In this document: positions 1 through 64,000 of the stretch, in pieces
How positions within the stretch are numbered: position 1 is the stretch's first letter
How the letters are laid out: each line of letters begins with the position of its first letter
From: Mobula birostris
Lineage: Eukaryota
Assembly: GCF_030028105.1 (NCBI RefSeq)
Contig: NC_092389.1
Coordinates: 63,508,851-63,572,850, forward strand
DNA length: 64,000 bases
Direction: 5' to 3'
Translations under genes and position numbers: made by a program
Notes under the pieces: model-generated
The model's database searches: none
Seen by the model: the letters and a program-made list of their open reading frames with translations, nothing else
Told to the model about the DNA's origin: nothing

Positions 1-1201
1 CTGTGTGAACTCGCTGATGTATCTTCAGTGGAGATGACTTAATGAATCCTTTCCCACAGTCTGAGCAGGTGAACGGCCTCTCCCCAGTGTGAACTGACCA
101 GTGTGCCATTAGAGTGGACGACTGAGTGAATCCTTTCCCACACTCGGAGCAGGTGAACGGCCTCTCCCCAGTGTGAACTGACTGGTGTCTCAGTAGCTGA
201 GATGACAAAGTGAATCCCTTCCCACAGACTGAGCAGGTGAAGGGCCTCTCCCCGGTGTGAACTCGCTGATGTACCTTCAGTTGAGATGGTTGAGTGAATC
301 CCTTCCCACAGACTGAGCAGGTGAATGGCTTCTCCCCAGAGTGAACTGACTGGTGTGTCAGTAGACGAGCTAAACGTGTGAATCCCTTCCCACAGTCTGA
401 GCAGGTGAATGGCCTCTCCTCGGTGTGAACTCTCTGATGTGCCTTCAGTTGGGATGACAAAATGAATCCCTTCCCACAGTCTGAGCAGGTGAACGGTCTC
501 TCCCCAGTGTGAACTCGCTGATGTACCTTAACTTGAGCTGACGAAATGAATCCCTTCCCACAGTCTGAGCAGGTGAATGGCCTCTCCCCAGTGTGAACTC
601 GCTGATGTACTTTCAGCTGAGATGACAAAATGAATCCCTTCCCACAGTCTGAGCAGTTGAATGGCCTCTCCCCAGTGTGAACTCGCTGATGTACCTTCAG
701 TAGAGATGACTTAATGAATCCTTTTCCACAGTCTGAGCAGGTGAACGGCCTCTCCCCAGTGTGAACTGACCAGTGTGCCATTAGAGTGGACGACTGAGTG
801 AATCCTTTCCCACACTCGGAGCAGGTGAATGGCCTCTCCCCAGTGTGAACTGACTGGTGTCTCAGTAGCTGAGATGACAAAGTGAATCCCTTCCCACAGA
901 CTAAGCAGGTGAACGGCCTCTCCCCAGTATGAACTCGCTGATGTACCTTCAGTTGAGATGACTGAGTGAATCCCTTCCCACAGACTGAGCAGGTGAACGG
1001 CCTCTCCCCAGTGTGAACTCGCTGATGTACCTTCAGTTGGGATGATAAAGTGAATCCCTTCCCACAGTCTGAGCAGGTGAATGGCCTCTCCCCAGTGTGA
1101 ACTCGCTGATGTACCTTCAGTTTAGATGACCAAGTGAATCCCTTCCCACAGACTGAGCAGGTGAACGGCCGCTCCCCGGTGTGAAATCGCTGGTGAGCCA
1201 T
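1..1201 (-). CDS. C2H2 zinc-finger array protein (KRAB-less, >=14 tandem fingers), 3' end beyond the window start
   Basis: The reverse strand reads from ATG at 1201 ([22 protein letters not shown]...) through 84-bp repeats of CxxC-x12-HxxxH with HTGERP linkers, and is still in frame at position 2 (...KIHQRVHT). It is missing from the ORF track because no stop falls inside the window. Confidence 0.92.
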
Positions 1202-1562
1202 TAGGTCAGATGACCGAGTGAATCCTTTCCCACAAATTCAGCAGATGACCAGCCTCTGCCCAGTGTGAACTGACTGGTGTGTCCACAGGTGGGAAGACCG
1301 ACTGAATCCCTTCTCACCCACAGGACAAGGTGAACGGCCTTGTCCCAGTGTGAACTTGCTCATGTATCTTCATGAGATGACCTTGAATCCCCACAGTCTG
1401 AAAAGCTGAACAGCCTCTCCCCTGTGTAGACTGACAGGCATGCCAGTCAGTCAGATGATCGAGTGAATCCCTTCCTCCACTTCTTACAGACATGCACAGA
1501 GACAGCAAAACTGGCGTGTTGTGTTCGAGATTCCCGGAGATAAATTCCTTGTCATTTTTAAC
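1202..1562 (-). other. Degenerate zinc-finger repeats upstream of the ATG (likely 5' UTR of the coding exon), with a putative splice acceptor at 1563
   Basis: Finger-like sequence with an in-frame TGA at 1240-1238 and frameshifts at about 1310-1400. The reverse strand reads a T-rich tract then CAG|GTTAAAAATG at 1563/1562. Confidence 0.6.
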
Positions 1563-1800
1563 CTGAAAAAAGATATATAAAATCCATCAATAAGTGAAGA
1601 ACAACATTTCAGATGAGATCACTTCAGTTGTCAAGGTGTGATCTGGCATCTCACTGTTACAGTGAAGTTTAACCCAAGTTGGAGAGAGAAATCATCTTCT
1701 AACTGGGCACAATGCTGGTATCTGGAATGACCATCAAATTCTCTGATGCTCTTCCTGTCTCTTAAAAAAAATAAGGCATTTCTGCCATCTCCAATCTGTG

Positions 1801-3242
1801 GAGTATAAGAAATGCAAGAGAACAAATAAGAAATAAATCAGGATGGCTAAAAGAAGGCATGAGTTTGCCCTCGCAGAAAAGATGAAGAATAATCCTCAGA
1901 GATTCTGGAGTTATATTAAGAGCAAAAGGATTCCAAGGTACAAAGTTGGTCCTCTGGAAGACCAGAATGGCAATCCAGATGTGGAACCAGAGCAGATGGG
2001 AAGATCTTAAATATTGTTTTCATCTCTATTTACTCAGGAGATGGACACAAGGTCTATGGGAGTGTGGAAAAGCAGCATTAACATCGTGGACTCTGTACAG
2101 ATTAAAGAAGAGGAGATGTTTGCTATCCTGAGGCAGATTAGGGTGGATAAATCTCCAGGGCATGACAAGGTGCTCCCTCGGACCCAATGGGAGGCAAGTG
2201 CAGAAATTGTCGGGGCCCTAGCAGAGATAATTAAATCACACTTAGTGACAGGGGAGTTATCAGAGGATTGTAGGATAGGCAAAGTTATTTCGCTGTTCAA
2301 CATAGAACTTAGAAATCTACAGCATACTCCAGGCCATTCAGCTGACAATGTTGTGCCAACTTACTCTAGAAACGGCCTGGAATTTCCCTAGCACATCCCC
2401 CTCTATTTCTCTCAGCTCCAGGTACCTATCTGAGAGGCTGTTAAAAGACCCTATTGTATCTGCCTCCACCACCGCCGCTGGCAGTGCATTCCACGCACCC
2501 ACCACTCTCTGTGTAAAAAACTTATCCCTGACATCCCCTCGGTATCTATTTCCAAGCACCTTAAATCTATGCCCCTCGTGTTAGCCATTTCAGCCCTGGG
2601 AAAAGTGTCTGGCTATCCACACAATTAATGCCCCTCATCATCTTATACACCGAAAAAAGGCTCTAAGCATAAACAAGGAAACTATACATTGCTTTGAGGA
2701 TTTGTTGGAAGGATACACAATTATGAGAGTATAGATAGGGTAAATGCAAGCAGGCTTTTTCCACTGATGTTGGGCAGGACGACAACCAGAGGTCATGGGT
2801 AAGTGGCTTCCCCAGTTATTGAAAATTTAACGGGACTGCGTGGAAAACCTCTTCACTGAATTGATTATGAGAGTGTGGAATGAGATGCCAGCACAAATGG
2901 TGCATGTGAGCTCGATGTCACCATTTTAGGGAAGTTTGGATTGGTACCTGGATGGTTGGGGTATGGAGGGCTGTGGTCCCGGTCGTTGCATTGGACAGCT
3001 TAATTGTTTTCAGCACTGTCTAGACGGGACAAACGGCCTGTTCCTGGACTGAACTTCTCCATGCTTCTTTGACAGAGAAGCTGGCCAAACTTGACTGGAA
3101 GGGGAAGCTGGCAGGAATGTCAGTGGAGCAACAAAGGCTGGAGTTTCTGGGAGCAGTTCGGGAGCTGCATGGTAGATACACACCAGTGAAGCACTCCAAA
3201 GGCAGCAGGACACAACCATGGCTGAAATAAGAAGCCAAAGCC
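1801..3242. mobile_element. Mosaic of CR1 LINE fragments on both strands
   Basis: ORF remnants such as KSPGHDKVLPR...EIVGALAEI and RDKFFTQRVVGAWNALP, plus a CR1-type 3' tail at about 2298. Confidence 0.8.
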
Positions 3243-6200
3243 CCAGCAAGTTAATGGATACTTCTCCTGGTATTAGAGAATGGCGATTTAATTCTAATTT
3301 GCTTCAAGACCCGGATTTTGTTAAGTTTATGAAAGAGCAGATTGATCTCTTCTTTTCCACTAATATTACAGAAGAAATCTCCAACGGGACAACATGGGAG
3401 ACTTTTAAACCATCTATCCGTGCACAGGTTATTTCTGATTCTGTTGGTTTGTAAAAACGTATTAAACGTATTTTGTTGGTTGATAAAATTTAAGAAATTG
3501 ATAAGGAATATTCTATTGCTCCTTGTAAGGAGCTTTATAAACAGAGTCAAACTTCAAATGGAACACAGCTTATTGCTAACATCCCCGATTGAAAATCAAT
3601 TAATGAAAACTAGAAATGAGTTTTATATACACAGTGACAAATCGGGTAATTATTAGCTCATCAATTGAAAACTGCTTCGGTTAAAGATCAAATCATTAAG
3701 ATTCACAAACATGATGACACCGTGACAGTTAATCATGATGAGATAAACAAATCTTTTCAGCAATTTTATACCTCCTTATACCATTCCGAATTTCCTCACC
3801 ATCCCAACACTATGCAGGACTTTTTAAGGAAATTGAATTTTCCGAAATTATCACCCAAAGAATGTTTAACATTAGAAACTCATATTACGGATGAAAAAAT
3901 AACAGCTGTTATTTCTTCAATGAATTCTGGCAAAGCACCTGGGCCAGATGGTTTTACAGTGGAATTTTTAAAGTTATTTTCATCTATTCTTTCTCCTCTG
4001 TTGTCTAGAGTTTTTAAAGAAGCAATCAGATTAGGTAAATTACCGCAATCATCTTATGGAGCTTCTGTTTCTTTAATTCTTAAAAAGAATAAAGATCCTA
4101 CTGATTGTGCATCATACAGACCGAAATCTCTCCTGAATGTAGATTCTAAGATTTTTTCTGAAGTATTAGCAACTAGGTTATTTAAGGTATTACCTCAAAT
4201 TATTTCTGTGGACCTAACTGGATTTATTAAAAACCATTATTCATCTTTTAATATTAGGAGGTTAATGCATATTATTTATACTCCTTCACTTAGTACTCCA
4301 GAATGTGTTATTTCATTAGATGCTGAGAAAGCTTTTGACAGAGTTGAATGGCCATATCTATTTATTGTGCTTGAGAAATTTCATTTTAGTCCAATATTTA
4401 TATCTTGGATTAAATTGATATATCATACCCCTGTAGCTTCCGTTTGTACTAACATTCAAAGATCTCCCTTTTTTTGCTTATCTCGGAGTACTAGGCAGGG
4501 ATGTACTCTTGGCCCATTATTATTTGATATTGCCCTTGAAACTTAAGCAATTGCTATCTGAGTCTCACCAAACATTTTTGGTATTACACGTGGGAATCAA
4601 ATACACAAGTTATTATATGCAAACGATTTGTTATTATACATTTAATCCTGAGAAATCCGTTCCTACTATTTTATCTTTGTTGGCTCAGTTTAGTAATTTT
4701 TCTGGTTATAAACTGAACCTTAATAAGAGTGAACTATTTCCCCTAAATATGCAGGTTCCAATTCATGGATGTTTGTCATTTAAATTGGATACTGATTTTT
4801 TTACATATTTAGAGGTTAAAATTACAAAAAGGCATAAGGATTTACTTAAGGCTAATTTCTTACCTTTAATTGATCAGAATAAACTTTTGTTTACTGAATG
4901 GCCACCAATGTCTCTGTCATTGATCGGTCGGATCAATGCTATTAAGATGGTTATTTTACCTAAATTTTTATATTTATTTCAAGCGGTGCCAATTTTTATT
5001 CCGAAATCCTTTTTTGATAATGTTAATTCCAAAATTGCTTCATATATATGGCAGAATAAAAATCCTAGGTTAGGTAAAAGATACTTACAGAAATCTAAAA
5101 AGGAACAGGGTTTGTCATTGCCGAATTTTAGATTTTACTATTGGGCAATTAATATTCGATATTTAAAATTTGGTTATGGGACTTGGATGTAACTGCAAGT
5201 CCACATTGGGTAAATCTTGACTGTTCGTTTCCACGGATGCTGCCCGACCTGCTGAGTTCCTCCAGCGTGTTGTGAGTGTTGCTTTGACCCCAGCATCTGC
5301 AGAGTATTTTCTGTCAAAAATCTTGAATGTAATTCTTTACAAGGGTTTCCATTGGGTTCTATTTTAGGCACTTTGCTTCCCTTTACTCTTTCTAAATTGT
5401 ATAAACAAATGGATAACCTAATAGTGAAATATACTTTATGAATATGGTTTCAATTTTGAAAATCTTTTGGGTTGAATCAATTTATTCTTGCAAGTCATAG
5501 TATATCTATTTTTTTCTTTCAACCCTCCATTATGGACCAAGCATATCTGGCTTAGAAAACTAAAGGTATAGTACAATATTGTGATCTATTTTTGGATAAT
5601 TGTTTCATGTCCTTTGAACAATTATCTAACAAATACAGCTTGCCTCGATCCCATTTTTTAAAGAAATTTACAGATTAGAAACTTCTTAAATACTGTTTCT
5701 CCTACCTTCCCGAATTTATATTCAATGGATATTTTGGAAAAAAAATTAGATTTAAATCCTTTTCAGAAAGGTGTAATTGCAACTATTTGCAATATAATTA
5801 TGAAAATACATCCAGACGTATCTAATAAAGTTAAGACTGATTGGGAAAGGGAACTTAAGATTACTTTACTGATTGAAAAATGGGAAAAAAAATTCTTCAA
5901 TTAGTTAATTCATCCTCTATATGTGCTGAACATGCATTGATACAGTTTAAAGTAGTGCATAGGGCTCATATGTCTAAGGATAAATTAGCTCATTATGACT
6001 CTCATATAAATCCTGTGTGTGATAGATGTCACTCTGAGATAGCTTCTTTAACTCATATGTTTTGGTCATGTCCTCTTTTAAAAAAATACTGGAAAGACAT
6101 CTTTGATATTATCTCAACTGTTTTGAGTATTGATTTACAACCCCACCCTATTACTGCAATTTTTGGTTTACCAATGATAGAACCAAATCTTTTAACCTCT

Positions 6201-6801
6201 TCACTTCAGTTCGTCGGATGGTTGCATTTCTTATATTAATGGCTAGAAGATCCATTTTGCTGAATTGGAAAGAGATCAATCCTCCCACCACATTTCATTG
6301 GTTCTCTCAAACTATGTTGTGTTTAAACTTAGAAAAAATTAGGCGTGTTATTTATGATCCCTCTATTAAATTCGAAAAGGCTTGGAGGCCATTTATTCAA
6401 CACTTCCACATGATGTAATCTGATCTTTTCCAATCCTGTTCTCTCTCTTTTTAATGCATGTTGAGAGGAGCGGAGTCAACGACATTAATGGTTCTTTTTT
6501 TTAATGTTTCACAACAGCCCAGGTCTTTTTTTTTTAGTTTAGTTGGTTAACACTGTTCAGGTTAGTTTTTTTTTTTGGGAGAGGATTTATTTTTCTTTCC
6601 TTTTTCATGATATATTTAAAAAAAATTTGTATATTATATTATATTTGCATCCTGTATAATTGGGAGGTTTAATACCTGTGTGTCAACTGGGTGTATATTT
6701 AAATATGTTAAGTACAACAATGTGATCCCAATAACTTTGTATCAATACTATGTTATGTTTATTATTATGAAACCAATGAAAAGATTGAAAAAGAAAGAAA
6801 C
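3243..6801 (+). mobile_element. 5'-truncated L1-clade LINE (disrupted ORF2, RT plus CCHC) with a 13-bp TSD
   Basis: Motifs KAPGPDGFTVEF, SLDAEKAFDRVEW, RQGCTLGPLLF and CDRC...LTHMFWSC, and an A-rich tail. TSD agaagccaaagcc at 3230-3242 and 6802-6814. Multiple stops and frameshifts. Confidence 0.93.
5221..5317 (+). mobile_element. Short Penelope-like (pLTR-derived) repeat inserted in the L1
   Basis: Sequence gatgctgcccgacctgctgagttcctccagc...ccagcatctgcaga is shared with many copies in the window. 9-bp TSD aaatcttga at 5212-5220 and 5318-5326. Confidence 0.8.
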
Positions 6802-6814
6802 AGAAGCCAAAGCC

Positions 6815-7840
6815 AACATAAATGCCAAAGAGAGGGCAAATAATAGAGCAAAAAATACTGGGAAGCTTTTAAAAACCAACAGAAAGTCAGATGAGCTCAG
6901 GGCGTGGAATTATGAAATTGTAGTCATTAATGAGTCTTGGTTGCACCCAACAGCCTGAGGCATTTGGAGGAACAACATATTCAGGGACTTAATATCGCTC
7001 GAAAACCAAGGTTCCCTGCACCAGTTACCATTCAACTTTTATTTTTGGAAGGCACATACAAACTCTACACACACAAAATTTCACTTCCAAAGGCCTCCCA
7101 CTTACCAAGCACTCCTTTGCCAGAAAACAGCCTGTCCCAATCCACACTTGTCAGATCCTTTCTGACACCATCAAAATTGACCTTTCTCCAATTTAGAATC
7201 TCAAACCGTGGTCCAGGCCGCTCTTTTTCTATATTTACTTAGAATCTCATGGCATTATGATCACTAGCTACAAAGTGTTCCCATACACTAATTTCCGTCA
7301 CTAGCCCTGGACCATTTCCTAATAGCTTATTGCACACTTCTACGTCAGAAATTCTACATACTGATTAAGGGCACATTTGACAAACTCTACCCCATCTAGT
7401 CCTTATACAGTATGGGAGTTATAGTCAATATATGGGAATTTAAAATCACTTACCATCTCAACTTTTGTTTCTTGTCATAGTCTGCGATCTCTCTACAAAT
7501 TTGTTCCTCTAAATCCCTCAGACTGCTGGGTGCAACCAACTCCCAGTAATGGCTACAATATCATAATTACCTGATCCGTACATACGTGGTGTGCGGTGAA
7601 AAAGGCACAACGGTGCCTCTTTCACCTCAGATGGTTGAAGAAGTTTGGTGTGGTTCCCCAAATCCCAAGAACTTTCTACAGGGGCACACTTGAGAGCATG
7701 CTGAGGGTCTGCATGGTACGGGAACTGTACTTCCCTCAGTCGCAGGGCTCTGCAGAGAGTGGTGCGGACAGCCCAGCCCATCTGTAGATGTGAACCTCCC
7801 ACTGTCCAGGATATTTACATTATTGTGTAAAAAGGACCTG
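6815..7840. mobile_element. CR1 fragments and a Rex1-type RT 3' fragment
   Basis: CR1 endonuclease remnants (NYEIVVINESWL; minus-strand fragments) and KKAQRCLFHLRWLKKFG at 7596-7787. Confidence 0.65.
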
Positions 7841-7849
7841 TAGGATCAT

Positions 7850-8290
7850 TGGGGAGCGGAGTCACCCCAACCACAGGATGTGGCAGCTGCTACCATCCGG
7901 GAGACGGGACCGCAACATAACAGCCGGGACCATCGGCTCCCATTCCCCCAGCAGCCGGAAGCTCCCCGGGGCCCGGGTACGGATCGTGGGGCTGAAAGAG
8001 AGGGACTGTCCCGGGACTGCGGGCCACGGTGCCCGGACACAGTCGGTGCCGAAACCCCCCGCCCGGCCGGCGATCCGCTCTCACCTGATGCCGGTCGTTC
8101 CCAGGCCGTTTGTGTACTGTGCGCATGCGTGATATCCGGTTACGTCACAATCCTGACGCCTGCGCCTGCGCATTTAATTGGTGCTGCGGGGGGGGCGGGT
8201 TTCTTTCTAAGGCTCCGCTTTCGGGGTAATCACGGTGCCGTTAGGTTTCTGCAAGCACCGGTTCTGTGTCCGTGTCTCACTGTGTTTTGT
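7850..8290 (-). promoter_or_regulatory. CpG-island promoter and non-coding first exon, probably of the zinc-finger gene
   Basis: CpG-rich. NRF1-type motifs tgcgcatgcgt (8120-8130) and tgcgcctgcgca (8161-8172), CRE-like ttacgtca (8140-8147), attgg (about 8176-8180), GC box (about 8191-8199), and a minus-strand donor CAG|GTGAGA at 8085/8084. Confidence 0.75.
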
Positions 8291-8445
8291 GTGTAGAAAA
8301 CTCAGCAGCTGTTTTAACGCAGAAAGCAGCTTCTGTAAATAATATACTCGATATCAACAGGCATTTCGCCTGTCAAGAGCCAAGTACAACCCTCTTAGAA
8401 ATGCAGATATAAAACACAAGAGATTCTGCAGTTGCTGGAAATGTA

Positions 8446-8446
<1 letters not shown>

Positions 8447-8483
<37 letters not shown>
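8447..8483. repeat. (CA)n microsatellite inside a degenerate Penelope-like repeat (about 8415-8630)
   Basis: Direct reading. Confidence 0.95.
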
Positions 8484-8487
<4 letters not shown>

Positions 8488-9029
8488 TCTGGAGGAACTC
8501 TGCAGTCCAGGCAGAAACTAAGCAGAGGAGTACACAGTCCAAACATGCTGAAGGGACTCGGCCTAAATGTTGTCTATTTATTGCTCTCCACATTTGCTCC
8601 ACATCTGTTGATTTTCTCCAGTATTTTCCAGAAATTAACCACTTTTAAAAAAAATCAATCAGCTTCCAGATGTTTCTCATCTTTCATTTGTAGCCACATC
8701 AGGCTGGTCTGATTCATCTTCCTCCTCGTAAACTCCAGACCCTATCTCTTTCTGGAGCCCCAGAGCCCTGACTGGTGCTGGCAACTCGTTGGTTTCTGAC
8801 TCTGCTCCATCGAAGATTCACTCGCTAGTCTGCTGTCAGACCTTAGAGGCGCATTGCACCAACCCAGCTGTCTGAGGCACAGTCCTTTGAAATGAGTGAA
8901 AGTGACAGAAAACGTTGAAAAGAACGGGGAAGAAGGAGTTTAACCACTTAGTCCGGAGCCCTGAAGAACATCAAAATCACAGTGAACTCATCGTCTTATT
9001 CAGCCTAGAAAAAATCATGCAGGAAATTC

Positions 9030-9290
9030 ATACAGGTGTGTAAGGCAATGAGAGGCATTGATAGTGAGGATAGCCAGAGGCTTTTTCCCAGGACGGAAAT
9101 GGCTCACACGAGGGGGCATCGTTTTAAGGTCCTTGCAAGTAGGTGCATGGGAGATGTCAGAGGTAAGTTTTTTACACAAAGAATGGTGGCTGTGTGGTAT
9201 ACACTGCCAGCGACAGTGGTAGAGGCAAATACAATAAGGGTTTTAGATGGATACATGGAGCTTAGAAAATTAAAGGGATATGTGGTATGG
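9030..9290 (+). mobile_element. CR1 3' fragment
   Basis: QRLFPR...TRGHRFKV...FFTQRMVAVWYTLP. Confidence 0.8.
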
Positions 9291-9318
9291 TACGTCTGGA
9301 GTTCCTCGAGTAGGTTAT

Positions 9319-10413
9319 TGTCATGGTCCGGTCCGTGGACTCAGGACTCCGGATCCCTTGTTTGGTTGAGTTAATCATAGGCGCCTGATTCCCATCTTGG
9401 GGCTTGGAATATAAGTGGCCTTGGGTCGAGTGTGAGCTGCTAGTTTGTCCTGTCAAGATTCCCTGGACCAGCTGAGTGGCCGTCAGCTGCTCTGAGCTAG
9501 GTAGGGATCCGGCTGTTTCCACATCCAGCCTAGGTTGCTGGCCATAACTGCGACTCGGAGCAACCCCGATGCAGAGATGCAATTGTCTGTCATTCTTTGG
9601 CGTTTGTCTCTTCTTCTCCTCGCCTCCGTGGGGTAAGTCAGGCCGTTCTGCCGTTGCCCTGCGGTGGGATCTGTCTTGTCTTGTCCTCGCCTCCGTGGGG
9701 TAAGTCAGGCCATTCTGCTGTTGCCCTGCGGGGGGATCTGTCTTGTCTTGTCCTCGCCTCCGTGGGGTAAGTCAGGCCGTTCTGCTGTTACCCTGGGGGG
9801 TGGAGGGGGGGGGGGGGGAGACTGTCTTGTCTTGTCTTTGCCTCTGTTGGGTAAGTCCAGCCGTTTTGCCGTTACCCGACGGAGGGACCTGTCCCAACTT
9901 GGTGTTGAGTCCCGGATCTATGTCTATGTTCTGTCCAGTTTCATGTTCGTGTCGTGTTAAACATGAGTCTCAGCTTTTCAAAGGATAAGTCCCGGCTCTA
10001 TGTTGATGGTCTACAGTTGCCAGTCTGTCTCCGAGTTATCAGCCTCCGCATCTCAAGACCCAAGAGCCCAGCCTTCAGCCTCAAGACCCAAGACCCCAGC
10101 CTGTCTCCAAGCTCCAGCCTCAAGACCCTAGCCTGTCTCCAAGCTCCAGCCTCAAGACCCCAGCCTCCAGTCCTGTTGTCATGTCATGTCCTTGCCTGGT
10201 TCTGGGGCCCGAGCCCGAGGCAAGACCCAGGTTCTGGGTCCTTGTCCAGTCTCTGGTTCGGAGTCCAAACCCAGGTGCCAAGTTCATAGTTCCTCGTCCA
10301 GTTTCCCTGTTTCTTGTCCATGTCCTAGCCCAGATCCTGCATCCTAGTCCTGTTCCTAGTACTTCAGTGCCTGTGTCTCGCACTTGGTTCTACCACCAGT
10401 GCCCCACATATGA
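9319..10413 (+). mobile_element. Probable solo LTR (Gypsy-type) with internal tandem repeats
   Basis: Starts TGTCA, has a TATA-like tataag at about 9410 and repeated cctcgcctccgtggggtaagtcaggcc units, and ends ...tga where the next element interrupts it. No ORF. Confidence 0.55.
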
Positions 10414-11092
10414 TTAGATTATGAGGACACTCAGTCCTCGTTTATTGTCATTTAGAAATGCATGCATGCATTAAGAAATGGTACAATGTTCCTCCAGAGT
10501 GATATCACAAAAAAAAACAGGACAAACCAAAGACTAGCACTGACAAAACCACATAATTATAACATATAGATACAACAGTGCAAAGCAATACCATAGTTTG
10601 ATCAAGAACAGACCATGGGCACGGTTAAAAGAAGTCTCCATTCCCGATCGACTCCGACAGTCCCCGATAGCAGGTGGCAAAAAAGGCGAAACTCTCCCTG
10701 TCATGAACTTCCAGGCACCGAGAACTGCCGATGCATTGGAATCACCCGGCCACAGCCGACTCTGAGCCCGTCCGAAAACTTCGAGCCTCCAACCAGTCCC
10801 TCCAATACAGCCTCCCGAGCGCCATCCTCTGTCGAGCGCCTTCGACCTTGTCCCGGCCGCTAAAACAAGCAAAGCCGAGGACTCGGAGGCCTTCTGCTCC
10901 GGAGATTCCGGACCACACAGTAGCAGCGGCAGCGAAGCGGGCATTTCAGAAGTTTCTCCAGATGTTCCTCCGTGCTCTCACGTCTGTCTCCATCAAATCA
11001 GAATTGTGCACGGTACCCTACTTAACAAATACAGATATCATTCACCGGAGAGTCCGTGCGCGCTGTGTCGCGCCACCATCTTCTCCTCCCAC
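10414..11092 (-). mobile_element. Non-autonomous LINE-derived/SINE-like element, apparently full length
   Basis: The reverse strand starts gggaggagaagatggtggcg and ends AATAAA, a gaggac-n5-gtcctc stem-loop and a (TCTAA)-type tail. A second copy lies at about 12310-12758. Confidence 0.7.
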
Positions 11093-11940
11093 CTTCATTG
11101 GACCGTCTACATTTTGCCAAGCAGCCTCCTGCGGAAGTGAATGGTGCCGTCACCTACCCGTGGCAGCGAGCTCACCCATTCCTGGCTGATACTGGTGGTG
11201 CCTTCAACATAATTCAATCACTTCCTCTGAGCGAGCAGCTGCAAGGGATGGAGGTAGAAAAGACCACTATCTCCTGGCTTACTGACTACCTGACCGACAG
11301 ACCCCAGTTTGTACGACTGGGCAGTTCTTTGTTTGAGATAGTGGTGAGTGACAGCGGAGCCCCACAAGGGACTGTCCCGTCTCCGTTTCTGTTCACACTG
11401 AACACCTCAGACTTTCAGTGGAACTCTGAGTCTGGCCACTTGCAGAAGTTCTCTGATGACTCTGCGGTAGCTGGTTGTATCAGGAATGGACAGGAGTCGG
11501 AGCACAGAGGACTGGTGGAGAGGATTGTGGAATAGCGCGGGAGGAATCGCCTGCCCCTGAACGTGGCCAAAACCAGGGAAATGGTGATTGGTTTTAGGTG
11601 GAAGAGGACGGTGGCGATTCTTGTATACATTCTGCGAGAGGAGGTTGCGGTGGTGGAGGAGTACAAATATTTGGGTGTTCACCTCGACAGCAGACTTGAC
11701 TGGAAAACCAACCCCAAGGCTGTTTACAAGCGGGGGATCAGCAAACTCTATTTTCTGAGGAAGCCGTGATACTTCAAAGTGTGCAGCAGGATGTTGGAGT
11801 CATTTTACCAGTCAGTTGTAGCGAGTGCAGTCTTCTTTCTTGTTTTATGTTGGGGGAGCAGCATCGGTATCTGTGATGCAAAAAGACTAAATAAACTCAT
11901 CAAGAAGAATGGATCTGTCCTTGGCAACAACACGGATTCT

Positions 11941-12126
11941 CAAACACGAGGAAATCTGCAGATGCTGGAACTTCAAGCAACATGCATAAAAATTGCTGGT
12001 GAACGCAGCAGGCCAGGCAACATCTCTAGGAAGAGGTACAGTCGACGTCCTGACGAAGGGTCTCGGCCCGAAACGTCGCCTGTACCTCTTCCTAGAGATG
12101 CGTTCATCAGCAACTTTGATGTGTGT
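11941..12126. mobile_element. Penelope-like inverted cassette with a hammerhead motif
   Basis: An antisense copy (11941-12046) is fused to a sense copy (12047-12126). Imperfect TSD aacacggattct / aacccggagtct. Confidence 0.75.
12047..12082 (+). ncRNA. Minimal type I hammerhead ribozyme motif
   Basis: gtc CTGACGA a ggg-tctcgg-ccc GAAA cg TC gcc; stem I carries a mismatch. Confidence 0.6.
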
Positions 12127-12309
12127 AACCCGGAGTCTTTTGTGTTAGTGGTGGACAGGAGGTTATTAAGCAAACTGTTATAGATTACAGACAATCTGTC
12201 ACATCCTCTCCATGACCAACTGAATAGGCAGCGGAGTCCCCAGCCTCCTTCGAATAGACTCAATCAGCTCAGCTGTCACAAGGATAGTTACAGAAAAACT
12301 CTGGGATCA

Positions 12310-12758
12310 AATGCAACAAGGTCGAAACGCTCGGCAGAGATGGTGCTTGGTGCTCGGTGCTGGGTGTCGGAGGGCTGGTCGGAGGCTCGAAATTTTCGGA
12401 CGGACTCAGAGTCGGCTGCAGTCGGGTGCTTCCAATGCATCGTTAAGTTTGCGGCGCTTGGAGGCAGGGAGAGTTTCTCCCTTCTACCGTCTGCGTGAGA
12501 TGGTGGGGCTATCGGGACTTGAGACTTTTTTTTTTACCGTGCCCATAGTCTGCTCTTTATCAAATTACGGTATTGCTGTGCACTGTTGTAACTATATGTT
12601 ATAATTATGTGGTTTTGTTAGTTTTAGTCTTGGTTTGTCCTATGTTTCTATGATATCTTTCTGGAGGAACATTGTATCATGTTTTAATGCATGCATTTCT
12701 AAATGACAATAAACGAGGACTGGGCGTCCTCATAATCTTATCTAACCCAATCTAATCT
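12310..12758 (+). mobile_element. 5'-truncated copy of the 10414-11092 element
   Basis: Reverse-complement similarity to about 10414-10870, with the same stem-loop and TCTAA tail. Confidence 0.75.
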
Positions 12759-15090
12759 TCTTCACTATCCACAACTGCACCACTCTTGGTGTCATTCAAA
12801 AACGCATCAAACCACCCATCCACATTTTCATCCCGATCATTTAAACAGGAGAGCTCCCAGCACAGATCCTTGCAGAACACCACGAGCTACAGACCGCCAG
12901 CTCGAATAAGTCTCTTCAAACTCTTTATTTATTCAAGATGGACTTTGTTAAATGCTTTAGTAAAATCCATGTACACGACATCATCAGCTCTACCTGCATC
13001 TGTGCCTTTCGTCACTTTGTCAGAAAACTTAATCAAGTTGTGAAGATGGGACCTGCCCCACAGGAAGACTCTCCCTAATTAGGCCCTTGCTTCCAAAAGC
13101 TCATATACCCAATCTCGAGGAAGTTTCGCCGGCTGTTTTTTGTACAACTGACGTGAGATCTACCGGTCTACAGTTCTCTGCATTTTCCCTTGTTCCCTTC
13201 TTACATACAGGTTTAACATTCGCGACTCACCCGTCCTCTGGGTACTCGTCTGTGCCTAGGAAAGATATGACGCTACTGGTCAAGGCCAAAGCTATCTCGT
13301 CTTTTGCTTCACTCAGAATCCTGGGTAAATCCCATCAGACGCCACGATGTAATTTACCTTAATACTCATAAGAAGACCCACTACTTCCTCCTCCTTGACC
13401 TCCAAACTCCATAACATATTTATATACGCAGCACTCTCCACTAGTCCACATTTCGTCCCTTTGGTAAATACTGAAGCAAAGTACTTATTATGTATTTCAG
13501 TCACATTCTCTGGATCTGAGCAAATGTTCCCCTCTTTGTCCTCGAGGGATCCTACCCTCTCCCCCGATAACCTCTTGTCTTGATATATGTATGGATTGCC
13601 TTGGGATTCCCCTTGATTCTGCTTGCCAAGGACTATTCATGGCCCCTCTTGGCTTTTGTAAATTCCTTCTTTAGTTCCTTTCCTGATTCTGTATAACATT
13701 TGATCCACTCCATCTACTCCATTTGATCCTAACTTCCAAAACTTGACGTAATTTTCCTTTTTATTCTTGACTAAATTCTTCACTTCCGTGGGCATCCAAA
13801 TTTCTCTTCTATTTCCATCCCTGCCCTTCGTTCTAACAGGAAGATACATTTCCTGTACTCTGTGCAATCAATCTTTCAACACTCTCCCCATGTCTGATGT
13901 GGATTCACCAGAATAAAAGTTATTTCCGATTAACCCTTCTTAGTTCCTGCCTAATGCCCTCCTAATCTGCCCATCTCCTATTTAAAAATATCTCATCATT
14001 ATCTATAGCTACCTTGAAAGTGAAGGAGTTGTGGTCTCAGTCACCTAGCAGCTCACGCACTGAGTGGGCAGGTTCCTGAATAGACTCATCACCCAACACC
14101 AGGTAGTAGTATAATCCCATTCCTTTGATAGCACACTTCCTGTTCTTCAGTTCTCTTCAAATGGACTCAGGGTCTGAACCCTCCACTGTGTCTCGCCTGT
14201 GCGCAGCTGTGAAATTGTCCCTGATTAGTAGTCCAACTCACACCTCTTTTACCTCCTTCTCTAGTTTTTCAAAATCTTCAAAAACCTGGCGGATTACTCA
14301 CGCGTCCCTGCCCATTTCTCAACCAAGTCTCTGTAATGGACACAACATTACAGTTCCATGTACTGATCCATGTTCTGTGTTCATCACATTCACCCATAAT
14401 ATCCCTGACATTCAAGTACACAACATTCAAACTATATGCCTCATCATACCTGTTAATTTGATTTTTCCTGTCCATTCGTTCACTGATGTCTACCTTCGTG
14501 TTTAATCCTTCACTAACTGACATGGTGTTCCGATTCCCCGCCCCCTACAAAACGAGTTTAAACCCTCCTGAGTAGTATTAGCAAACCTCCCGGCCAGCAT
14601 ACTACTCCCCCTCTAGTTCAGGTAAAACAGGCCCCTCTTCGAAAGGTCACCCCTCGCCCAGAAAAAGGTTCAAATGATCCAAGCTTGGAACCCTGCCCCC
14701 TGCACCATCTCCTCTGTCACTCATTCATTTGTGCCATCATCCTGTTCCTACATGCACAAGCCCATGGCACCGGGAATAATCCAGGAATTGCCGCCTTGGA
14801 GGTCCTTCTCTTCATCCTCTATCCTAACTCTGTATACTCAGTCTGTAGAACTTCTTCCACTTTTTTGACAATGACATTGGTGCTAATATGCACCACGACC
14901 TCTGGCTGTTTACTCTTCCCCTTGAGAATATCCCGCAGCCGCTCTGGTACACCTGGACCCAAACACCCGGGAGGCAACACAGCATCCTGGAGTCTCTTTT
15001 GCGGCCATAATATCTGCTGTTGGTACCCCTAACTCTCAAGTCCCCTATCACTCATGCACTGCCTGACCTTACCCTTCCCTGCCACAGGGG
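12759..15090 (-). mobile_element. Decayed CR1 LINE (RT, endonuclease and ORF1 esterase remnants)
   Basis: NKYFASVFTK, LNVVYLNVRDI...ITETWL, IGDLRVRG...CCLPG. Confidence 0.8.
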
Positions 15091-16559
15091 AACAACCAGG
15101 GTTTCTTCATCTCATTTTGAACTTAAAGGAATTAATGGAATCAGGTGCAGGCAAAGGTTACGAAATGTGTTTGTGCACTCGGTCTGACTGCCACATGGAA
15201 AGTGACCATACCGGTTTTCCTCCAGAGACCAAACCCGAGCTGCATGGTGCATTCGCTGGCCGTGAGTTAGTCCTTAGAGTACATGGGAGACAGGAGGACT
15301 CAGCGGAGTTATCGTGGATAGGGTCAGGGCCAGATATGTCCTGCAGAGACTGAGTTCAAGTTTGGTCGAGGATGAGGAGCAGCTGGAGCCAGTGCCTGAT
15401 TCCGGGAGCAACTTTCAGCGATCCCAGGACCAGTGGAATTGTCAAATTGTGGCTGGGTGGGGATATTTTACTGGAAACGTGATTATACTCACAAATTGCG
15501 GTACTACCATTGTGTCCTGTCCTGGGTCTGGGGAGGAGCTCTGGGTGGAACTGGAATTATACTTTATTTCTGACTGTTCCGGTTTCCTTTCAGTGACCAA
15601 AGGTAAGTTGGATGGTGTGTTCATTGGCCACAAAATGCAGTGCGATGTGTACATGGATGACGGAAGGAAAGAGGCCTCTTTCCTAACTCTATACACTCAA
15701 TATGCAGGATCCCATCTCATTTTTTGACAGTGACATCGGTGACAGTGTGCACCAGGACCTCCGGATTTTCAGTCTTCCCCTTGACAATATTCTGCAGCTG
15801 CACCTAAACGCACTGGACGCTAGCACCCTTGAGGCAACACGCCATCCTCGTGTCTCTTTTGTGGCCGCAGTATCTCCTGCCATTCTCCACTAACCAGTGA
15901 GTAAACTGTCTCTATCTCACTGCCTGACTGTACCCTTCCCTGCCACGGGGGAACCACCAGGACTTCCTCATCTCGTTTTGAAATTCGTAGAATCAGGTAC
16001 AGGTAGAAATGTCCAAAAAGTATTTGTTGACTCAGGCTGACTGTCTCTGAAACTTGCTTAAAAATCTGCTACTCTCTAGATATTGAAGATCACAAAGGTG
16101 AGGCCCAGAGGCTAAATCTTGGCTGGTGTAAGTAGGAGGTGACCGTACCGGTTTCCTTCCAGAGACCAAAGGCGTTCACTGGCTGTAAGATACTGTCATT
16201 TGTGTACATGAGTAACCGAAGAGAAGAGACGATGTGAGACAGGGGACTTACCATGGTCAGGGTCAGGGCCATATCCATGACAGTGATGTCCTTCCCAGTG
16301 AGAGCCCAAGTTCATGGCCATGGTCTGAATTACATTGCAAAGACCCAGGAATCATTCAGAAATCACGTACCACGGGGCTGAATGACAACATTTATCGCAT
16401 TGTTATAAGACTGGCACTATACGATGAATTATTTGCCTCACAATCTGCGACAGAATAATCTTGCACCTTCTGATATACCTTTCTCTGCAGCTGTTATACA
16501 TTGTTCTAACATTTTGTTCTTGTTTCGACTTGTACTACCACAATACAGTGCATTATTTT

Positions 16560-19500
16560 TTGACCCAGTATGCTAATACACCAACAAGAGGGGAGGACTG
16601 ACTCGATCTGATATTCTATGACATTCAAGAGACAATTTTCTGTACGGAAGTTGTTAAACGTTCAGGAACAAGTGATCATAACATTGGAAGTCTCGAAGTA
16701 CTTTGGGGGAGTAAAAACTAAAGCCCTTTGATTGAATTTCACAAACAAAAACTTTGTGCAGATGCGGCAAAGACCTCAGAAGGCAAACTGGAAGAAAGCT
16801 GCTCAAGAATTTGTCAGTCGAGGGACAATGGGATCGATTTAAATAGGTAATACATGTAGTGCAGGAAATGTTCATACCCAAGGTCAGGAGATGCAAAAAT
16901 AAAACAATAGATCAACTACATGGATGAGCAAAGATTTATAAAAATATTGAAGTTAAGACAACTAATTAAGGAATCCAGAAAAAAGAAGTAATACATTCTA
17001 ACCATAGGGCATATGATAATATGAGAGCTATAGTAAAGTGGGAAATTCAGATTGACGAAGACAGGTTGAGAAGGATATTGCTGATAATATTAAGATTGAC
17101 CACAAGAGATTTTGTCAATACTTCAGTCATAAAAGAAATGATAAATAGAAATTTAAGTGCATTAGAAATAACAGTGGGGTGTTAAGTTATGCAGAGAAGG
17201 ACATAACGGATACTCTTAGCTTTTATTTTGCTAAAGTGTTCACCTGCAAAGATGTTAAAAATAAAGTTGCCTAAGCTGATTCAGAGATCTTAGTAAGTAA
17301 GTCCTACTTCAGCTGAAATGGTTGAAAGTTAAGAAATCTCAGTGTCGGATAACATATATCCAAGGGTACTTAAAGAAGTCTATGATTAAAAACACAAAAT
17401 AAGAATTTTTCAAAACTCTGTGAAGATTGATGAAGTCTTTAAGGACTTGAAATGGCCCAAATCTTTCCTCGTATATAAGAGGGGTGACAGCACTGACCCT
17501 TTTAACTACTTACCAGTAAGCTTAACGCGTATCGTGGGTAAGATAAGGGTAACATTAATGAAGACAGAGTTGGAAAACTATCTGACAAGAACAGGGATGC
17601 AGCAAGTGGGAATAAAAGGAACCTTGTCTGGATGACTGCCAGTGACTAGTGGTGTTCCCCAGGGATTGGTGCTGGGACCACTACATTTTGCTGTATATAA
17701 ATGATTCAGATGATGAAATCGATGGATCAGTTGCCAAGTTTGCAGATGATTTGAAGAACGTTGGAGGGGCAGGTAGTGTTGAAGAAACAGGCAGGATGCA
17801 GAAGCGCTTAGATTAGCAGAAAGGGCAAGGAACTGGCAAATTAAATATAATGTTGGAAAATGCACCGTCATGCATTTTGGTGGTGGTGATAAATGTGCAG
17901 ACTATTTTCGAAAAGGGGAGAAAATTTAAAAATCTGAGAGGCAAAGGGACTTTGGAGCCATTGTGCGCGGCACCCTAAATGTTAATTTGGAGATTGAGTT
18001 GGTGGTGAAGGTAGACAAATGCAATGTTAGCATTCATTTCAGAGGTGGAGAATACTGGAGCAGGGATGTGATGCTGAGAACTCACCTTGAGTATTGTGTA
18101 TAGTTTTGTGCTCCTCGTCTCAGAAACGATGTGCTGGCATTGGAGAGGGTCCAGAGGAGGTTCACAAGGATGATTCCAGGAATGAAAGGGTTATCATACG
18201 AAGAACACTTGATGACTCTAGGTCTGTACTCACTGGAATTTAGAAGGAGAGAGACGTTCTCATTGAAACCTTTCGAGTGTTGAAAGGCAGAGACAGAGTG
18301 GACGTGGAAAGGATGTTTCCCATGGTGGGAGAGTCCTAGACAAGAGGGCACAGACTCAGGATAGAGGGGAGTCAATGCAAAACAGAGATGTGGAAATGTT
18401 TCCTTAGCCAGAGGGTGGTGAATTTGTGGAATTTCTTTCAAGTGCAGCTGTGGAGTCCAGGTCGTTGGGTGTATCTAAGGCAGAGATTGATAGGTTCTCG
18501 ATTGGCCACGGCATCAAAGCTGATGGGGAAACGACCTGGAAATGGGATTGAACAGGCGAAAGAAAGGATGAGTCAGCATTGAATGTTGGAGCAGACTCGA
18601 TGGGCCAAATGGCCTAGTTATGCTCCTATGTCTTATATTGTTATGGTCTTCTGTTGGCAGAAAGGCAGCATGGGGTCAGAAAGGGTAAATAATGTTTGGC
18701 CAATATATTGTAGGTCTATGAAGAGGGAACTAAAAACTATGATAACAATAAAGAGGTGATATCATTTACTTGGGCTTCAGAAGGATTTTGGAAAGGTACC
18801 CGAGAAGCGGTTAATATTCAAATTACAGGAGGTAGCAATTCAGGGTATGGGATGTCAATGTGTGTAGAATTGGCTTAAAAGCAGAAAGGAAAGAGTTATG
18901 GAGAGAGGATTATTTTCACTCCCGGAGGATGTTAAAAGTGGGGTTCCGCAAGAATCAGTTTTGGATAAGCACAGAACTAGTAAACTCGTTACGTTTGCAG
19001 ATGACGCAAAATTAGAGAGATGGGCTAATAATATTCAAGCAGCAGAATCAATGCAGATAGATCTAAACAAAATCCTCATGTGGGCAGATAAATGACGGGT
19101 GAAATGTAATGTAAGTAAATGTAAAATACTACATTTAGGAAGTAGAAGCATTAGATATAAATATACAATGGGAGTCTTGAGTAAGAGAGTGCATTGTATG
19201 GAAAGGATTTGAGTCTCCTGCAAGACATCACGATCAACATCTAGGCAATGCACTGAAGCAATTCGGAAGGCTGATATAATGTCGGGCTATATAATGCGCT
19301 CAGAGGAGTTCAGAGCTAGGAACGTCTCCTTAAGCTGTTTCATGCATTTGTGAGGCCACGACTTGAGAACTGTGTACACTTCTGATCTCTATATTTAGTA
19401 AGGGATGTGAAGGCACTGGAAAGAGATCAGAGAAGGGTGACGACCCTCATTGCAGGACTGCAGGGTGTGAGCTATGCAGAAAGATTGAGAGAATTAAATC

Positions 19501-19590
19501 TGTTTGGCCTAAGTTGACAGATAATCAGAGCAGATATGGTGGAAGTGTTCAGAATCATTAAGGGTAGAGGTGAGTAGGATGCCAACTGCT
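16560..19590 (+). mobile_element. Old CR1 ORF2 interrupted by a younger CR1 3' half (about 17600-18650)
   Basis: NYLPVSLTRIVGK, SGVPQESVL and TFADDAKL; the host sequence resumes after the inner copy's tail. Confidence 0.8.
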
Positions 19591-19636
19591 AATTCAAAAT
19601 TAATCCATCAGTTTGCCAATCGGCTTCTTCCCCCCA

Positions 19637-19638
<2 letters not shown>

Positions 19639-19697
<59 letters not shown>

Positions 19698-20052
19698 CCC
19701 TCTCTCCCCCTCCCTCTCTCCTTCCCCCTCCCTCGACACCCCCTCCCTCTCTCCCTCCCCCTCCCTCGACATCCCTCCCTCTCTCCACCTCCCTCTCTCC
19801 CCCCCTCCCTCGACACCCCCTCCCTCTCTCCCTCCCCCTCCCTCGACACCCCCTCCCTCTTTCCTCCTCCCTCTCTCTCTCCCCCATCCTCCTCCCTGTT
19901 CCCTCCCTCTCTTCCCCTCCCCTCTCACTCCATCTTCCCCTCTCACTCTCTCTCTCCCTTTCTCTTCCTCTCCCTCTCCCTCTTCTCTCTTCCCTTTGTC
20001 TTCCCCTCTCTCTCCCTCTCTTGCCTCCCTCTCTCTCTCTCCCCTCTCTCCT
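19639..20052. repeat. (CT)n microsatellite and polypyrimidine low-complexity tract
   Basis: Direct reading. Confidence 0.95.
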
Positions 20053-20560
20053 GACAATTTACCTCACGCTTGTCTTTCTCTCGTTCATTTCCAGCCGACA
20101 TGCATCGGTTCATCTGCCAATTTCCAGTATCATTTTTTTGGATAATTTAACAGCCTGCCCATTCCTTTACAGACTGAAATATTTATTCTCGATTTCTTTT
20201 GACCTTTCACAGATTTGAGATACCCATTAAAGACTGTTACATTAGCAACGTGCCACACAAAATGCTGGAGGAACTCAGCAGAGTTCCTAGTGTTACCCTG
20301 GATTGCCAACATCTTCAGATGTTCGCGTGTTTGTACACTAGCAACGTGCTCAGTTTTCCGTTTCCATCCTGATCTCGGTCTCTCTATTGTATCTTTGTTC
20401 AAATCTGTGTTTGTGTATTTCCAATTGTGTTGACTTCATTACTTACATCCTTCATATATATGAAAAGTAAAAATATTTACGTTATGTCTCTGTCTAAATG
20501 TGCAATGTGCAATTTATAGTAACTTACAATAAAAAGAATGTACAACAAAACTCACTGTAA

Positions 20561-21402
20561 NNNNNNNNNNNNNNNNNNNNNNNNNNNNNNNNNNNNNNNN
20601 NNNNNNNNNNNNNNNNNNNNNNNNNNNNNNNNNNNNNNNNNNNNNNNNNNNNNNNNNNNNNNNNNNNNNNNNNNNNNNNNNNNNNNNNNNNNNNNNNNNN
20701 NNNNNNNNNNNNNNNNNNNNNNNNNNNNNNNNNNNNNNNNNNNNNNNNNNNNNNNNNNNNNNNNNNNNNNNNNNNNNNNNNNNNNNNNNNNNNNNNNNNN
20801 NNNNNNNNNNNNNNNNNNNNNNNNNNNNNNNNNNNNNNNNNNNNNNNNNNNNNNNNNNNNNNNNNNNNNNNNNNNNNNNNNNNNNNNNNNNNNNNNNNNN
20901 NNNNNNNNNNNNNNNNNNNNNNNNNNNNNNNNNNNNNNNNNNNNNNNNNNNNNNNNNNNNNNNNNNNNNNNNNNNNNNNNNNNNNNNNNNNNNNNNNNNN
21001 NNNNNNNNNNNNNNNNNNNNNNNNNNNNNNNNNNNNNNNNNNNNNNNNNNNNNNNNNNNNNNNNNNNNNNNNNNNNNNNNNNNNNNNNNNNNNNNNNNNN
21101 NNNNNNNNNNNNNNNNNNNNNNNNNNNNNNNNNNNNNNNNNNNNNNNNNNNNNNNNNNNNNNNNNNNNNNNNNNNNNNNNNNNNNNNNNNNNNNNNNNNN
21201 NNNNNNNNNNNNNNNNNNNNNNNNNNNNNNNNNNNNNNNNNNNNNNNNNNNNNNNNNNNNNNNNNNNNNNNNNNNNNNNNNNNNNNNNNNNNNNNNNNNN
21301 NNNNNNNNNNNNNNNNNNNNNNNNNNNNNNNNNNNNNNNNNNNNNNNNNNNNNNNNNNNNNNNNNNNNNNNNNNNNNNNNNNNNNNNNNNNNNNNNNNNN
21401 NN
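20561..21402. other. Assembly gap
   Basis: Run of N. Confidence 1.
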
Positions 21403-21739
21403 GACTGAAGGACGGTTCAAAATGGGAAACTGCAGGGACAGAGGTAGGGATCGGTCAGTGTCGCTGGTCTCCGCTCAGAGATGAATAATTAGCCAACAAA
21501 AAGATGAAATCTGTACGTGTAGCTGCTTCGTGACAAAGCTCAGTCTTTGAAAGTAAATCTACCGGCCAAATTCCACCAGAGACGCTGCTGAGAAAACGCC
21601 AAAGAATTTTGAACTAATTGCCTCCATTCGCCCCAATAGATACAAAATAGTCAATGGTATTGAATAAAAGTGTTTGTTCAAGCAACTGTAACTAAAGTTA
21701 GTGAGGTGTATAACCGTGTCTCTGGAGACAGATCCTCTC

Positions 21740-21745
21740 TATAAA
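21740..21745 (+). promoter_or_regulatory. TATA box of GPCR paralog A
   Basis: TATAAA 85 bp upstream of the ATG; conserved in paralog B (29476-29481). Confidence 0.6.
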
Positions 21746-21824
21746 TCAGGGCCACTTGGAATGCATCAGCTGTCTGCCGGAGCTGTGAATGCAGGAGCAA
21801 CAGAAATCACAGATTCACACTGAA

Positions 21825-21894
21825 ATGATGTATCCGATCATCTGGCGGATAGAAGACATTTACTATCCTTTTATTTCTGCCTTTGGAATTCCCG
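21825..21894 (+). CDS. GPR139-like GPCR paralog A, exon 1
   Basis: MMYPIIWRIEDIYYPFISAFGIP, then a phase-1 donor G|GTAAGC. Confidence 0.85.
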
Positions 21895-23268
21895 GTAAGC
21901 CGCGGTGTCAGCTGCCGTGGGTGGATGTTGAAGTTCAATCCCAGTGATATTGATTGATTCTACCGCTGGTTTAAACTCTCACATTCCTGTCCTGGTATTT
22001 CGCATTTCAGGAGCGGGGTTGAAACACCGGGGCTATAGATGCTGGGATTTGGATCTAAAAACAAACCGCTGCAGGAATTCAGCGAATCAGCCAGTTTCTG
22101 TGGGACTGAGCGGGTCAGGCAGCGTTCCTCCAGCGGTTTGTGATTAATAATGGGATGTTCGGCTCTCTGCTTTTGGTCTTGTCGAAGCTGCACTTCACTT
22201 GCAGATATTGTGTTTATACAGCCCGCGGAGCTTATGCCAATTGATCGTCTGCATTTGAATGTGAGTGATTGTCTACTTAGGAGCACCAATCAATCCATCG
22301 ACTGCAGTAACACTTTAGCAACTGTGAGGAGTTCCGGGTTGTAACACGAAACTGTCGTGGATTTTTAGTAAATGTCTGCGATATGACTGAATATAAAGCA
22401 GGTGATGGACAGCACAATGAAGTCGATGCTGAGTCAATTAACACACCCGCCGTGGCGCCTCATAGTTATCAATACTGTGAAATGTTTTATAATATATCTA
22501 CATCTGACACTGTTACAGACATCTGACTGCGGCAGCGAGTTTGAATTCCTCTCCCCGCTTCCCTGTGCCGGATTCAGTGGGAGGCGTCATGTCTGTCTGT
22601 GAGGTTGTGTCAGGCTGCGCTGCATCTGTTGGAATTAGTCAATGTTCTGTTGTAAAGTCAGTGAGGTTCCGGAATAGGAAGCAAACTCGGGAATGCTGGA
22701 AACACGGAGTCCCAAGCAGCTTGTATGGGAAGAGAAACCGGTTAACACTTGTGTCAGGGGTCTCTCGGAGAACAGTTCTGAAAGAGAGATACTTTAACTA
22801 ATTTCCACATATTTTGTTTCGTCTGGATGAGTGTTTCCAGCATTTCCTGTTTTTATTCCGTCTTTCGGCTGTTCTGTCGCTGACAGGGATCTCCATGGAA
22901 GTTGTTGATTGTCTAATGGAAGAATCCCGCCATCAGCGTCCGGATTTATTCATTTCAGCCAGACGAGACGCGGAAGGTGCCGGTAGAAATTGTTCCATCA
23001 AGTATTGGCCCTGAGGAGATAGTTACCCAGATTTAGCTCTCCGCTGTCACTTCACATTGAGGAAATCAGTGAGGGAACCGTATTCAGACCATATTGACTT
23101 TATTTTACTGTGTAAACTCCTTCTCTGTCCCGCCAGTTCTGCGCCCTCTCTCGACGCTCCCGCCGATAAATGTAACAATAAAGTGGAAATATCACAGGAT
23201 CCCCTCAAACTGCCGCATTGGCTTCTGCTCAGTATTTTCTCAACTTGCTGTTCCCGTCTCTCTTCCAG

Positions 23269-24038
23269 CGAACTTGGTGGCGATTGTGATCCTCTCCCGG
23301 GGAAAGTGCGGTCTCTCCAAATGTGTCAGTCGCTACCTGGTGGGAATGGCAGCGGCCGATCTCCTGGTCGTTATCTCCGATCCGCTGCTGAACTGGACTG
23401 CTCTGATTTATTTTCCCCGATCATTCCTGCTCATTACTCCTGTGTGCAGACTCGATCAATGGTTGATTTCTGCGAGCACTGCGGCCTCAGTCTGGCTGAC
23501 TGTCGCTTTCACCGTCGATCGATTGGTGGCGATTTGTTGTGAGAAACTGAAAACAAGATATTGCACCGAGAGAACGGCGGCTGTGGTTGTCGGGACAGTG
23601 AGTGTGCTGGCCTGTTTGGAGACTGTCCCCTCCGGCTTTGTATTTGGGCCTCGAGAAATAATTAATGGTGTTCCCTGCAATTGTGTTTATACACCGAGCT
23701 TCACAAATTCTCCCTCATGGGCGGAATGTGATATGTTTCATCTCATTTTAACCCCTTGTCTCCCATTCTTTCTGATTTTACTGTTCAATATTCTGACTGT
23801 CAGGCGGATTCTAGCGGCCAGTCGAGCCCGCAGGGGGCTCCGGGGACAAAAGAGTGGAGAGAATGACAAGGACCGGGAGATGGAGAACCGACGCAAATCC
23901 ATCGTTTTGCTCTTCAGCATAACCGGTAGTTTCATACTGTTGTGGGGAACACGGGTGATATTTTCTGTCTATAAACGGATTTCAATGGCTTTTTTTTGGC
24001 TAAACCGGATTTTTAAATTCATAAAACATGAAAAATAA
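23269..24038 (+). CDS. GPR139-like GPCR paralog A, exon 2 (about 279 aa spliced; TM7 and helix 8 deleted; possibly a pseudogene)
   Basis: Acceptor tctcttcCAG|CG. Motifs ANLVAIVILSRG, MAAADLL, SVWLTVAFTVDRL and SFILLW. A net 46 codons are missing relative to paralog B. Confidence 0.85.
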
Positions 24039-24134
24039 ATACTGTAAAGTATTACAATTCAGCTGCCTTCATGCTCCCTATTCTCTCCCCCCAGTTGTGT
24101 GTAAATGCAAACAATGCGATGAACAGAGTAACAG

Positions 24135-24380
24135 AACAAACACGAGAGATTCTGTATTCGCTCGAAATACAAAGCAACACGCACAAAATCAGATCCTGGT
24201 GAAGGGTCTCGCCACGAAACGTCGACTGTTTACTCTGTTCCTCACACAGAAAGCTGGAGGAACTCAGCAGGCCAGGCAGCAGCGATGGAGAAGAGTAGAA
24301 TGTCAACTTCTTTATGACGAATCCGCTGATCAGAGTCCTGTTAACTGTTTACTATTTTCCATCTTGTGTGTTGCTTTAGA
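24135..24380. mobile_element. Rearranged Penelope-like repeat cluster with a core-mutated hammerhead
   Basis: CTGGTGA...GAAACGTC at 24196-24223, followed by an inverted copy. Confidence 0.65.
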
Positions 24381-24639
24381 GTGAAATAAAGCTGTTTACT
24401 GCTGATCACTGGCCTCACCAGAGAAATCTCTTTTGCGCCTCACGTCCCGTCCTGTTAAATTGAGGCTTGGGGCGAATCTGCTGCCCGGTTCTGACAAAAC
24501 CGCCTGATCGTGGAGTATATTTTCGTCTCTATCAACCACTCCTGCTCCCATTATAACATTTCCATTCCTGCACCCTGTTATTTTCCTGTTTTACAATTGA
24601 AGACAAAGTCCCGTCACCGTCACTTGTCTCTCTGTGGGA

Positions 24640-24898
24640 GATAGAGAGATGGAGAAAGTGAGCGCGAGCAGGAGGGAGCGCGTGGACTGAGGGCGCGGAC
24701 GCGAGAGAGAATGAGACATCGCGAGGAAAGGGCGCGCGGGAGAGCGCGTGAGGGAGAGTGCGCGAGGGAGAGCGCGCGGGGGAGAGCGCGCGGGGGAGAG
24801 GGCGCGAAGGAGAGCACGTGAGGGACAGGGCGCGAGGAAGATGTGGTGAGAGTGAGCGCGAGGGAATGGGCGTGTGAGAGAGGCAGAGGAAATAGAAT

Positions 24899-24930
<32 letters not shown>

Positions 24931-24970
24931 AGAGAGGGAGAGAGAGAGGGGGGAGAGAGGGAGAGAGAGA
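24640..24970. repeat. GC/purine-rich imperfect repeats and (GA)n
   Basis: Direct reading; paralogous to about 32170-32385. Confidence 0.85.
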
Positions 24971-25299
24971 TGGAAAACAAAGGTGTGACATTCATTGCCG
25001 GATTTGTGGTTCCGCTCTATCACTGCGATTGGCTTCTTCAGAGGATGATAAGCATTATTTTTAATTATATACAGCTACTACTTTAGACATTAGTTATTTT
25101 GTTAGTTCTAAAATTTAAAATCCGACGTGTTTTAACAAATTGCGTGGTTTCAATACGTGTGGAGTCTCCTTTGTTTGCGAATGCATAAGAGAATTGCCTG
25201 AGCTGAATCAAAGAAGAATACAATGAATGAATTTTCAAACAATGTTCATTACAAACGGGTTATTAGAAAGCACATAAAGCACAGGATGGAAATCTATGA

Positions 25300-26245
25300 A
25301 TCACATGTAGCAAACATTCCAGCGGGGGCACAGACAGGAGTATGTGTGCAAATGAGTGAGATTGCAGGATGGTGTGTTACCCTAATCACTCCAGGGCCAA
25401 AGATGTCTCTGAGAATGTACAGGCCATTCTGAAAAGGCCTGGTGAGCAGCCAGAGGTTGTGCTCCTTATTAGAACTAACAACAGAGAGACAAGTTTTTGC
25501 AAAGAGAATGTAAGGAGTTGGGCAGAAAGTTAGGAAAATATGAACTCTCGGGTGGTGATTGCAGGATTCTTTCAGGTGTCACATGCTTGCGAGGTAAGAT
25601 ATGGTAAGTTGGTACACTTAAATGTGTGGTTAACAATCTGGTTCAGGAGACAGGGCATCAGGAACACAGATCATTGGTCCCTCTTCCAGGATAGGTGGGA
25701 CTGGTGTCAGGAGGATGGGTTACAGTGAAGGGAACGTAATATTCTCACAGGGAAGCTTTCTGGAGACACCCTGATGATTTTTATCCTGTGGCATGTGGAG
25801 GGGGTATTGGGATCCAGAGCGACAGCTCAGTAAGTAACATTGAGCGGAAAGTACAGGTGAAGTCGAGGAACCCTAAAGGGAAGTCAAGATGGGCACGTTA
25901 ATGAGCACGGTGGCACCGGAGGGCAGAAGTGAGTTTATTTCAGAGCAGGATGTAGAACAGTGAAATCAGATGTACGTAGCGCCTGGATTAGTACATGGCA
26001 CCGTGCTTCATCCGTTACACAGGTCTGGTTGGGAGAAAGGCAGGACTGGTATCGAAACACTCCAGGATTCATGTGATTCAGACAGTGCAGAGGGAGGTAA
26101 ATGAGGGTGGGGAGCTGCGTTGCTGATCAGGCACAACGTCACAAGATGGAGGTCATCCCGGAGACTCACCCAGTAAATCAATGTGTGTAGAACTCAGGAA
26201 TAAGAAAGGTGCGATCACTGTGACGGGATTATACAGCATGCCTAC
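25300..26245 (+). mobile_element. Old CR1 (ORF1 esterase and start of the endonuclease)
   Basis: SRVVIAG...LNVWL..W.RRQG...DHWSLF; paralogous to about 32830-33770. Confidence 0.7.
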
Positions 26246-26249
26246 CGCA

Positions 26250-27632
26250 TGAACACTGCACTCTCACACTGTAGAGGTACAGAATCAAAGCCACACTCGC
26301 ACACTGTATCGGAGACTGATAGGTACAGAATGAACTCTACACTCTCACACTGTATCCAAGACTGACAAGTACACAATTTTCACCACACTCTCATACTGTA
26401 GCATAGACTGACGGGTACATAATGTACTCCACAGTCTCGCAGTGTATCGGAGACTGACAGGTACAGAATGAACTCTGCACTCTCACACTGCAGCATAGAC
26501 TGACAGGTACAAAATGAACTCCGCACTCTCACACTGTAGCACAGACTGACAGGTACAGAATGAAATCGGCGCTCTCACACTGTATCGGAGACCGACAGGT
26601 ATGGAATGAACTCCACACTCTCACACTGCAGCAAAGACTGGCAGGTAGAGACTGAACTCTGCACTTTCACATTGTAGATTAGACTGATAGGTACAGAATG
26701 ACTCCCACACACTCACACTGTATCGGAGACTGATAGGTACAGAACGAACTCTGCACTCTCCCGCTGTAGCATAGAATAACTGGTACACAATGTACTCCAC
26801 CGTCTCGCACTGTATCGGAGACTGACAGGTACAGAATGAACAGTGCACTCTCACACTGTAGCACAGACTGACAAAGACACAATGAACTCCACACTCTCAC
26901 ATTGTAGCACAGACTGACAGGTACAGAATGAACTTCACACACTCACACTGTATCGGAGACTACAGGTACCTAATGAGCTCCACACCCTCACACTCTAGCA
27001 TAGACTGACAGGTACAGATTTATATCGACACTTTCACTCTGCATCGGAGACGAGCAAGTACAGAGTGAACTCCACACTCTCACAATGTATCCGAGACTGA
27101 CAGGTACGGAATGACCTCCACACGCTCACAATGTAGCTTAGACTGCCAGGTACAGAATGAACCCCACACTCACACACTTTATCGGAGACTGGCAGGTACT
27201 GCACGAACTCTACACTCTCACACTGTAGCATCGACTGACAGGTACACGATGAACTCCACAGTTTCGCACTGTATCGCAGACTGACAGGTACAGAATGAAT
27301 ACTGTACTCTCACACTGCAGCACAGACTGACAAGTACAGAATGAGCCCCACACTCTCATAATGCAGCACAGACTGACAGGTACAGAATGAACCCCACACT
27401 CTCACACTGTAGCATTTACTAACAGGTACAGAATGAATCCCACGCTCTCACACTGTAGCATTTGCTGGCAGGTACAGAATGAACCCCACACTCTCACACT
27501 GTAGCATTTACTAACGGTACAGAATGAACCCCACACTCTCACACTGTAGCATTTACTAACAGGTACAGAATGAATCCCACGCTCTCACACTGTAGCATTT
27601 ACTAACAGGTACAGAATGAACCCCACATTCGC
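26250..27632. repeat. Minisatellite, about 46-47-bp unit, roughly 30 copies
   Basis: Unit approximately actgacaggtacagaatgaactccacactctcacactgtagcatag. Confidence 0.95.
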
Positions 27633-27634
27633 AG

Positions 27635-28140
27635 AATCAGGATCGGAATCAGGGTATTTATCACTGGCGTGTGACGTGCGGTTTGTTCAATTAGTAACAA
27701 CAATTGAATGTAATGCATAATAAAGAAAAAATAGTAATAATAAGGAATATGAGAATAATTATAGTAAATAAAAAAAAGAAAATCAATTACAGTATACGCA
27801 TATTCAATAGATTTAAAAACATGCTAACTTAGAGATACTGTGTATTAAAAGAACTTGAAGTATTGTGCAAAGATTCATTGTCCGTTGAGGAATCGAATGG
27901 TAGAGGGGAAGAATCTGTTCCTTAATCGTTGACTGTGTGTCGTCAGGCTTCTGTACCTCTTACCTGATGGTAGCAGTGGGAAAGGGACATGCCCTGGGTG
28001 TTGGAGGTCCTTAATGAAGGACGCTGCCTTTCTGAGATACTCTTCCTAAAAATGTACTGGCTGCTTTGTGGGCTAGTACCCGAGATGGCGCTGACTAGAT
28101 TTGCAACGTTCTTCAGCTTTTTTCGGTCCTGTGCACAATG
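27635..28140 (-). mobile_element. Rex1-type LINE 3' fragment
   Basis: CAQDRKKLKNVANL..I.G remnant and a short-repeat tail. Confidence 0.65.
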
Positions 28141-28803
28141 TAGCACAGGCCAGGAGATACAGGAGGAACACCACAATCCTGCAATCTATGCATCTGTTTC
28201 TGGCTGTCTTTCTGCCTGCTTAACCTATCTATTTGTCACTTTGCCTAGCGGTTTCTCTCTCCCTCGCTATCTTACTTCTTACATTTTATTTCATGGTTGT
28301 CTTTATCTCGTTCATTTCCAGCCACGCTTCACCTATTCATCCTCAATTTCCAGTTTTTTTCTGTATTATTTAACCGTCTGCCCATTCCTTTGCATAGTAA
28401 ATATTTCTTCTCAATTTCTTTTGAACTTTGACAGATTCATGATGCTCATACATCGGCAAACATCAGACTGTTACATCAGCAACATGACACACAAAATGCT
28501 GGAGGAACTCAGCAGAGTTCCTTGTGTTGACCCGGATTTCCAACATCTTCAGATTATCTTGTGTTTGAGCATTAGCAACGTGTTCATTTTACCGTTTCCA
28601 TCCTGATCTCGGTCTCTCTATTATATCTTTTTTCGATTCTCTGTTTGTGTATTTCAAATTGTATTGACTTCATTACGTACAGGCTTTATACACATGAGAA
28701 GTACAAATCTTTGTTTTTTTCTCTGTCTAAATTTGCAATGTGCAATTTATAGTGACTTACAATAAACACTATGTACAATAGGACAGTCACTATAACATAG
28801 AAA

Positions 28804-29135
28804 NNNNNNNNNNNNNNNNNNNNNNNNNNNNNNNNNNNNNNNNNNNNNNNNNNNNNNNNNNNNNNNNNNNNNNNNNNNNNNNNNNNNNNNNNNNNNNNNN
28901 NNNNNNNNNNNNNNNNNNNNNNNNNNNNNNNNNNNNNNNNNNNNNNNNNNNNNNNNNNNNNNNNNNNNNNNNNNNNNNNNNNNNNNNNNNNNNNNNNNNN
29001 NNNNNNNNNNNNNNNNNNNNNNNNNNNNNNNNNNNNNNNNNNNNNNNNNNNNNNNNNNNNNNNNNNNNNNNNNNNNNNNNNNNNNNNNNNNNNNNNNNNN
29101 NNNNNNNNNNNNNNNNNNNNNNNNNNNNNNNNNNN
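28804..29135. other. Assembly gap
   Basis: Run of N. Confidence 1.
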
Positions 29136-29560
29136 GACTGAAGGACGGTTCAAAATGGGAAACTGCAGAGACAGAGGTAGGGATCGGTCAGTGTCGCTGG
29201 TTTCCGTTCAGAGATGAATAATTAGCCAACAAAAAGATGAAATCTGTAAGTGTAGCTGCTTCGTGACAAAGCTCAGTCTTTGAAAGTAAATCTACCGGCC
29301 CATTTCCACCAGAGACAATGCTGAGGAAATGACAAAGAATTTTGATGCATTTGTCTCCAATCGCCGCAATATTTACAATAGAGACAATGGTATTGAATTA
29401 AAGTGTTTGTTCAAAGGTCTGTAACTGAGAAAGTTGGTGAGGTGTATACCCACGTCTCCGGAGACAGATCCTCTGTATAAATCAGGGCCGCGTGGAATGC
29501 ATCAGCTGTCTGCCGGATCTGGGAGTACAGGAGCAACACAGATCACAGCTGCTCACTGGA

Positions 29561-29630
29561 ATGGTGTATCCAGTCATCTGGCGAATACAAGGCGTTTACT
29601 ATCCATTTATTTCTGCCTTTGGAATTGCCG
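29561..29630 (+). CDS. GPR139-like GPCR paralog B, exon 1
   Basis: MVYPVIWRIQGVYYPFISAFGIA, then a phase-1 donor G|GTAAGC; TATAAA at 29476. Confidence 0.88.
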
Positions 29631-30926
29631 GTAAGCCGCAGTGTCAGCTGCCGTGGGTGGATGTTGAAGTTTAATCCCAATGACGCGATTGATTCTGTCG
29701 CTGGTTTAAACTCTCACATTCCTGTCCAGGTATTCCGCATTTCAGGAATGGAGTGGAAACACCGGGACTACAGATGCTGGGATTTCTATCTAAAAGCAAA
29801 CCGCTGCAGGAAATCAGCCAATCAGCCACTTTCTGTGAGACTGAGCGGGTCAGGCAGCGTTCTTCCAGCGGTTTGTCTTTCATAATGAGATGCATTTGCA
29901 AATATTGTGTTTATACAGCCGGCCAAGCTTATGCCAATTAATCGTCTGCATTTGAATGTGAGTGATTGTCCACTTCGGAGCATCAATCAATCCAATGGAT
30001 TTTTAGTAAATGTCTGCGATATGACTGAAGAGAAAGCAGATGATGGACAACACAGTGAAGTCGATGCTGTCAATTAACACAACCGACGCTTGCTTCATAG
30101 TTATCAATACTGTGAAATGTATTCTATTATATCTACACCTGACACCGTTACAGACATCTGACTCCGGCACCGAGTTCGCTGCTGGACGTTGAATTCCTCT
30201 CTCTTGCTTCCCTGTGATGGGTTCAGTGGGAGGCGTCATGTCTGTCTGTGAGGTTGTGTCAGTCTGCGCAGTATCTGTTCGAATCAGTCAGTGTTCTGTT
30301 GTAAAGTCAGTGAGGTGGTAAATGCTGGAACAGGAAACAAACTCTGGGAGTGCTGGAAACACTGAGCCCCAAGCAGCTTTTATGGGAAGAGAAACCAGTT
30401 AACACTCGTGTCCGGGGTCTCTCTCAGAACAATCCTGCGGAGAGATACTTTAACTGTTTCCCACATATTCTGTTTCGCCTGGGTGAGTGTTTCCAGCATT
30501 TCCTGTTTTCGTTCCGTCCTTCGGCTGTTCTGTCGCTGACCAGGATCGCCATGGAAGTTGCTAATGGACGAACGGAAGAATCCCGCCATCAGCGTCCGGG
30601 TTTATTCATTTCATCAGGATTAGACGCGGAAAGGGCCGGCAGAAAATGTTCCATCCAGTATTGACCCTGAGGAGGTAGTTACCCTGTTTTATCTTTCCGC
30701 TGTCTCTTCACATTTCGCTCATCAGTAAGGAATCTGTATTCAGACCATATTGACATTATTTTACAGTATGAACTCCTTCTCTCTCTCCGCCAGCTCTATG
30801 CTCTCTCTCAATCTTCCCACCGTTAAATACAACAATAAAGTGGAAATATTACAGGATCCCCTCAGACTGCCGCATTGGCTTCTGCTCAGTATTTTCTCAA
30901 CTTGCTGTTCCCTGTCTCTCTTCCAG

Positions 30927-31828
30927 CGAACGTGGTGGCGATTGTGATCCTGTCCCGGGGAAAGTGCGGTCTCTCCAAATGTGTCACTCGCTACCTGGTG
31001 GGAATGGCAGCGGCCGATCTCCTGGTCGTTATCTCCCATCCGCTGCTGAGCTGGACTGCTCCGATTTATTTTCCCCGATCGATCCTGTTCATCACTCCTG
31101 TGTGCAGAGTCATTCTATGGTCGATGAATGCGAGCACTGCGACCTCAGTCTGGCTGACTGTCGCTTTCACCGTCGATCGATTTGTGGCTATTTGCTGTGA
31201 GAAACTGAAAACAAAATATTGCACCGAGAGAACGGCGGCTGTGGTTATCGGGACAGTGAGTGTGCTGGCCTGTTTGGAGACTGTCCCCTGGGGCTTTGTA
31301 TACGGACCTGGACAAATAATTGATGGTGTTCCCAGGGGTTGTGTTCCTACACCGAGCTTCACAAACTCTGCCTCATGGGCGGCATTTGAAATGGTTCACC
31401 TAATTTTAACCCCTTGTGTCCCATTCTTTCTGATGTTGCTGTTCAATATCCTGACGGTCAGGCGGATTCTAGCGGTCAGTCGAGCCCGCAGGGGGCTCCG
31501 GGGACAAAAGAGTGGAGAGAATGACAAGGACCGGGAGATGGAGAATCGACGCAAATCCATTGTTTTGCTCTTCAGCATAACCGGTAGTTTCATACTGTTG
31601 TGGGGAACACGGGTGATATTTTCCATCTATCAACGGATTTCAATGTCTTTTTTCGGTTCTGTCACGGATCCCCGTTACATCACGGGACAGACAGCGGAAA
31701 TGCTGCAGGTTCTCAGTTCCTGCACCAACACGTGTATTTACGCCCTGACTCAGAGCAAATTCCGAGAGGAAATGAAGAATGCGGTGAAATACCCATTGAA
31801 TTGGATTTTGAAACTCATTAAACATTAG
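30927..31828 (+). CDS. GPR139-like GPCR paralog B, exon 2 (intact 7TM, about 323 aa spliced)
   Basis: Acceptor ctctcttcCAG|CG. Motifs MAAADLL, SVWLTVAFTVDRFVAIC, SFILLW and SCTNTCIY..TQSKFR. Confidence 0.93.
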
Positions 31829-31987
31829 AAATAAATGTTGTAAAATATGACAAGTCAGCTGCCTTCATGCTCCCTATTCTATCCCCCGACTTGTGGGTAA
31901 ATGGAAACAATGTGATGAGCAGAGTAACAAAACAAACACGAGAGAATCTGCATTCGCTCGAAATACAAAACAACACACACAAAATCA

Positions 31988-32024
31988 GATCCTGATGAAG
32001 GGTCTCGCCACGAAACGTCGACTG
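31988..32024 (+). ncRNA. Minimal hammerhead motif with an intact core but weakened stems, inside a Penelope-like cluster (about 31930-32165)
   Basis: CTGATGA at 31992-31998; GAAAC-GTC at 32012-32019. Confidence 0.45.
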
Positions 32025-32202
32025 TTTACTCTTTTCCTCACACAGAAAGTTGGAGGAAATCAGCAGGCCAGGCAGCATTTATGGAAAAGAATAAACTGTC
32101 AGCGTTTCGCGTCAAGATCCTTCACCAGAGTCTTGTCAACTGTTTACTCTTTCCCTGTTTTGTGCGAATGAGCATCACGAGGAAAGGGCGCGCACGACAG
32201 CA

Positions 32203-32340
32203 CGTGAGGGAGAGGGCGCCACGGAGACGACGCTAGAGTGACCGTGAGGGAGAGGGCGCCACGGAGACGACGCTAGAGTGACCGTGAGGGAGAGGGCGCC
32301 ACGGAGACGACGCTAGAGTGACCGTGAGGGAGAGGGCGCG
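32203..32340. repeat. 40-bp minisatellite, three perfect copies plus a partial
   Basis: cgtgagggagagggcgccacggagacgacgctagagtgac. Confidence 0.95.
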
Positions 32341-32385
32341 AGGGAGATGTCGTGACAGTGAGCGCAAGGGAATGGGCGTTTGGTA

Positions 32386-32522
32386 NNNNNNNNNNNNNNN
32401 NNNNNNNNNNNNNNNNNNNNNNNNNNNNNNNNNNNNNNNNNNNNNNNNNNNNNNNNNNNNNNNNNNNNNNNNNNNNNNNNNNNNNNNNNNNNNNNNNNNN
32501 NNNNNNNNNNNNNNNNNNNNNN
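32386..32522. other. Assembly gap
   Basis: Run of N. Confidence 1.
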
Positions 32523-32829
32523 ACATTGCGGGATCTGTGGTTCCACTCTATCACTGAGATCGGCTGGTTTAGTGGATGATAAGTATTATTTTGAATTATG
32601 TACAGCTACTACTGTAGACATTAGTTTTTTTTTGTTCTGTATTAAAATACTATGAGTTCTAATAAATTGCCTGGTTTAAACACGTGTGCAGTCTCCTTTG
32701 TTTGCGAATGCATCAGTAAATTGCCTGAGCTGAATCAAAGAAGAATACAATAAATGATTTTTAAAATAATGTTCATTACAAACAGGCGATGGGAAAGCAC
32801 CTAAATACATGGGATGGAAAGGTATGAAT

Positions 32830-34750
32830 CAGATGTAGCAAACATTTTAGCGGGGGACACAGACAGGAGCATCTGTGGAAATGAGTGAGACTGCAGGGTG
32901 GTGCGTTACCCTCATCAGACCATGACCAAGGATGTCTCTGAGACAGTTCGGGCCATTCTGAAAGGGCAGGGTGAGCAGTCGGAGGTTGTGATTCTTATTA
33001 GAACTAATAACAGAGAGACAATGTTTTGCAAAGAGAATTAAGGGAGTTGGGCAGAAAGTTAGGAAATAGGAACTCTTGCGTGGTGATTACAGGGTTCCTT
33101 CAGATGCCACATGCTTGCGATATAAGATATACTAAGTTGGTACACTTAAATATGTGGCTAATTATCTGGTGCAGGAGGGAGAGCATCAGGAAATAAGATC
33201 ACTGGTCCCTCTTCCAGGATAAGCGGGACTGGTGTCAGGAGGATGGGTTACAGTGAAGGGGATGTAATATTCTCACAGGGAGGCTTGCAGGAGACACGAT
33301 GATGATTTTTATCATGTGGCATATGGAGAGGGTGTTGGGATCCAGAGCTACAGGTCAGTAAGTTGCAATGAGCGGAAGGTAGAGATGAGGTCGAGAAACC
33401 CTAACAGGAAGTCAAGATACGGCCAGGCTGATGAGCACAGTGGTACTGGAGGGCAGGAGTGCGTTTATTTCAGAGCAGGGTGTACAACAGTGAAAGCGGA
33501 TGTCCTGAGAGCCTGGATTAGTACATGTCACCGTGATTCATCCATTACAGAGATCTGGTCGAGAGAAGAGCAGGACTGGTATCGAAACATTCCAGGATTC
33601 ATGTGATTCAGACAGTGCAGAGGGAGGTAAATGAGGGTGGGGAGCTATGTTGCTGATCAGGCACAATGTCACAAGGTTGAGGTTATCCCGGAGGCTCATC
33701 CAGTCAGACAATGCAGGTAGAACTGAGGAATAAGAAAGATGCAATCACTGTGATGGGATTATAGTGCGGGCCTCCCGATAGACAGTAAGAGAGAGGGACA
33801 GATATGTCAGCAGGTTATGGGCTGATGTGAAAACAACAGAGTAGCTGTGGTTGGTAAATAGTCTCCCCAGAATGACTGAGACTTCCTCATTGCCTGATAC
33901 TTAGATGAGCATTATTTGTTCGTTGTGCTCAGGAACGTTTCCGGAGAGAGTATGTAGATGATCCACCAGGGAGGGGACATACTTGACATAGTATTGGTCA
34001 ACGAGCCTAGCGAGATGTCTGGAACTCCACTGGGAAAGATCTAAGGATTATAATTCCGAAGGGTTTCAGCCAGTTATTGATTAAGGATGAGACTGGACCT
34101 GAAGGTGGATGAATGTAAGTTTGTGGAAGAATTGGGCAGGTGTCATAGAGAGTAGTCTGGGAGCTGATGTTACTGGTTGTTACTGCATGGAGCTGATGTT
34201 AGCTGTTGTCTGACATGTGAGAGTCACGTACAGCCCAGCCGGTCAGAATTTATTAGTTCCCTGTCCCTGTGAGGAGGGTAGAGAGGGACAGGGGTGGTCA
34301 GGAACTTAGGGTGATGAGGAATATTGTATTTGTTTAAAAATGTAAGAGGAGTCATGTGCAAGGACGAGGATGATGAAATTGGACAGGGTCTTGGAGGAAC
34401 ATACAGGGAGCAAGAAAGAAGTCACACAGTGAATCAGGAGAGTGAAGAGTGACCAGGAAATGTCCTCATTCAGGAGGATCAATGGAAATCCCAAGGCATC
34501 TTATGCATACACAGAAAGAACAGTGGAGTGGGTAGAGGGCAGGACCACTCAAGGACAAAGGTGGGAGTTTACACCCGGAGGCAGAGTTAGCATGTGAGGT
34601 AGTAAATGAATACTGGTGTTCACTCAGTGTACAAGGAGGAAAGCGTGATGAGAAAGGCGGTATGGTGATATTTTCCAGCATGTTCATACTAAAGAGGAGG
34701 TGCTGTTGGGTCTCTCAGACCATTTAGATGGGTAAGTCCTTTGGGGGATT
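32830..34750 (+). mobile_element. Old CR1 (ORF1 esterase, endonuclease, start of RT)
   Basis: KADVLRAWIST...ITEIW..NIPGF, and degenerate downstream ORF2 motifs. Confidence 0.7.
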
Positions 34751-35385
34751 TAGACCATTGGGGGGCACAGACCACATGAAGTTAAATGTGATGTTTAAAC
34801 TGCTGGCACCGTACTGTAAGAACAGAAATCTTAACAACATCTGACCCGTACTGTAAGGGAACGGAATGGTCTATCTCTGGTATAAGCATATCCTGTACAT
34901 GTGACTGCACAAGAATAATCAACGTTTGACTACAGGGACAGTGAACTTCACAATATCTAGAGCTTCACCACCAGGACACAGAACAATAAAACTCACAGCA
35001 CTGTGCAGTGAGCACACGGTCCTGTACACACCCAGCACTGTACTCCACCGTTAAACACTTCAAGGACAGGGAACTGTACAAACGTGATATTGTACTACAA
35101 TTCATGAACACTATCTATCCCCTCAGTCCCACTGGACATCTCTTAGGATGTAACAGAGAGTTGACAAAGGAGAACCTTGAATGATGTCTGCTTCAATTTG
35201 CAAAGGTTTTTGAAATGCTGCTGGCAGAAAGAGGAACAGAAACGTAGGCAGGTTCTGTAAAGTTGGAAAGACTAGTGTGTGGCTGTAATTTCCCCAACAT
35301 TTACTCAGATTTTCTTAGTGTAGAGGCTCCGAGGAGTGGAATTTGTTGGCATCCTGGAAATACTTACCAGCATTTACAGCCTATA

Positions 35386-36015
35386 CTATGTCAGTTTCAG
35401 CAGATTTAGCGTGTGATCTAAAACTTTGATAATGTTCTCTAGATATTTAAGGAGAATAGCCTGACTGGTCTGGTTTAGAAACACCAACGCCCTTGAATGC
35501 AATAACAATTGAAATGCTGTGGATGCAGCCAGTCCATCACAGGTAAAGCCCTCCTCACCACTGAACACATCTACAAGGAGCACTGTCACAGGAAAGCTGC
35601 ATCCACATTCAAGGACCCCACCATCCAGGCGATGCTCTCTTCTCCATGCTGCCATCAAGAAGGAGTTACAGGAACCTCAGGTCCCACAGCACCAGGTTCA
35701 GGAAAAGCTATTAAACCCCAACGATCAGGCTTTGGAAGCAGAGGGGATAATGTCACTCAGCACAACAATGAACTCGCTCTCAGGGAATCCACAGCTCATG
35801 TTCTTGATAGTTACAGCATATTTATCATCCGTTTTGCTTTGCTTTTCGTTTATTTACACAATTCCTTCTCTTTGTTGTCTTTTCTACATTGGTGGGTTGG
35901 TCAGTCTTTGATGTGTGCAGTTTTTCATTGATTCCTCTGTGTATCTTTGTACTTACTGTGCATGCCCGCATAAATTTGTACTTTGAGAATAAATTTACTT
36001 TCAACATTGAACTTC
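35386..36015 (+). mobile_element. Rex1-type LINE 3' end
   Basis: SQSITGKAL..EHIYKEHC.RKAAS..KDP; AATAAA and a tgaactt-type tail. Confidence 0.7.
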
Positions 36016-36446
36016 ACAGAAAGTATCTTGGGAGGATAGGTGGAGTAAGATAGGGCTTTTCTCTTTGGCAGGAAGCAGGATGAGGGGGAACTTGTTGGAG
36101 GTATACAAAATGACAGGAGGCATCAGGTAAGTGGACACCCAGAGAATGTTTCCCAAAGGGAAAGTCCCTAAAACAAGGAGGCCCAATTTTAAGGTGATTG
36201 GAGAAACATGTTGGGGGGGGGGCGGGGGGTTGAATGTCTGAGGATAACTTTTAAACACAGGAACTGTGTGGAGTTCACTGCTAGGGATGGTGGTAAAGAC
36301 AGATGCATTAGGGACACTGAACAGTCCTTGCACTGGGCATGACCCGTGTAATTGATGAGTTTCAGTGGGAGACCATTTTGATAACAGTCATCCTCAGAGA
36401 AGGGCACAATCTTGGAGGAATTTACTGAACTAAGGGCAGCTAATGA

Positions 36447-36606
36447 TCACCTCCCACCTTGTACGTCCTGCTCACCTTCCACCACCTTCTTATCCTGACC
36501 TCTCATTTCTTTTTCCCAGTCTCTGGAAAGGGGCTCTGCCCGAAATGTTGACAGTTTACTATTTTCCATAGATGCCGAGTTTTCCCAGTATTTTGTGCGT
36601 GTTGCA
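36447..36606 (+). mobile_element. Longer Penelope-like 3' fragment with a decayed hammerhead
   Basis: Pyrimidine-rich leader, then ...ggggctctgcccgaaatgttgac...gatgccgagttttcccag. Confidence 0.55.
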
Positions 36607-36936
36607 AGCTTATGAGAAGCATGGTAGGTAGGAGCTGGGGAGAGCAGAGACTGGGAGCGGCTGTAACTCACACCTGACCTGTGAGAGTTATTTAAAGCTG
36701 AGTGGTTCAAAATCCAAATGGTTTATATGAGGGGGAAAGATTAGAATCCAGATCTAAGAACATTGCATGATCAGGAATGTTGTAAATGCAGTCAAGAAGG
36801 AAAAGGAATGTTTAGAAAGTGGAAATTAGGCAATGCCCTTGATGGATGTGCAGCAATATGCAAATTAAAAGGATAATCTGCAGTGCTGAAAGATGGTAAG
36901 GGACAGGGACTGATTTTGCTAAATAAGCCTGGAGAG

Positions 36937-37937
36937 AGGGTGGCCATTTCTAAATTTCCAAAAAGGAGGACATTGCATATATGGTCATAGGTTACCTTAT
37001 TTACACAGTGCGTTTCAACTTTTTTTAAATAAAATTTAAACCGTATTGCAAAAACAACAAGTGCAAATGGATGATCACTTATTTTATTAAATAAAAAAAT
37101 CTAACATGATCCTTCTTTTGCCTATATAAATCCAGAAAAAACCTATCTGTTTCATCATTAATCAGTGATTTTCTGCCAGAGCCCTTTTTCCTATTCAATG
37201 ATTCATCATTCTGCATATGACATACAAGTATTCATACAGTATCAATAAAGAATTGAGAGAAATGAATCATCATTTTACTCCTGCTGAAGCAGATATGCTA
37301 ACCAAATTAACTTACTTCACAAACTAAAGGAAGTAGCCTACTTAGGCCTACCATGGACTGCCAGATACGGATGTCTATGTATATATATTTATTTCTGCCC
37401 TTTACTTGCCATTTCCAGGAGTTTTCTGTTGGCCAGGAGTTTTTTTTGTACATGGCTGGACACTCTTCTGAGAAGTTGTTACACATTTGGAGCTCTGCTT
37501 TGACTGAGTCCACTTGCAGAAGGTTTTTCTCGTTCCTCCAAGCTGAGGTCATCATTGAAGAAACCCGTTCTGAGTGAGCATTGCTGCATGGAATCGGGAG
37601 ATGTAAGCACTCGCCTTCTTCAGGTTTGTAAAAGAGACCTCGGATTTTCTGAACAGCTTGACGTGCCTTTCGGACGTGCTGACGTCACTCGTACTCTGCG
37701 CATGAGTAGTAGTGACAACGGAAACTCCACACAATAAAAATATATTAACGGGTGTTTTCTCTCTCACTTCCCACTGTTTCAAGTATATCTGAGGTAATTA
37801 TGGAAGTTTCTTTGTCAGACCCAAAAAAAAAAGGAGGACAAATTAACGTCCGGCTCGAGGTGGCGCAGGACGGAGGACAGAGTGTTCAAAAGCCGGAATG
37901 TCCGGCCTCCCTATCTGGAGGGAACATCTTGTCTATA
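36937..37937. mobile_element. Possible hAT-type DNA transposon remnant
   Basis: Left end agggtggcca, with aaaggaggaca subterminal repeats at both ends; the right TIR is degenerate. Contains TGACGTCA (37680-37687). Confidence 0.35.
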
Positions 37938-38054
37938 CATTAAAATCATAAGGGGCACTGTAGAGAAAGCAGGGAAGTAGCCAACTCAGTGGTGGAGGAG
38001 TGAAAGTATGCCTGGAGCCGGAATAAGTAACCAAATCACATTTCACATCAGTAT

Positions 38055-41000
38055 TCAATAGGCAATAGAAAATAGATGCAGGACTGGGCCATTCGGCCCC
38101 TCCAGCCAGCACCGCCATTCACTGTCATCATGGCTGATCATCCACAATCAGTATCCGGTTCCAGCTTATCCCCATAACCTTTGATTCCGCTATCTTTAAG
38201 AGCTCTGTCCATCTCTTTCTTGAAAATATCCAGAGACTTAGCCTCCACTGCCTTCTGGGGCAAAGCATTCCGCATATCCACTACTCTCTGGGTGAAAAAG
38301 ATTTTCCTCAACTCCGTTCTAAATGGCCTACCCCTAATTCTTAAACTGTGGCCTCTGGTTCTGAACTCACCCATCAGCGGGAACATGCTTCCTGCCTCCA
38401 GCGTGTCCAATCCCTTGATAATCTTATATGTTTCAATAAGATCCCCTCTCAGCCTTCTAAACTCCAGTGTATACAAGACCAGTCGCTCCAATCTTTCAAC
38501 ATATGACAATCCCGCCATCCCGGGAATTAACCTTGTGAAGCTACACTGTGATCCCTCAATAGCAAGAATGTCCTTCCTCAAATTTAGAGACCAAAAGTGC
38601 GCACAATATTCCAGCTGTGGTCTTACCGGGACCCTGTACAGCTGCAGAAGGACCTTTTTGCTCCTATACTCAATTCCCCTTGTTATGAAGGCCAGCATGC
38701 GGTTAGCTTTCTTCACTTCCTGCTGTACCTGCGTGCTTCTTTTCAGTGACTGATGTACAGGAACACTCAGATCTCGTTGTACTTCCTTTTTTCCTAACTT
38801 GACTCCATTTAAATAATAATCTGCCTTCCTGTTCTTACCACCAAAGTGGATAACCTCATATTTATCCACATTAAACTGCATTTGCTATGTATCCGCCCAC
38901 TCACCCAGCCTGTCGAAGTCACCCTGCATTCTCATTACATTCTCCTCACATTTCACACTGCCACTCAGCTTTGTGTCATCTGCAAATTTGCTAATGTTAC
39001 TTTTAATCCTTCCATCCAAATCATTAATGTATATTGTAAACAGCTGCGGTCCCAGCACTGAACCCTGCGGTGCCCCACTGGTCACCGCCTGCCATTCCGA
39101 AAGCGACCCGTTAATCGCTACTCTTTGTCTCTTGTCAGCCAGCCAATTTTCATTCCATGTCAGGACTCTGCCCCCAATACCATGGGTCCTAATTTTGCCC
39201 ACTAATCTCCTATGTTGGACTTTATCAAAGGTTTTCTGAATGTCCAAATACACTATATCCACTGGCCCTCCCTTATCCATTTTCATAGTTACATCCTCAA
39301 AAAATTCCGGAAGATGAGTCAAGCACGATTTCCCCTTCGGAAATCTATGCTGACTGGGACCGATCCTGTTCCTGCATCCAAAAGTGTCGTAATTTCATTT
39401 TTATAATTGACTCCAGCATCTTTCCCACCACTGACATCAGGCTAACCGGTCTATAATTCCCTGTTTTCTCTCGCCCTCCTTTCTTAAAGAGAGGGACAAC
39501 ATTAGCCACCCTCCAATCCACAGGAACTGATCCTCAATCTATTGAACATTAGAAAATGATTACCAATGCGTCCACGATTTCTAAAGTCACCTCCTTAAGT
39601 ACCCTGGGATGCAGACCATCAGGTCCCGGGGACTTACCAGCCTTCAGACCCAACAGTCTATCCAGCACCATTTCCTGCCTAATATAAATTTCCTTCAGTT
39701 CATCCATTACCCGAGGTCCTTTGGCAACTGCAATATCTGGGAGATTGTTTGTGTCTTCCCTTGTTATCCAAAGTACCTGTTCAACTCGTCTGCCGTTTCC
39801 TTGTTCGCCATAATAAATTCACCCGTTTCTGTATTTAAGTGCCCAGTTTTGGTCTTAACTATTTTTTGTTCCCTTTCGCATACCTAAAGAAGCTTTTACT
39901 ATCCTCCTTTATATTCTTGGCTAGGTTACCTTCGTACCTCATTTTTTTTCTCCGCGTATTGCCTTTTTAGTTACCTTCTGTTGCTCTTTAAAAGTTTCCA
40001 AATCCTCCAGCTTCCCACTTATCTTCGCTAAGTTATACTTCTCCTTTATTTTTATACTGTCCATTACTTCCCTTGTCAGCCACGGCCTCCCCTTACTCCC
40101 CTTAGGATCTTTCTTTCTCTTTGGAATGAACTGATTATGCACCTTCGGCATTATTCCCAGAAAAACCTGCCATTGTTGTCCCACTGTCATCCCTGCTAGG
40201 GTGTTGTTCCATTGAACTTTGGCCAGCTCCTCCCTCATAGCACCATAGTTCCCTTTGTTCAACTGTAATACTGACACTTCCGATTTTCCCTTCTCCTTCT
40301 CAAATTGTAGATTAAAGCTTATCATATTATGGTCACTACCTCCTAATGGCTGCTTTACCTCGAGGACCCTGATCAAATCCGGTTCATTGTTCAACACTAA
40401 ATCTAGAATTGCGTTCTCTCTCAAAGGCTCCAGTACAAGCTGTTCCAAGAATCCATCTCGGAGGGGCTCCACAAATTCCCTTTCTTGGGGTCCAGTACCA
40501 ACCTGGTTCCTCCAGTCTACCTGCATGTTGAAATCCCCCATAAAAGCTGTAGCATTACTTTTGCGACATGCCAGTTTTAACTCTTGATTCAACTTACATC
40601 CTATATCCAGACTACTGTTTGGGGGCCTGTAGATAACTCCAATTATGATCTTTCTACCCTTAGAATTTCTCAGCTCCATCCATACTGACTCTACGTCTGC
40701 TGATTCTATGTTCCCCCTCGCAAGGGACTGAATATCATTCCTCACCAACAGAGTCACCCCACCCCCTCTGCCCATCAGTCTGTCCCTTCGATAGGACGTA
40801 TACCTTGAATATTCATTTCCCAGGCCCTGTCCACTTGAAGCCATGTCTCTGTTATTCCCACAACATCATACTGACCAATTTCCAACTGTGCCTCAAGCTT
40901 ATCCACTTTATTTCTTATACTCCGTGCATTCATATACAATACTTTTAATTCAATACTCCCCTCACCTCCCATATCAATTCCTGTTTCGCTTGGCCATACT

Positions 41001-42200
41001 GTACGATCCCTTCTTGAGCTTTCTGCTCTGTTGATTCTGCTGTCGTTCTTAACTTTTCTTATTCTGACTTTCCCTTTATCTCCATCCTTATATTTCCAGT
41101 TCGTCCCCTCCCGCTCCGCCCCCGCCCCACTACTTAGTTTAAACACACCCGTGTTTCAGAGGCAAACCTACCTGCCAGAACGCTGGTGCCCCGCTTATTA
41201 AGGTGCAACCCGTCCCTTTTAAACAATTCATCCTTACCCCGAAACATACCCCAGTGGTCCAAGAATGTAAATCCTTGCTTCCTGCACCAGTTCCTCAGCC
41301 ACACATTCAGATCCATTATCTCCCTGTTCCTGCCCTCTCCAGCACGAGGAACTGGAAGCAAACCGGAGATAAGCACTCTGGAAGTCCTGCTTTTCAGCCT
41401 TCTCCCGAGTTCTCTGAAGTCGCGCTGTAGAATGTCTTTCCTCTTCTTCCCCACGTCAGTTGTGCCGACATGCACCACCACTTCCGGATGTTCACCTTCA
41501 CTCTTGAGGATGTCCTGCAATCGGTCCATGACATCCTGGATCCCGGCACCAGGGAGGCAACACACCATCATTAAATCTCGCCTGTTGCCTCAGAAACCCC
41601 TTTCTGCACCTGTCACTATGGAGTCCCCTACTACCACGGCTCTGCCTGACGTCTCTCCTCGGCTTTGCTTCAGCGCCAGTTGTTGACTGGCTGACCTGAC
41701 CGCCTCTCAGGCTGGCAGTGTCTTCTGTCCCGACAGCTTCCAAGAGGGTGAACCTGTTTACGAGAGGTACATCCCCCGGGGTCTCCTGTACTTCAAACAT
41801 CCTTTCCTTCCTCATCGTCGCTCCTCTTCTCTCTTCCGCTATCCTCGATGTAACGACCTCGCTGTAGGTCCTGTCCAGAAATCTCTCGTTTTCCCGGATG
41901 AAGCTGAGGTCATCCAGTTGCCTCTCCAGTGCTGCAACACGGTCCTTCCGAAGCTGAATCTGGACACATTTTCCGCAGTTGTAGGAGCCAGAGGTACCAT
42001 CAGTGTCCCTGACCTCCTGCATCATGCACGCAGCACACTGAATCAGCCTAGCGGTCATTTCTTCACCACTTCTCACCCTCTCTCCAACTGTGGCGTAGTC
42101 TTCTCCCTCAGCCTCCTCGCCGAAGACTCTCGAGCCAAAGACTCACTTTTCTCACAAGGCCCTTGCCTCGACAGGCCGCTCCCCAGAGCAAACCTTGCTT
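38055..42200 (-). mobile_element. Near full-length CR1 LINE (ORF1 zinc finger/zipper plus SGNH esterase; ORF2 APE plus RT), disrupted
   Basis: ORF1: CAAC...CGKC, leucine zipper, GDSIV, VVVHVGT.D, DGLHL. ORF2: YMNARS, GDFN, SDHN, QGSVLGP, FADD. Several frameshifts and stops; caatag-type 3' tail. Confidence 0.95.
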
Positions 42201-42249
42201 ATATTCGCTGATAATTTGAGTAATTAGTTTCACCTGCCGCACCTCCGCC

Positions 42250-43200
42250 GACCTTGAAGGGGTTACTGTGGGGGTTTCTTGAAGTTTGGGATTACTGTGG
42301 CTGAAGCTCTCGTCAGGAAAATGGACTTGGGCGAGATGCTTTTTTTTCCCCCACCCGGAAGGCCGTAATAAGCGCAAATGGCAAGGGAAGACGGGGACCA
42401 GATTTGCAGCCTGGTCTCGGCGTCTTCTCAGGATTTGCCCCTCTGGGTGGAGTCTAAGTAATAGGCACCCAGGTTCATTGGATGTTTCAAGGTTCTCATG
42501 AAAGTAAACTCTTCCGCTTACACCTTGTAGCTCCAGGGATCGATCCCACCTTCCACATTTCCAAACTCAAACCTATAAATACCAACCCGTTTGCCCCACC
42601 ACCATCAGTCCCGCTGTCGCCCATGTTTGTTGCTGGGGAACAGGTCTTCATGGTAAAATGAACTCGGGACTCACGGACTATTCGGCATGTTGGACAGTTC
42701 CTCGTGGACTGACTGAGATTCGGAGCCGAGTGACGCCGCTGGGTTCCTGGAGGGGACAACGTGGATCGGGCGCTCGTCCTTGTCAAATATCATCATCTCT
42801 CCAAGTGGCCAGGGTCGTCAGGATTCGGTCAAAGGACATGGGGCCCTGTTACGATGCGCAGCCAACCACGCCAGCTTCCGAGGTTCAGACGCTCCGATTC
42901 TCCAAATTATGGCTAACTGTCGCGGTCCTTTTAAATATTCATGTCTGCTCCACTAATTGGCGTCCATGTTTTGGCGCCAGGATTTTAATATTTAAAGAGC
43001 AGCTGAACTGAGCTTCGGTGCTCAAACGTCAGCTTGACTTTGGGTTCTTGTCTAGCGTCTAGCTAGGAATATGTCATTCCTTTCAGACCCATATTGTGTT
43101 TCGATTCTAGTCTCGGATACTCCAGCTCTTGGGTCCTTACCATCCTCGCCTTGTTTTCTTGTCGTAATTCCCACTTGAAACAGCCGACAGGCAACTTGCT
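42250..43200 (+). mobile_element. Gypsy (chromovirus-like) 3' end: integrase GPY/F region, chromodomain remnant, PPT and LTR start
   Basis: APRFIG.FKV..VN..AY.L...PTFHISKLKP at about 42465-42575; FLVD..GAE..RWV at about 42697-42745; ggggccc|TGTTAC at about 42847. Confidence 0.65.
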
Positions 43201-43409
43201 AACCATCTCAGCTCGAAATACTAGACAATCTGCAGATGCTGGAAATCCAAATCAACACTCACGGAATGCTGGAGGAACTCAGCAGGCCAGGAGGCATCAA
43301 AGGGAAAGAGTAAACAGTCGATTTTTCGGGCTGAGTCCCTGCTTTAGATTGACTTACCTCCACATCTGCAAATATTCAGAATGAAGTTTATTCCATTCTG
43401 TTAGGTCAG

Positions 43410-44280
43410 TGAAGATGTCTGGGGCAAACTTTTCAAACACCAGACACTCTGTCGAGGATGCCATGCAAACAGTGAGTACACTGAAGCTGACTGCCCTCAT
43501 GGAAGATGCCAACATCTATTTCGCTCAGGTAAGTGAAATCAATCCGGCATCACAGAGTGAACTGAACGAAATTCGCGATGATGTAAAAGGAGGAAATCTG
43601 CTGATGGAGGGACCTGATGAAGAGTCTCGGGTCGATACATCGACTATTTATTCCCATCCAGAGATGCTGCCTGACCTGCTGAGCTCCTCCAGAACACTGT
43701 GTGTATTGCTCCAAATCTGCAGCAAGGTCAGGCAATACTGTGAGCATCGCTGGCCATCTGTTCCAAAAGAAGCTCACCAACGCAGACCTTACTGGCGTCA
43801 AGAAAACATACTCACATGCTTGATTGTTTGCTCCATACTCGTCATTCCTGCTTCTCAAAAGTCAAGGATATCAAGACATTGAGAAACGTCGCCGTAGAGC
43901 AAGGCAATCCGTGTGGTGGCCCGGTCTGAGCACACAGCTAGGAGATTACGTAAAGACATGTGAAGCATGCGGAAACCTGTACAAAAATCATGCGGATCCC
44001 TTTCCGTCGCGCAGAATTCCAACACTGTCGATGAAAAATTGCGGGCACAGACATCTTCGAGCTGAAAAGAGATAAATATCTTCTCACTCTTGATCACTCC
44101 TGGAAAGCTGAGGTGTCCAAGCTGTCCTCAGCAGTTTTTTCAGCAGCTGAAAGCTGTATTCACTCACCATGGAATGCCAGAGACACTTGTGTCACACAAA
44201 GACCCGCAATTCAGCAGCCCAGAATCCAAGGCCTTCGGTAGGGATTATGAGTTCAAACACCAGACAAACAGTCCCTGAGT
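43410..44280 (+). mobile_element. Gypsy integrase fragment with a Penelope-like insert (about 43590-43725)
   Basis: RARQSVWWPGL...VKTCEAC; LKAVF.HHGMPETLVS..DPQFSS. Confidence 0.8.
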
Positions 44281-45089
44281 TTGATGGCCGTGCATGAGGT
44301 TTCGGGTGAATCCTGAAGGAGCCCTCAAAGGTTCTGACTGTGACTAAGTTACTGCAGAAGTCGGAGAGTTTCGTGAATCTGAAAGTATTTATTCATCACC
44401 ACAAACAGACATTTTCTTAGGGACTCTCTCGGTAGAGTCCCCCAGACAGAAACTTTATCAAGAGTTTAAACAGTTGAGGAGAATGGTAACAGTAGTAATT
44501 CAATACAAGTTCACAAGCTACAATGACAGACTATACTTCAATATTCAGCAAATGATTCTGTTGAAGCACACATTCACATTGGAGAACATTTAATTGATGG
44601 CAGCGACAGACGCAAAAAGCTGGAAGAACTCAGCAGGCCAGGCTGTATGAATAAAAACGAGTACAGTCGCCGTTCCGGGCCGAGAACCTTCGGCTGCACT
44701 GGAAGAAGAGATCAGTCGGAGTTAGAAGGGGACCTGCTGAGTTCCTCCAGCATTTGGTGTGTGTTACTTGGATTTCCAATATCTGCAGATTTTATCTTGC
44801 TTTTTTTTATTTCATAAGGCAGCTCGGAAGGTTCAGGTATCTTTGTCAGAAGAAATAAAAACTCACACAATTAATTCACTAAATTAATCTCAATGTGTCA
44901 TCCCGGGAATTGAACCTGTCTGATGTAATGTGTTTATAAATCATTTAAAAACCTTCATTGTTAAATCTCTTGAAATCTGTCCCTGTGGAGTTGCTAAATG
45001 GTATTAAAAACCCCAGGTATGTGCTGCCTTAACATTTCATTCGGAGAGATCGCCTGTAGCACAGGGGGACAAATCACTGGACAGAGAAA

Positions 45090-45165
45090 ATGTCTGCAAT
45101 GTTGGATCGGTACCGGAGTGTGGAGAAAATATTGTACATGTTGATTGCCGTCATTGGAGTTCCTG
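45090..45165 (+). CDS. GPR139-like GPCR paralog C, exon 1
   Basis: MSAMLDRYRSVEKILYMLIAVIGVP, then a phase-1 donor G|GTGAGT. Confidence 0.85.
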
Positions 45166-45411
45166 GTGAGTGAGCAGAGTAATTCATGTTTGGTGTTTCT
45201 GTTAACCGCTGTGAATCTGGTTGTGTTAATTTGACGATCATCCAACCTGATGAACGTTGCACCAATATCGGTCAGAGATATCGATCCTGTTAATGCAACA
45301 GTCTGATTTTTCATATTTCATGACACGAGGAGCAAAGCCTCCGACTCTCCTCTAACTAACGGGATTGACTCCAACGTTGCTGTGCCTTTAATAACACCTT
45401 CTCCAGATTTA

Positions 45412-46260
45412 TCCCAGTGCTGGGGACAGGCAGCTCTCCAGGAATGTGTGATGAGGGAGGTTTTAATGGAACATTGTCCAGAGTTGTGCCAGTGCTGGGG
45501 ACAGGCAGCTATCCGGGAAGGGATGGGTGGTAGGGTTTTAGCGGGACCTTGTCCCAGTGCAGTGGGCAGGCAGCTCTCCGGGAATGTGTGATGGGGAAGA
45601 TGTCAATGGGTCATTGTCCAGAGTTGTGCCAGTGCTGGGGACAGGCAGCTCTCCGGGAAGGGATGGGTGGCAGGGTTTTAGCGGGACCTTGTCCCAGTGC
45701 AGTGGGCAGGCAGCTCTCCGGGAATGTGTGATGGGGAAGGTGTCAATGGGTCATTGTCCAGAGTTGTGCCAGTGCTGGGGACAGGCAGCTCTCCGGGAAG
45801 GTGCGATGGGGAAGGTTTTAGTGGGACATTGTCCAGAGTTGTAATAGTGCTGGGGACAGACAGGCAGCTCTCTGGGAAGGGATGGGTGGTAGGGTTTTAG
45901 CGGGACCTTGTCCCAGTGAAGTCGGCAGGCAGCTCTCCGGGAATGTGTGATGAGGGAGGTTTTAATGGAACATTGTCCAGAGTTGTAGTAGTACTGGGGA
46001 CAGACAGGCAGCTCTCCGAGAAGGGATGGGTGGTAGTGTTTTAGCGGGACCTTGTCCATGGTTGTCGCAGTGCAGGGGACAGGCAATTCTGTGTGAAGGG
46101 GTGAATAGGCGAGTTTTAATGGGACATTATCTGGAGTTGTGCCAGTGCTGGGGAGCGAGGTTCTTCGGCAAGGTAATACCGGGTCAGTTTAATGACACCT
46201 GTCTGGAGCAGTCCTAGTGCTGGGGACAGGCAGCTCGCCGGGAGGGTGTGACTGGGAGTG
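45412..46260. repeat. Intronic minisatellite with alternating ~75/~65-bp units (140-bp higher-order period)
   Basis: Recurrent ccagtgctggggacaggcagctctccgggaa. Confidence 0.92.
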
Positions 46261-46990
46261 GTTCACATTGTGAAGTTCGCTGCTTCTGAGCTATTAGTCA
46301 GAGCTACACTATAGTCCTATAGTTCACGTCTCCCTGTAAAGTCTGTCACGGTCGGATCCGACTGCCTGTTGGTTGATAATTGCGTCTGATCCCCTGAACC
46401 AGAATCCACCAATCTGCAGACGTGTTTTATCGAATTGAACTGCGCTGTAGAATTAATCCATTAAGGCAGCCATCCAGCCTCAGGTTACTAAGTTGTTCCT
46501 GTTTGCTCCCTGTGACCCATCGTAAATCGGGGCAACGCTTCGTCGTGAAGAAGGGTCTCGGCCCGATAGGAGAGATTGTGCAATTCCATTAGTTCTATCT
46601 GACTTGCTGAGTTCATCCAATATTTTGGGCGTCTTGCTCCCCTCTGCCTCCCTTCTCGGCCCCATCAGATGCTGAGTTTCCAGAGGCTTGGTCATTCACG
46701 GTTAAATCAGTGAAACCGGCCCCATCGGCGACTGGAATCGGGATCAGCACCTATTGTTGCTCAAACAACTGGTTTTTATCGCCGACGATTGCCCTCGCAT
46801 CGTCTTCTTTCCACACCGGAGATGGCAGGTCAGAGACAGGGTGACCCGTGTCTGCTGTTAGGTTAGCAGCCGTTCACAGACTCCAGCACTCCTGATCTTC
46901 AGCTTAATAAACCTTTGTTAATTCCCGAAGAATGTGTTCAGTGATGCCCAGTCTCCCTCTCTCTCCCTCTTTCCCCCTCCCCCTCTCCAG

Positions 46991-47895
46991 TGAATTTAGT
47001 GGCGATTGTGATCCTGTCCCGTGGAAAGTGCGGCCTCTCTACCTGCACCACTCGCTACCTGGTGGCCATGGCAGCGGCCGATCTACTGACTATTGTCATA
47101 GAGGTCTTGTTTCAAATCAATTTGTATTACTTCACGAGGAATGTACTGGACATCACCCCTGTGTGCAGTGTTATCGAAGTACTGACGTTCACAGCCGCAG
47201 ACTGTTCTGTCTGGTTCACCGTCACTTTCACCTTTGATCGGTTTGTCGTCATTTGCTGCCAGAAGCTGAAAACAAAATATTGCACCGGGAAAACTGCGGC
47301 TGTGGTTTTGACAACAACCGGCGTGCTGTTCTGTCTGAAAAACATACCCCGATACTTCACACGGGAACCCTTTGTGATTATCGACAATGTACCGTGGTTC
47401 TGTAATCTCATAGACAATTATTTCACTGACCCCGGGTGGGTAGTATATGACTGGCTCGATACGGTTTTAACTCCGCTCCTCCCTTTCGCTGGGATCCTGC
47501 TGCTCAACGCTCTGACAGCCAGACACATTTTAGTGGCCAGTCGGGTCCGTAAGGGGCTGAAGGGTCAGAGCAAGGGGGAGAACCGCAGTGACCCGGAGAT
47601 GGAGAGCAGGAGGAGATCTGTGGTTTTACTCTTCACCCTCTCCGGCAGCTTCATCCTCCTGTGGATGACACCGGTTGTAAATATCATATATTATCAGGTC
47701 TCAGGAAAGGGATTAGATTTCAATGATTCCGAATGGATCTTTCACTACGTGGGGTTTTTGCTGAGGAATTTCAGCTGCTGCACGAACACATTTATCTACG
47801 TGGTGACTCAGTCGAAATTCAGGGAGCAGTTGATCAGCGCGGTGAAATATCCGGTCACCTCGGTGCTTCAGTTCATGAATAAAGCCGCGTCCTGA
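46991..47895 (+). CDS. GPR139-like GPCR paralog C, exon 2 (intact 7TM, about 326 aa spliced)
   Basis: Long pyrimidine tract then CAG|TG. Motifs NLVAIVILSRGKC, MAAADLL, SVWFTVTFTFDRF and CCTNTFIY..TQSKFR. Confidence 0.93.
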
Positions 47896-50182
47896 GCACA
47901 AGCCAGAGGCGGCCGCTGTGTCTCCAATACGGGCTCCAGCTCCTCACATTTACCGCCTGATCTCCCAGGTATTGTTCACGAGCGGATTATCCCATTGACC
48001 GACAGCTCCGCCACATCAGGACAGTGTGTGCTTGGGAGGGATAAAGCACCATCCAGGAGCCTCCGTCCCTGATTGGCCCAGCCAGATATCAGTCCAAGAT
48101 GTACTCCAGAATGCCACCCAGTCACTGATCTGCTGATATGTCCATCTATTCCCATTCCAGCCCACCAATTTCACAGTCTGACGTTCCCAGAAGACGACAT
48201 GGGGTCTCCTCTGATGCTGATGAACTAATCCAGCATCAATCACACCAGTCTCCTCCTCCTCCCCCCACTGAATGATTGGCCGATTTGAAAAATAGGGCGG
48301 GCTTTGGATAAACGGCGGTTGTCTCTCCAACTTAAAGGCGCATTCCCGCTACTAACTCAACTGGAGTGTGGTGCGCAGAATTGGGAATAAGACCCTCACT
48401 CTTTTTTTTTTCTAATGAAAGCTAAATTACTCCAACAAACCCTACATATTGTAAGTTATGAAATGCAATACCATGAGTTACGTTCGTCCCTCCGCAAGTT
48501 AAGAATGTTTTAAAATTATAGATATCAGCCCCCCAAAGATCGTAATGAAGCCTGCATTTGAGTTATTTCTACATGATATGCTTCACTCTGAAGTAGTAGG
48601 TGTTCAACTGTTTCATAATGACAAAACCTACACGACCCAGAACGATATTTTGCAGCACATAATGTACAATTGAGCACAGTATAGCCAATTCTGAGCCGTA
48701 TCGATATAATTATTTCCGTCCTTTTTCTTACTCCTTTCACCCACAAACTTAACAGTTTTATGTAAATGTGTCTCCCCTTGTGCCCATTAACCCGTCAGTC
48801 TTGCCAGAAGAACCAACCCTACAAACCTCAGCTTCTGATTTGTTCATTGGGAGGTCTTCATCCATTGTTGATTTTTTAACAACACTTGTAACTAAACAGT
48901 CAACCCGCCCATTCCTCTGAGCAGTTCTGTGTGCAGAGACCCACAAGAAGGGGACATAAAGAACAATACTTTGAATATGAAATAATGTTTCATGAGTTCC
49001 CAATAGTAAATCTGACCAACTCCTAGAACGTGTCTTAAGAAGATCATCAAAACCGAAAAAGCGTCTGAACAAATTACAATTTTACATGGACAAAATTCCT
49101 CCACCTACTTTAAGCCTGAAAAGATGGCAATACGTTCTGCTGTATATACTGTAAATGGTTGGCGAGTCCTTTCTTTATCGTCACCTGTTACTCAGGCACA
49201 AAAACAGCCACACCAACATTCCCACTTAAATTATTTTTGATTAGTCTGAATTAATGGTTGACATATCGTAATAATTTCCTTCATACTCTGTTGAATCAAC
49301 AGACTCCCGGGCATAACAGAATCCTTGGACTTTATTGAACTGTGTGACCAAATATTGAATAGTCAGAGGGAGAACAAGGTGGGGTTTCAGAGAATGTGAC
49401 CGTGGGCAACCTTGCGTAATCCAGCAATCCCGCCTTCCCAGCGTGATAAGATCCCAGCACCTAAAAGTAAAAACACTCTTCCTGTGGTGTTTCCAATAGT
49501 CTTCCAACCCAACTTTAATGATCATTTCTTTGCCGCTCAAATTTATCCAGTATGTTAACATCGACTGCCATCTCCATAAATGTAATTGTAATTGTCCCAT
49601 TTCAACCAGTAAAGACAAAACAAGGGACGACCTTACTGCATCACAACACAATCTTGAAGCCTGTGGTTGTATCACACCCGTATAGTTGAATATTAATCTA
49701 ATCCATAAGCCACACAACCATAATCAAGAACAGATCCAATTAAACAGATGAAAATGGTCAAGAGTGATAATCATGTAGCACGCCAGAACACCCACAGACA
49801 CCTGAGAATATTTAATACTCCTTTATATTGTTGTTTTACTGATATGGCGCTTCTGTGTCAGCTTGTTATCGACCCACTTGCCTGGAAATCTTACCACTGA
49901 TATAACTTCAAGAGTTTGACCATATCATTTCAAATCCACTGCAGGTCTATTTATACCATTTGTAAAACAAATAACTTGTGCATTAGCTACTGAAAGCTTA
50001 AATCCTCATCTGTTTGCCTGTGCTTCAAATTTGTTAATTGCCAATTGCATCCAATATACAGTATCATTGAAATTCCTACCTCTAATCCATAAAGCTGCAC
50101 CATCTGAATATAGTGATTAACCCACCCCAGTGGCTATCTCACAGAAAATATCATTAATCATAATATTAAACAATAAAAGGTT

Positions 50183-50218
50183 AGTCCTGACGAAGGGTCT
50201 CGGCCTGAAACGTCGACT
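50183..50218 (+). ncRNA. Minimal type I hammerhead ribozyme, best-preserved copy
   Basis: agtc CTGACGA agg-gtctcgg-cct GAAA cg TC^ gact. Stems I and II pair; stem III is the palindromic ACGT; predicted cleavage after 50214. Confidence 0.72.
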
Positions 50219-50318
50219 GCACCTCTTCCGAGAGATGCTGCCTGGCCCGCTGCGTTCACCAGCAACTTTGATGTGTGTTGCTTGAATTTACAGCATCTGC
50301 AGAATTCCTGCTGTTTGT
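50184..50318 (+). mobile_element. Penelope-like short repeat with an 8-bp TSD
   Basis: TSD aaaggtta at 50176-50183 and 50319-50326. Confidence 0.85.
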
Positions 50319-51599
50319 AAAGGTTACAAATGCTGCCTTATGGCTTCTCAGTCTCTATCTCATAGAAACCCGAATGCAACTGGTCCACCCGTGCCAGCAC
50401 AGACTGTCCAAACATAAAACTCAAAAAATATGCAATCTTTCCCTCAATCTTTTTCATAATTTAATCAAAATTCATCCTTCCATAAATATCGTATGCCTTT
50501 TCAATGTCAGAAAATGCTATTACATCATTATTTAATTGTACTTTCTTAATGTTATCTTCTAAACCAAAAACTGAATCTAATGTCATATTAGCCTTCTGAA
50601 ATCCACATTGATAAAGCTATATATCACCTTTTTTATCCAAAATATATTTCAAACGCTCTATTTATAAAACTGAGAGGTTAACGATAAGGCCTGCAACTGG
50701 AAGTATCAGGCGTAGAGCCTCTAGAATGCCTTTTTTTCAAGACTAAAGCAGCTAGCCTCATCTATAAATGCGATTTTAAAATCTTATTATCTCAACAGAC
50801 TTGTCAGTCAGATGGCTAATCATAAATTAACACATTATCGTTTCCTGGAGACATTTGACCTGCATTAATAATAACCAAACACGAACAGGAGAAAATCTGC
50901 AGATGCTGGAAATTCAAGCAAAATACACAAAATGCTGGAGGAACTCACCAGGTAAGTTTTTTTTTTCTTTTTTTTATACCTACCGCCCTGCAGATGTGCC
51001 TCTGCCAAAACTTCGACTGTACTCTTTTCCAAAGCTACTCCCTGCCTTGCTGAGTTCCTCCAGCATTGTCTGTGTGTTTCCCGAATTGATAATAGCCTTC
51101 TTAAGTTCACAGAAAGAGAATTCTACATCAGTGATACTATCACTACTACGACTGCCTTTCAATATGTTGCACGGGGCGACTGAGGAGAACTCAAGTGCAG
51201 GACACCGGCACGTCGACTGAGTTGGGGATGCTGGCGTAGACGTGAACGTAGAACAGCAAACCGGAGGAATCTTGACAAGGTAACGGGATCTACAGGGATT
51301 GTCTTGAAACTAAACCTGAACTCGAAACTAAATTTAGAACTAACGGTTCTGAGCGAACGAGAGAACGAAGTATCATACAAGGATAGACGAACAAACTGGC
51401 GACCTGTGATTCCGACTCCATCGTACTCATTTCAGTCTCTGATGCAAATCAGATGTACTGTAATTAAGTAAACTAGCAGCAATTGGAAATCTAATGACTG
51501 AAATTAGGGCATAATCAGGGAGAGAGGATTGTTAAAGGGGAACAGCCAAACGGAACCATGACACAATGCGTCAGGGCATTCACAGAGAACCTCATCTCT

Positions 51600-51910
51600 A
51601 CATTTTCATTTCACTGAACAGCAACTCAGCCAGTGATAACAGCGGACAGAGATGGGTCTGAGATACAATAGGCCGGGTGGAAATCTGCGCCATGTTCCGG
51701 CCCCTCTATTCTGCTCCATTGCCATGGTGGAGTCCAGCGAATTACTTCTGTGGGTGGTCGCTGGTCTCGGCGTCCACAAGGACAGGCGTGGTTCCCTTTC
51801 GACGCCTCGGTCAGTCCGTTCCCAGATGTTTGCGGTGGCTGAGGAAAAGTGATTTTGCAAGAACCGAACAAGAAAAACATAACTACAGCTCCCAGAAGGC
51901 CCTGCGGACT
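51600..51910 (+). promoter_or_regulatory. Promoter/first-exon-like cassette, copy 1 (more degenerate)
   Basis: gccATGG at 51724, decayed donor gtcagt at 51810, and actacagctcccagaaggc at 51882-51900. Confidence 0.5.
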
Positions 51911-52159
51911 GCCCTGTTCGACAGTTGCAGCTGATTGAGCGCGGGGCCCGACCGGAGTTGTAGTTCAAATCAAAAGCGGGTGTTTGTGAATTAAGTTCAA
52001 TAGTTTCTGTTTGAACAATTCGTGTCATTTGTATACTATTAGGCAGGAACTTGGGAGGATAAATTTGGAGCAGATTTATTTCGGGAAATGCTAGGCAGAA
52101 ATGTGGCAAGTAGAAGAAAAGAGTTTACCAACGTTTCGAGAAATTTGGTACTGTTAGAA

Positions 52160-54930
52160 TTCTAGAAAATTACAGGGATGGCAGGAAGGAGATGAAGAAT
52201 GAAATTGGGAGGGCTAGAAGTGGCCATGAGTAGGCATTGGCGAGCAGGATTAAGGAAAGCTCCAAGGCATTCGACAAGTATGTGAAGAGCAAGAGGACGA
52301 GCCGTCTGTGAACTTGACCAATCGGGAGCGATTGTGGAAACATGTGCCTGGAGTCCAGAGCCGGTAGCGGAGGTACTTAATGAATACTTTGCTTCAGTAT
52401 TCACCAAGGAAAAGGATCTTGGCAGTTGCCGGGTGCAGCGAGCTGAAACACTTCAGCATATAGAACTTAAGTAAGAGGATGTGCTAACTTTGAAAGGTAC
52501 AACGTTAGATAAGTCGCCGGGATCGGATAGAGCACAGCCCATGTTAATGTGGGAAGCAAAGCAGGAGATTCCTGAGTCTCTGGCAAAGATCTTTACATCA
52601 TAAATAGGGATGGGAAAAGTACCAGAGGATGGGAAGTTTGCAAAGGAGGTTGCAATGTTGGAGGCGAAGCACAGGAGGTTCATGAAGTTGACTCCAGAGA
52701 TGAGGGGGTTAGACTATGAGGTGAGATTGAGTTACCTGCGGCGGTACTTGCTGGAATTCAGAAGATTGATAGGAGATCTTAGAGAAACGTACACAATTAT
52801 GAAAGGGATAGTTAAGATAGAGGTAGGGAAGTTGTTTCCACTGGTAGGTGGTTCTAGAACTCGAGGACATAGCCTTAAGATTCGGAGGAGTAAATTTAGG
52901 ACGGAGCTGAGGATTAACTGCTTTACCCCGAAGTGTGGTAAATCTCTGGAATCCTCTGTCCGATGGAGCAGTGGAGACGAAAACACCGAATATATTTAAG
53001 ACAAGGCTGGATAGAGTTTTGCATAGTTGGGGAATTAAAGTTATGGGGGAAAGGCAGGTAGGTTGAGATGAGTCCATGGTCAGATCAGCCGTGATCTTAC
53101 TGAATGGCTTGATGGGCCTGATCCTGTTTCTAATCTCCTAATGTTCTAAGTGCTGTTCCCTTTTTCAGGAAAGGAAGTAGAGATGACCCGGGAAATTATA
53201 GACCAGTGAATCCTAATTCAGTGGCGGTCAAGTTGTTTGAAAAGCTCCTGAGATGCGGGATTCATAAGCATTTGCAAGAAATAATCTAATTAGTCAGACC
53301 GGCTTTCTCGAGGGTAGGTTATGCCTCACGATCCCGATTGAATTCTTTGAGGGTGTATCAAAACACATTGACGAAGGTAGAGCATTGGGATTGATTTCAA
53401 TGTATATTGATTTCAGTATTTGAAAAGTATCCCCGAGGAAGAATCATTCAGAAGTTAAGGAGGCATGGAACCAAGAAGAACTTGCTTTCTGACACCACAA
53501 TTGCCTTGCCCACAAGGTAAAGTGTGTCTGTAGATAGTTTGTATTCTGCACGGAGAATGATGACCAGTAGTGTTCCGCAGGAATCTGTACTGGGCCCCTC
53601 CCTTTTGGGATAGTTCTAAATGAGCCGGACGGGAAGTAGAAGGGTGGTTTAGTAAGTGTTCTGATAACACAGAAGTTGAGGGTATTGTGGACGGTCTGGT
53701 GGGCTGTCAGACATCACAGAGAGAAATATATAGGATGCAGAACTGGGCTGAGAAATAGCAGATGGATTTCAGTCCATATAACTGTGAAGTGGTTCCTTTC
53801 AGTAGTCAATCGTGAAGAATATAATATTAATGGTAAGACTCTTGGCAGTGTGGATGATCAGGGAGATCTTGGGGTTCCTGTCCATAGGACTCTTGGAGCT
53901 GCTGTGCAAGTTGACACTGTTGTTAAGAAGGCGTATGGTGTGATGACCTTCTTCAGCTGTGGGTTTCAGTTCAAGAGCAGTGAGCTAATGTTACAGCTAT
54001 ATAAGACCTTAGGTAGACCAACTTGGAGACTGTGTACAGTTCTGGTCACCTCACCACAGGAAGGACGTGGATACTATAGAGAGTATTCAAAGAAAATTTA
54101 CAAGGATGGTGCCTGGATTGGAGAGTGTGCCTTCTGAGACTAGGTTGGGTGAACTTGGCCTTTTCTCCTTGGAGCGTCAGAGATTGAGAGCTGACCTGAT
54201 AGAGGTGTACAAGATAATGAAAGGCATTGATCGTGGATCGGATAGGACAAAGAATGGCCAGCGGCTTTTACCCCCCAGGGCTGAAAAAGCTAACACGAGC
54301 GTTATAGTTTTAAGGTTCTTGGAAGTAGGTACAAGGGGATATCGCAGGTAAGATTTTGACACAGAGAGTAGTGGGTGCGTGGAATGCACTGCCAGCGATG
54401 GTGGTCGAAGCGGATACATAGAGCACAGAACAGTACAGCACAGTACAGGCCCTACGGCCCACATTGTTGTGCCGACCCTCAAACCCTGCCTCCCTTATAA
54501 CACCCCCACCTTAAATTTCTCCATCTACCTGTCTAGTAGTCTCTTAAATTTCACTAGTTTATCTGCCTCCACCACTGACTCAGGCAATGTATACCACGCA
54601 CCAACCACTCTCTGAGTCACAAACCTTCCTCTCATATCCCCCTTGAACTTCCCACCCCTTACCTTAAAGCCATATCCCCTTGTATTGAGCAGTGGTGCCC
54701 TGGGGAAGCGGCGCTGGCTATCCACTCTATCTATTCCTCTTATTATCTTTATACCACTATGATGTCTCCTCTCGTCCTCCTTCTCTCCAAAGAGTAAAGC
54801 CCGAGCTCCCTTAATCTCTGATCATAATCCATACACTCTAAACCAGGCAGCATCCTGGTAAATCTCCTCTGTACCCTTTCCAATGCTTCCACATCTTTCC
54901 TATAGTGAAGTGACCAGAACTGGACACAGG
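52160..54930. mobile_element. Nested CR1 fragments (+ strand to about 54420; - strand copy about 54418-54930)
   Basis: NEYFASVF, LEFRRLIGDL.ETY, IESIQRKFTRMVPGL, VQFWSLHYRKDVEALERVQRRFTRMLPGL. Confidence 0.85.
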
Positions 54931-54974
54931 CTGATAACTCGGAGGCTGGAGCTGAGCGACAGACTGGGAACTGG

Positions 54975-55148
54975 ACTGCAGATGCTGGAAATTCAAGCAA
55001 CACACACACACAATATGCTGGTGGAAAGCAGCTGGCCAGGCAGGATCTACAGGAAGTGCAGACGAAGGGTCTCGACCCGAAACGTCGACTGTACTTCTTC
55101 CTATAGATGCTGCCTGGCCTGCTGCGTTCACCAGCATTTTGTGTGTGT
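54975..55148. mobile_element. Penelope-like inverted cassette
   Basis: An antisense copy is fused to a sense copy that starts within the hammerhead core (gacgaagggtctcgacccgaaacgtcgac). Confidence 0.75.
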
Positions 55149-55531
55149 CACTTTAAATGACGCAAGTTTTCCATTCTTCGGGCACATTTCTCCATTTATC
55201 AAATAAATCCCTGGAATGGTCAAGTGAAATAGCAGAGAATTCGACCCACCTACGATAAAAACCATGTTGGCTTCATTTATTTCGTTGACCCAGATTACGG
55301 TATTAATCCAAAATTTGGAATACAATTTCTGCCAATGCAGCAATCACATCAGCGCCTTTTTGTTGTTTCTTGCATCACATAATTACATTTATTTTGCTGA
55401 TTTTACTGAAACGGTAAAACTACTAACATTCGTTCACCTGGCTGCAGAAATATAGGCATATTTACCAAACGTAAAAAAAAATATTGAAGTCTATTTCAAC
55501 TTCCGTCAACGCTTACAATTTGATTTACGTT

Positions 55532-56430
55532 TTACCTGCAGAAGCGACCGTTTAACGTAACCAGACGTTTCAATCCACCCTTTACCTCCTCCCTGAATTT
55601 CCTCTGTGACAGAGTGTAGATACACGTGTTGGTGCAGGTACTCAGAAACTGCAACATGAACCCAAACTGTTGTAGGATGTACGATGGGGTATTCAAATAT
55701 TTGTCTTTGTAAGAGTAATTCTGAACTTGCCAGTTCATAGTATACACAATAAAGGGGATCCACAACAATATGAAATTGGCTGATAGAGCGAACAACAAAA
55801 TTATTGATTTTCTCCGGTTCTCCACCTCTGGATCATTCCTTTTCTCTCTGCTGTTCCTGAGCCCCCGGCGAACTCTGTTTGCCGCGATGATATGGCTGAC
55901 TGTTAAAGCATTAAAAAGCAGAATCAAACAGATCGGCAATAAAGGCGTCGTGATAGTATTGAATAACTGGTGCGCTTTCCACGCTGGTAACGTAAGGAAA
56001 TCCATTGTCAAAATGCAGCGCCAGGGAATGTTGTCAATGATAATGATAGGTTCTACCGCAAAGTATAATGGGATATCCTTCGCACAACTCCATAAACACA
56101 CAATTACTATCGCAATAGTCGCTGTCCTCTCGGTGCAGTATCGCTCCCGCAGCTTTTGACTGCAGATTGCAATACAGCGATCGAACGTGAAAGCCACCGT
56201 GAGCCAAACAGAACAGTCCATGGCTGTGACCCTCAGGACAAGCGTCACGGCGCAAATCGGGGTAATGAGCAATGGAAACGCATAATTATAAATATTATTG
56301 ATCTCAGAGAGTACAACAGCAATAATAACACCCATTAAATCAGCTGCTGCCATTCCCACCAGGTAACGGGAGATGCATTTAGAGAGTCCGCAGTTTCCCA
56401 GAGACAAGATCACAATCGCCACTAAATTAA
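55532..56430 (-). CDS. GPR139-like GPCR paralog D, exon 2 (open through TM7; exon 1 not found)
   Basis: Acceptor ttccttgCAG|TTAATTTAGTG (phase 1). Motifs GMAAADLM, SVWLTVAFTFDRC, NFILLWIP and TCTNTCIY..SQRKFR. Confidence 0.9.
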
Positions 56431-56587
56431 CTGCAAGGAATCAAAGAAGAATTAGCTTCACGCGCATAAGCCCCGACCATTTTTACTTGGTATGTTCATA
56501 TAAACATGTTGAATCGGACTGAGTGAACCTCAGACATCTGATCCTATGCCGGATCAGGCAGGCTTCGATGTGGAGAGTGGAAATGCA

Positions 56588-57015
56588 TCACTGTCCTGCG
56601 TACGGCCTCTTCGTCACTGTCCTGCGTACGGGCTCCGTCACTGTCCTGCGTACGGGCTCCGTCACTGTTCTGTGTACGAGCTGCGTCACTGTCCTGCGTA
56701 CGGGCTCCGTCACTGTCCTGCGTGCGGGCTCCGTCACTGTCCTCCGTGCGGGCTCCGTCACTGTCCTGCGTGAGGGCTCCGTCACTGTACTTTTACGGGC
56801 TCCGTCACTGTACTGCGTACGGGCTGCGTCACTGTCCAGCGTACCGGCTGCGTCACTGTCCTGCGTACAGGCTGCGTCACTGTCCTGCGTACGGGCTCCG
56901 TCACTGTCCTGCGTACGGGCTGCGTCACTGTCCTGCGTACGGGCTCGGTCACTGTCCTGCGTACGGGCTGCGTCACTGTCCTGCGTACGGGCTCCGTCAC
57001 TGTCCTGCGTACGGG
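56588..57015. repeat. 24-bp CpG-rich minisatellite running into a gap
   Basis: gtcactgtcctgcgtacgggctcc, about 18 visible copies. Confidence 0.95.
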
Positions 57016-57215
57016 NNNNNNNNNNNNNNNNNNNNNNNNNNNNNNNNNNNNNNNNNNNNNNNNNNNNNNNNNNNNNNNNNNNNNNNNNNNNNNNNNNNNN
57101 NNNNNNNNNNNNNNNNNNNNNNNNNNNNNNNNNNNNNNNNNNNNNNNNNNNNNNNNNNNNNNNNNNNNNNNNNNNNNNNNNNNNNNNNNNNNNNNNNNNN
57201 NNNNNNNNNNNNNNN
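57016..57215. other. Assembly gap
   Basis: Run of 200 N. Confidence 1.
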
Positions 57216-57919
57216 CAGAAAACAGGCAATCCTGCTGCCATATTCCGTGAGGGAGGGAGATGGCCCAATCTCTAAACACGATTCAAATATGTTAATATTT
57301 TCACAAAAGAGAATTACATACAGCTACAATTACATATATCACCCTTTCCTGGGGATGCCTGACTTGAATAAATAATAGACATTTAAAAAAAATTGTACAA
57401 AGAAAACTCTACGTCAATGATACTATCATTGATACAGCTGACTTCCAACACATCAGCGTATTCACTTAGAAACATATCCCTATATTGAATAACTTATTCA
57501 CTTAAATTATCTTTATTATGAATCACAGCACACGACCCAGCCAGTAACACAACCTTCCCTGTTTCAGTAACAATCATTTTGCCCTCATTAATCAATGCTG
57601 AAATATTAAGATCATTTTATATCCCCCTATTTTCTAAATCATACTCCAAACAATTCCAAGTTAAATGACCCTTCAAATATTATGTCAATATGACCTCCAG
57701 TAAATCACATCCTTCCTCACCATGACCTGTGTCCTTTTTTTCTTAATAGTGTCACTTGGAGACGGATGCATCATCACATTAAAAACTTACATTTCTCCCA
57801 ATTTGCTTTACCAAATACTCCACCTCCTGCAAGTGGCATCGCATCCCCGACAAAATCCAAACTCAAGCTCATAGAGACAGTACGGCTGACTGACGTTCAT
57901 ATTAACTAATCACCGTTTG

Positions 57920-58226
57920 AGTTCTCATTTGACCGACACACACTGCAGCCAATGACAGCAGCGTTCAGAGGCGGGCCTGACCTACGATAGGCTGGTGGAA
58001 ATCTGTCCCCTGTTCAGCCCCTGCTGCTCCTCTCCATCGCCATGGCGGAGTTCAGCGAGTCGCTGCGGTCGGTGGTCGCCGGTCTCGGCGCCCACAGGGA
58101 CGGGTGTGGTTCTCCTCCGACGCCTCGGTGAGTCCATTCCGGTGATGTCTGTGGTGACTGAGAAACAAAATGCAGGGAGTTAGCGGGGAGGAAGTCCTAT
58201 GACTACAACTCCCAGAAGGCCCCGCT
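57920..58226 (+). promoter_or_regulatory. Promoter/first-exon-like cassette, copy 2
   Basis: ccaat at about 57949, GC box, gccATGG at 58042, donor GTGAGT at 58128, and ZNF143/THAP11-type actacaactcccagaaggc at 58202-58220. Confidence 0.6.
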
Positions 58227-58229
58227 GAT

Positions 58230-59825
58230 GACACAGAAGTCGGGGGTGTTGTGGGTAGTCTGCAGCGTTGTCAGAGATCACACCGGGAAATAGATAGGAT
58301 GCAGAACTGGGCTGAGAAGTGGCAGATGGAGTTCAACCCAGATACGTGTGAAGTGGTTCATTTCGACAGGTCAATTTTGAACACAGATTATAATATTAAT
58401 GGTAAGACACTTAGGCAGCGTGCAGGGTCAGAGAGATCTTGGGGTCCGTGTCCATACGACACTCAAAGCTGCTGTACAGGTTGGCAGTGTTGTTAAGAAG
58501 GCGTCTGGTGTGATGGATTCATCAACCGTGGGACTGAGTTGAAGAGCTGTGAGGGAATGTTGAAGCTATATTAGGAGACATTTAGTCCCCACTTGCAGTA
58601 CTGTGTTCAACTCTGGTCACCTCACTACAAAAAGAATGTGGATATGAAAGAGGGAGTGAAATGACTAACAGGAGGGGACATAGTTTTAAGGCGCTTGGAA
58701 ATCGGTACAAGGGGGATGTCAGGGGTAAGTTTTTCACACAGAGAGTGGATGGTGTGTGGAATGCACTGCCAGTGACAGTGGTAGACGCAGATACAATAGG
58801 ATATTGTAAGAGACCCTTAGATAGGTACATGGAGCTTAGAAAAATAGACGGCCATACGATAGGGAAATCCTAGGCAGTTTCTAGAGTAGGTTACATGATG
58901 GACACAACATTGTGGGCTGAAGGGCCTGTAATGTGCTGTAGATTTCTATGTTCTGTGTCAAAGGCAGGCAGAGGGATTAGTTTAAATGGACACCAGGAGA
59001 GCATGGAAAGGTTGGGCCGAAGGGCCTGTGTCAGTGCTGTAAGGGAGGGGCTCTGTCCCAAACATCGACCCTATTCCACTCAATAGATGCTGCCGGACTT
59101 GCCAAAGTTCTTGAAAAGTTGCATTCAGTTCTGCTTAGCATTCTGTACGAAGGATGTTTTGTGCTGGAAGACTGCAGAGGAGATTCATCACGATTGAGGG
59201 GGTTTGTGTCCATAAGACCATAAATCATAAGAGCAGAATTAGGCCATTCAGCCCATCGAGTCTGCTGACTTTCTGTCATGGCTGATCCCGGATCACACTC
59301 AATTCCATACACCTGACCTCTCGCCATATCCTTTGATGCCCTGACCGATCAGGAAACGATCAACTTCTGCCTTAAATATACCCACAGACTTGGCCTCTTC
59401 CGCAGTCTGTGCAGAGCATTCCACAGATCCAATACTCCCTGGCTGATAAAAAAAAATCCTCCTTACTTCTGTTTGAAAAAGTGGCCCCTCAACTTTGTGG
59501 ATGTGCCCTCTAGATCTTGATAGCCCCACTATTGGAAATATCCTCTCGGCATCCACCTTATCTGGTTCTTTCAGCATTCAGTAGGTTTCTATGAGATTCC
59601 CTCTGCATTCTTCAGAATTCCAGGGTGTACACGCTCAAAGTTGACAAATGCTCCTCATATGTTAACTCCTTCATTCCCAAAATCATCCTTCTGAACCTCC
59701 TTTGTACTCTCTCTGATGACAACTCATCCTGTCCGAGATATGGGGCCCAACACTGTTGACAATACTCCTAGTGTGTCCTGACTAGCGTCTCATAAAGGCT
59801 CAGCATTATCCCCTTGCGGTTATAC
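58230..59825. mobile_element. CR1 3' fragments (+ to about 58960; - about 59210-59825)
   Basis: WAEKWQMEFNPD.CEVVHF; RGHSFK...FFTQRV; RIFPIVGLSRSRGH. Confidence 0.85.
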
Positions 59826-59829
59826 TCAT

Positions 59830-62580
59830 GGGGCGGGATTGGACAGTATCGATCTACTGAGGGAGCTTGGAATCCGAGCTCACTACTCCAGATACTGGTT
59901 CCAGTGTCAGGCAGTTATGTTGCATCTGGAGAATTGCATTCTAATGTAGCAATAATGCAGAGGTTTTGGATGGTGAGTGGAAGAGGCTAAACAGGATGCT
60001 GCTCAGATAAATTGAGACTGGATAATCTCGGGTAATCTCCGGCAGAGGCTGAGGGAGGTCTGACAGACGTTTGCAGGATCGTGGGAGGCACAGACAGAGT
60101 GGATGTGTTCCTTGTGTAGGCAGAGAGATTGGTTTGATAACGCATGAAATGTCCAGTTCAGTTGGTTCAGAACAACACAGTGAGCAGAAGGGCCTGTTAT
60201 GGACAAGTACAGCAAGCAGAGCAGGTAAACTGGATAAAGTGTTCCCAGTCAGAGCACAGACTGTGACGTCAGTGGATATGCCGGCATCACAGTTCTCCCA
60301 CCAAAGATACTTCACTGCCGGAGAAAATGAAGTTTGTGATGTTTATAACCGATGTGGTGAATTGTACTGCTCAGGCATCCCATCCTGCTCAGTAAATTAA
60401 AATTATTGTGAAAGCTGCAGAACGGTATCTTGGTGTAACTGATGTTTTGCGGGAAGCTTTAAATGAAGTTTTGTTAGGTGGGGTATCTGTATCCCAGTCT
60501 ACCTGTGAACATGCATAATAGGATTAAAATATTGCAATGAAATGCGAGAACTCTGATTTATAGTAGTCAAGACTTTAAGAAGTTTACTTCTGATTTGTCA
60601 GATTTTTCCGATGTTATATCTTTTCAGGAAACCTGCACATTTTAAGTTTTTTTACTCCTGTGTAGGATTATATTGTCGTTTGGCTTGACATGTTAGTTGG
60701 CAGAGGGGTGGTGTTGCCAGTTTTATAAGGAAAAGGGCAGGGTATAGAGTTGTGAATGGGAACAAAATGTATGAGGAACTTGTAGAAGAAATTCTTGATT
60801 CAACAGGTTTCCTTTTTTTGAAAATACTAACATTTTGAATCGTATTTTGAGGTTTGGCCATCTAATTTCCTCATGGAAAATGGTTGTAGTAGTGCCCATT
60901 CTAATACCTGGAGCTCCCTGTCTGATCCTCCTTGTTATAGGCCAATATCAATAACGTCTTCTTTATGTAAACCTGTGGAATGTATGGTAATTGAGTGTTT
61001 AAAAACATAGAAACACAGAAAACCTACCGCACAATACAGGCCCTTCGGCCCACAAAGTTGTGCCAAACAAGTCCCTACCTTAGAAATTACCAGACTTCCC
61101 CATAGGCCTCTATTTTTCTAAACTCCATGTACCTATCCAAAAGTCTCTTAAAAGACCCTATCGTATCCGCATCCACCACCGTTGCCGGCAGCCCATTCCA
61201 CGCACTCACCACTCTCCGAGTAAAAAAACTTACCCCCGACATCTCCTCTGTACCTACTCCCCAGCACATTAAACCTGTGCCCTCCTGTGGCAGCAATTTC
61301 AGCCCTGGGAGAAAGCCTCTGACTAGCCACAAGATCAATGCCTCTCATCATCTTATACTCATCTATCAGGTCACTTCTCATCCTCCGTCGCTCCAAGGAG
61401 AAAAGGCCGAGTTCACTTAACCTGTTTTCATAAGGCACGCTCCCCAATGCAGGCAACATCATTGTAAATCTACTCCGCAACCTTTCTATGGTTTCCACAT
61501 CCTTTCTGTAGTCAGGCGACCAGAACTGAGCACTGTACTCCAAGTGGGGTCTGACCAGTGTCCAATGTAGCTGCAACATTACCTCTCGGCTCCTAAATTC
61601 TGTTGATGAAGGAGAATACACCGTATACCTTCTTAACAGCAGAGTCAACCTGCGCAGCTGCCTTGTGTGTCCTATGGACTCGGACCCCAAGATCCCAATG
61701 ATCCTCCACACTGCCAAGAGTCTGACCATTAATTCTATATTCTGCCATCATATTTAACCTACCACAATGAACCACCTCACACTTATCTAGGTTCAACTCC
61801 ATCTTCCACTTCTCAGCCCAGTTTTACATCCTATCAATGTCCCGCTGTAACCTCTGATAGTCTTGTAAAGGTATGGGTGGGAAAGTACGACATTGAATTC
61901 ATTTTTATTTTTGGAAGATGATATTAGGAAAGGACAGTTAAATATAGATGATGTAACAGCTGTATTTTTACTATTCAAAAGGCAGGTGGTATTTATGGAA
62001 GGAAAGACTTCTTATGAAATTGTGGAAATGAGGATGGGGGTGATTATCTAACTTTTTCTAGGTTTTTTTTTAATTGTATGTCTTGTGTCAGGTACGGGTG
62101 TGCAAGTTATATTCAGGTTGTTATGAGATAGAAATTGAGATCCCACAAGGCAGTATTTATTATTTCATGTTTTAATTAATAATATTTTTATGAGATAGGT
62201 TTAGAGTGCGTAAATCACTATATGCAGATGATGGAGGTTTATGGATTCGAGGTAGCAATTTCAATTTTACTGTATATAGGATGCATTAGCAATTAATAAG
62301 GTCGAAAAGTCGGCAAATAGATGGGATTTAACTTTTTGGTAGCTACAAGACAATTTATGTGTTTTACAAACAGGATTAATGGACGTCCACTTGATTTGAA
62401 ATGATATGGTCAAACTCCTTAAAATGCGTTTGTGGTAAGATATCCAGGTATGTGGATGGATAATAACCTGACATGGAAGCACCGGATCAGAAAATAATTG
62501 AGAAATATAAAGAAACATTAAATACTCTCAGTTATCTCTGTGGATATTCTGGAGCGTTACATGAAAATAGTTTTTGACCA
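59830..62580 (+). mobile_element. Decayed I/Nimb-type LINE interrupted by CR1
   Basis: ORF1-end IIVKAAERYLGV (about 60400-60435), ORF2-start ILQ.NAR (about 60528), and PQGS and LYADD (about 62140-62232). The 5' boundary is uncertain. Confidence 0.55.
61005..61862 (-). mobile_element. CR1 3' fragment
   Basis: LVRPHLEYSAQFWSP.YRKD; aacatagaa-type tail. Confidence 0.9.
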
Positions 62581-62584
62581 ATTT

Positions 62585-63580
62585 CTTTCTTTCTTTCTTT
62601 TTAAATCTTTTTTATTGAATTAGTACACAAAAGGTAAAACATATAGCAACCAATACATTGTTAAGATATAAATATACAAGTAATATTAATACAAAAAAAA
62701 TGCAAACAACGTAAGTTAGTTATAAAATAACAAGGTAATATCGCTGTATACTAATTTTCCATATATATCAATAGAACGAGAAAAAAAAGCCAAAAAAAAC
62801 CTACCGTGCAACTAACCTACAAAGCAAAGCAATGGGCTAACTAGGTAAATAGTAGACTTGAACAAATTAAACAATCACGTCCTCAAACCTGACATCCGCT
62901 AATAACAGATAAATCCGCAAAGGGAATGTATGTATGATCAGAGAGAAAAAAAAAAAGTTACATTAAATGAAAACATTGAATAAAAGATCTCCAGGTCTGT
63001 TCAAATTTAACTGAAGTATCATAAAGCTTACTTCTGATTTTTTTCCCAAATTTAGACACAGTATCGTTTGAGAGAACTGAAAAAACGTAGTCGGGGCATT
63101 AATCTCCTTCCAACGTTGTAGAATAAATCTTTTCGCCATTAAAGTAAGAAATGCAATCATTCTACGCACTGAGGGGGGTAAATTACTAGAAGTTTTGGGT
63201 AATCCAAAGATAGCAGTAATAGGATGGGGAGAAATATAACTATTCAAAACCTTTGAGATAATATTAAAAATGTCTTTCCAAAACGTTTCCAGAGTAGGAC
63301 AAGACCAAAACAAGTGGGTCAAGGAAGCTATCTTCCCATGACATCTATCACAAAGAGGGTTAATATGAGAGTAAAAACGAGCTAATTTATCTTTAGACAT
63401 GTGTGCTCTATGGACAACTTTAAATTGAATTAAGGAGTGTTTGGAACAGATAGAGGAAGTATTAACAAGTTGTAAAATATGATCCTTGTCATCAGCCGGG
63501 ATAGTAAGGCCCAATCCCTTTTCCCAGTCAGTCCTAATCTTATTGAAAGGAGCTTTCCTAAATTTCATGATAGTATTATA
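62585..63580 (-). mobile_element. L1 3' fragment, same family as 3243-6801
   Basis: HSLIQFKVVHRAHMSKDKLARFY...CDRC...LTHLFWSC; AATAAA and an A-rich tail. Confidence 0.9.
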
Positions 63581-63584
63581 AAGG

Positions 63585-63950
63585 AATGATAGTGTTATGG
63601 AGGTAAAGGAACCCCTTGGAAGTGGTGATCATAATATGATTGAGTTCAGTTTCAAATTTGAAAAGGAGAAGCTGGTATCAGGTGTATCGATATTTCAGTG
63701 GAACAGGGGAAATTACAGTGGTATGAGAGAGGAACTGGCCCAAGTCGATTGGAAAAGTCAGCTAAATGGAGGGACGGCAGAGCAGAATTGGATGAAATTC
63801 CTACAAGAAATAAGGAAAATGCAGGAAAAAATATATTCCAAGAAAAAAGAAAATCATGAATGGAAAAGTGGCACAAATGTGGCTAACGAGAGAGGTTAAA
63901 GCAAAAATAAAAGCAAAACAAACGGCGTACAAGGAAGCAAAAATTAGTGG
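63585..63950 (+). mobile_element. CR1 endonuclease-linker fragment
   Basis: EPLGSGDHNMIEF...NYSGMREELA. Confidence 0.85.
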
Positions 63951-64000
63951 GGTTATATGTGGTGACTTATCTGTACTCTGATAATAAAATTTACTTTTAA

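Follow-up and report, generated by a model that had tools for sequence, protein, structure and literature searches.

GPR139 and GPR142 are class A orphan receptors of vertebrates that are activated by Trp and Phe as well as by some peptides. Receptors of the Srw-like group have given rise to chemoreceptor expansions in nematodes and molluscs. In GPR139, the ligand residues are D2.61, E3.32, R6.51, and N7.39 (7x38) (PMC12775434).

The known olfactory repertoires of cartilaginous fishes comprise 20-62 genes (PMC10869828), and the large noses of these animals have been explained as a gain in sensitivity at the expense of discrimination (PMC10869828, PMC10116579). A genome paper describes a relative paucity of GPCRs in cartilaginous fishes (PMC8455134). 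In the catshark, olfactory neurons form an almost continuous monolayer, and the known receptors together label ~12.6 neurons per mm lamella (sum over Table 1 of PMC10116579), which suggests that most of these neurons are unexplained by known receptors.

The window, meaning the whole 64,000-nucleotide stretch of the Mobula birostris genome that was analysed, contains four receptor genes, here called A to D. These represent only a few members of a family whose loci in this ray genome number more than 2,000. Judged from sequence, this two-exon class A GPCR family of sharks and rays is likely a chemosensory repertoire, most likely one of olfactory sensory neurons, and we give this reading a probability of about 0.5.

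Receptor genes of the window

Four open frames with a 7tm_1 domain are present, at 23.1-24.0, 30.8-31.8, and 46.9-47.9 kb on the forward strand and at 55.5-56.4 kb on the reverse strand. They score 65-84 bits against a Pfam cut-off of 30.5, confirming the four class A GPCRs of the initial annotation. Each has a phase-1 CAG acceptor 2 bases ahead of the TM1 Asn, again as annotated. Coding exon 1 of A, B, and C is 70-76 nt long and ends in G-I-P, G-I-A, and G-V-P, respectively, before a GT donor; the introns measure 1374, 1296, and 1825 nt. The splice after G-x-P/A and the very short N-terminus described earlier for these three genes are thus correct, and no N-terminal sequon occurs in A, B, or C, nor in exon-1 peptides across the family (0/88). 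The motifs AAAD, SVWxTVxFTxDR, and N-T-x-I-Y are present in the window receptors, in agreement with the AAAD, SxWxTVxxTxDR, and Pro-less N-x-x-x-Y previously noted.

The predicted structure of the gene B product has seven TM helices and helix 8 (pLDDT 89.8). Gene A is the one damaged copy that had been recognized: relative to its paralog L053, it has lost a net 138 nt in frame near 23996, and with them ECL3, TM7, and helix 8. Exon 1 of gene D was not found in the window, where 200 N stand at the expected place. In the near-identical paralogs of D, this exon lies 1.28 kb upstream, past a 24-bp satellite, and positions 1-1020 of the D paralog region L063 had no match in the window.

The arrangement proposed for the four genes holds in part. 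They are clustered, but the array is tandem only in part, D being encoded on the reverse strand. A and B share 84% identity, yet both are closer to copies found elsewhere (A, 95% to L053; B, 96-97%). C and D have diverged to ~50% identity, but the same contig carries further copies of both at 98-100%.

Table 1. Features of the window, with positions counted from its first nucleotide
Feature	Position	Strand	Remarks
C2H2 zinc-finger array exon	2..1237	-	part of co-amplified neighbourhood
O/E(EBF)-like palindrome, gene A	21719..21728	+	putative; 21 nt before TATA
TATA box, gene A	21740..21746	+	putative
Gene A coding exon 1	21825..21894	+	23 codons + 1 nt; G-I-P end; GT donor
Gene A exon 2	23269..24038	+	product 279 aa, only six TM helices; likely pseudogene
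O/E(EBF)-like palindrome, gene B	29455..29464	+	putative; 21 nt before TATA
TATA box, gene B	29476..29482	+	putative
Gene B coding exon 1	29561..29630	+	G-I-A end; GT donor
Gene B exon 2	30927..31828	+	323-aa class A GPCR, intact
O/E(EBF)-like site, gene C	44980..44989	+	putative; 22 nt before TATA-like box (45002)
Gene C coding exon 1	45090..45165	+	G-V-P end; GT donor
Gene C exon 2	46991..47895	+	326-aa class A GPCR, intact
Gene D exon 2	55532..56430	-	298-codon intact frame after phase-1 acceptor
24-bp satellite in gene D intron	56588..57015	.	common to near-identical paralogs of D

Size and distribution of the family

A TM3 motif has 2,006 matches in the 4-Gb ray genome (control, 0) and a TM7 motif independent of it has 2,315 (control, 85), counts that may be too high if they include haplotype or assembly duplicates. 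The main exon is intact in 35 of 55 sampled motif loci, giving a 95% range of about 990-1,530 intact genes. The automatic intactness filter passed 20 of 40 loci, and L182, L192, L200, and L219 were added as full-length after their frames were inspected; 16 of the 40 are broken. The family is large and clustered, with births and deaths, as expected of a chemosensory repertoire; it grows by segmental duplication, and many copies have become pseudogenes. The clustered birth-and-death expansion that had been suggested from this locus is therefore real and far larger than proposed, and the genome-wide search returned more than 2,000 paralogous loci, not a few.

The family is common to sharks and rays, with many intact paralogs in other species that are automatically named 'probable GPR139', and is not specific to Mobula birostris. 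The 240 matches listed (best 120 of 2,082 and best 120 of 1,001, one of them without a name) include no chimaera or bony-fish members, and among the matches listed the expansion is restricted to elasmobranch names. A published description of the family was not found in the literature. In eight coded contig sets (RNA type guessed, tissues coded) over gene C and its paralog L016, the intron is covered as well as the exon, and the joints listed from these sets include no exon 1-exon 2 joint for either gene, which counts neither for nor against expression. An OR motif has one match in the ray genome, a weak comparison since fish ORs vary. An origin as a transposon or repeat is ruled out by the 7TM fold, purifying selection, and conserved splice sites.

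Relationship to GPR139, GPR142, and other orphan receptors

In the ray, GPR139 and GPR142 each exist as a distinct single gene (contigs C11 and C28), 24-31% identical to the family. Both ray genes possess the phase-1 intron before N1.50 at the position found in the family, and GPR139/GPR142 share with it AAAD, W-x-T-V-x-x-T-x-D-R, and the Pro-less NxxxY of TM7. All fall in one wider GPR139-related chordate clade (100/99), to which the protostome FMRFamide/MIP/sex-peptide receptors (Srw-like) form an outgroup and a separate lineage. Among non-chordate clusters of the ESM Atlas, the nearest ones carry Srw.

Within this clade, the family groups with amphioxus proteins and with two orphans, L119 and L100, which are closest to it (98/97). 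An exclusive clade with GPR139/GPR142 is weakly rejected (p-AU 0.03). The family thus appears to be a separate branch and not a set of orthologs or in-paralogs of these receptors, contrary to the placement first assumed. Whereas GPR139 and GPR142 are single-copy, the family numbers in the thousands; GPR139 has Asp at 3.25, in contrast to the C3.25 present in 140 of 141 unique intact exons of the family. The positions of the four GPR139 ligand residues are among the most variable in the family. R6.51 is kept in 32 of the 141 exons, and D2.61, E3.32, and N7.39 are outside the six commonest residues at their positions. Together with the tree, this speaks against the earlier idea that an amino-acid-sensor family had expanded.

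L119 and L100 are single-copy orphans of jawed vertebrates, also automatically named 'probable GPR139', and correspond to the types of coelacanth XP_005988539 and bichir XP_028654722. Their acceptor position is that of the family, and exon 1 of the L119 type is short and has the G-I-P end. They differ from the family in having one match each among the 30 loci retrieved, and L119 is without an O/E-like site at the family's offset. Conservation of the L119 type extends over sharks, bony fishes, amphibians, turtles, and squamates, and none of the 120 matches listed bears the name of a mammal or bird.

Selection on the pocket and the signalling face

Selection was measured on the 141 unique intact exons. 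The dN/dS is 0.71 in the pocket and 0.70 in the ECLs, and 0.31 in the other TM positions and 0.25 in the ICLs. Likelihood ratios of M1a vs M2a are 162, 70, and 28 in three subfamilies; the codon test was run with custom code on branch lengths that were fixed and scaled, and its signal can be raised by gene conversion among the paralogs. Positively selected sites lie in the pocket or ECLs in 23 of 31 cases (these regions make up 80 of 299 columns) and in none in the ICLs or helix 8. D2.50, D-R3.50, N5.58, W6.48, N7.49, and Y7.53 are near-invariant signalling residues, and the ICLs are under purifying selection. A diversifying pocket is thus combined with a conserved G-protein face, and the diversification expected of a repertoire is seen in addition to birth and death. 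Because pockets differ between copies and are under positive selection, the family is likely an overlooked set of smell-type sensors.

Promoters

Mouse OR promoters are enriched in O/E and TATA (PMC3247239). In 9 of 14 promoter groups of the ray family, the best O/E-like site precedes the TATA box by 20-27 nt (on average 1.7 groups after shuffling, at most 6 in 1000 shuffles; 2 in the intron control); this interval was chosen after 11 of the 14 groups had been viewed and fits 1 of the 3 added groups. By a plain score threshold the O/E sites are weak (3/11 at score 7, p=0.014; 1/11 at 7.5, p=0.12). Homeodomain sites, which usually accompany O/E in OR promoters, show no clear enrichment (6/14 promoter groups, shuffle mean 3.1).

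Proposed function

If the family is a chemosensory repertoire, each intact paralog would recognize a ligand of its own, a small water-borne molecule or a short peptide, in the TM pocket beneath a disulfide-tied ECL2. All paralogs would feed into one G-protein route, which in catshark olfactory neurons would be Go/PLC/TRPC2. O/E factors may switch the genes on sparsely in sensory neurons, and duplication with pocket substitution would generate new specificities. The likeness to OR, TAAR, V1R/ORA, and V2R/OlfC would lie in clustered birth-and-death, a variable pocket with a fixed signalling face, and O/E with TATA. The family differs from all of them in its unrelated sequence, its intron inside TM1, and the lack of an N-terminal sequon; 7tm_1 is the only Pfam domain above cut-off, and the tree places it beside GPR139 kin, outside these four families.

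A bolder version, which we hold with somewhat less conviction, is that olfaction in sharks and rays relies mainly on a fifth vertebrate olfactory receptor family, not described before. It would derive from orphan kin of GPR139 and neuropeptide receptors, have 1,000-1,500 or more intact genes in the ray, a repertoire of mammalian size, and fill the unexplained olfactory neurons. The catshark olfactory neurons are all of the Go/TRPC2 microvillous type, usually V2R-bearing, which counts against an olfactory role of the family. Whatever tissue they serve in, the more than 1,000 intact receptors with diversified pockets in this one ray overturn the claim of GPCR paucity. If they are olfactory, the paradox of few receptors would be gone, and a vertebrate smell-receptor family would have arisen independently.

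Alternative explanations

The receptors are interspersed with NACHT (NLR) genes on contig C17 and with zinc-finger genes on C17 and C24, a mixing in line with an immune role or with passive co-amplification. An immune role would be that of a surveillance repertoire comparable to mammalian FPRs or MRGPRs, sensing microbial or damage peptides in immune or mast-like cells, in the epithelium of skin or gut, or in sensory neurons of the body. Such a repertoire is expected to show the same selection pattern. Other neurons and B cells also use EBF factors, EBF1 being a B-cell factor. Peptide receptors lead the fold search, the invertebrate kin include FMRFamide receptors, and cartilaginous fishes are without MAS1 and its relatives (PMC8455134). 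We nevertheless consider surveillance less likely than a chemosensory role. A motif-level screen found no NACHT frame in the window, the C24 block, the C33 block, or the second C17 block. The known FPR and MRGPR families are far smaller than 1,000 genes, and the more than 1,000 intact genes in the ray are of OR-family scale.

Passive co-amplification would mean that an older, modest functional family has been carried along by segmental duplication in unstable zinc-finger/NLR regions, leaving thousands of mostly little-expressed passengers. Elsewhere on C24, the B-C-D arrangement is found 7 more times, in 6 cases with C and D ~8.5 kb apart, gene D has four other 100% copies, zinc-finger arrays are interleaved, and the broken loci and possible assembly duplicates agree with this account. 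It is improbable given that short recent branches still have a dN/dS of 0.25-0.31 in the ICLs and non-pocket TM, with an excess at pocket sites, and that the C33 block contains receptors without zinc fingers and other sharks and rays retain many intact paralogs. Still less probable is a multiplied set of GPR139-like sensors, tuned to aromatic amino acids or endogenous neuropeptides and acting in brain, gut, or gonad. The true GPR139 and GPR142 exist as genes of their own, the ligand residues are not kept, and a single fixed ligand leaves the positive selection in the pocket unexplained. The shared intron position and TM7 motif, the invariant W6.48, and the H/D/N at 5.42 speak for such sensors. 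GPR139 is also the best sequence match in the PDB (E 3e-13; next 5e-8), but the fold search ranks it 33rd of the best 50 and so does not single it out.

Receptor genes in the window

Six-frame translation reveals four class A GPCR frames, genes A to D, at 21.8-56.4 kb of the window. All four exceed the Pfam 7tm_1 cut-off, and each has a phase-1 CAG acceptor immediately 5' of Asn1.50. The initial annotation's array of four receptors with a common acceptor in TM1 and one damaged copy therefore stands. The damaged copy is A, a likely pseudogene, which lost ECL3, TM7 and helix 8 through a net 138-nt in-frame deletion whose junction is absent from every other fetched locus. A and B are 84% identical, and the remaining pairs ~50%. 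In three near-identical paralogs of D, exon 1 lies 1.28 kb upstream, past a 24-bp satellite. At D, the satellite is followed by 200 N, and the first 1,020 bases of D's paralog have no match in the window; thus, exon 1 either falls in an assembly gap at that point or has been lost. The AlphaFold prediction for B (pLDDT 89.8) shows seven helices plus helix 8, with ECL2 folded as a hairpin; its fold neighbours are peptide receptors generally.

Coordinates of receptor genes, related orphans and neighbouring features
Feature	Location	Strand	Remark
Gene A	window 21825-21894 + 23269-24038	+	gene model, two exons
Gene B	window 29561-29630 + 30927-31828	+	gene model, two exons
Gene C	window 45090-45165 + 46991-47895	+	gene model, two exons
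Gene D exon 2	window 56430 to 55532	-	gene model
C2H2 zinc-finger array, ~15 fingers	window 2-1237	-	close copies in C24 and C17 blocks (L177, L233, L237)
Minisatellite, 46 bp unit	window 26275-27627		
Minisatellite, ~75 bp unit	window 45402-46154		within intron of C
Minisatellite, 24 bp unit	window 56588-57015		within intron of D
LINE-like reverse-transcriptase + endonuclease fragments	window 3650-6236, 38141-42142, 53640-55147, 61151-63628		between receptor genes; by eye, six-frame translation
NACHT (NLR) exon, C17	L127:5629-7425	+	between receptor genes
NACHT (NLR) exon, C17	L135:2753-4630	-	between receptor genes
Single-copy class A orphan L248	G000:C18:55.206-55.209 Mb		closest kin of family; auto-named 'probable GPR139'
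Single-copy class A orphan L249	G000:C3:115.344-115.345 Mb		closest kin of family; auto-named 'probable GPR139'

Relationship to GPR139 and GPR142

The best PDB match of the family is human GPR139 (E 3e-13; next 5e-8), and the commonest name among the 120 listed matches to B is 'probable G-protein coupled receptor 139'. The proposed GPR139/GPR142 identity is not supported. Contigs C11 and C28 of the ray genome carry its own GPR139 and GPR142, respectively, each with a single match, and family members share only 24-31% identity with ray GPR139. In an LG+C20 tree of 39 rows from a 90-row set, rooted on 15 invertebrate rows (a quick tree of all 90 rows agrees), the family is a single clade (100/100). 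It groups at 98/97 with L119 (coelacanth XP_005988539 type) and L100 (bichir XP_028654722 type), both single-copy orphans, and next with two amphioxus proteins (98/92). The second chordate branch consists of GPR139/142, and protostome receptors, FMRFamide receptors included, are split from all chordate rows at 100/99. A forced grouping of the family with GPR139/142 is weakly rejected (p-AU 0.03). Because of the tree placement, the low identity and the genome's own GPR139 and GPR142, the database name is a best-hit label on a separate, unnamed lineage.

The phase-1 acceptor before N1.50 is common to the family, ray GPR139/GPR142 and the orphans. The L119 type, found in sharks, bony fishes, amphibians, turtles and squamates, also has a short exon 1 as in the family. 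The L248 orphan is kept from sharks through turtles and squamates; none of the 120 matches listed is from a mammal or bird.

Family size and distribution

The genome measures 4.01 Gb, and the window is part of its contig C24. Genome searches with B, C and D gave at least 132, 131 and 132 scored matches from 5,159, 5,102 and 5,085 first-look candidates (84-100%, 82-100% and 65-100% identity), mainly at C24:54-67.7 Mb and on C33, C34 and C17. A codon-degenerate TM3 motif has 2,006 matches genome-wide (control 0), and a TM7 motif has 2,315 (control 85). Where both listings overlap, the TM7 motif is also present at 40 of 60 TM3 loci, which gives a rough estimate of 2,800-4,200 family loci, based on small C1-C6 clusters; these counts may be raised by unplaced scaffolds and by near-identical segments.

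A full-length main exon was found in 24 of 40 loci taken in even steps through the first 100 listed (20 by script and four by inspection). Across the window and four sampled 200-kb blocks, intact loci numbered 11 of 15 with the motif and 3 of 8 without. Pooled, 35 of 55 motif loci are intact, so that roughly 990-1,530 motif loci would have an intact main exon. These motif counts and intact fractions bear out the clustered birth-and-death expansion first suggested. Of the 130 unique intact exons, 88 could be paired with an exon 1; many loci do not extend far enough upstream.

With B as query, 2,082 protein clusters were matched at E<=0.001; the names on 119 of the 120 listed are all shark or ray, the closest being Mobula. 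For a divergent member, 1,001 clusters matched, with elasmobranchs accounting for all 120 listed. Chimaeras are missing among the matches listed (120 of 2,082; 120 of 1,001).

The family is real and large, and apparently a new, undescribed receptor family, whose proteins databases already list under a misleading automatic label. A literature search, with subscription journals thinly covered, found no description of it. The accessible portions of a catshark sensory-genome paper lack 'GPR' and 'receptor 139' (PMC11979771), those of a manta and devil ray genome preprint lack any GPCR term (10.64898/2026.10.27.761883), and those of a GPR139 review lack 'shark' and 'cartilag' (PMC12208981). Cartilaginous fishes are reported to have 20-62 olfactory genes, the vertebrate OR maximum being about 2,300-2,400 (PMC10869828), and a paucity of GPCRs has been stated for them (PMC8455134).

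Diversification of the binding pocket

D2.50, D3.49, R3.50, N5.58, W6.48 and N7.49 never vary among the 141 unique intact exons, and C3.25 is present in 140 of them. Parsimony dN/dS on short branches is 0.71 in the pocket (35 standard class A positions), 0.70 in the outer loops, 0.31 in other TM positions and 0.25 in the inner loops. In a self-written M1a/M2a test, the LRT was 162 for the B subfamily (31 rows), 70 for C (18) and 28 for D (11), though the fits ignore gene conversion, which can inflate it. M2a places 5-9% of sites at omega 3.6-4.7. Sites with posterior >0.9 fall in the pocket or outer loops in 23 of 31 cases (80 of 299 columns) and never (0 of 31) in an intracellular loop or helix 8; gene conversion alone would not put selected sites in the pocket. 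The positions of the GPR139 ligand residues D2.61, E3.32, R6.51 and N7.39 (PMC12775434) rank among the family's most variable. Across the family, the pocket has diversified while the signalling motifs stay fixed.

Promoters

The 71 promoters compared form 14 groups without mutual alignment, and in most of them a TATA-like box sits 64-92 nt 5' of the ATG. The best match within 100 nt to the EBF palindrome starts 20-27 nt before TATA in 9 of 14 groups, against a mean of 1.7 groups and at most 6 in 1000 shuffles, and 2 in the intron control; this range was fixed after 11 groups were known and fits one of three added later. Homeodomain sites occur in 6 of 14 groups vs 3.1 shuffled, and their enrichment is not clear. 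Mouse OR promoters are enriched in O/E (EBF-like), homeodomain and TATA sites (PMC3247239). The predicted sites are a hint at sensory neurons, not proof.

Candidate role

What is demonstrated for the family is its architecture and copy number, the births and deaths of genes, the diversified pocket and the fixed signalling motifs. Each paralog would have its own ligand tuning, with one G-protein route common to all. Olfactory or other external chemosensation is the main reading, at a probability of roughly 0.5, and olfaction is suggested by how large the family is, by the promoter hint and by a gap in catshark data. In catshark, olfactory neurons form a nearly continuous monolayer with Go and TRPC2 in all, and the seven signal-giving probes sum to about 12.6 labelled neurons per mm (Table 1, PMC10116579); probe sensitivity or V2Rs lacking probes could also explain this gap.

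The B-C-D arrangement was found at seven further places on C24 in searches with B, C and D. C2H2 zinc-finger arrays are interspersed with receptors on C24 and C17, with none in the C33 block, and one of two C17 blocks contains two NACHT genes. Given this common neighbourhood, family copy number rises by segmental duplication jointly with other gene families, which keeps two alternatives alive. An immune or epithelial surveillance repertoire, in keeping with duplication alongside zinc-finger and NACHT families, is possible although less probable than chemosensation. That most copies are passive, growing in number with their neighbours, is improbable, and endogenous sensing like that of GPR139 is more improbable still.

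Other features of the loci

At C24:56.11-56.63 Mb, identical-scoring receptor matches occur three times at ~183-kb spacing, the product either of a very recent triplication or of an error in the assembly. A B-like subfamily (L096-L098, L101, L112-L114) has many near-identical copies spread across C17:3-31 Mb, and C17 also carries NLR and zinc-finger genes. In the window, a CpG-rich short exon with an ATG and GT donor (58040-58130, + strand) resembles the first exon of a further gene in head-to-head orientation to D; 3' of it, at 58202, is a ZNF143/Staf-like motif.
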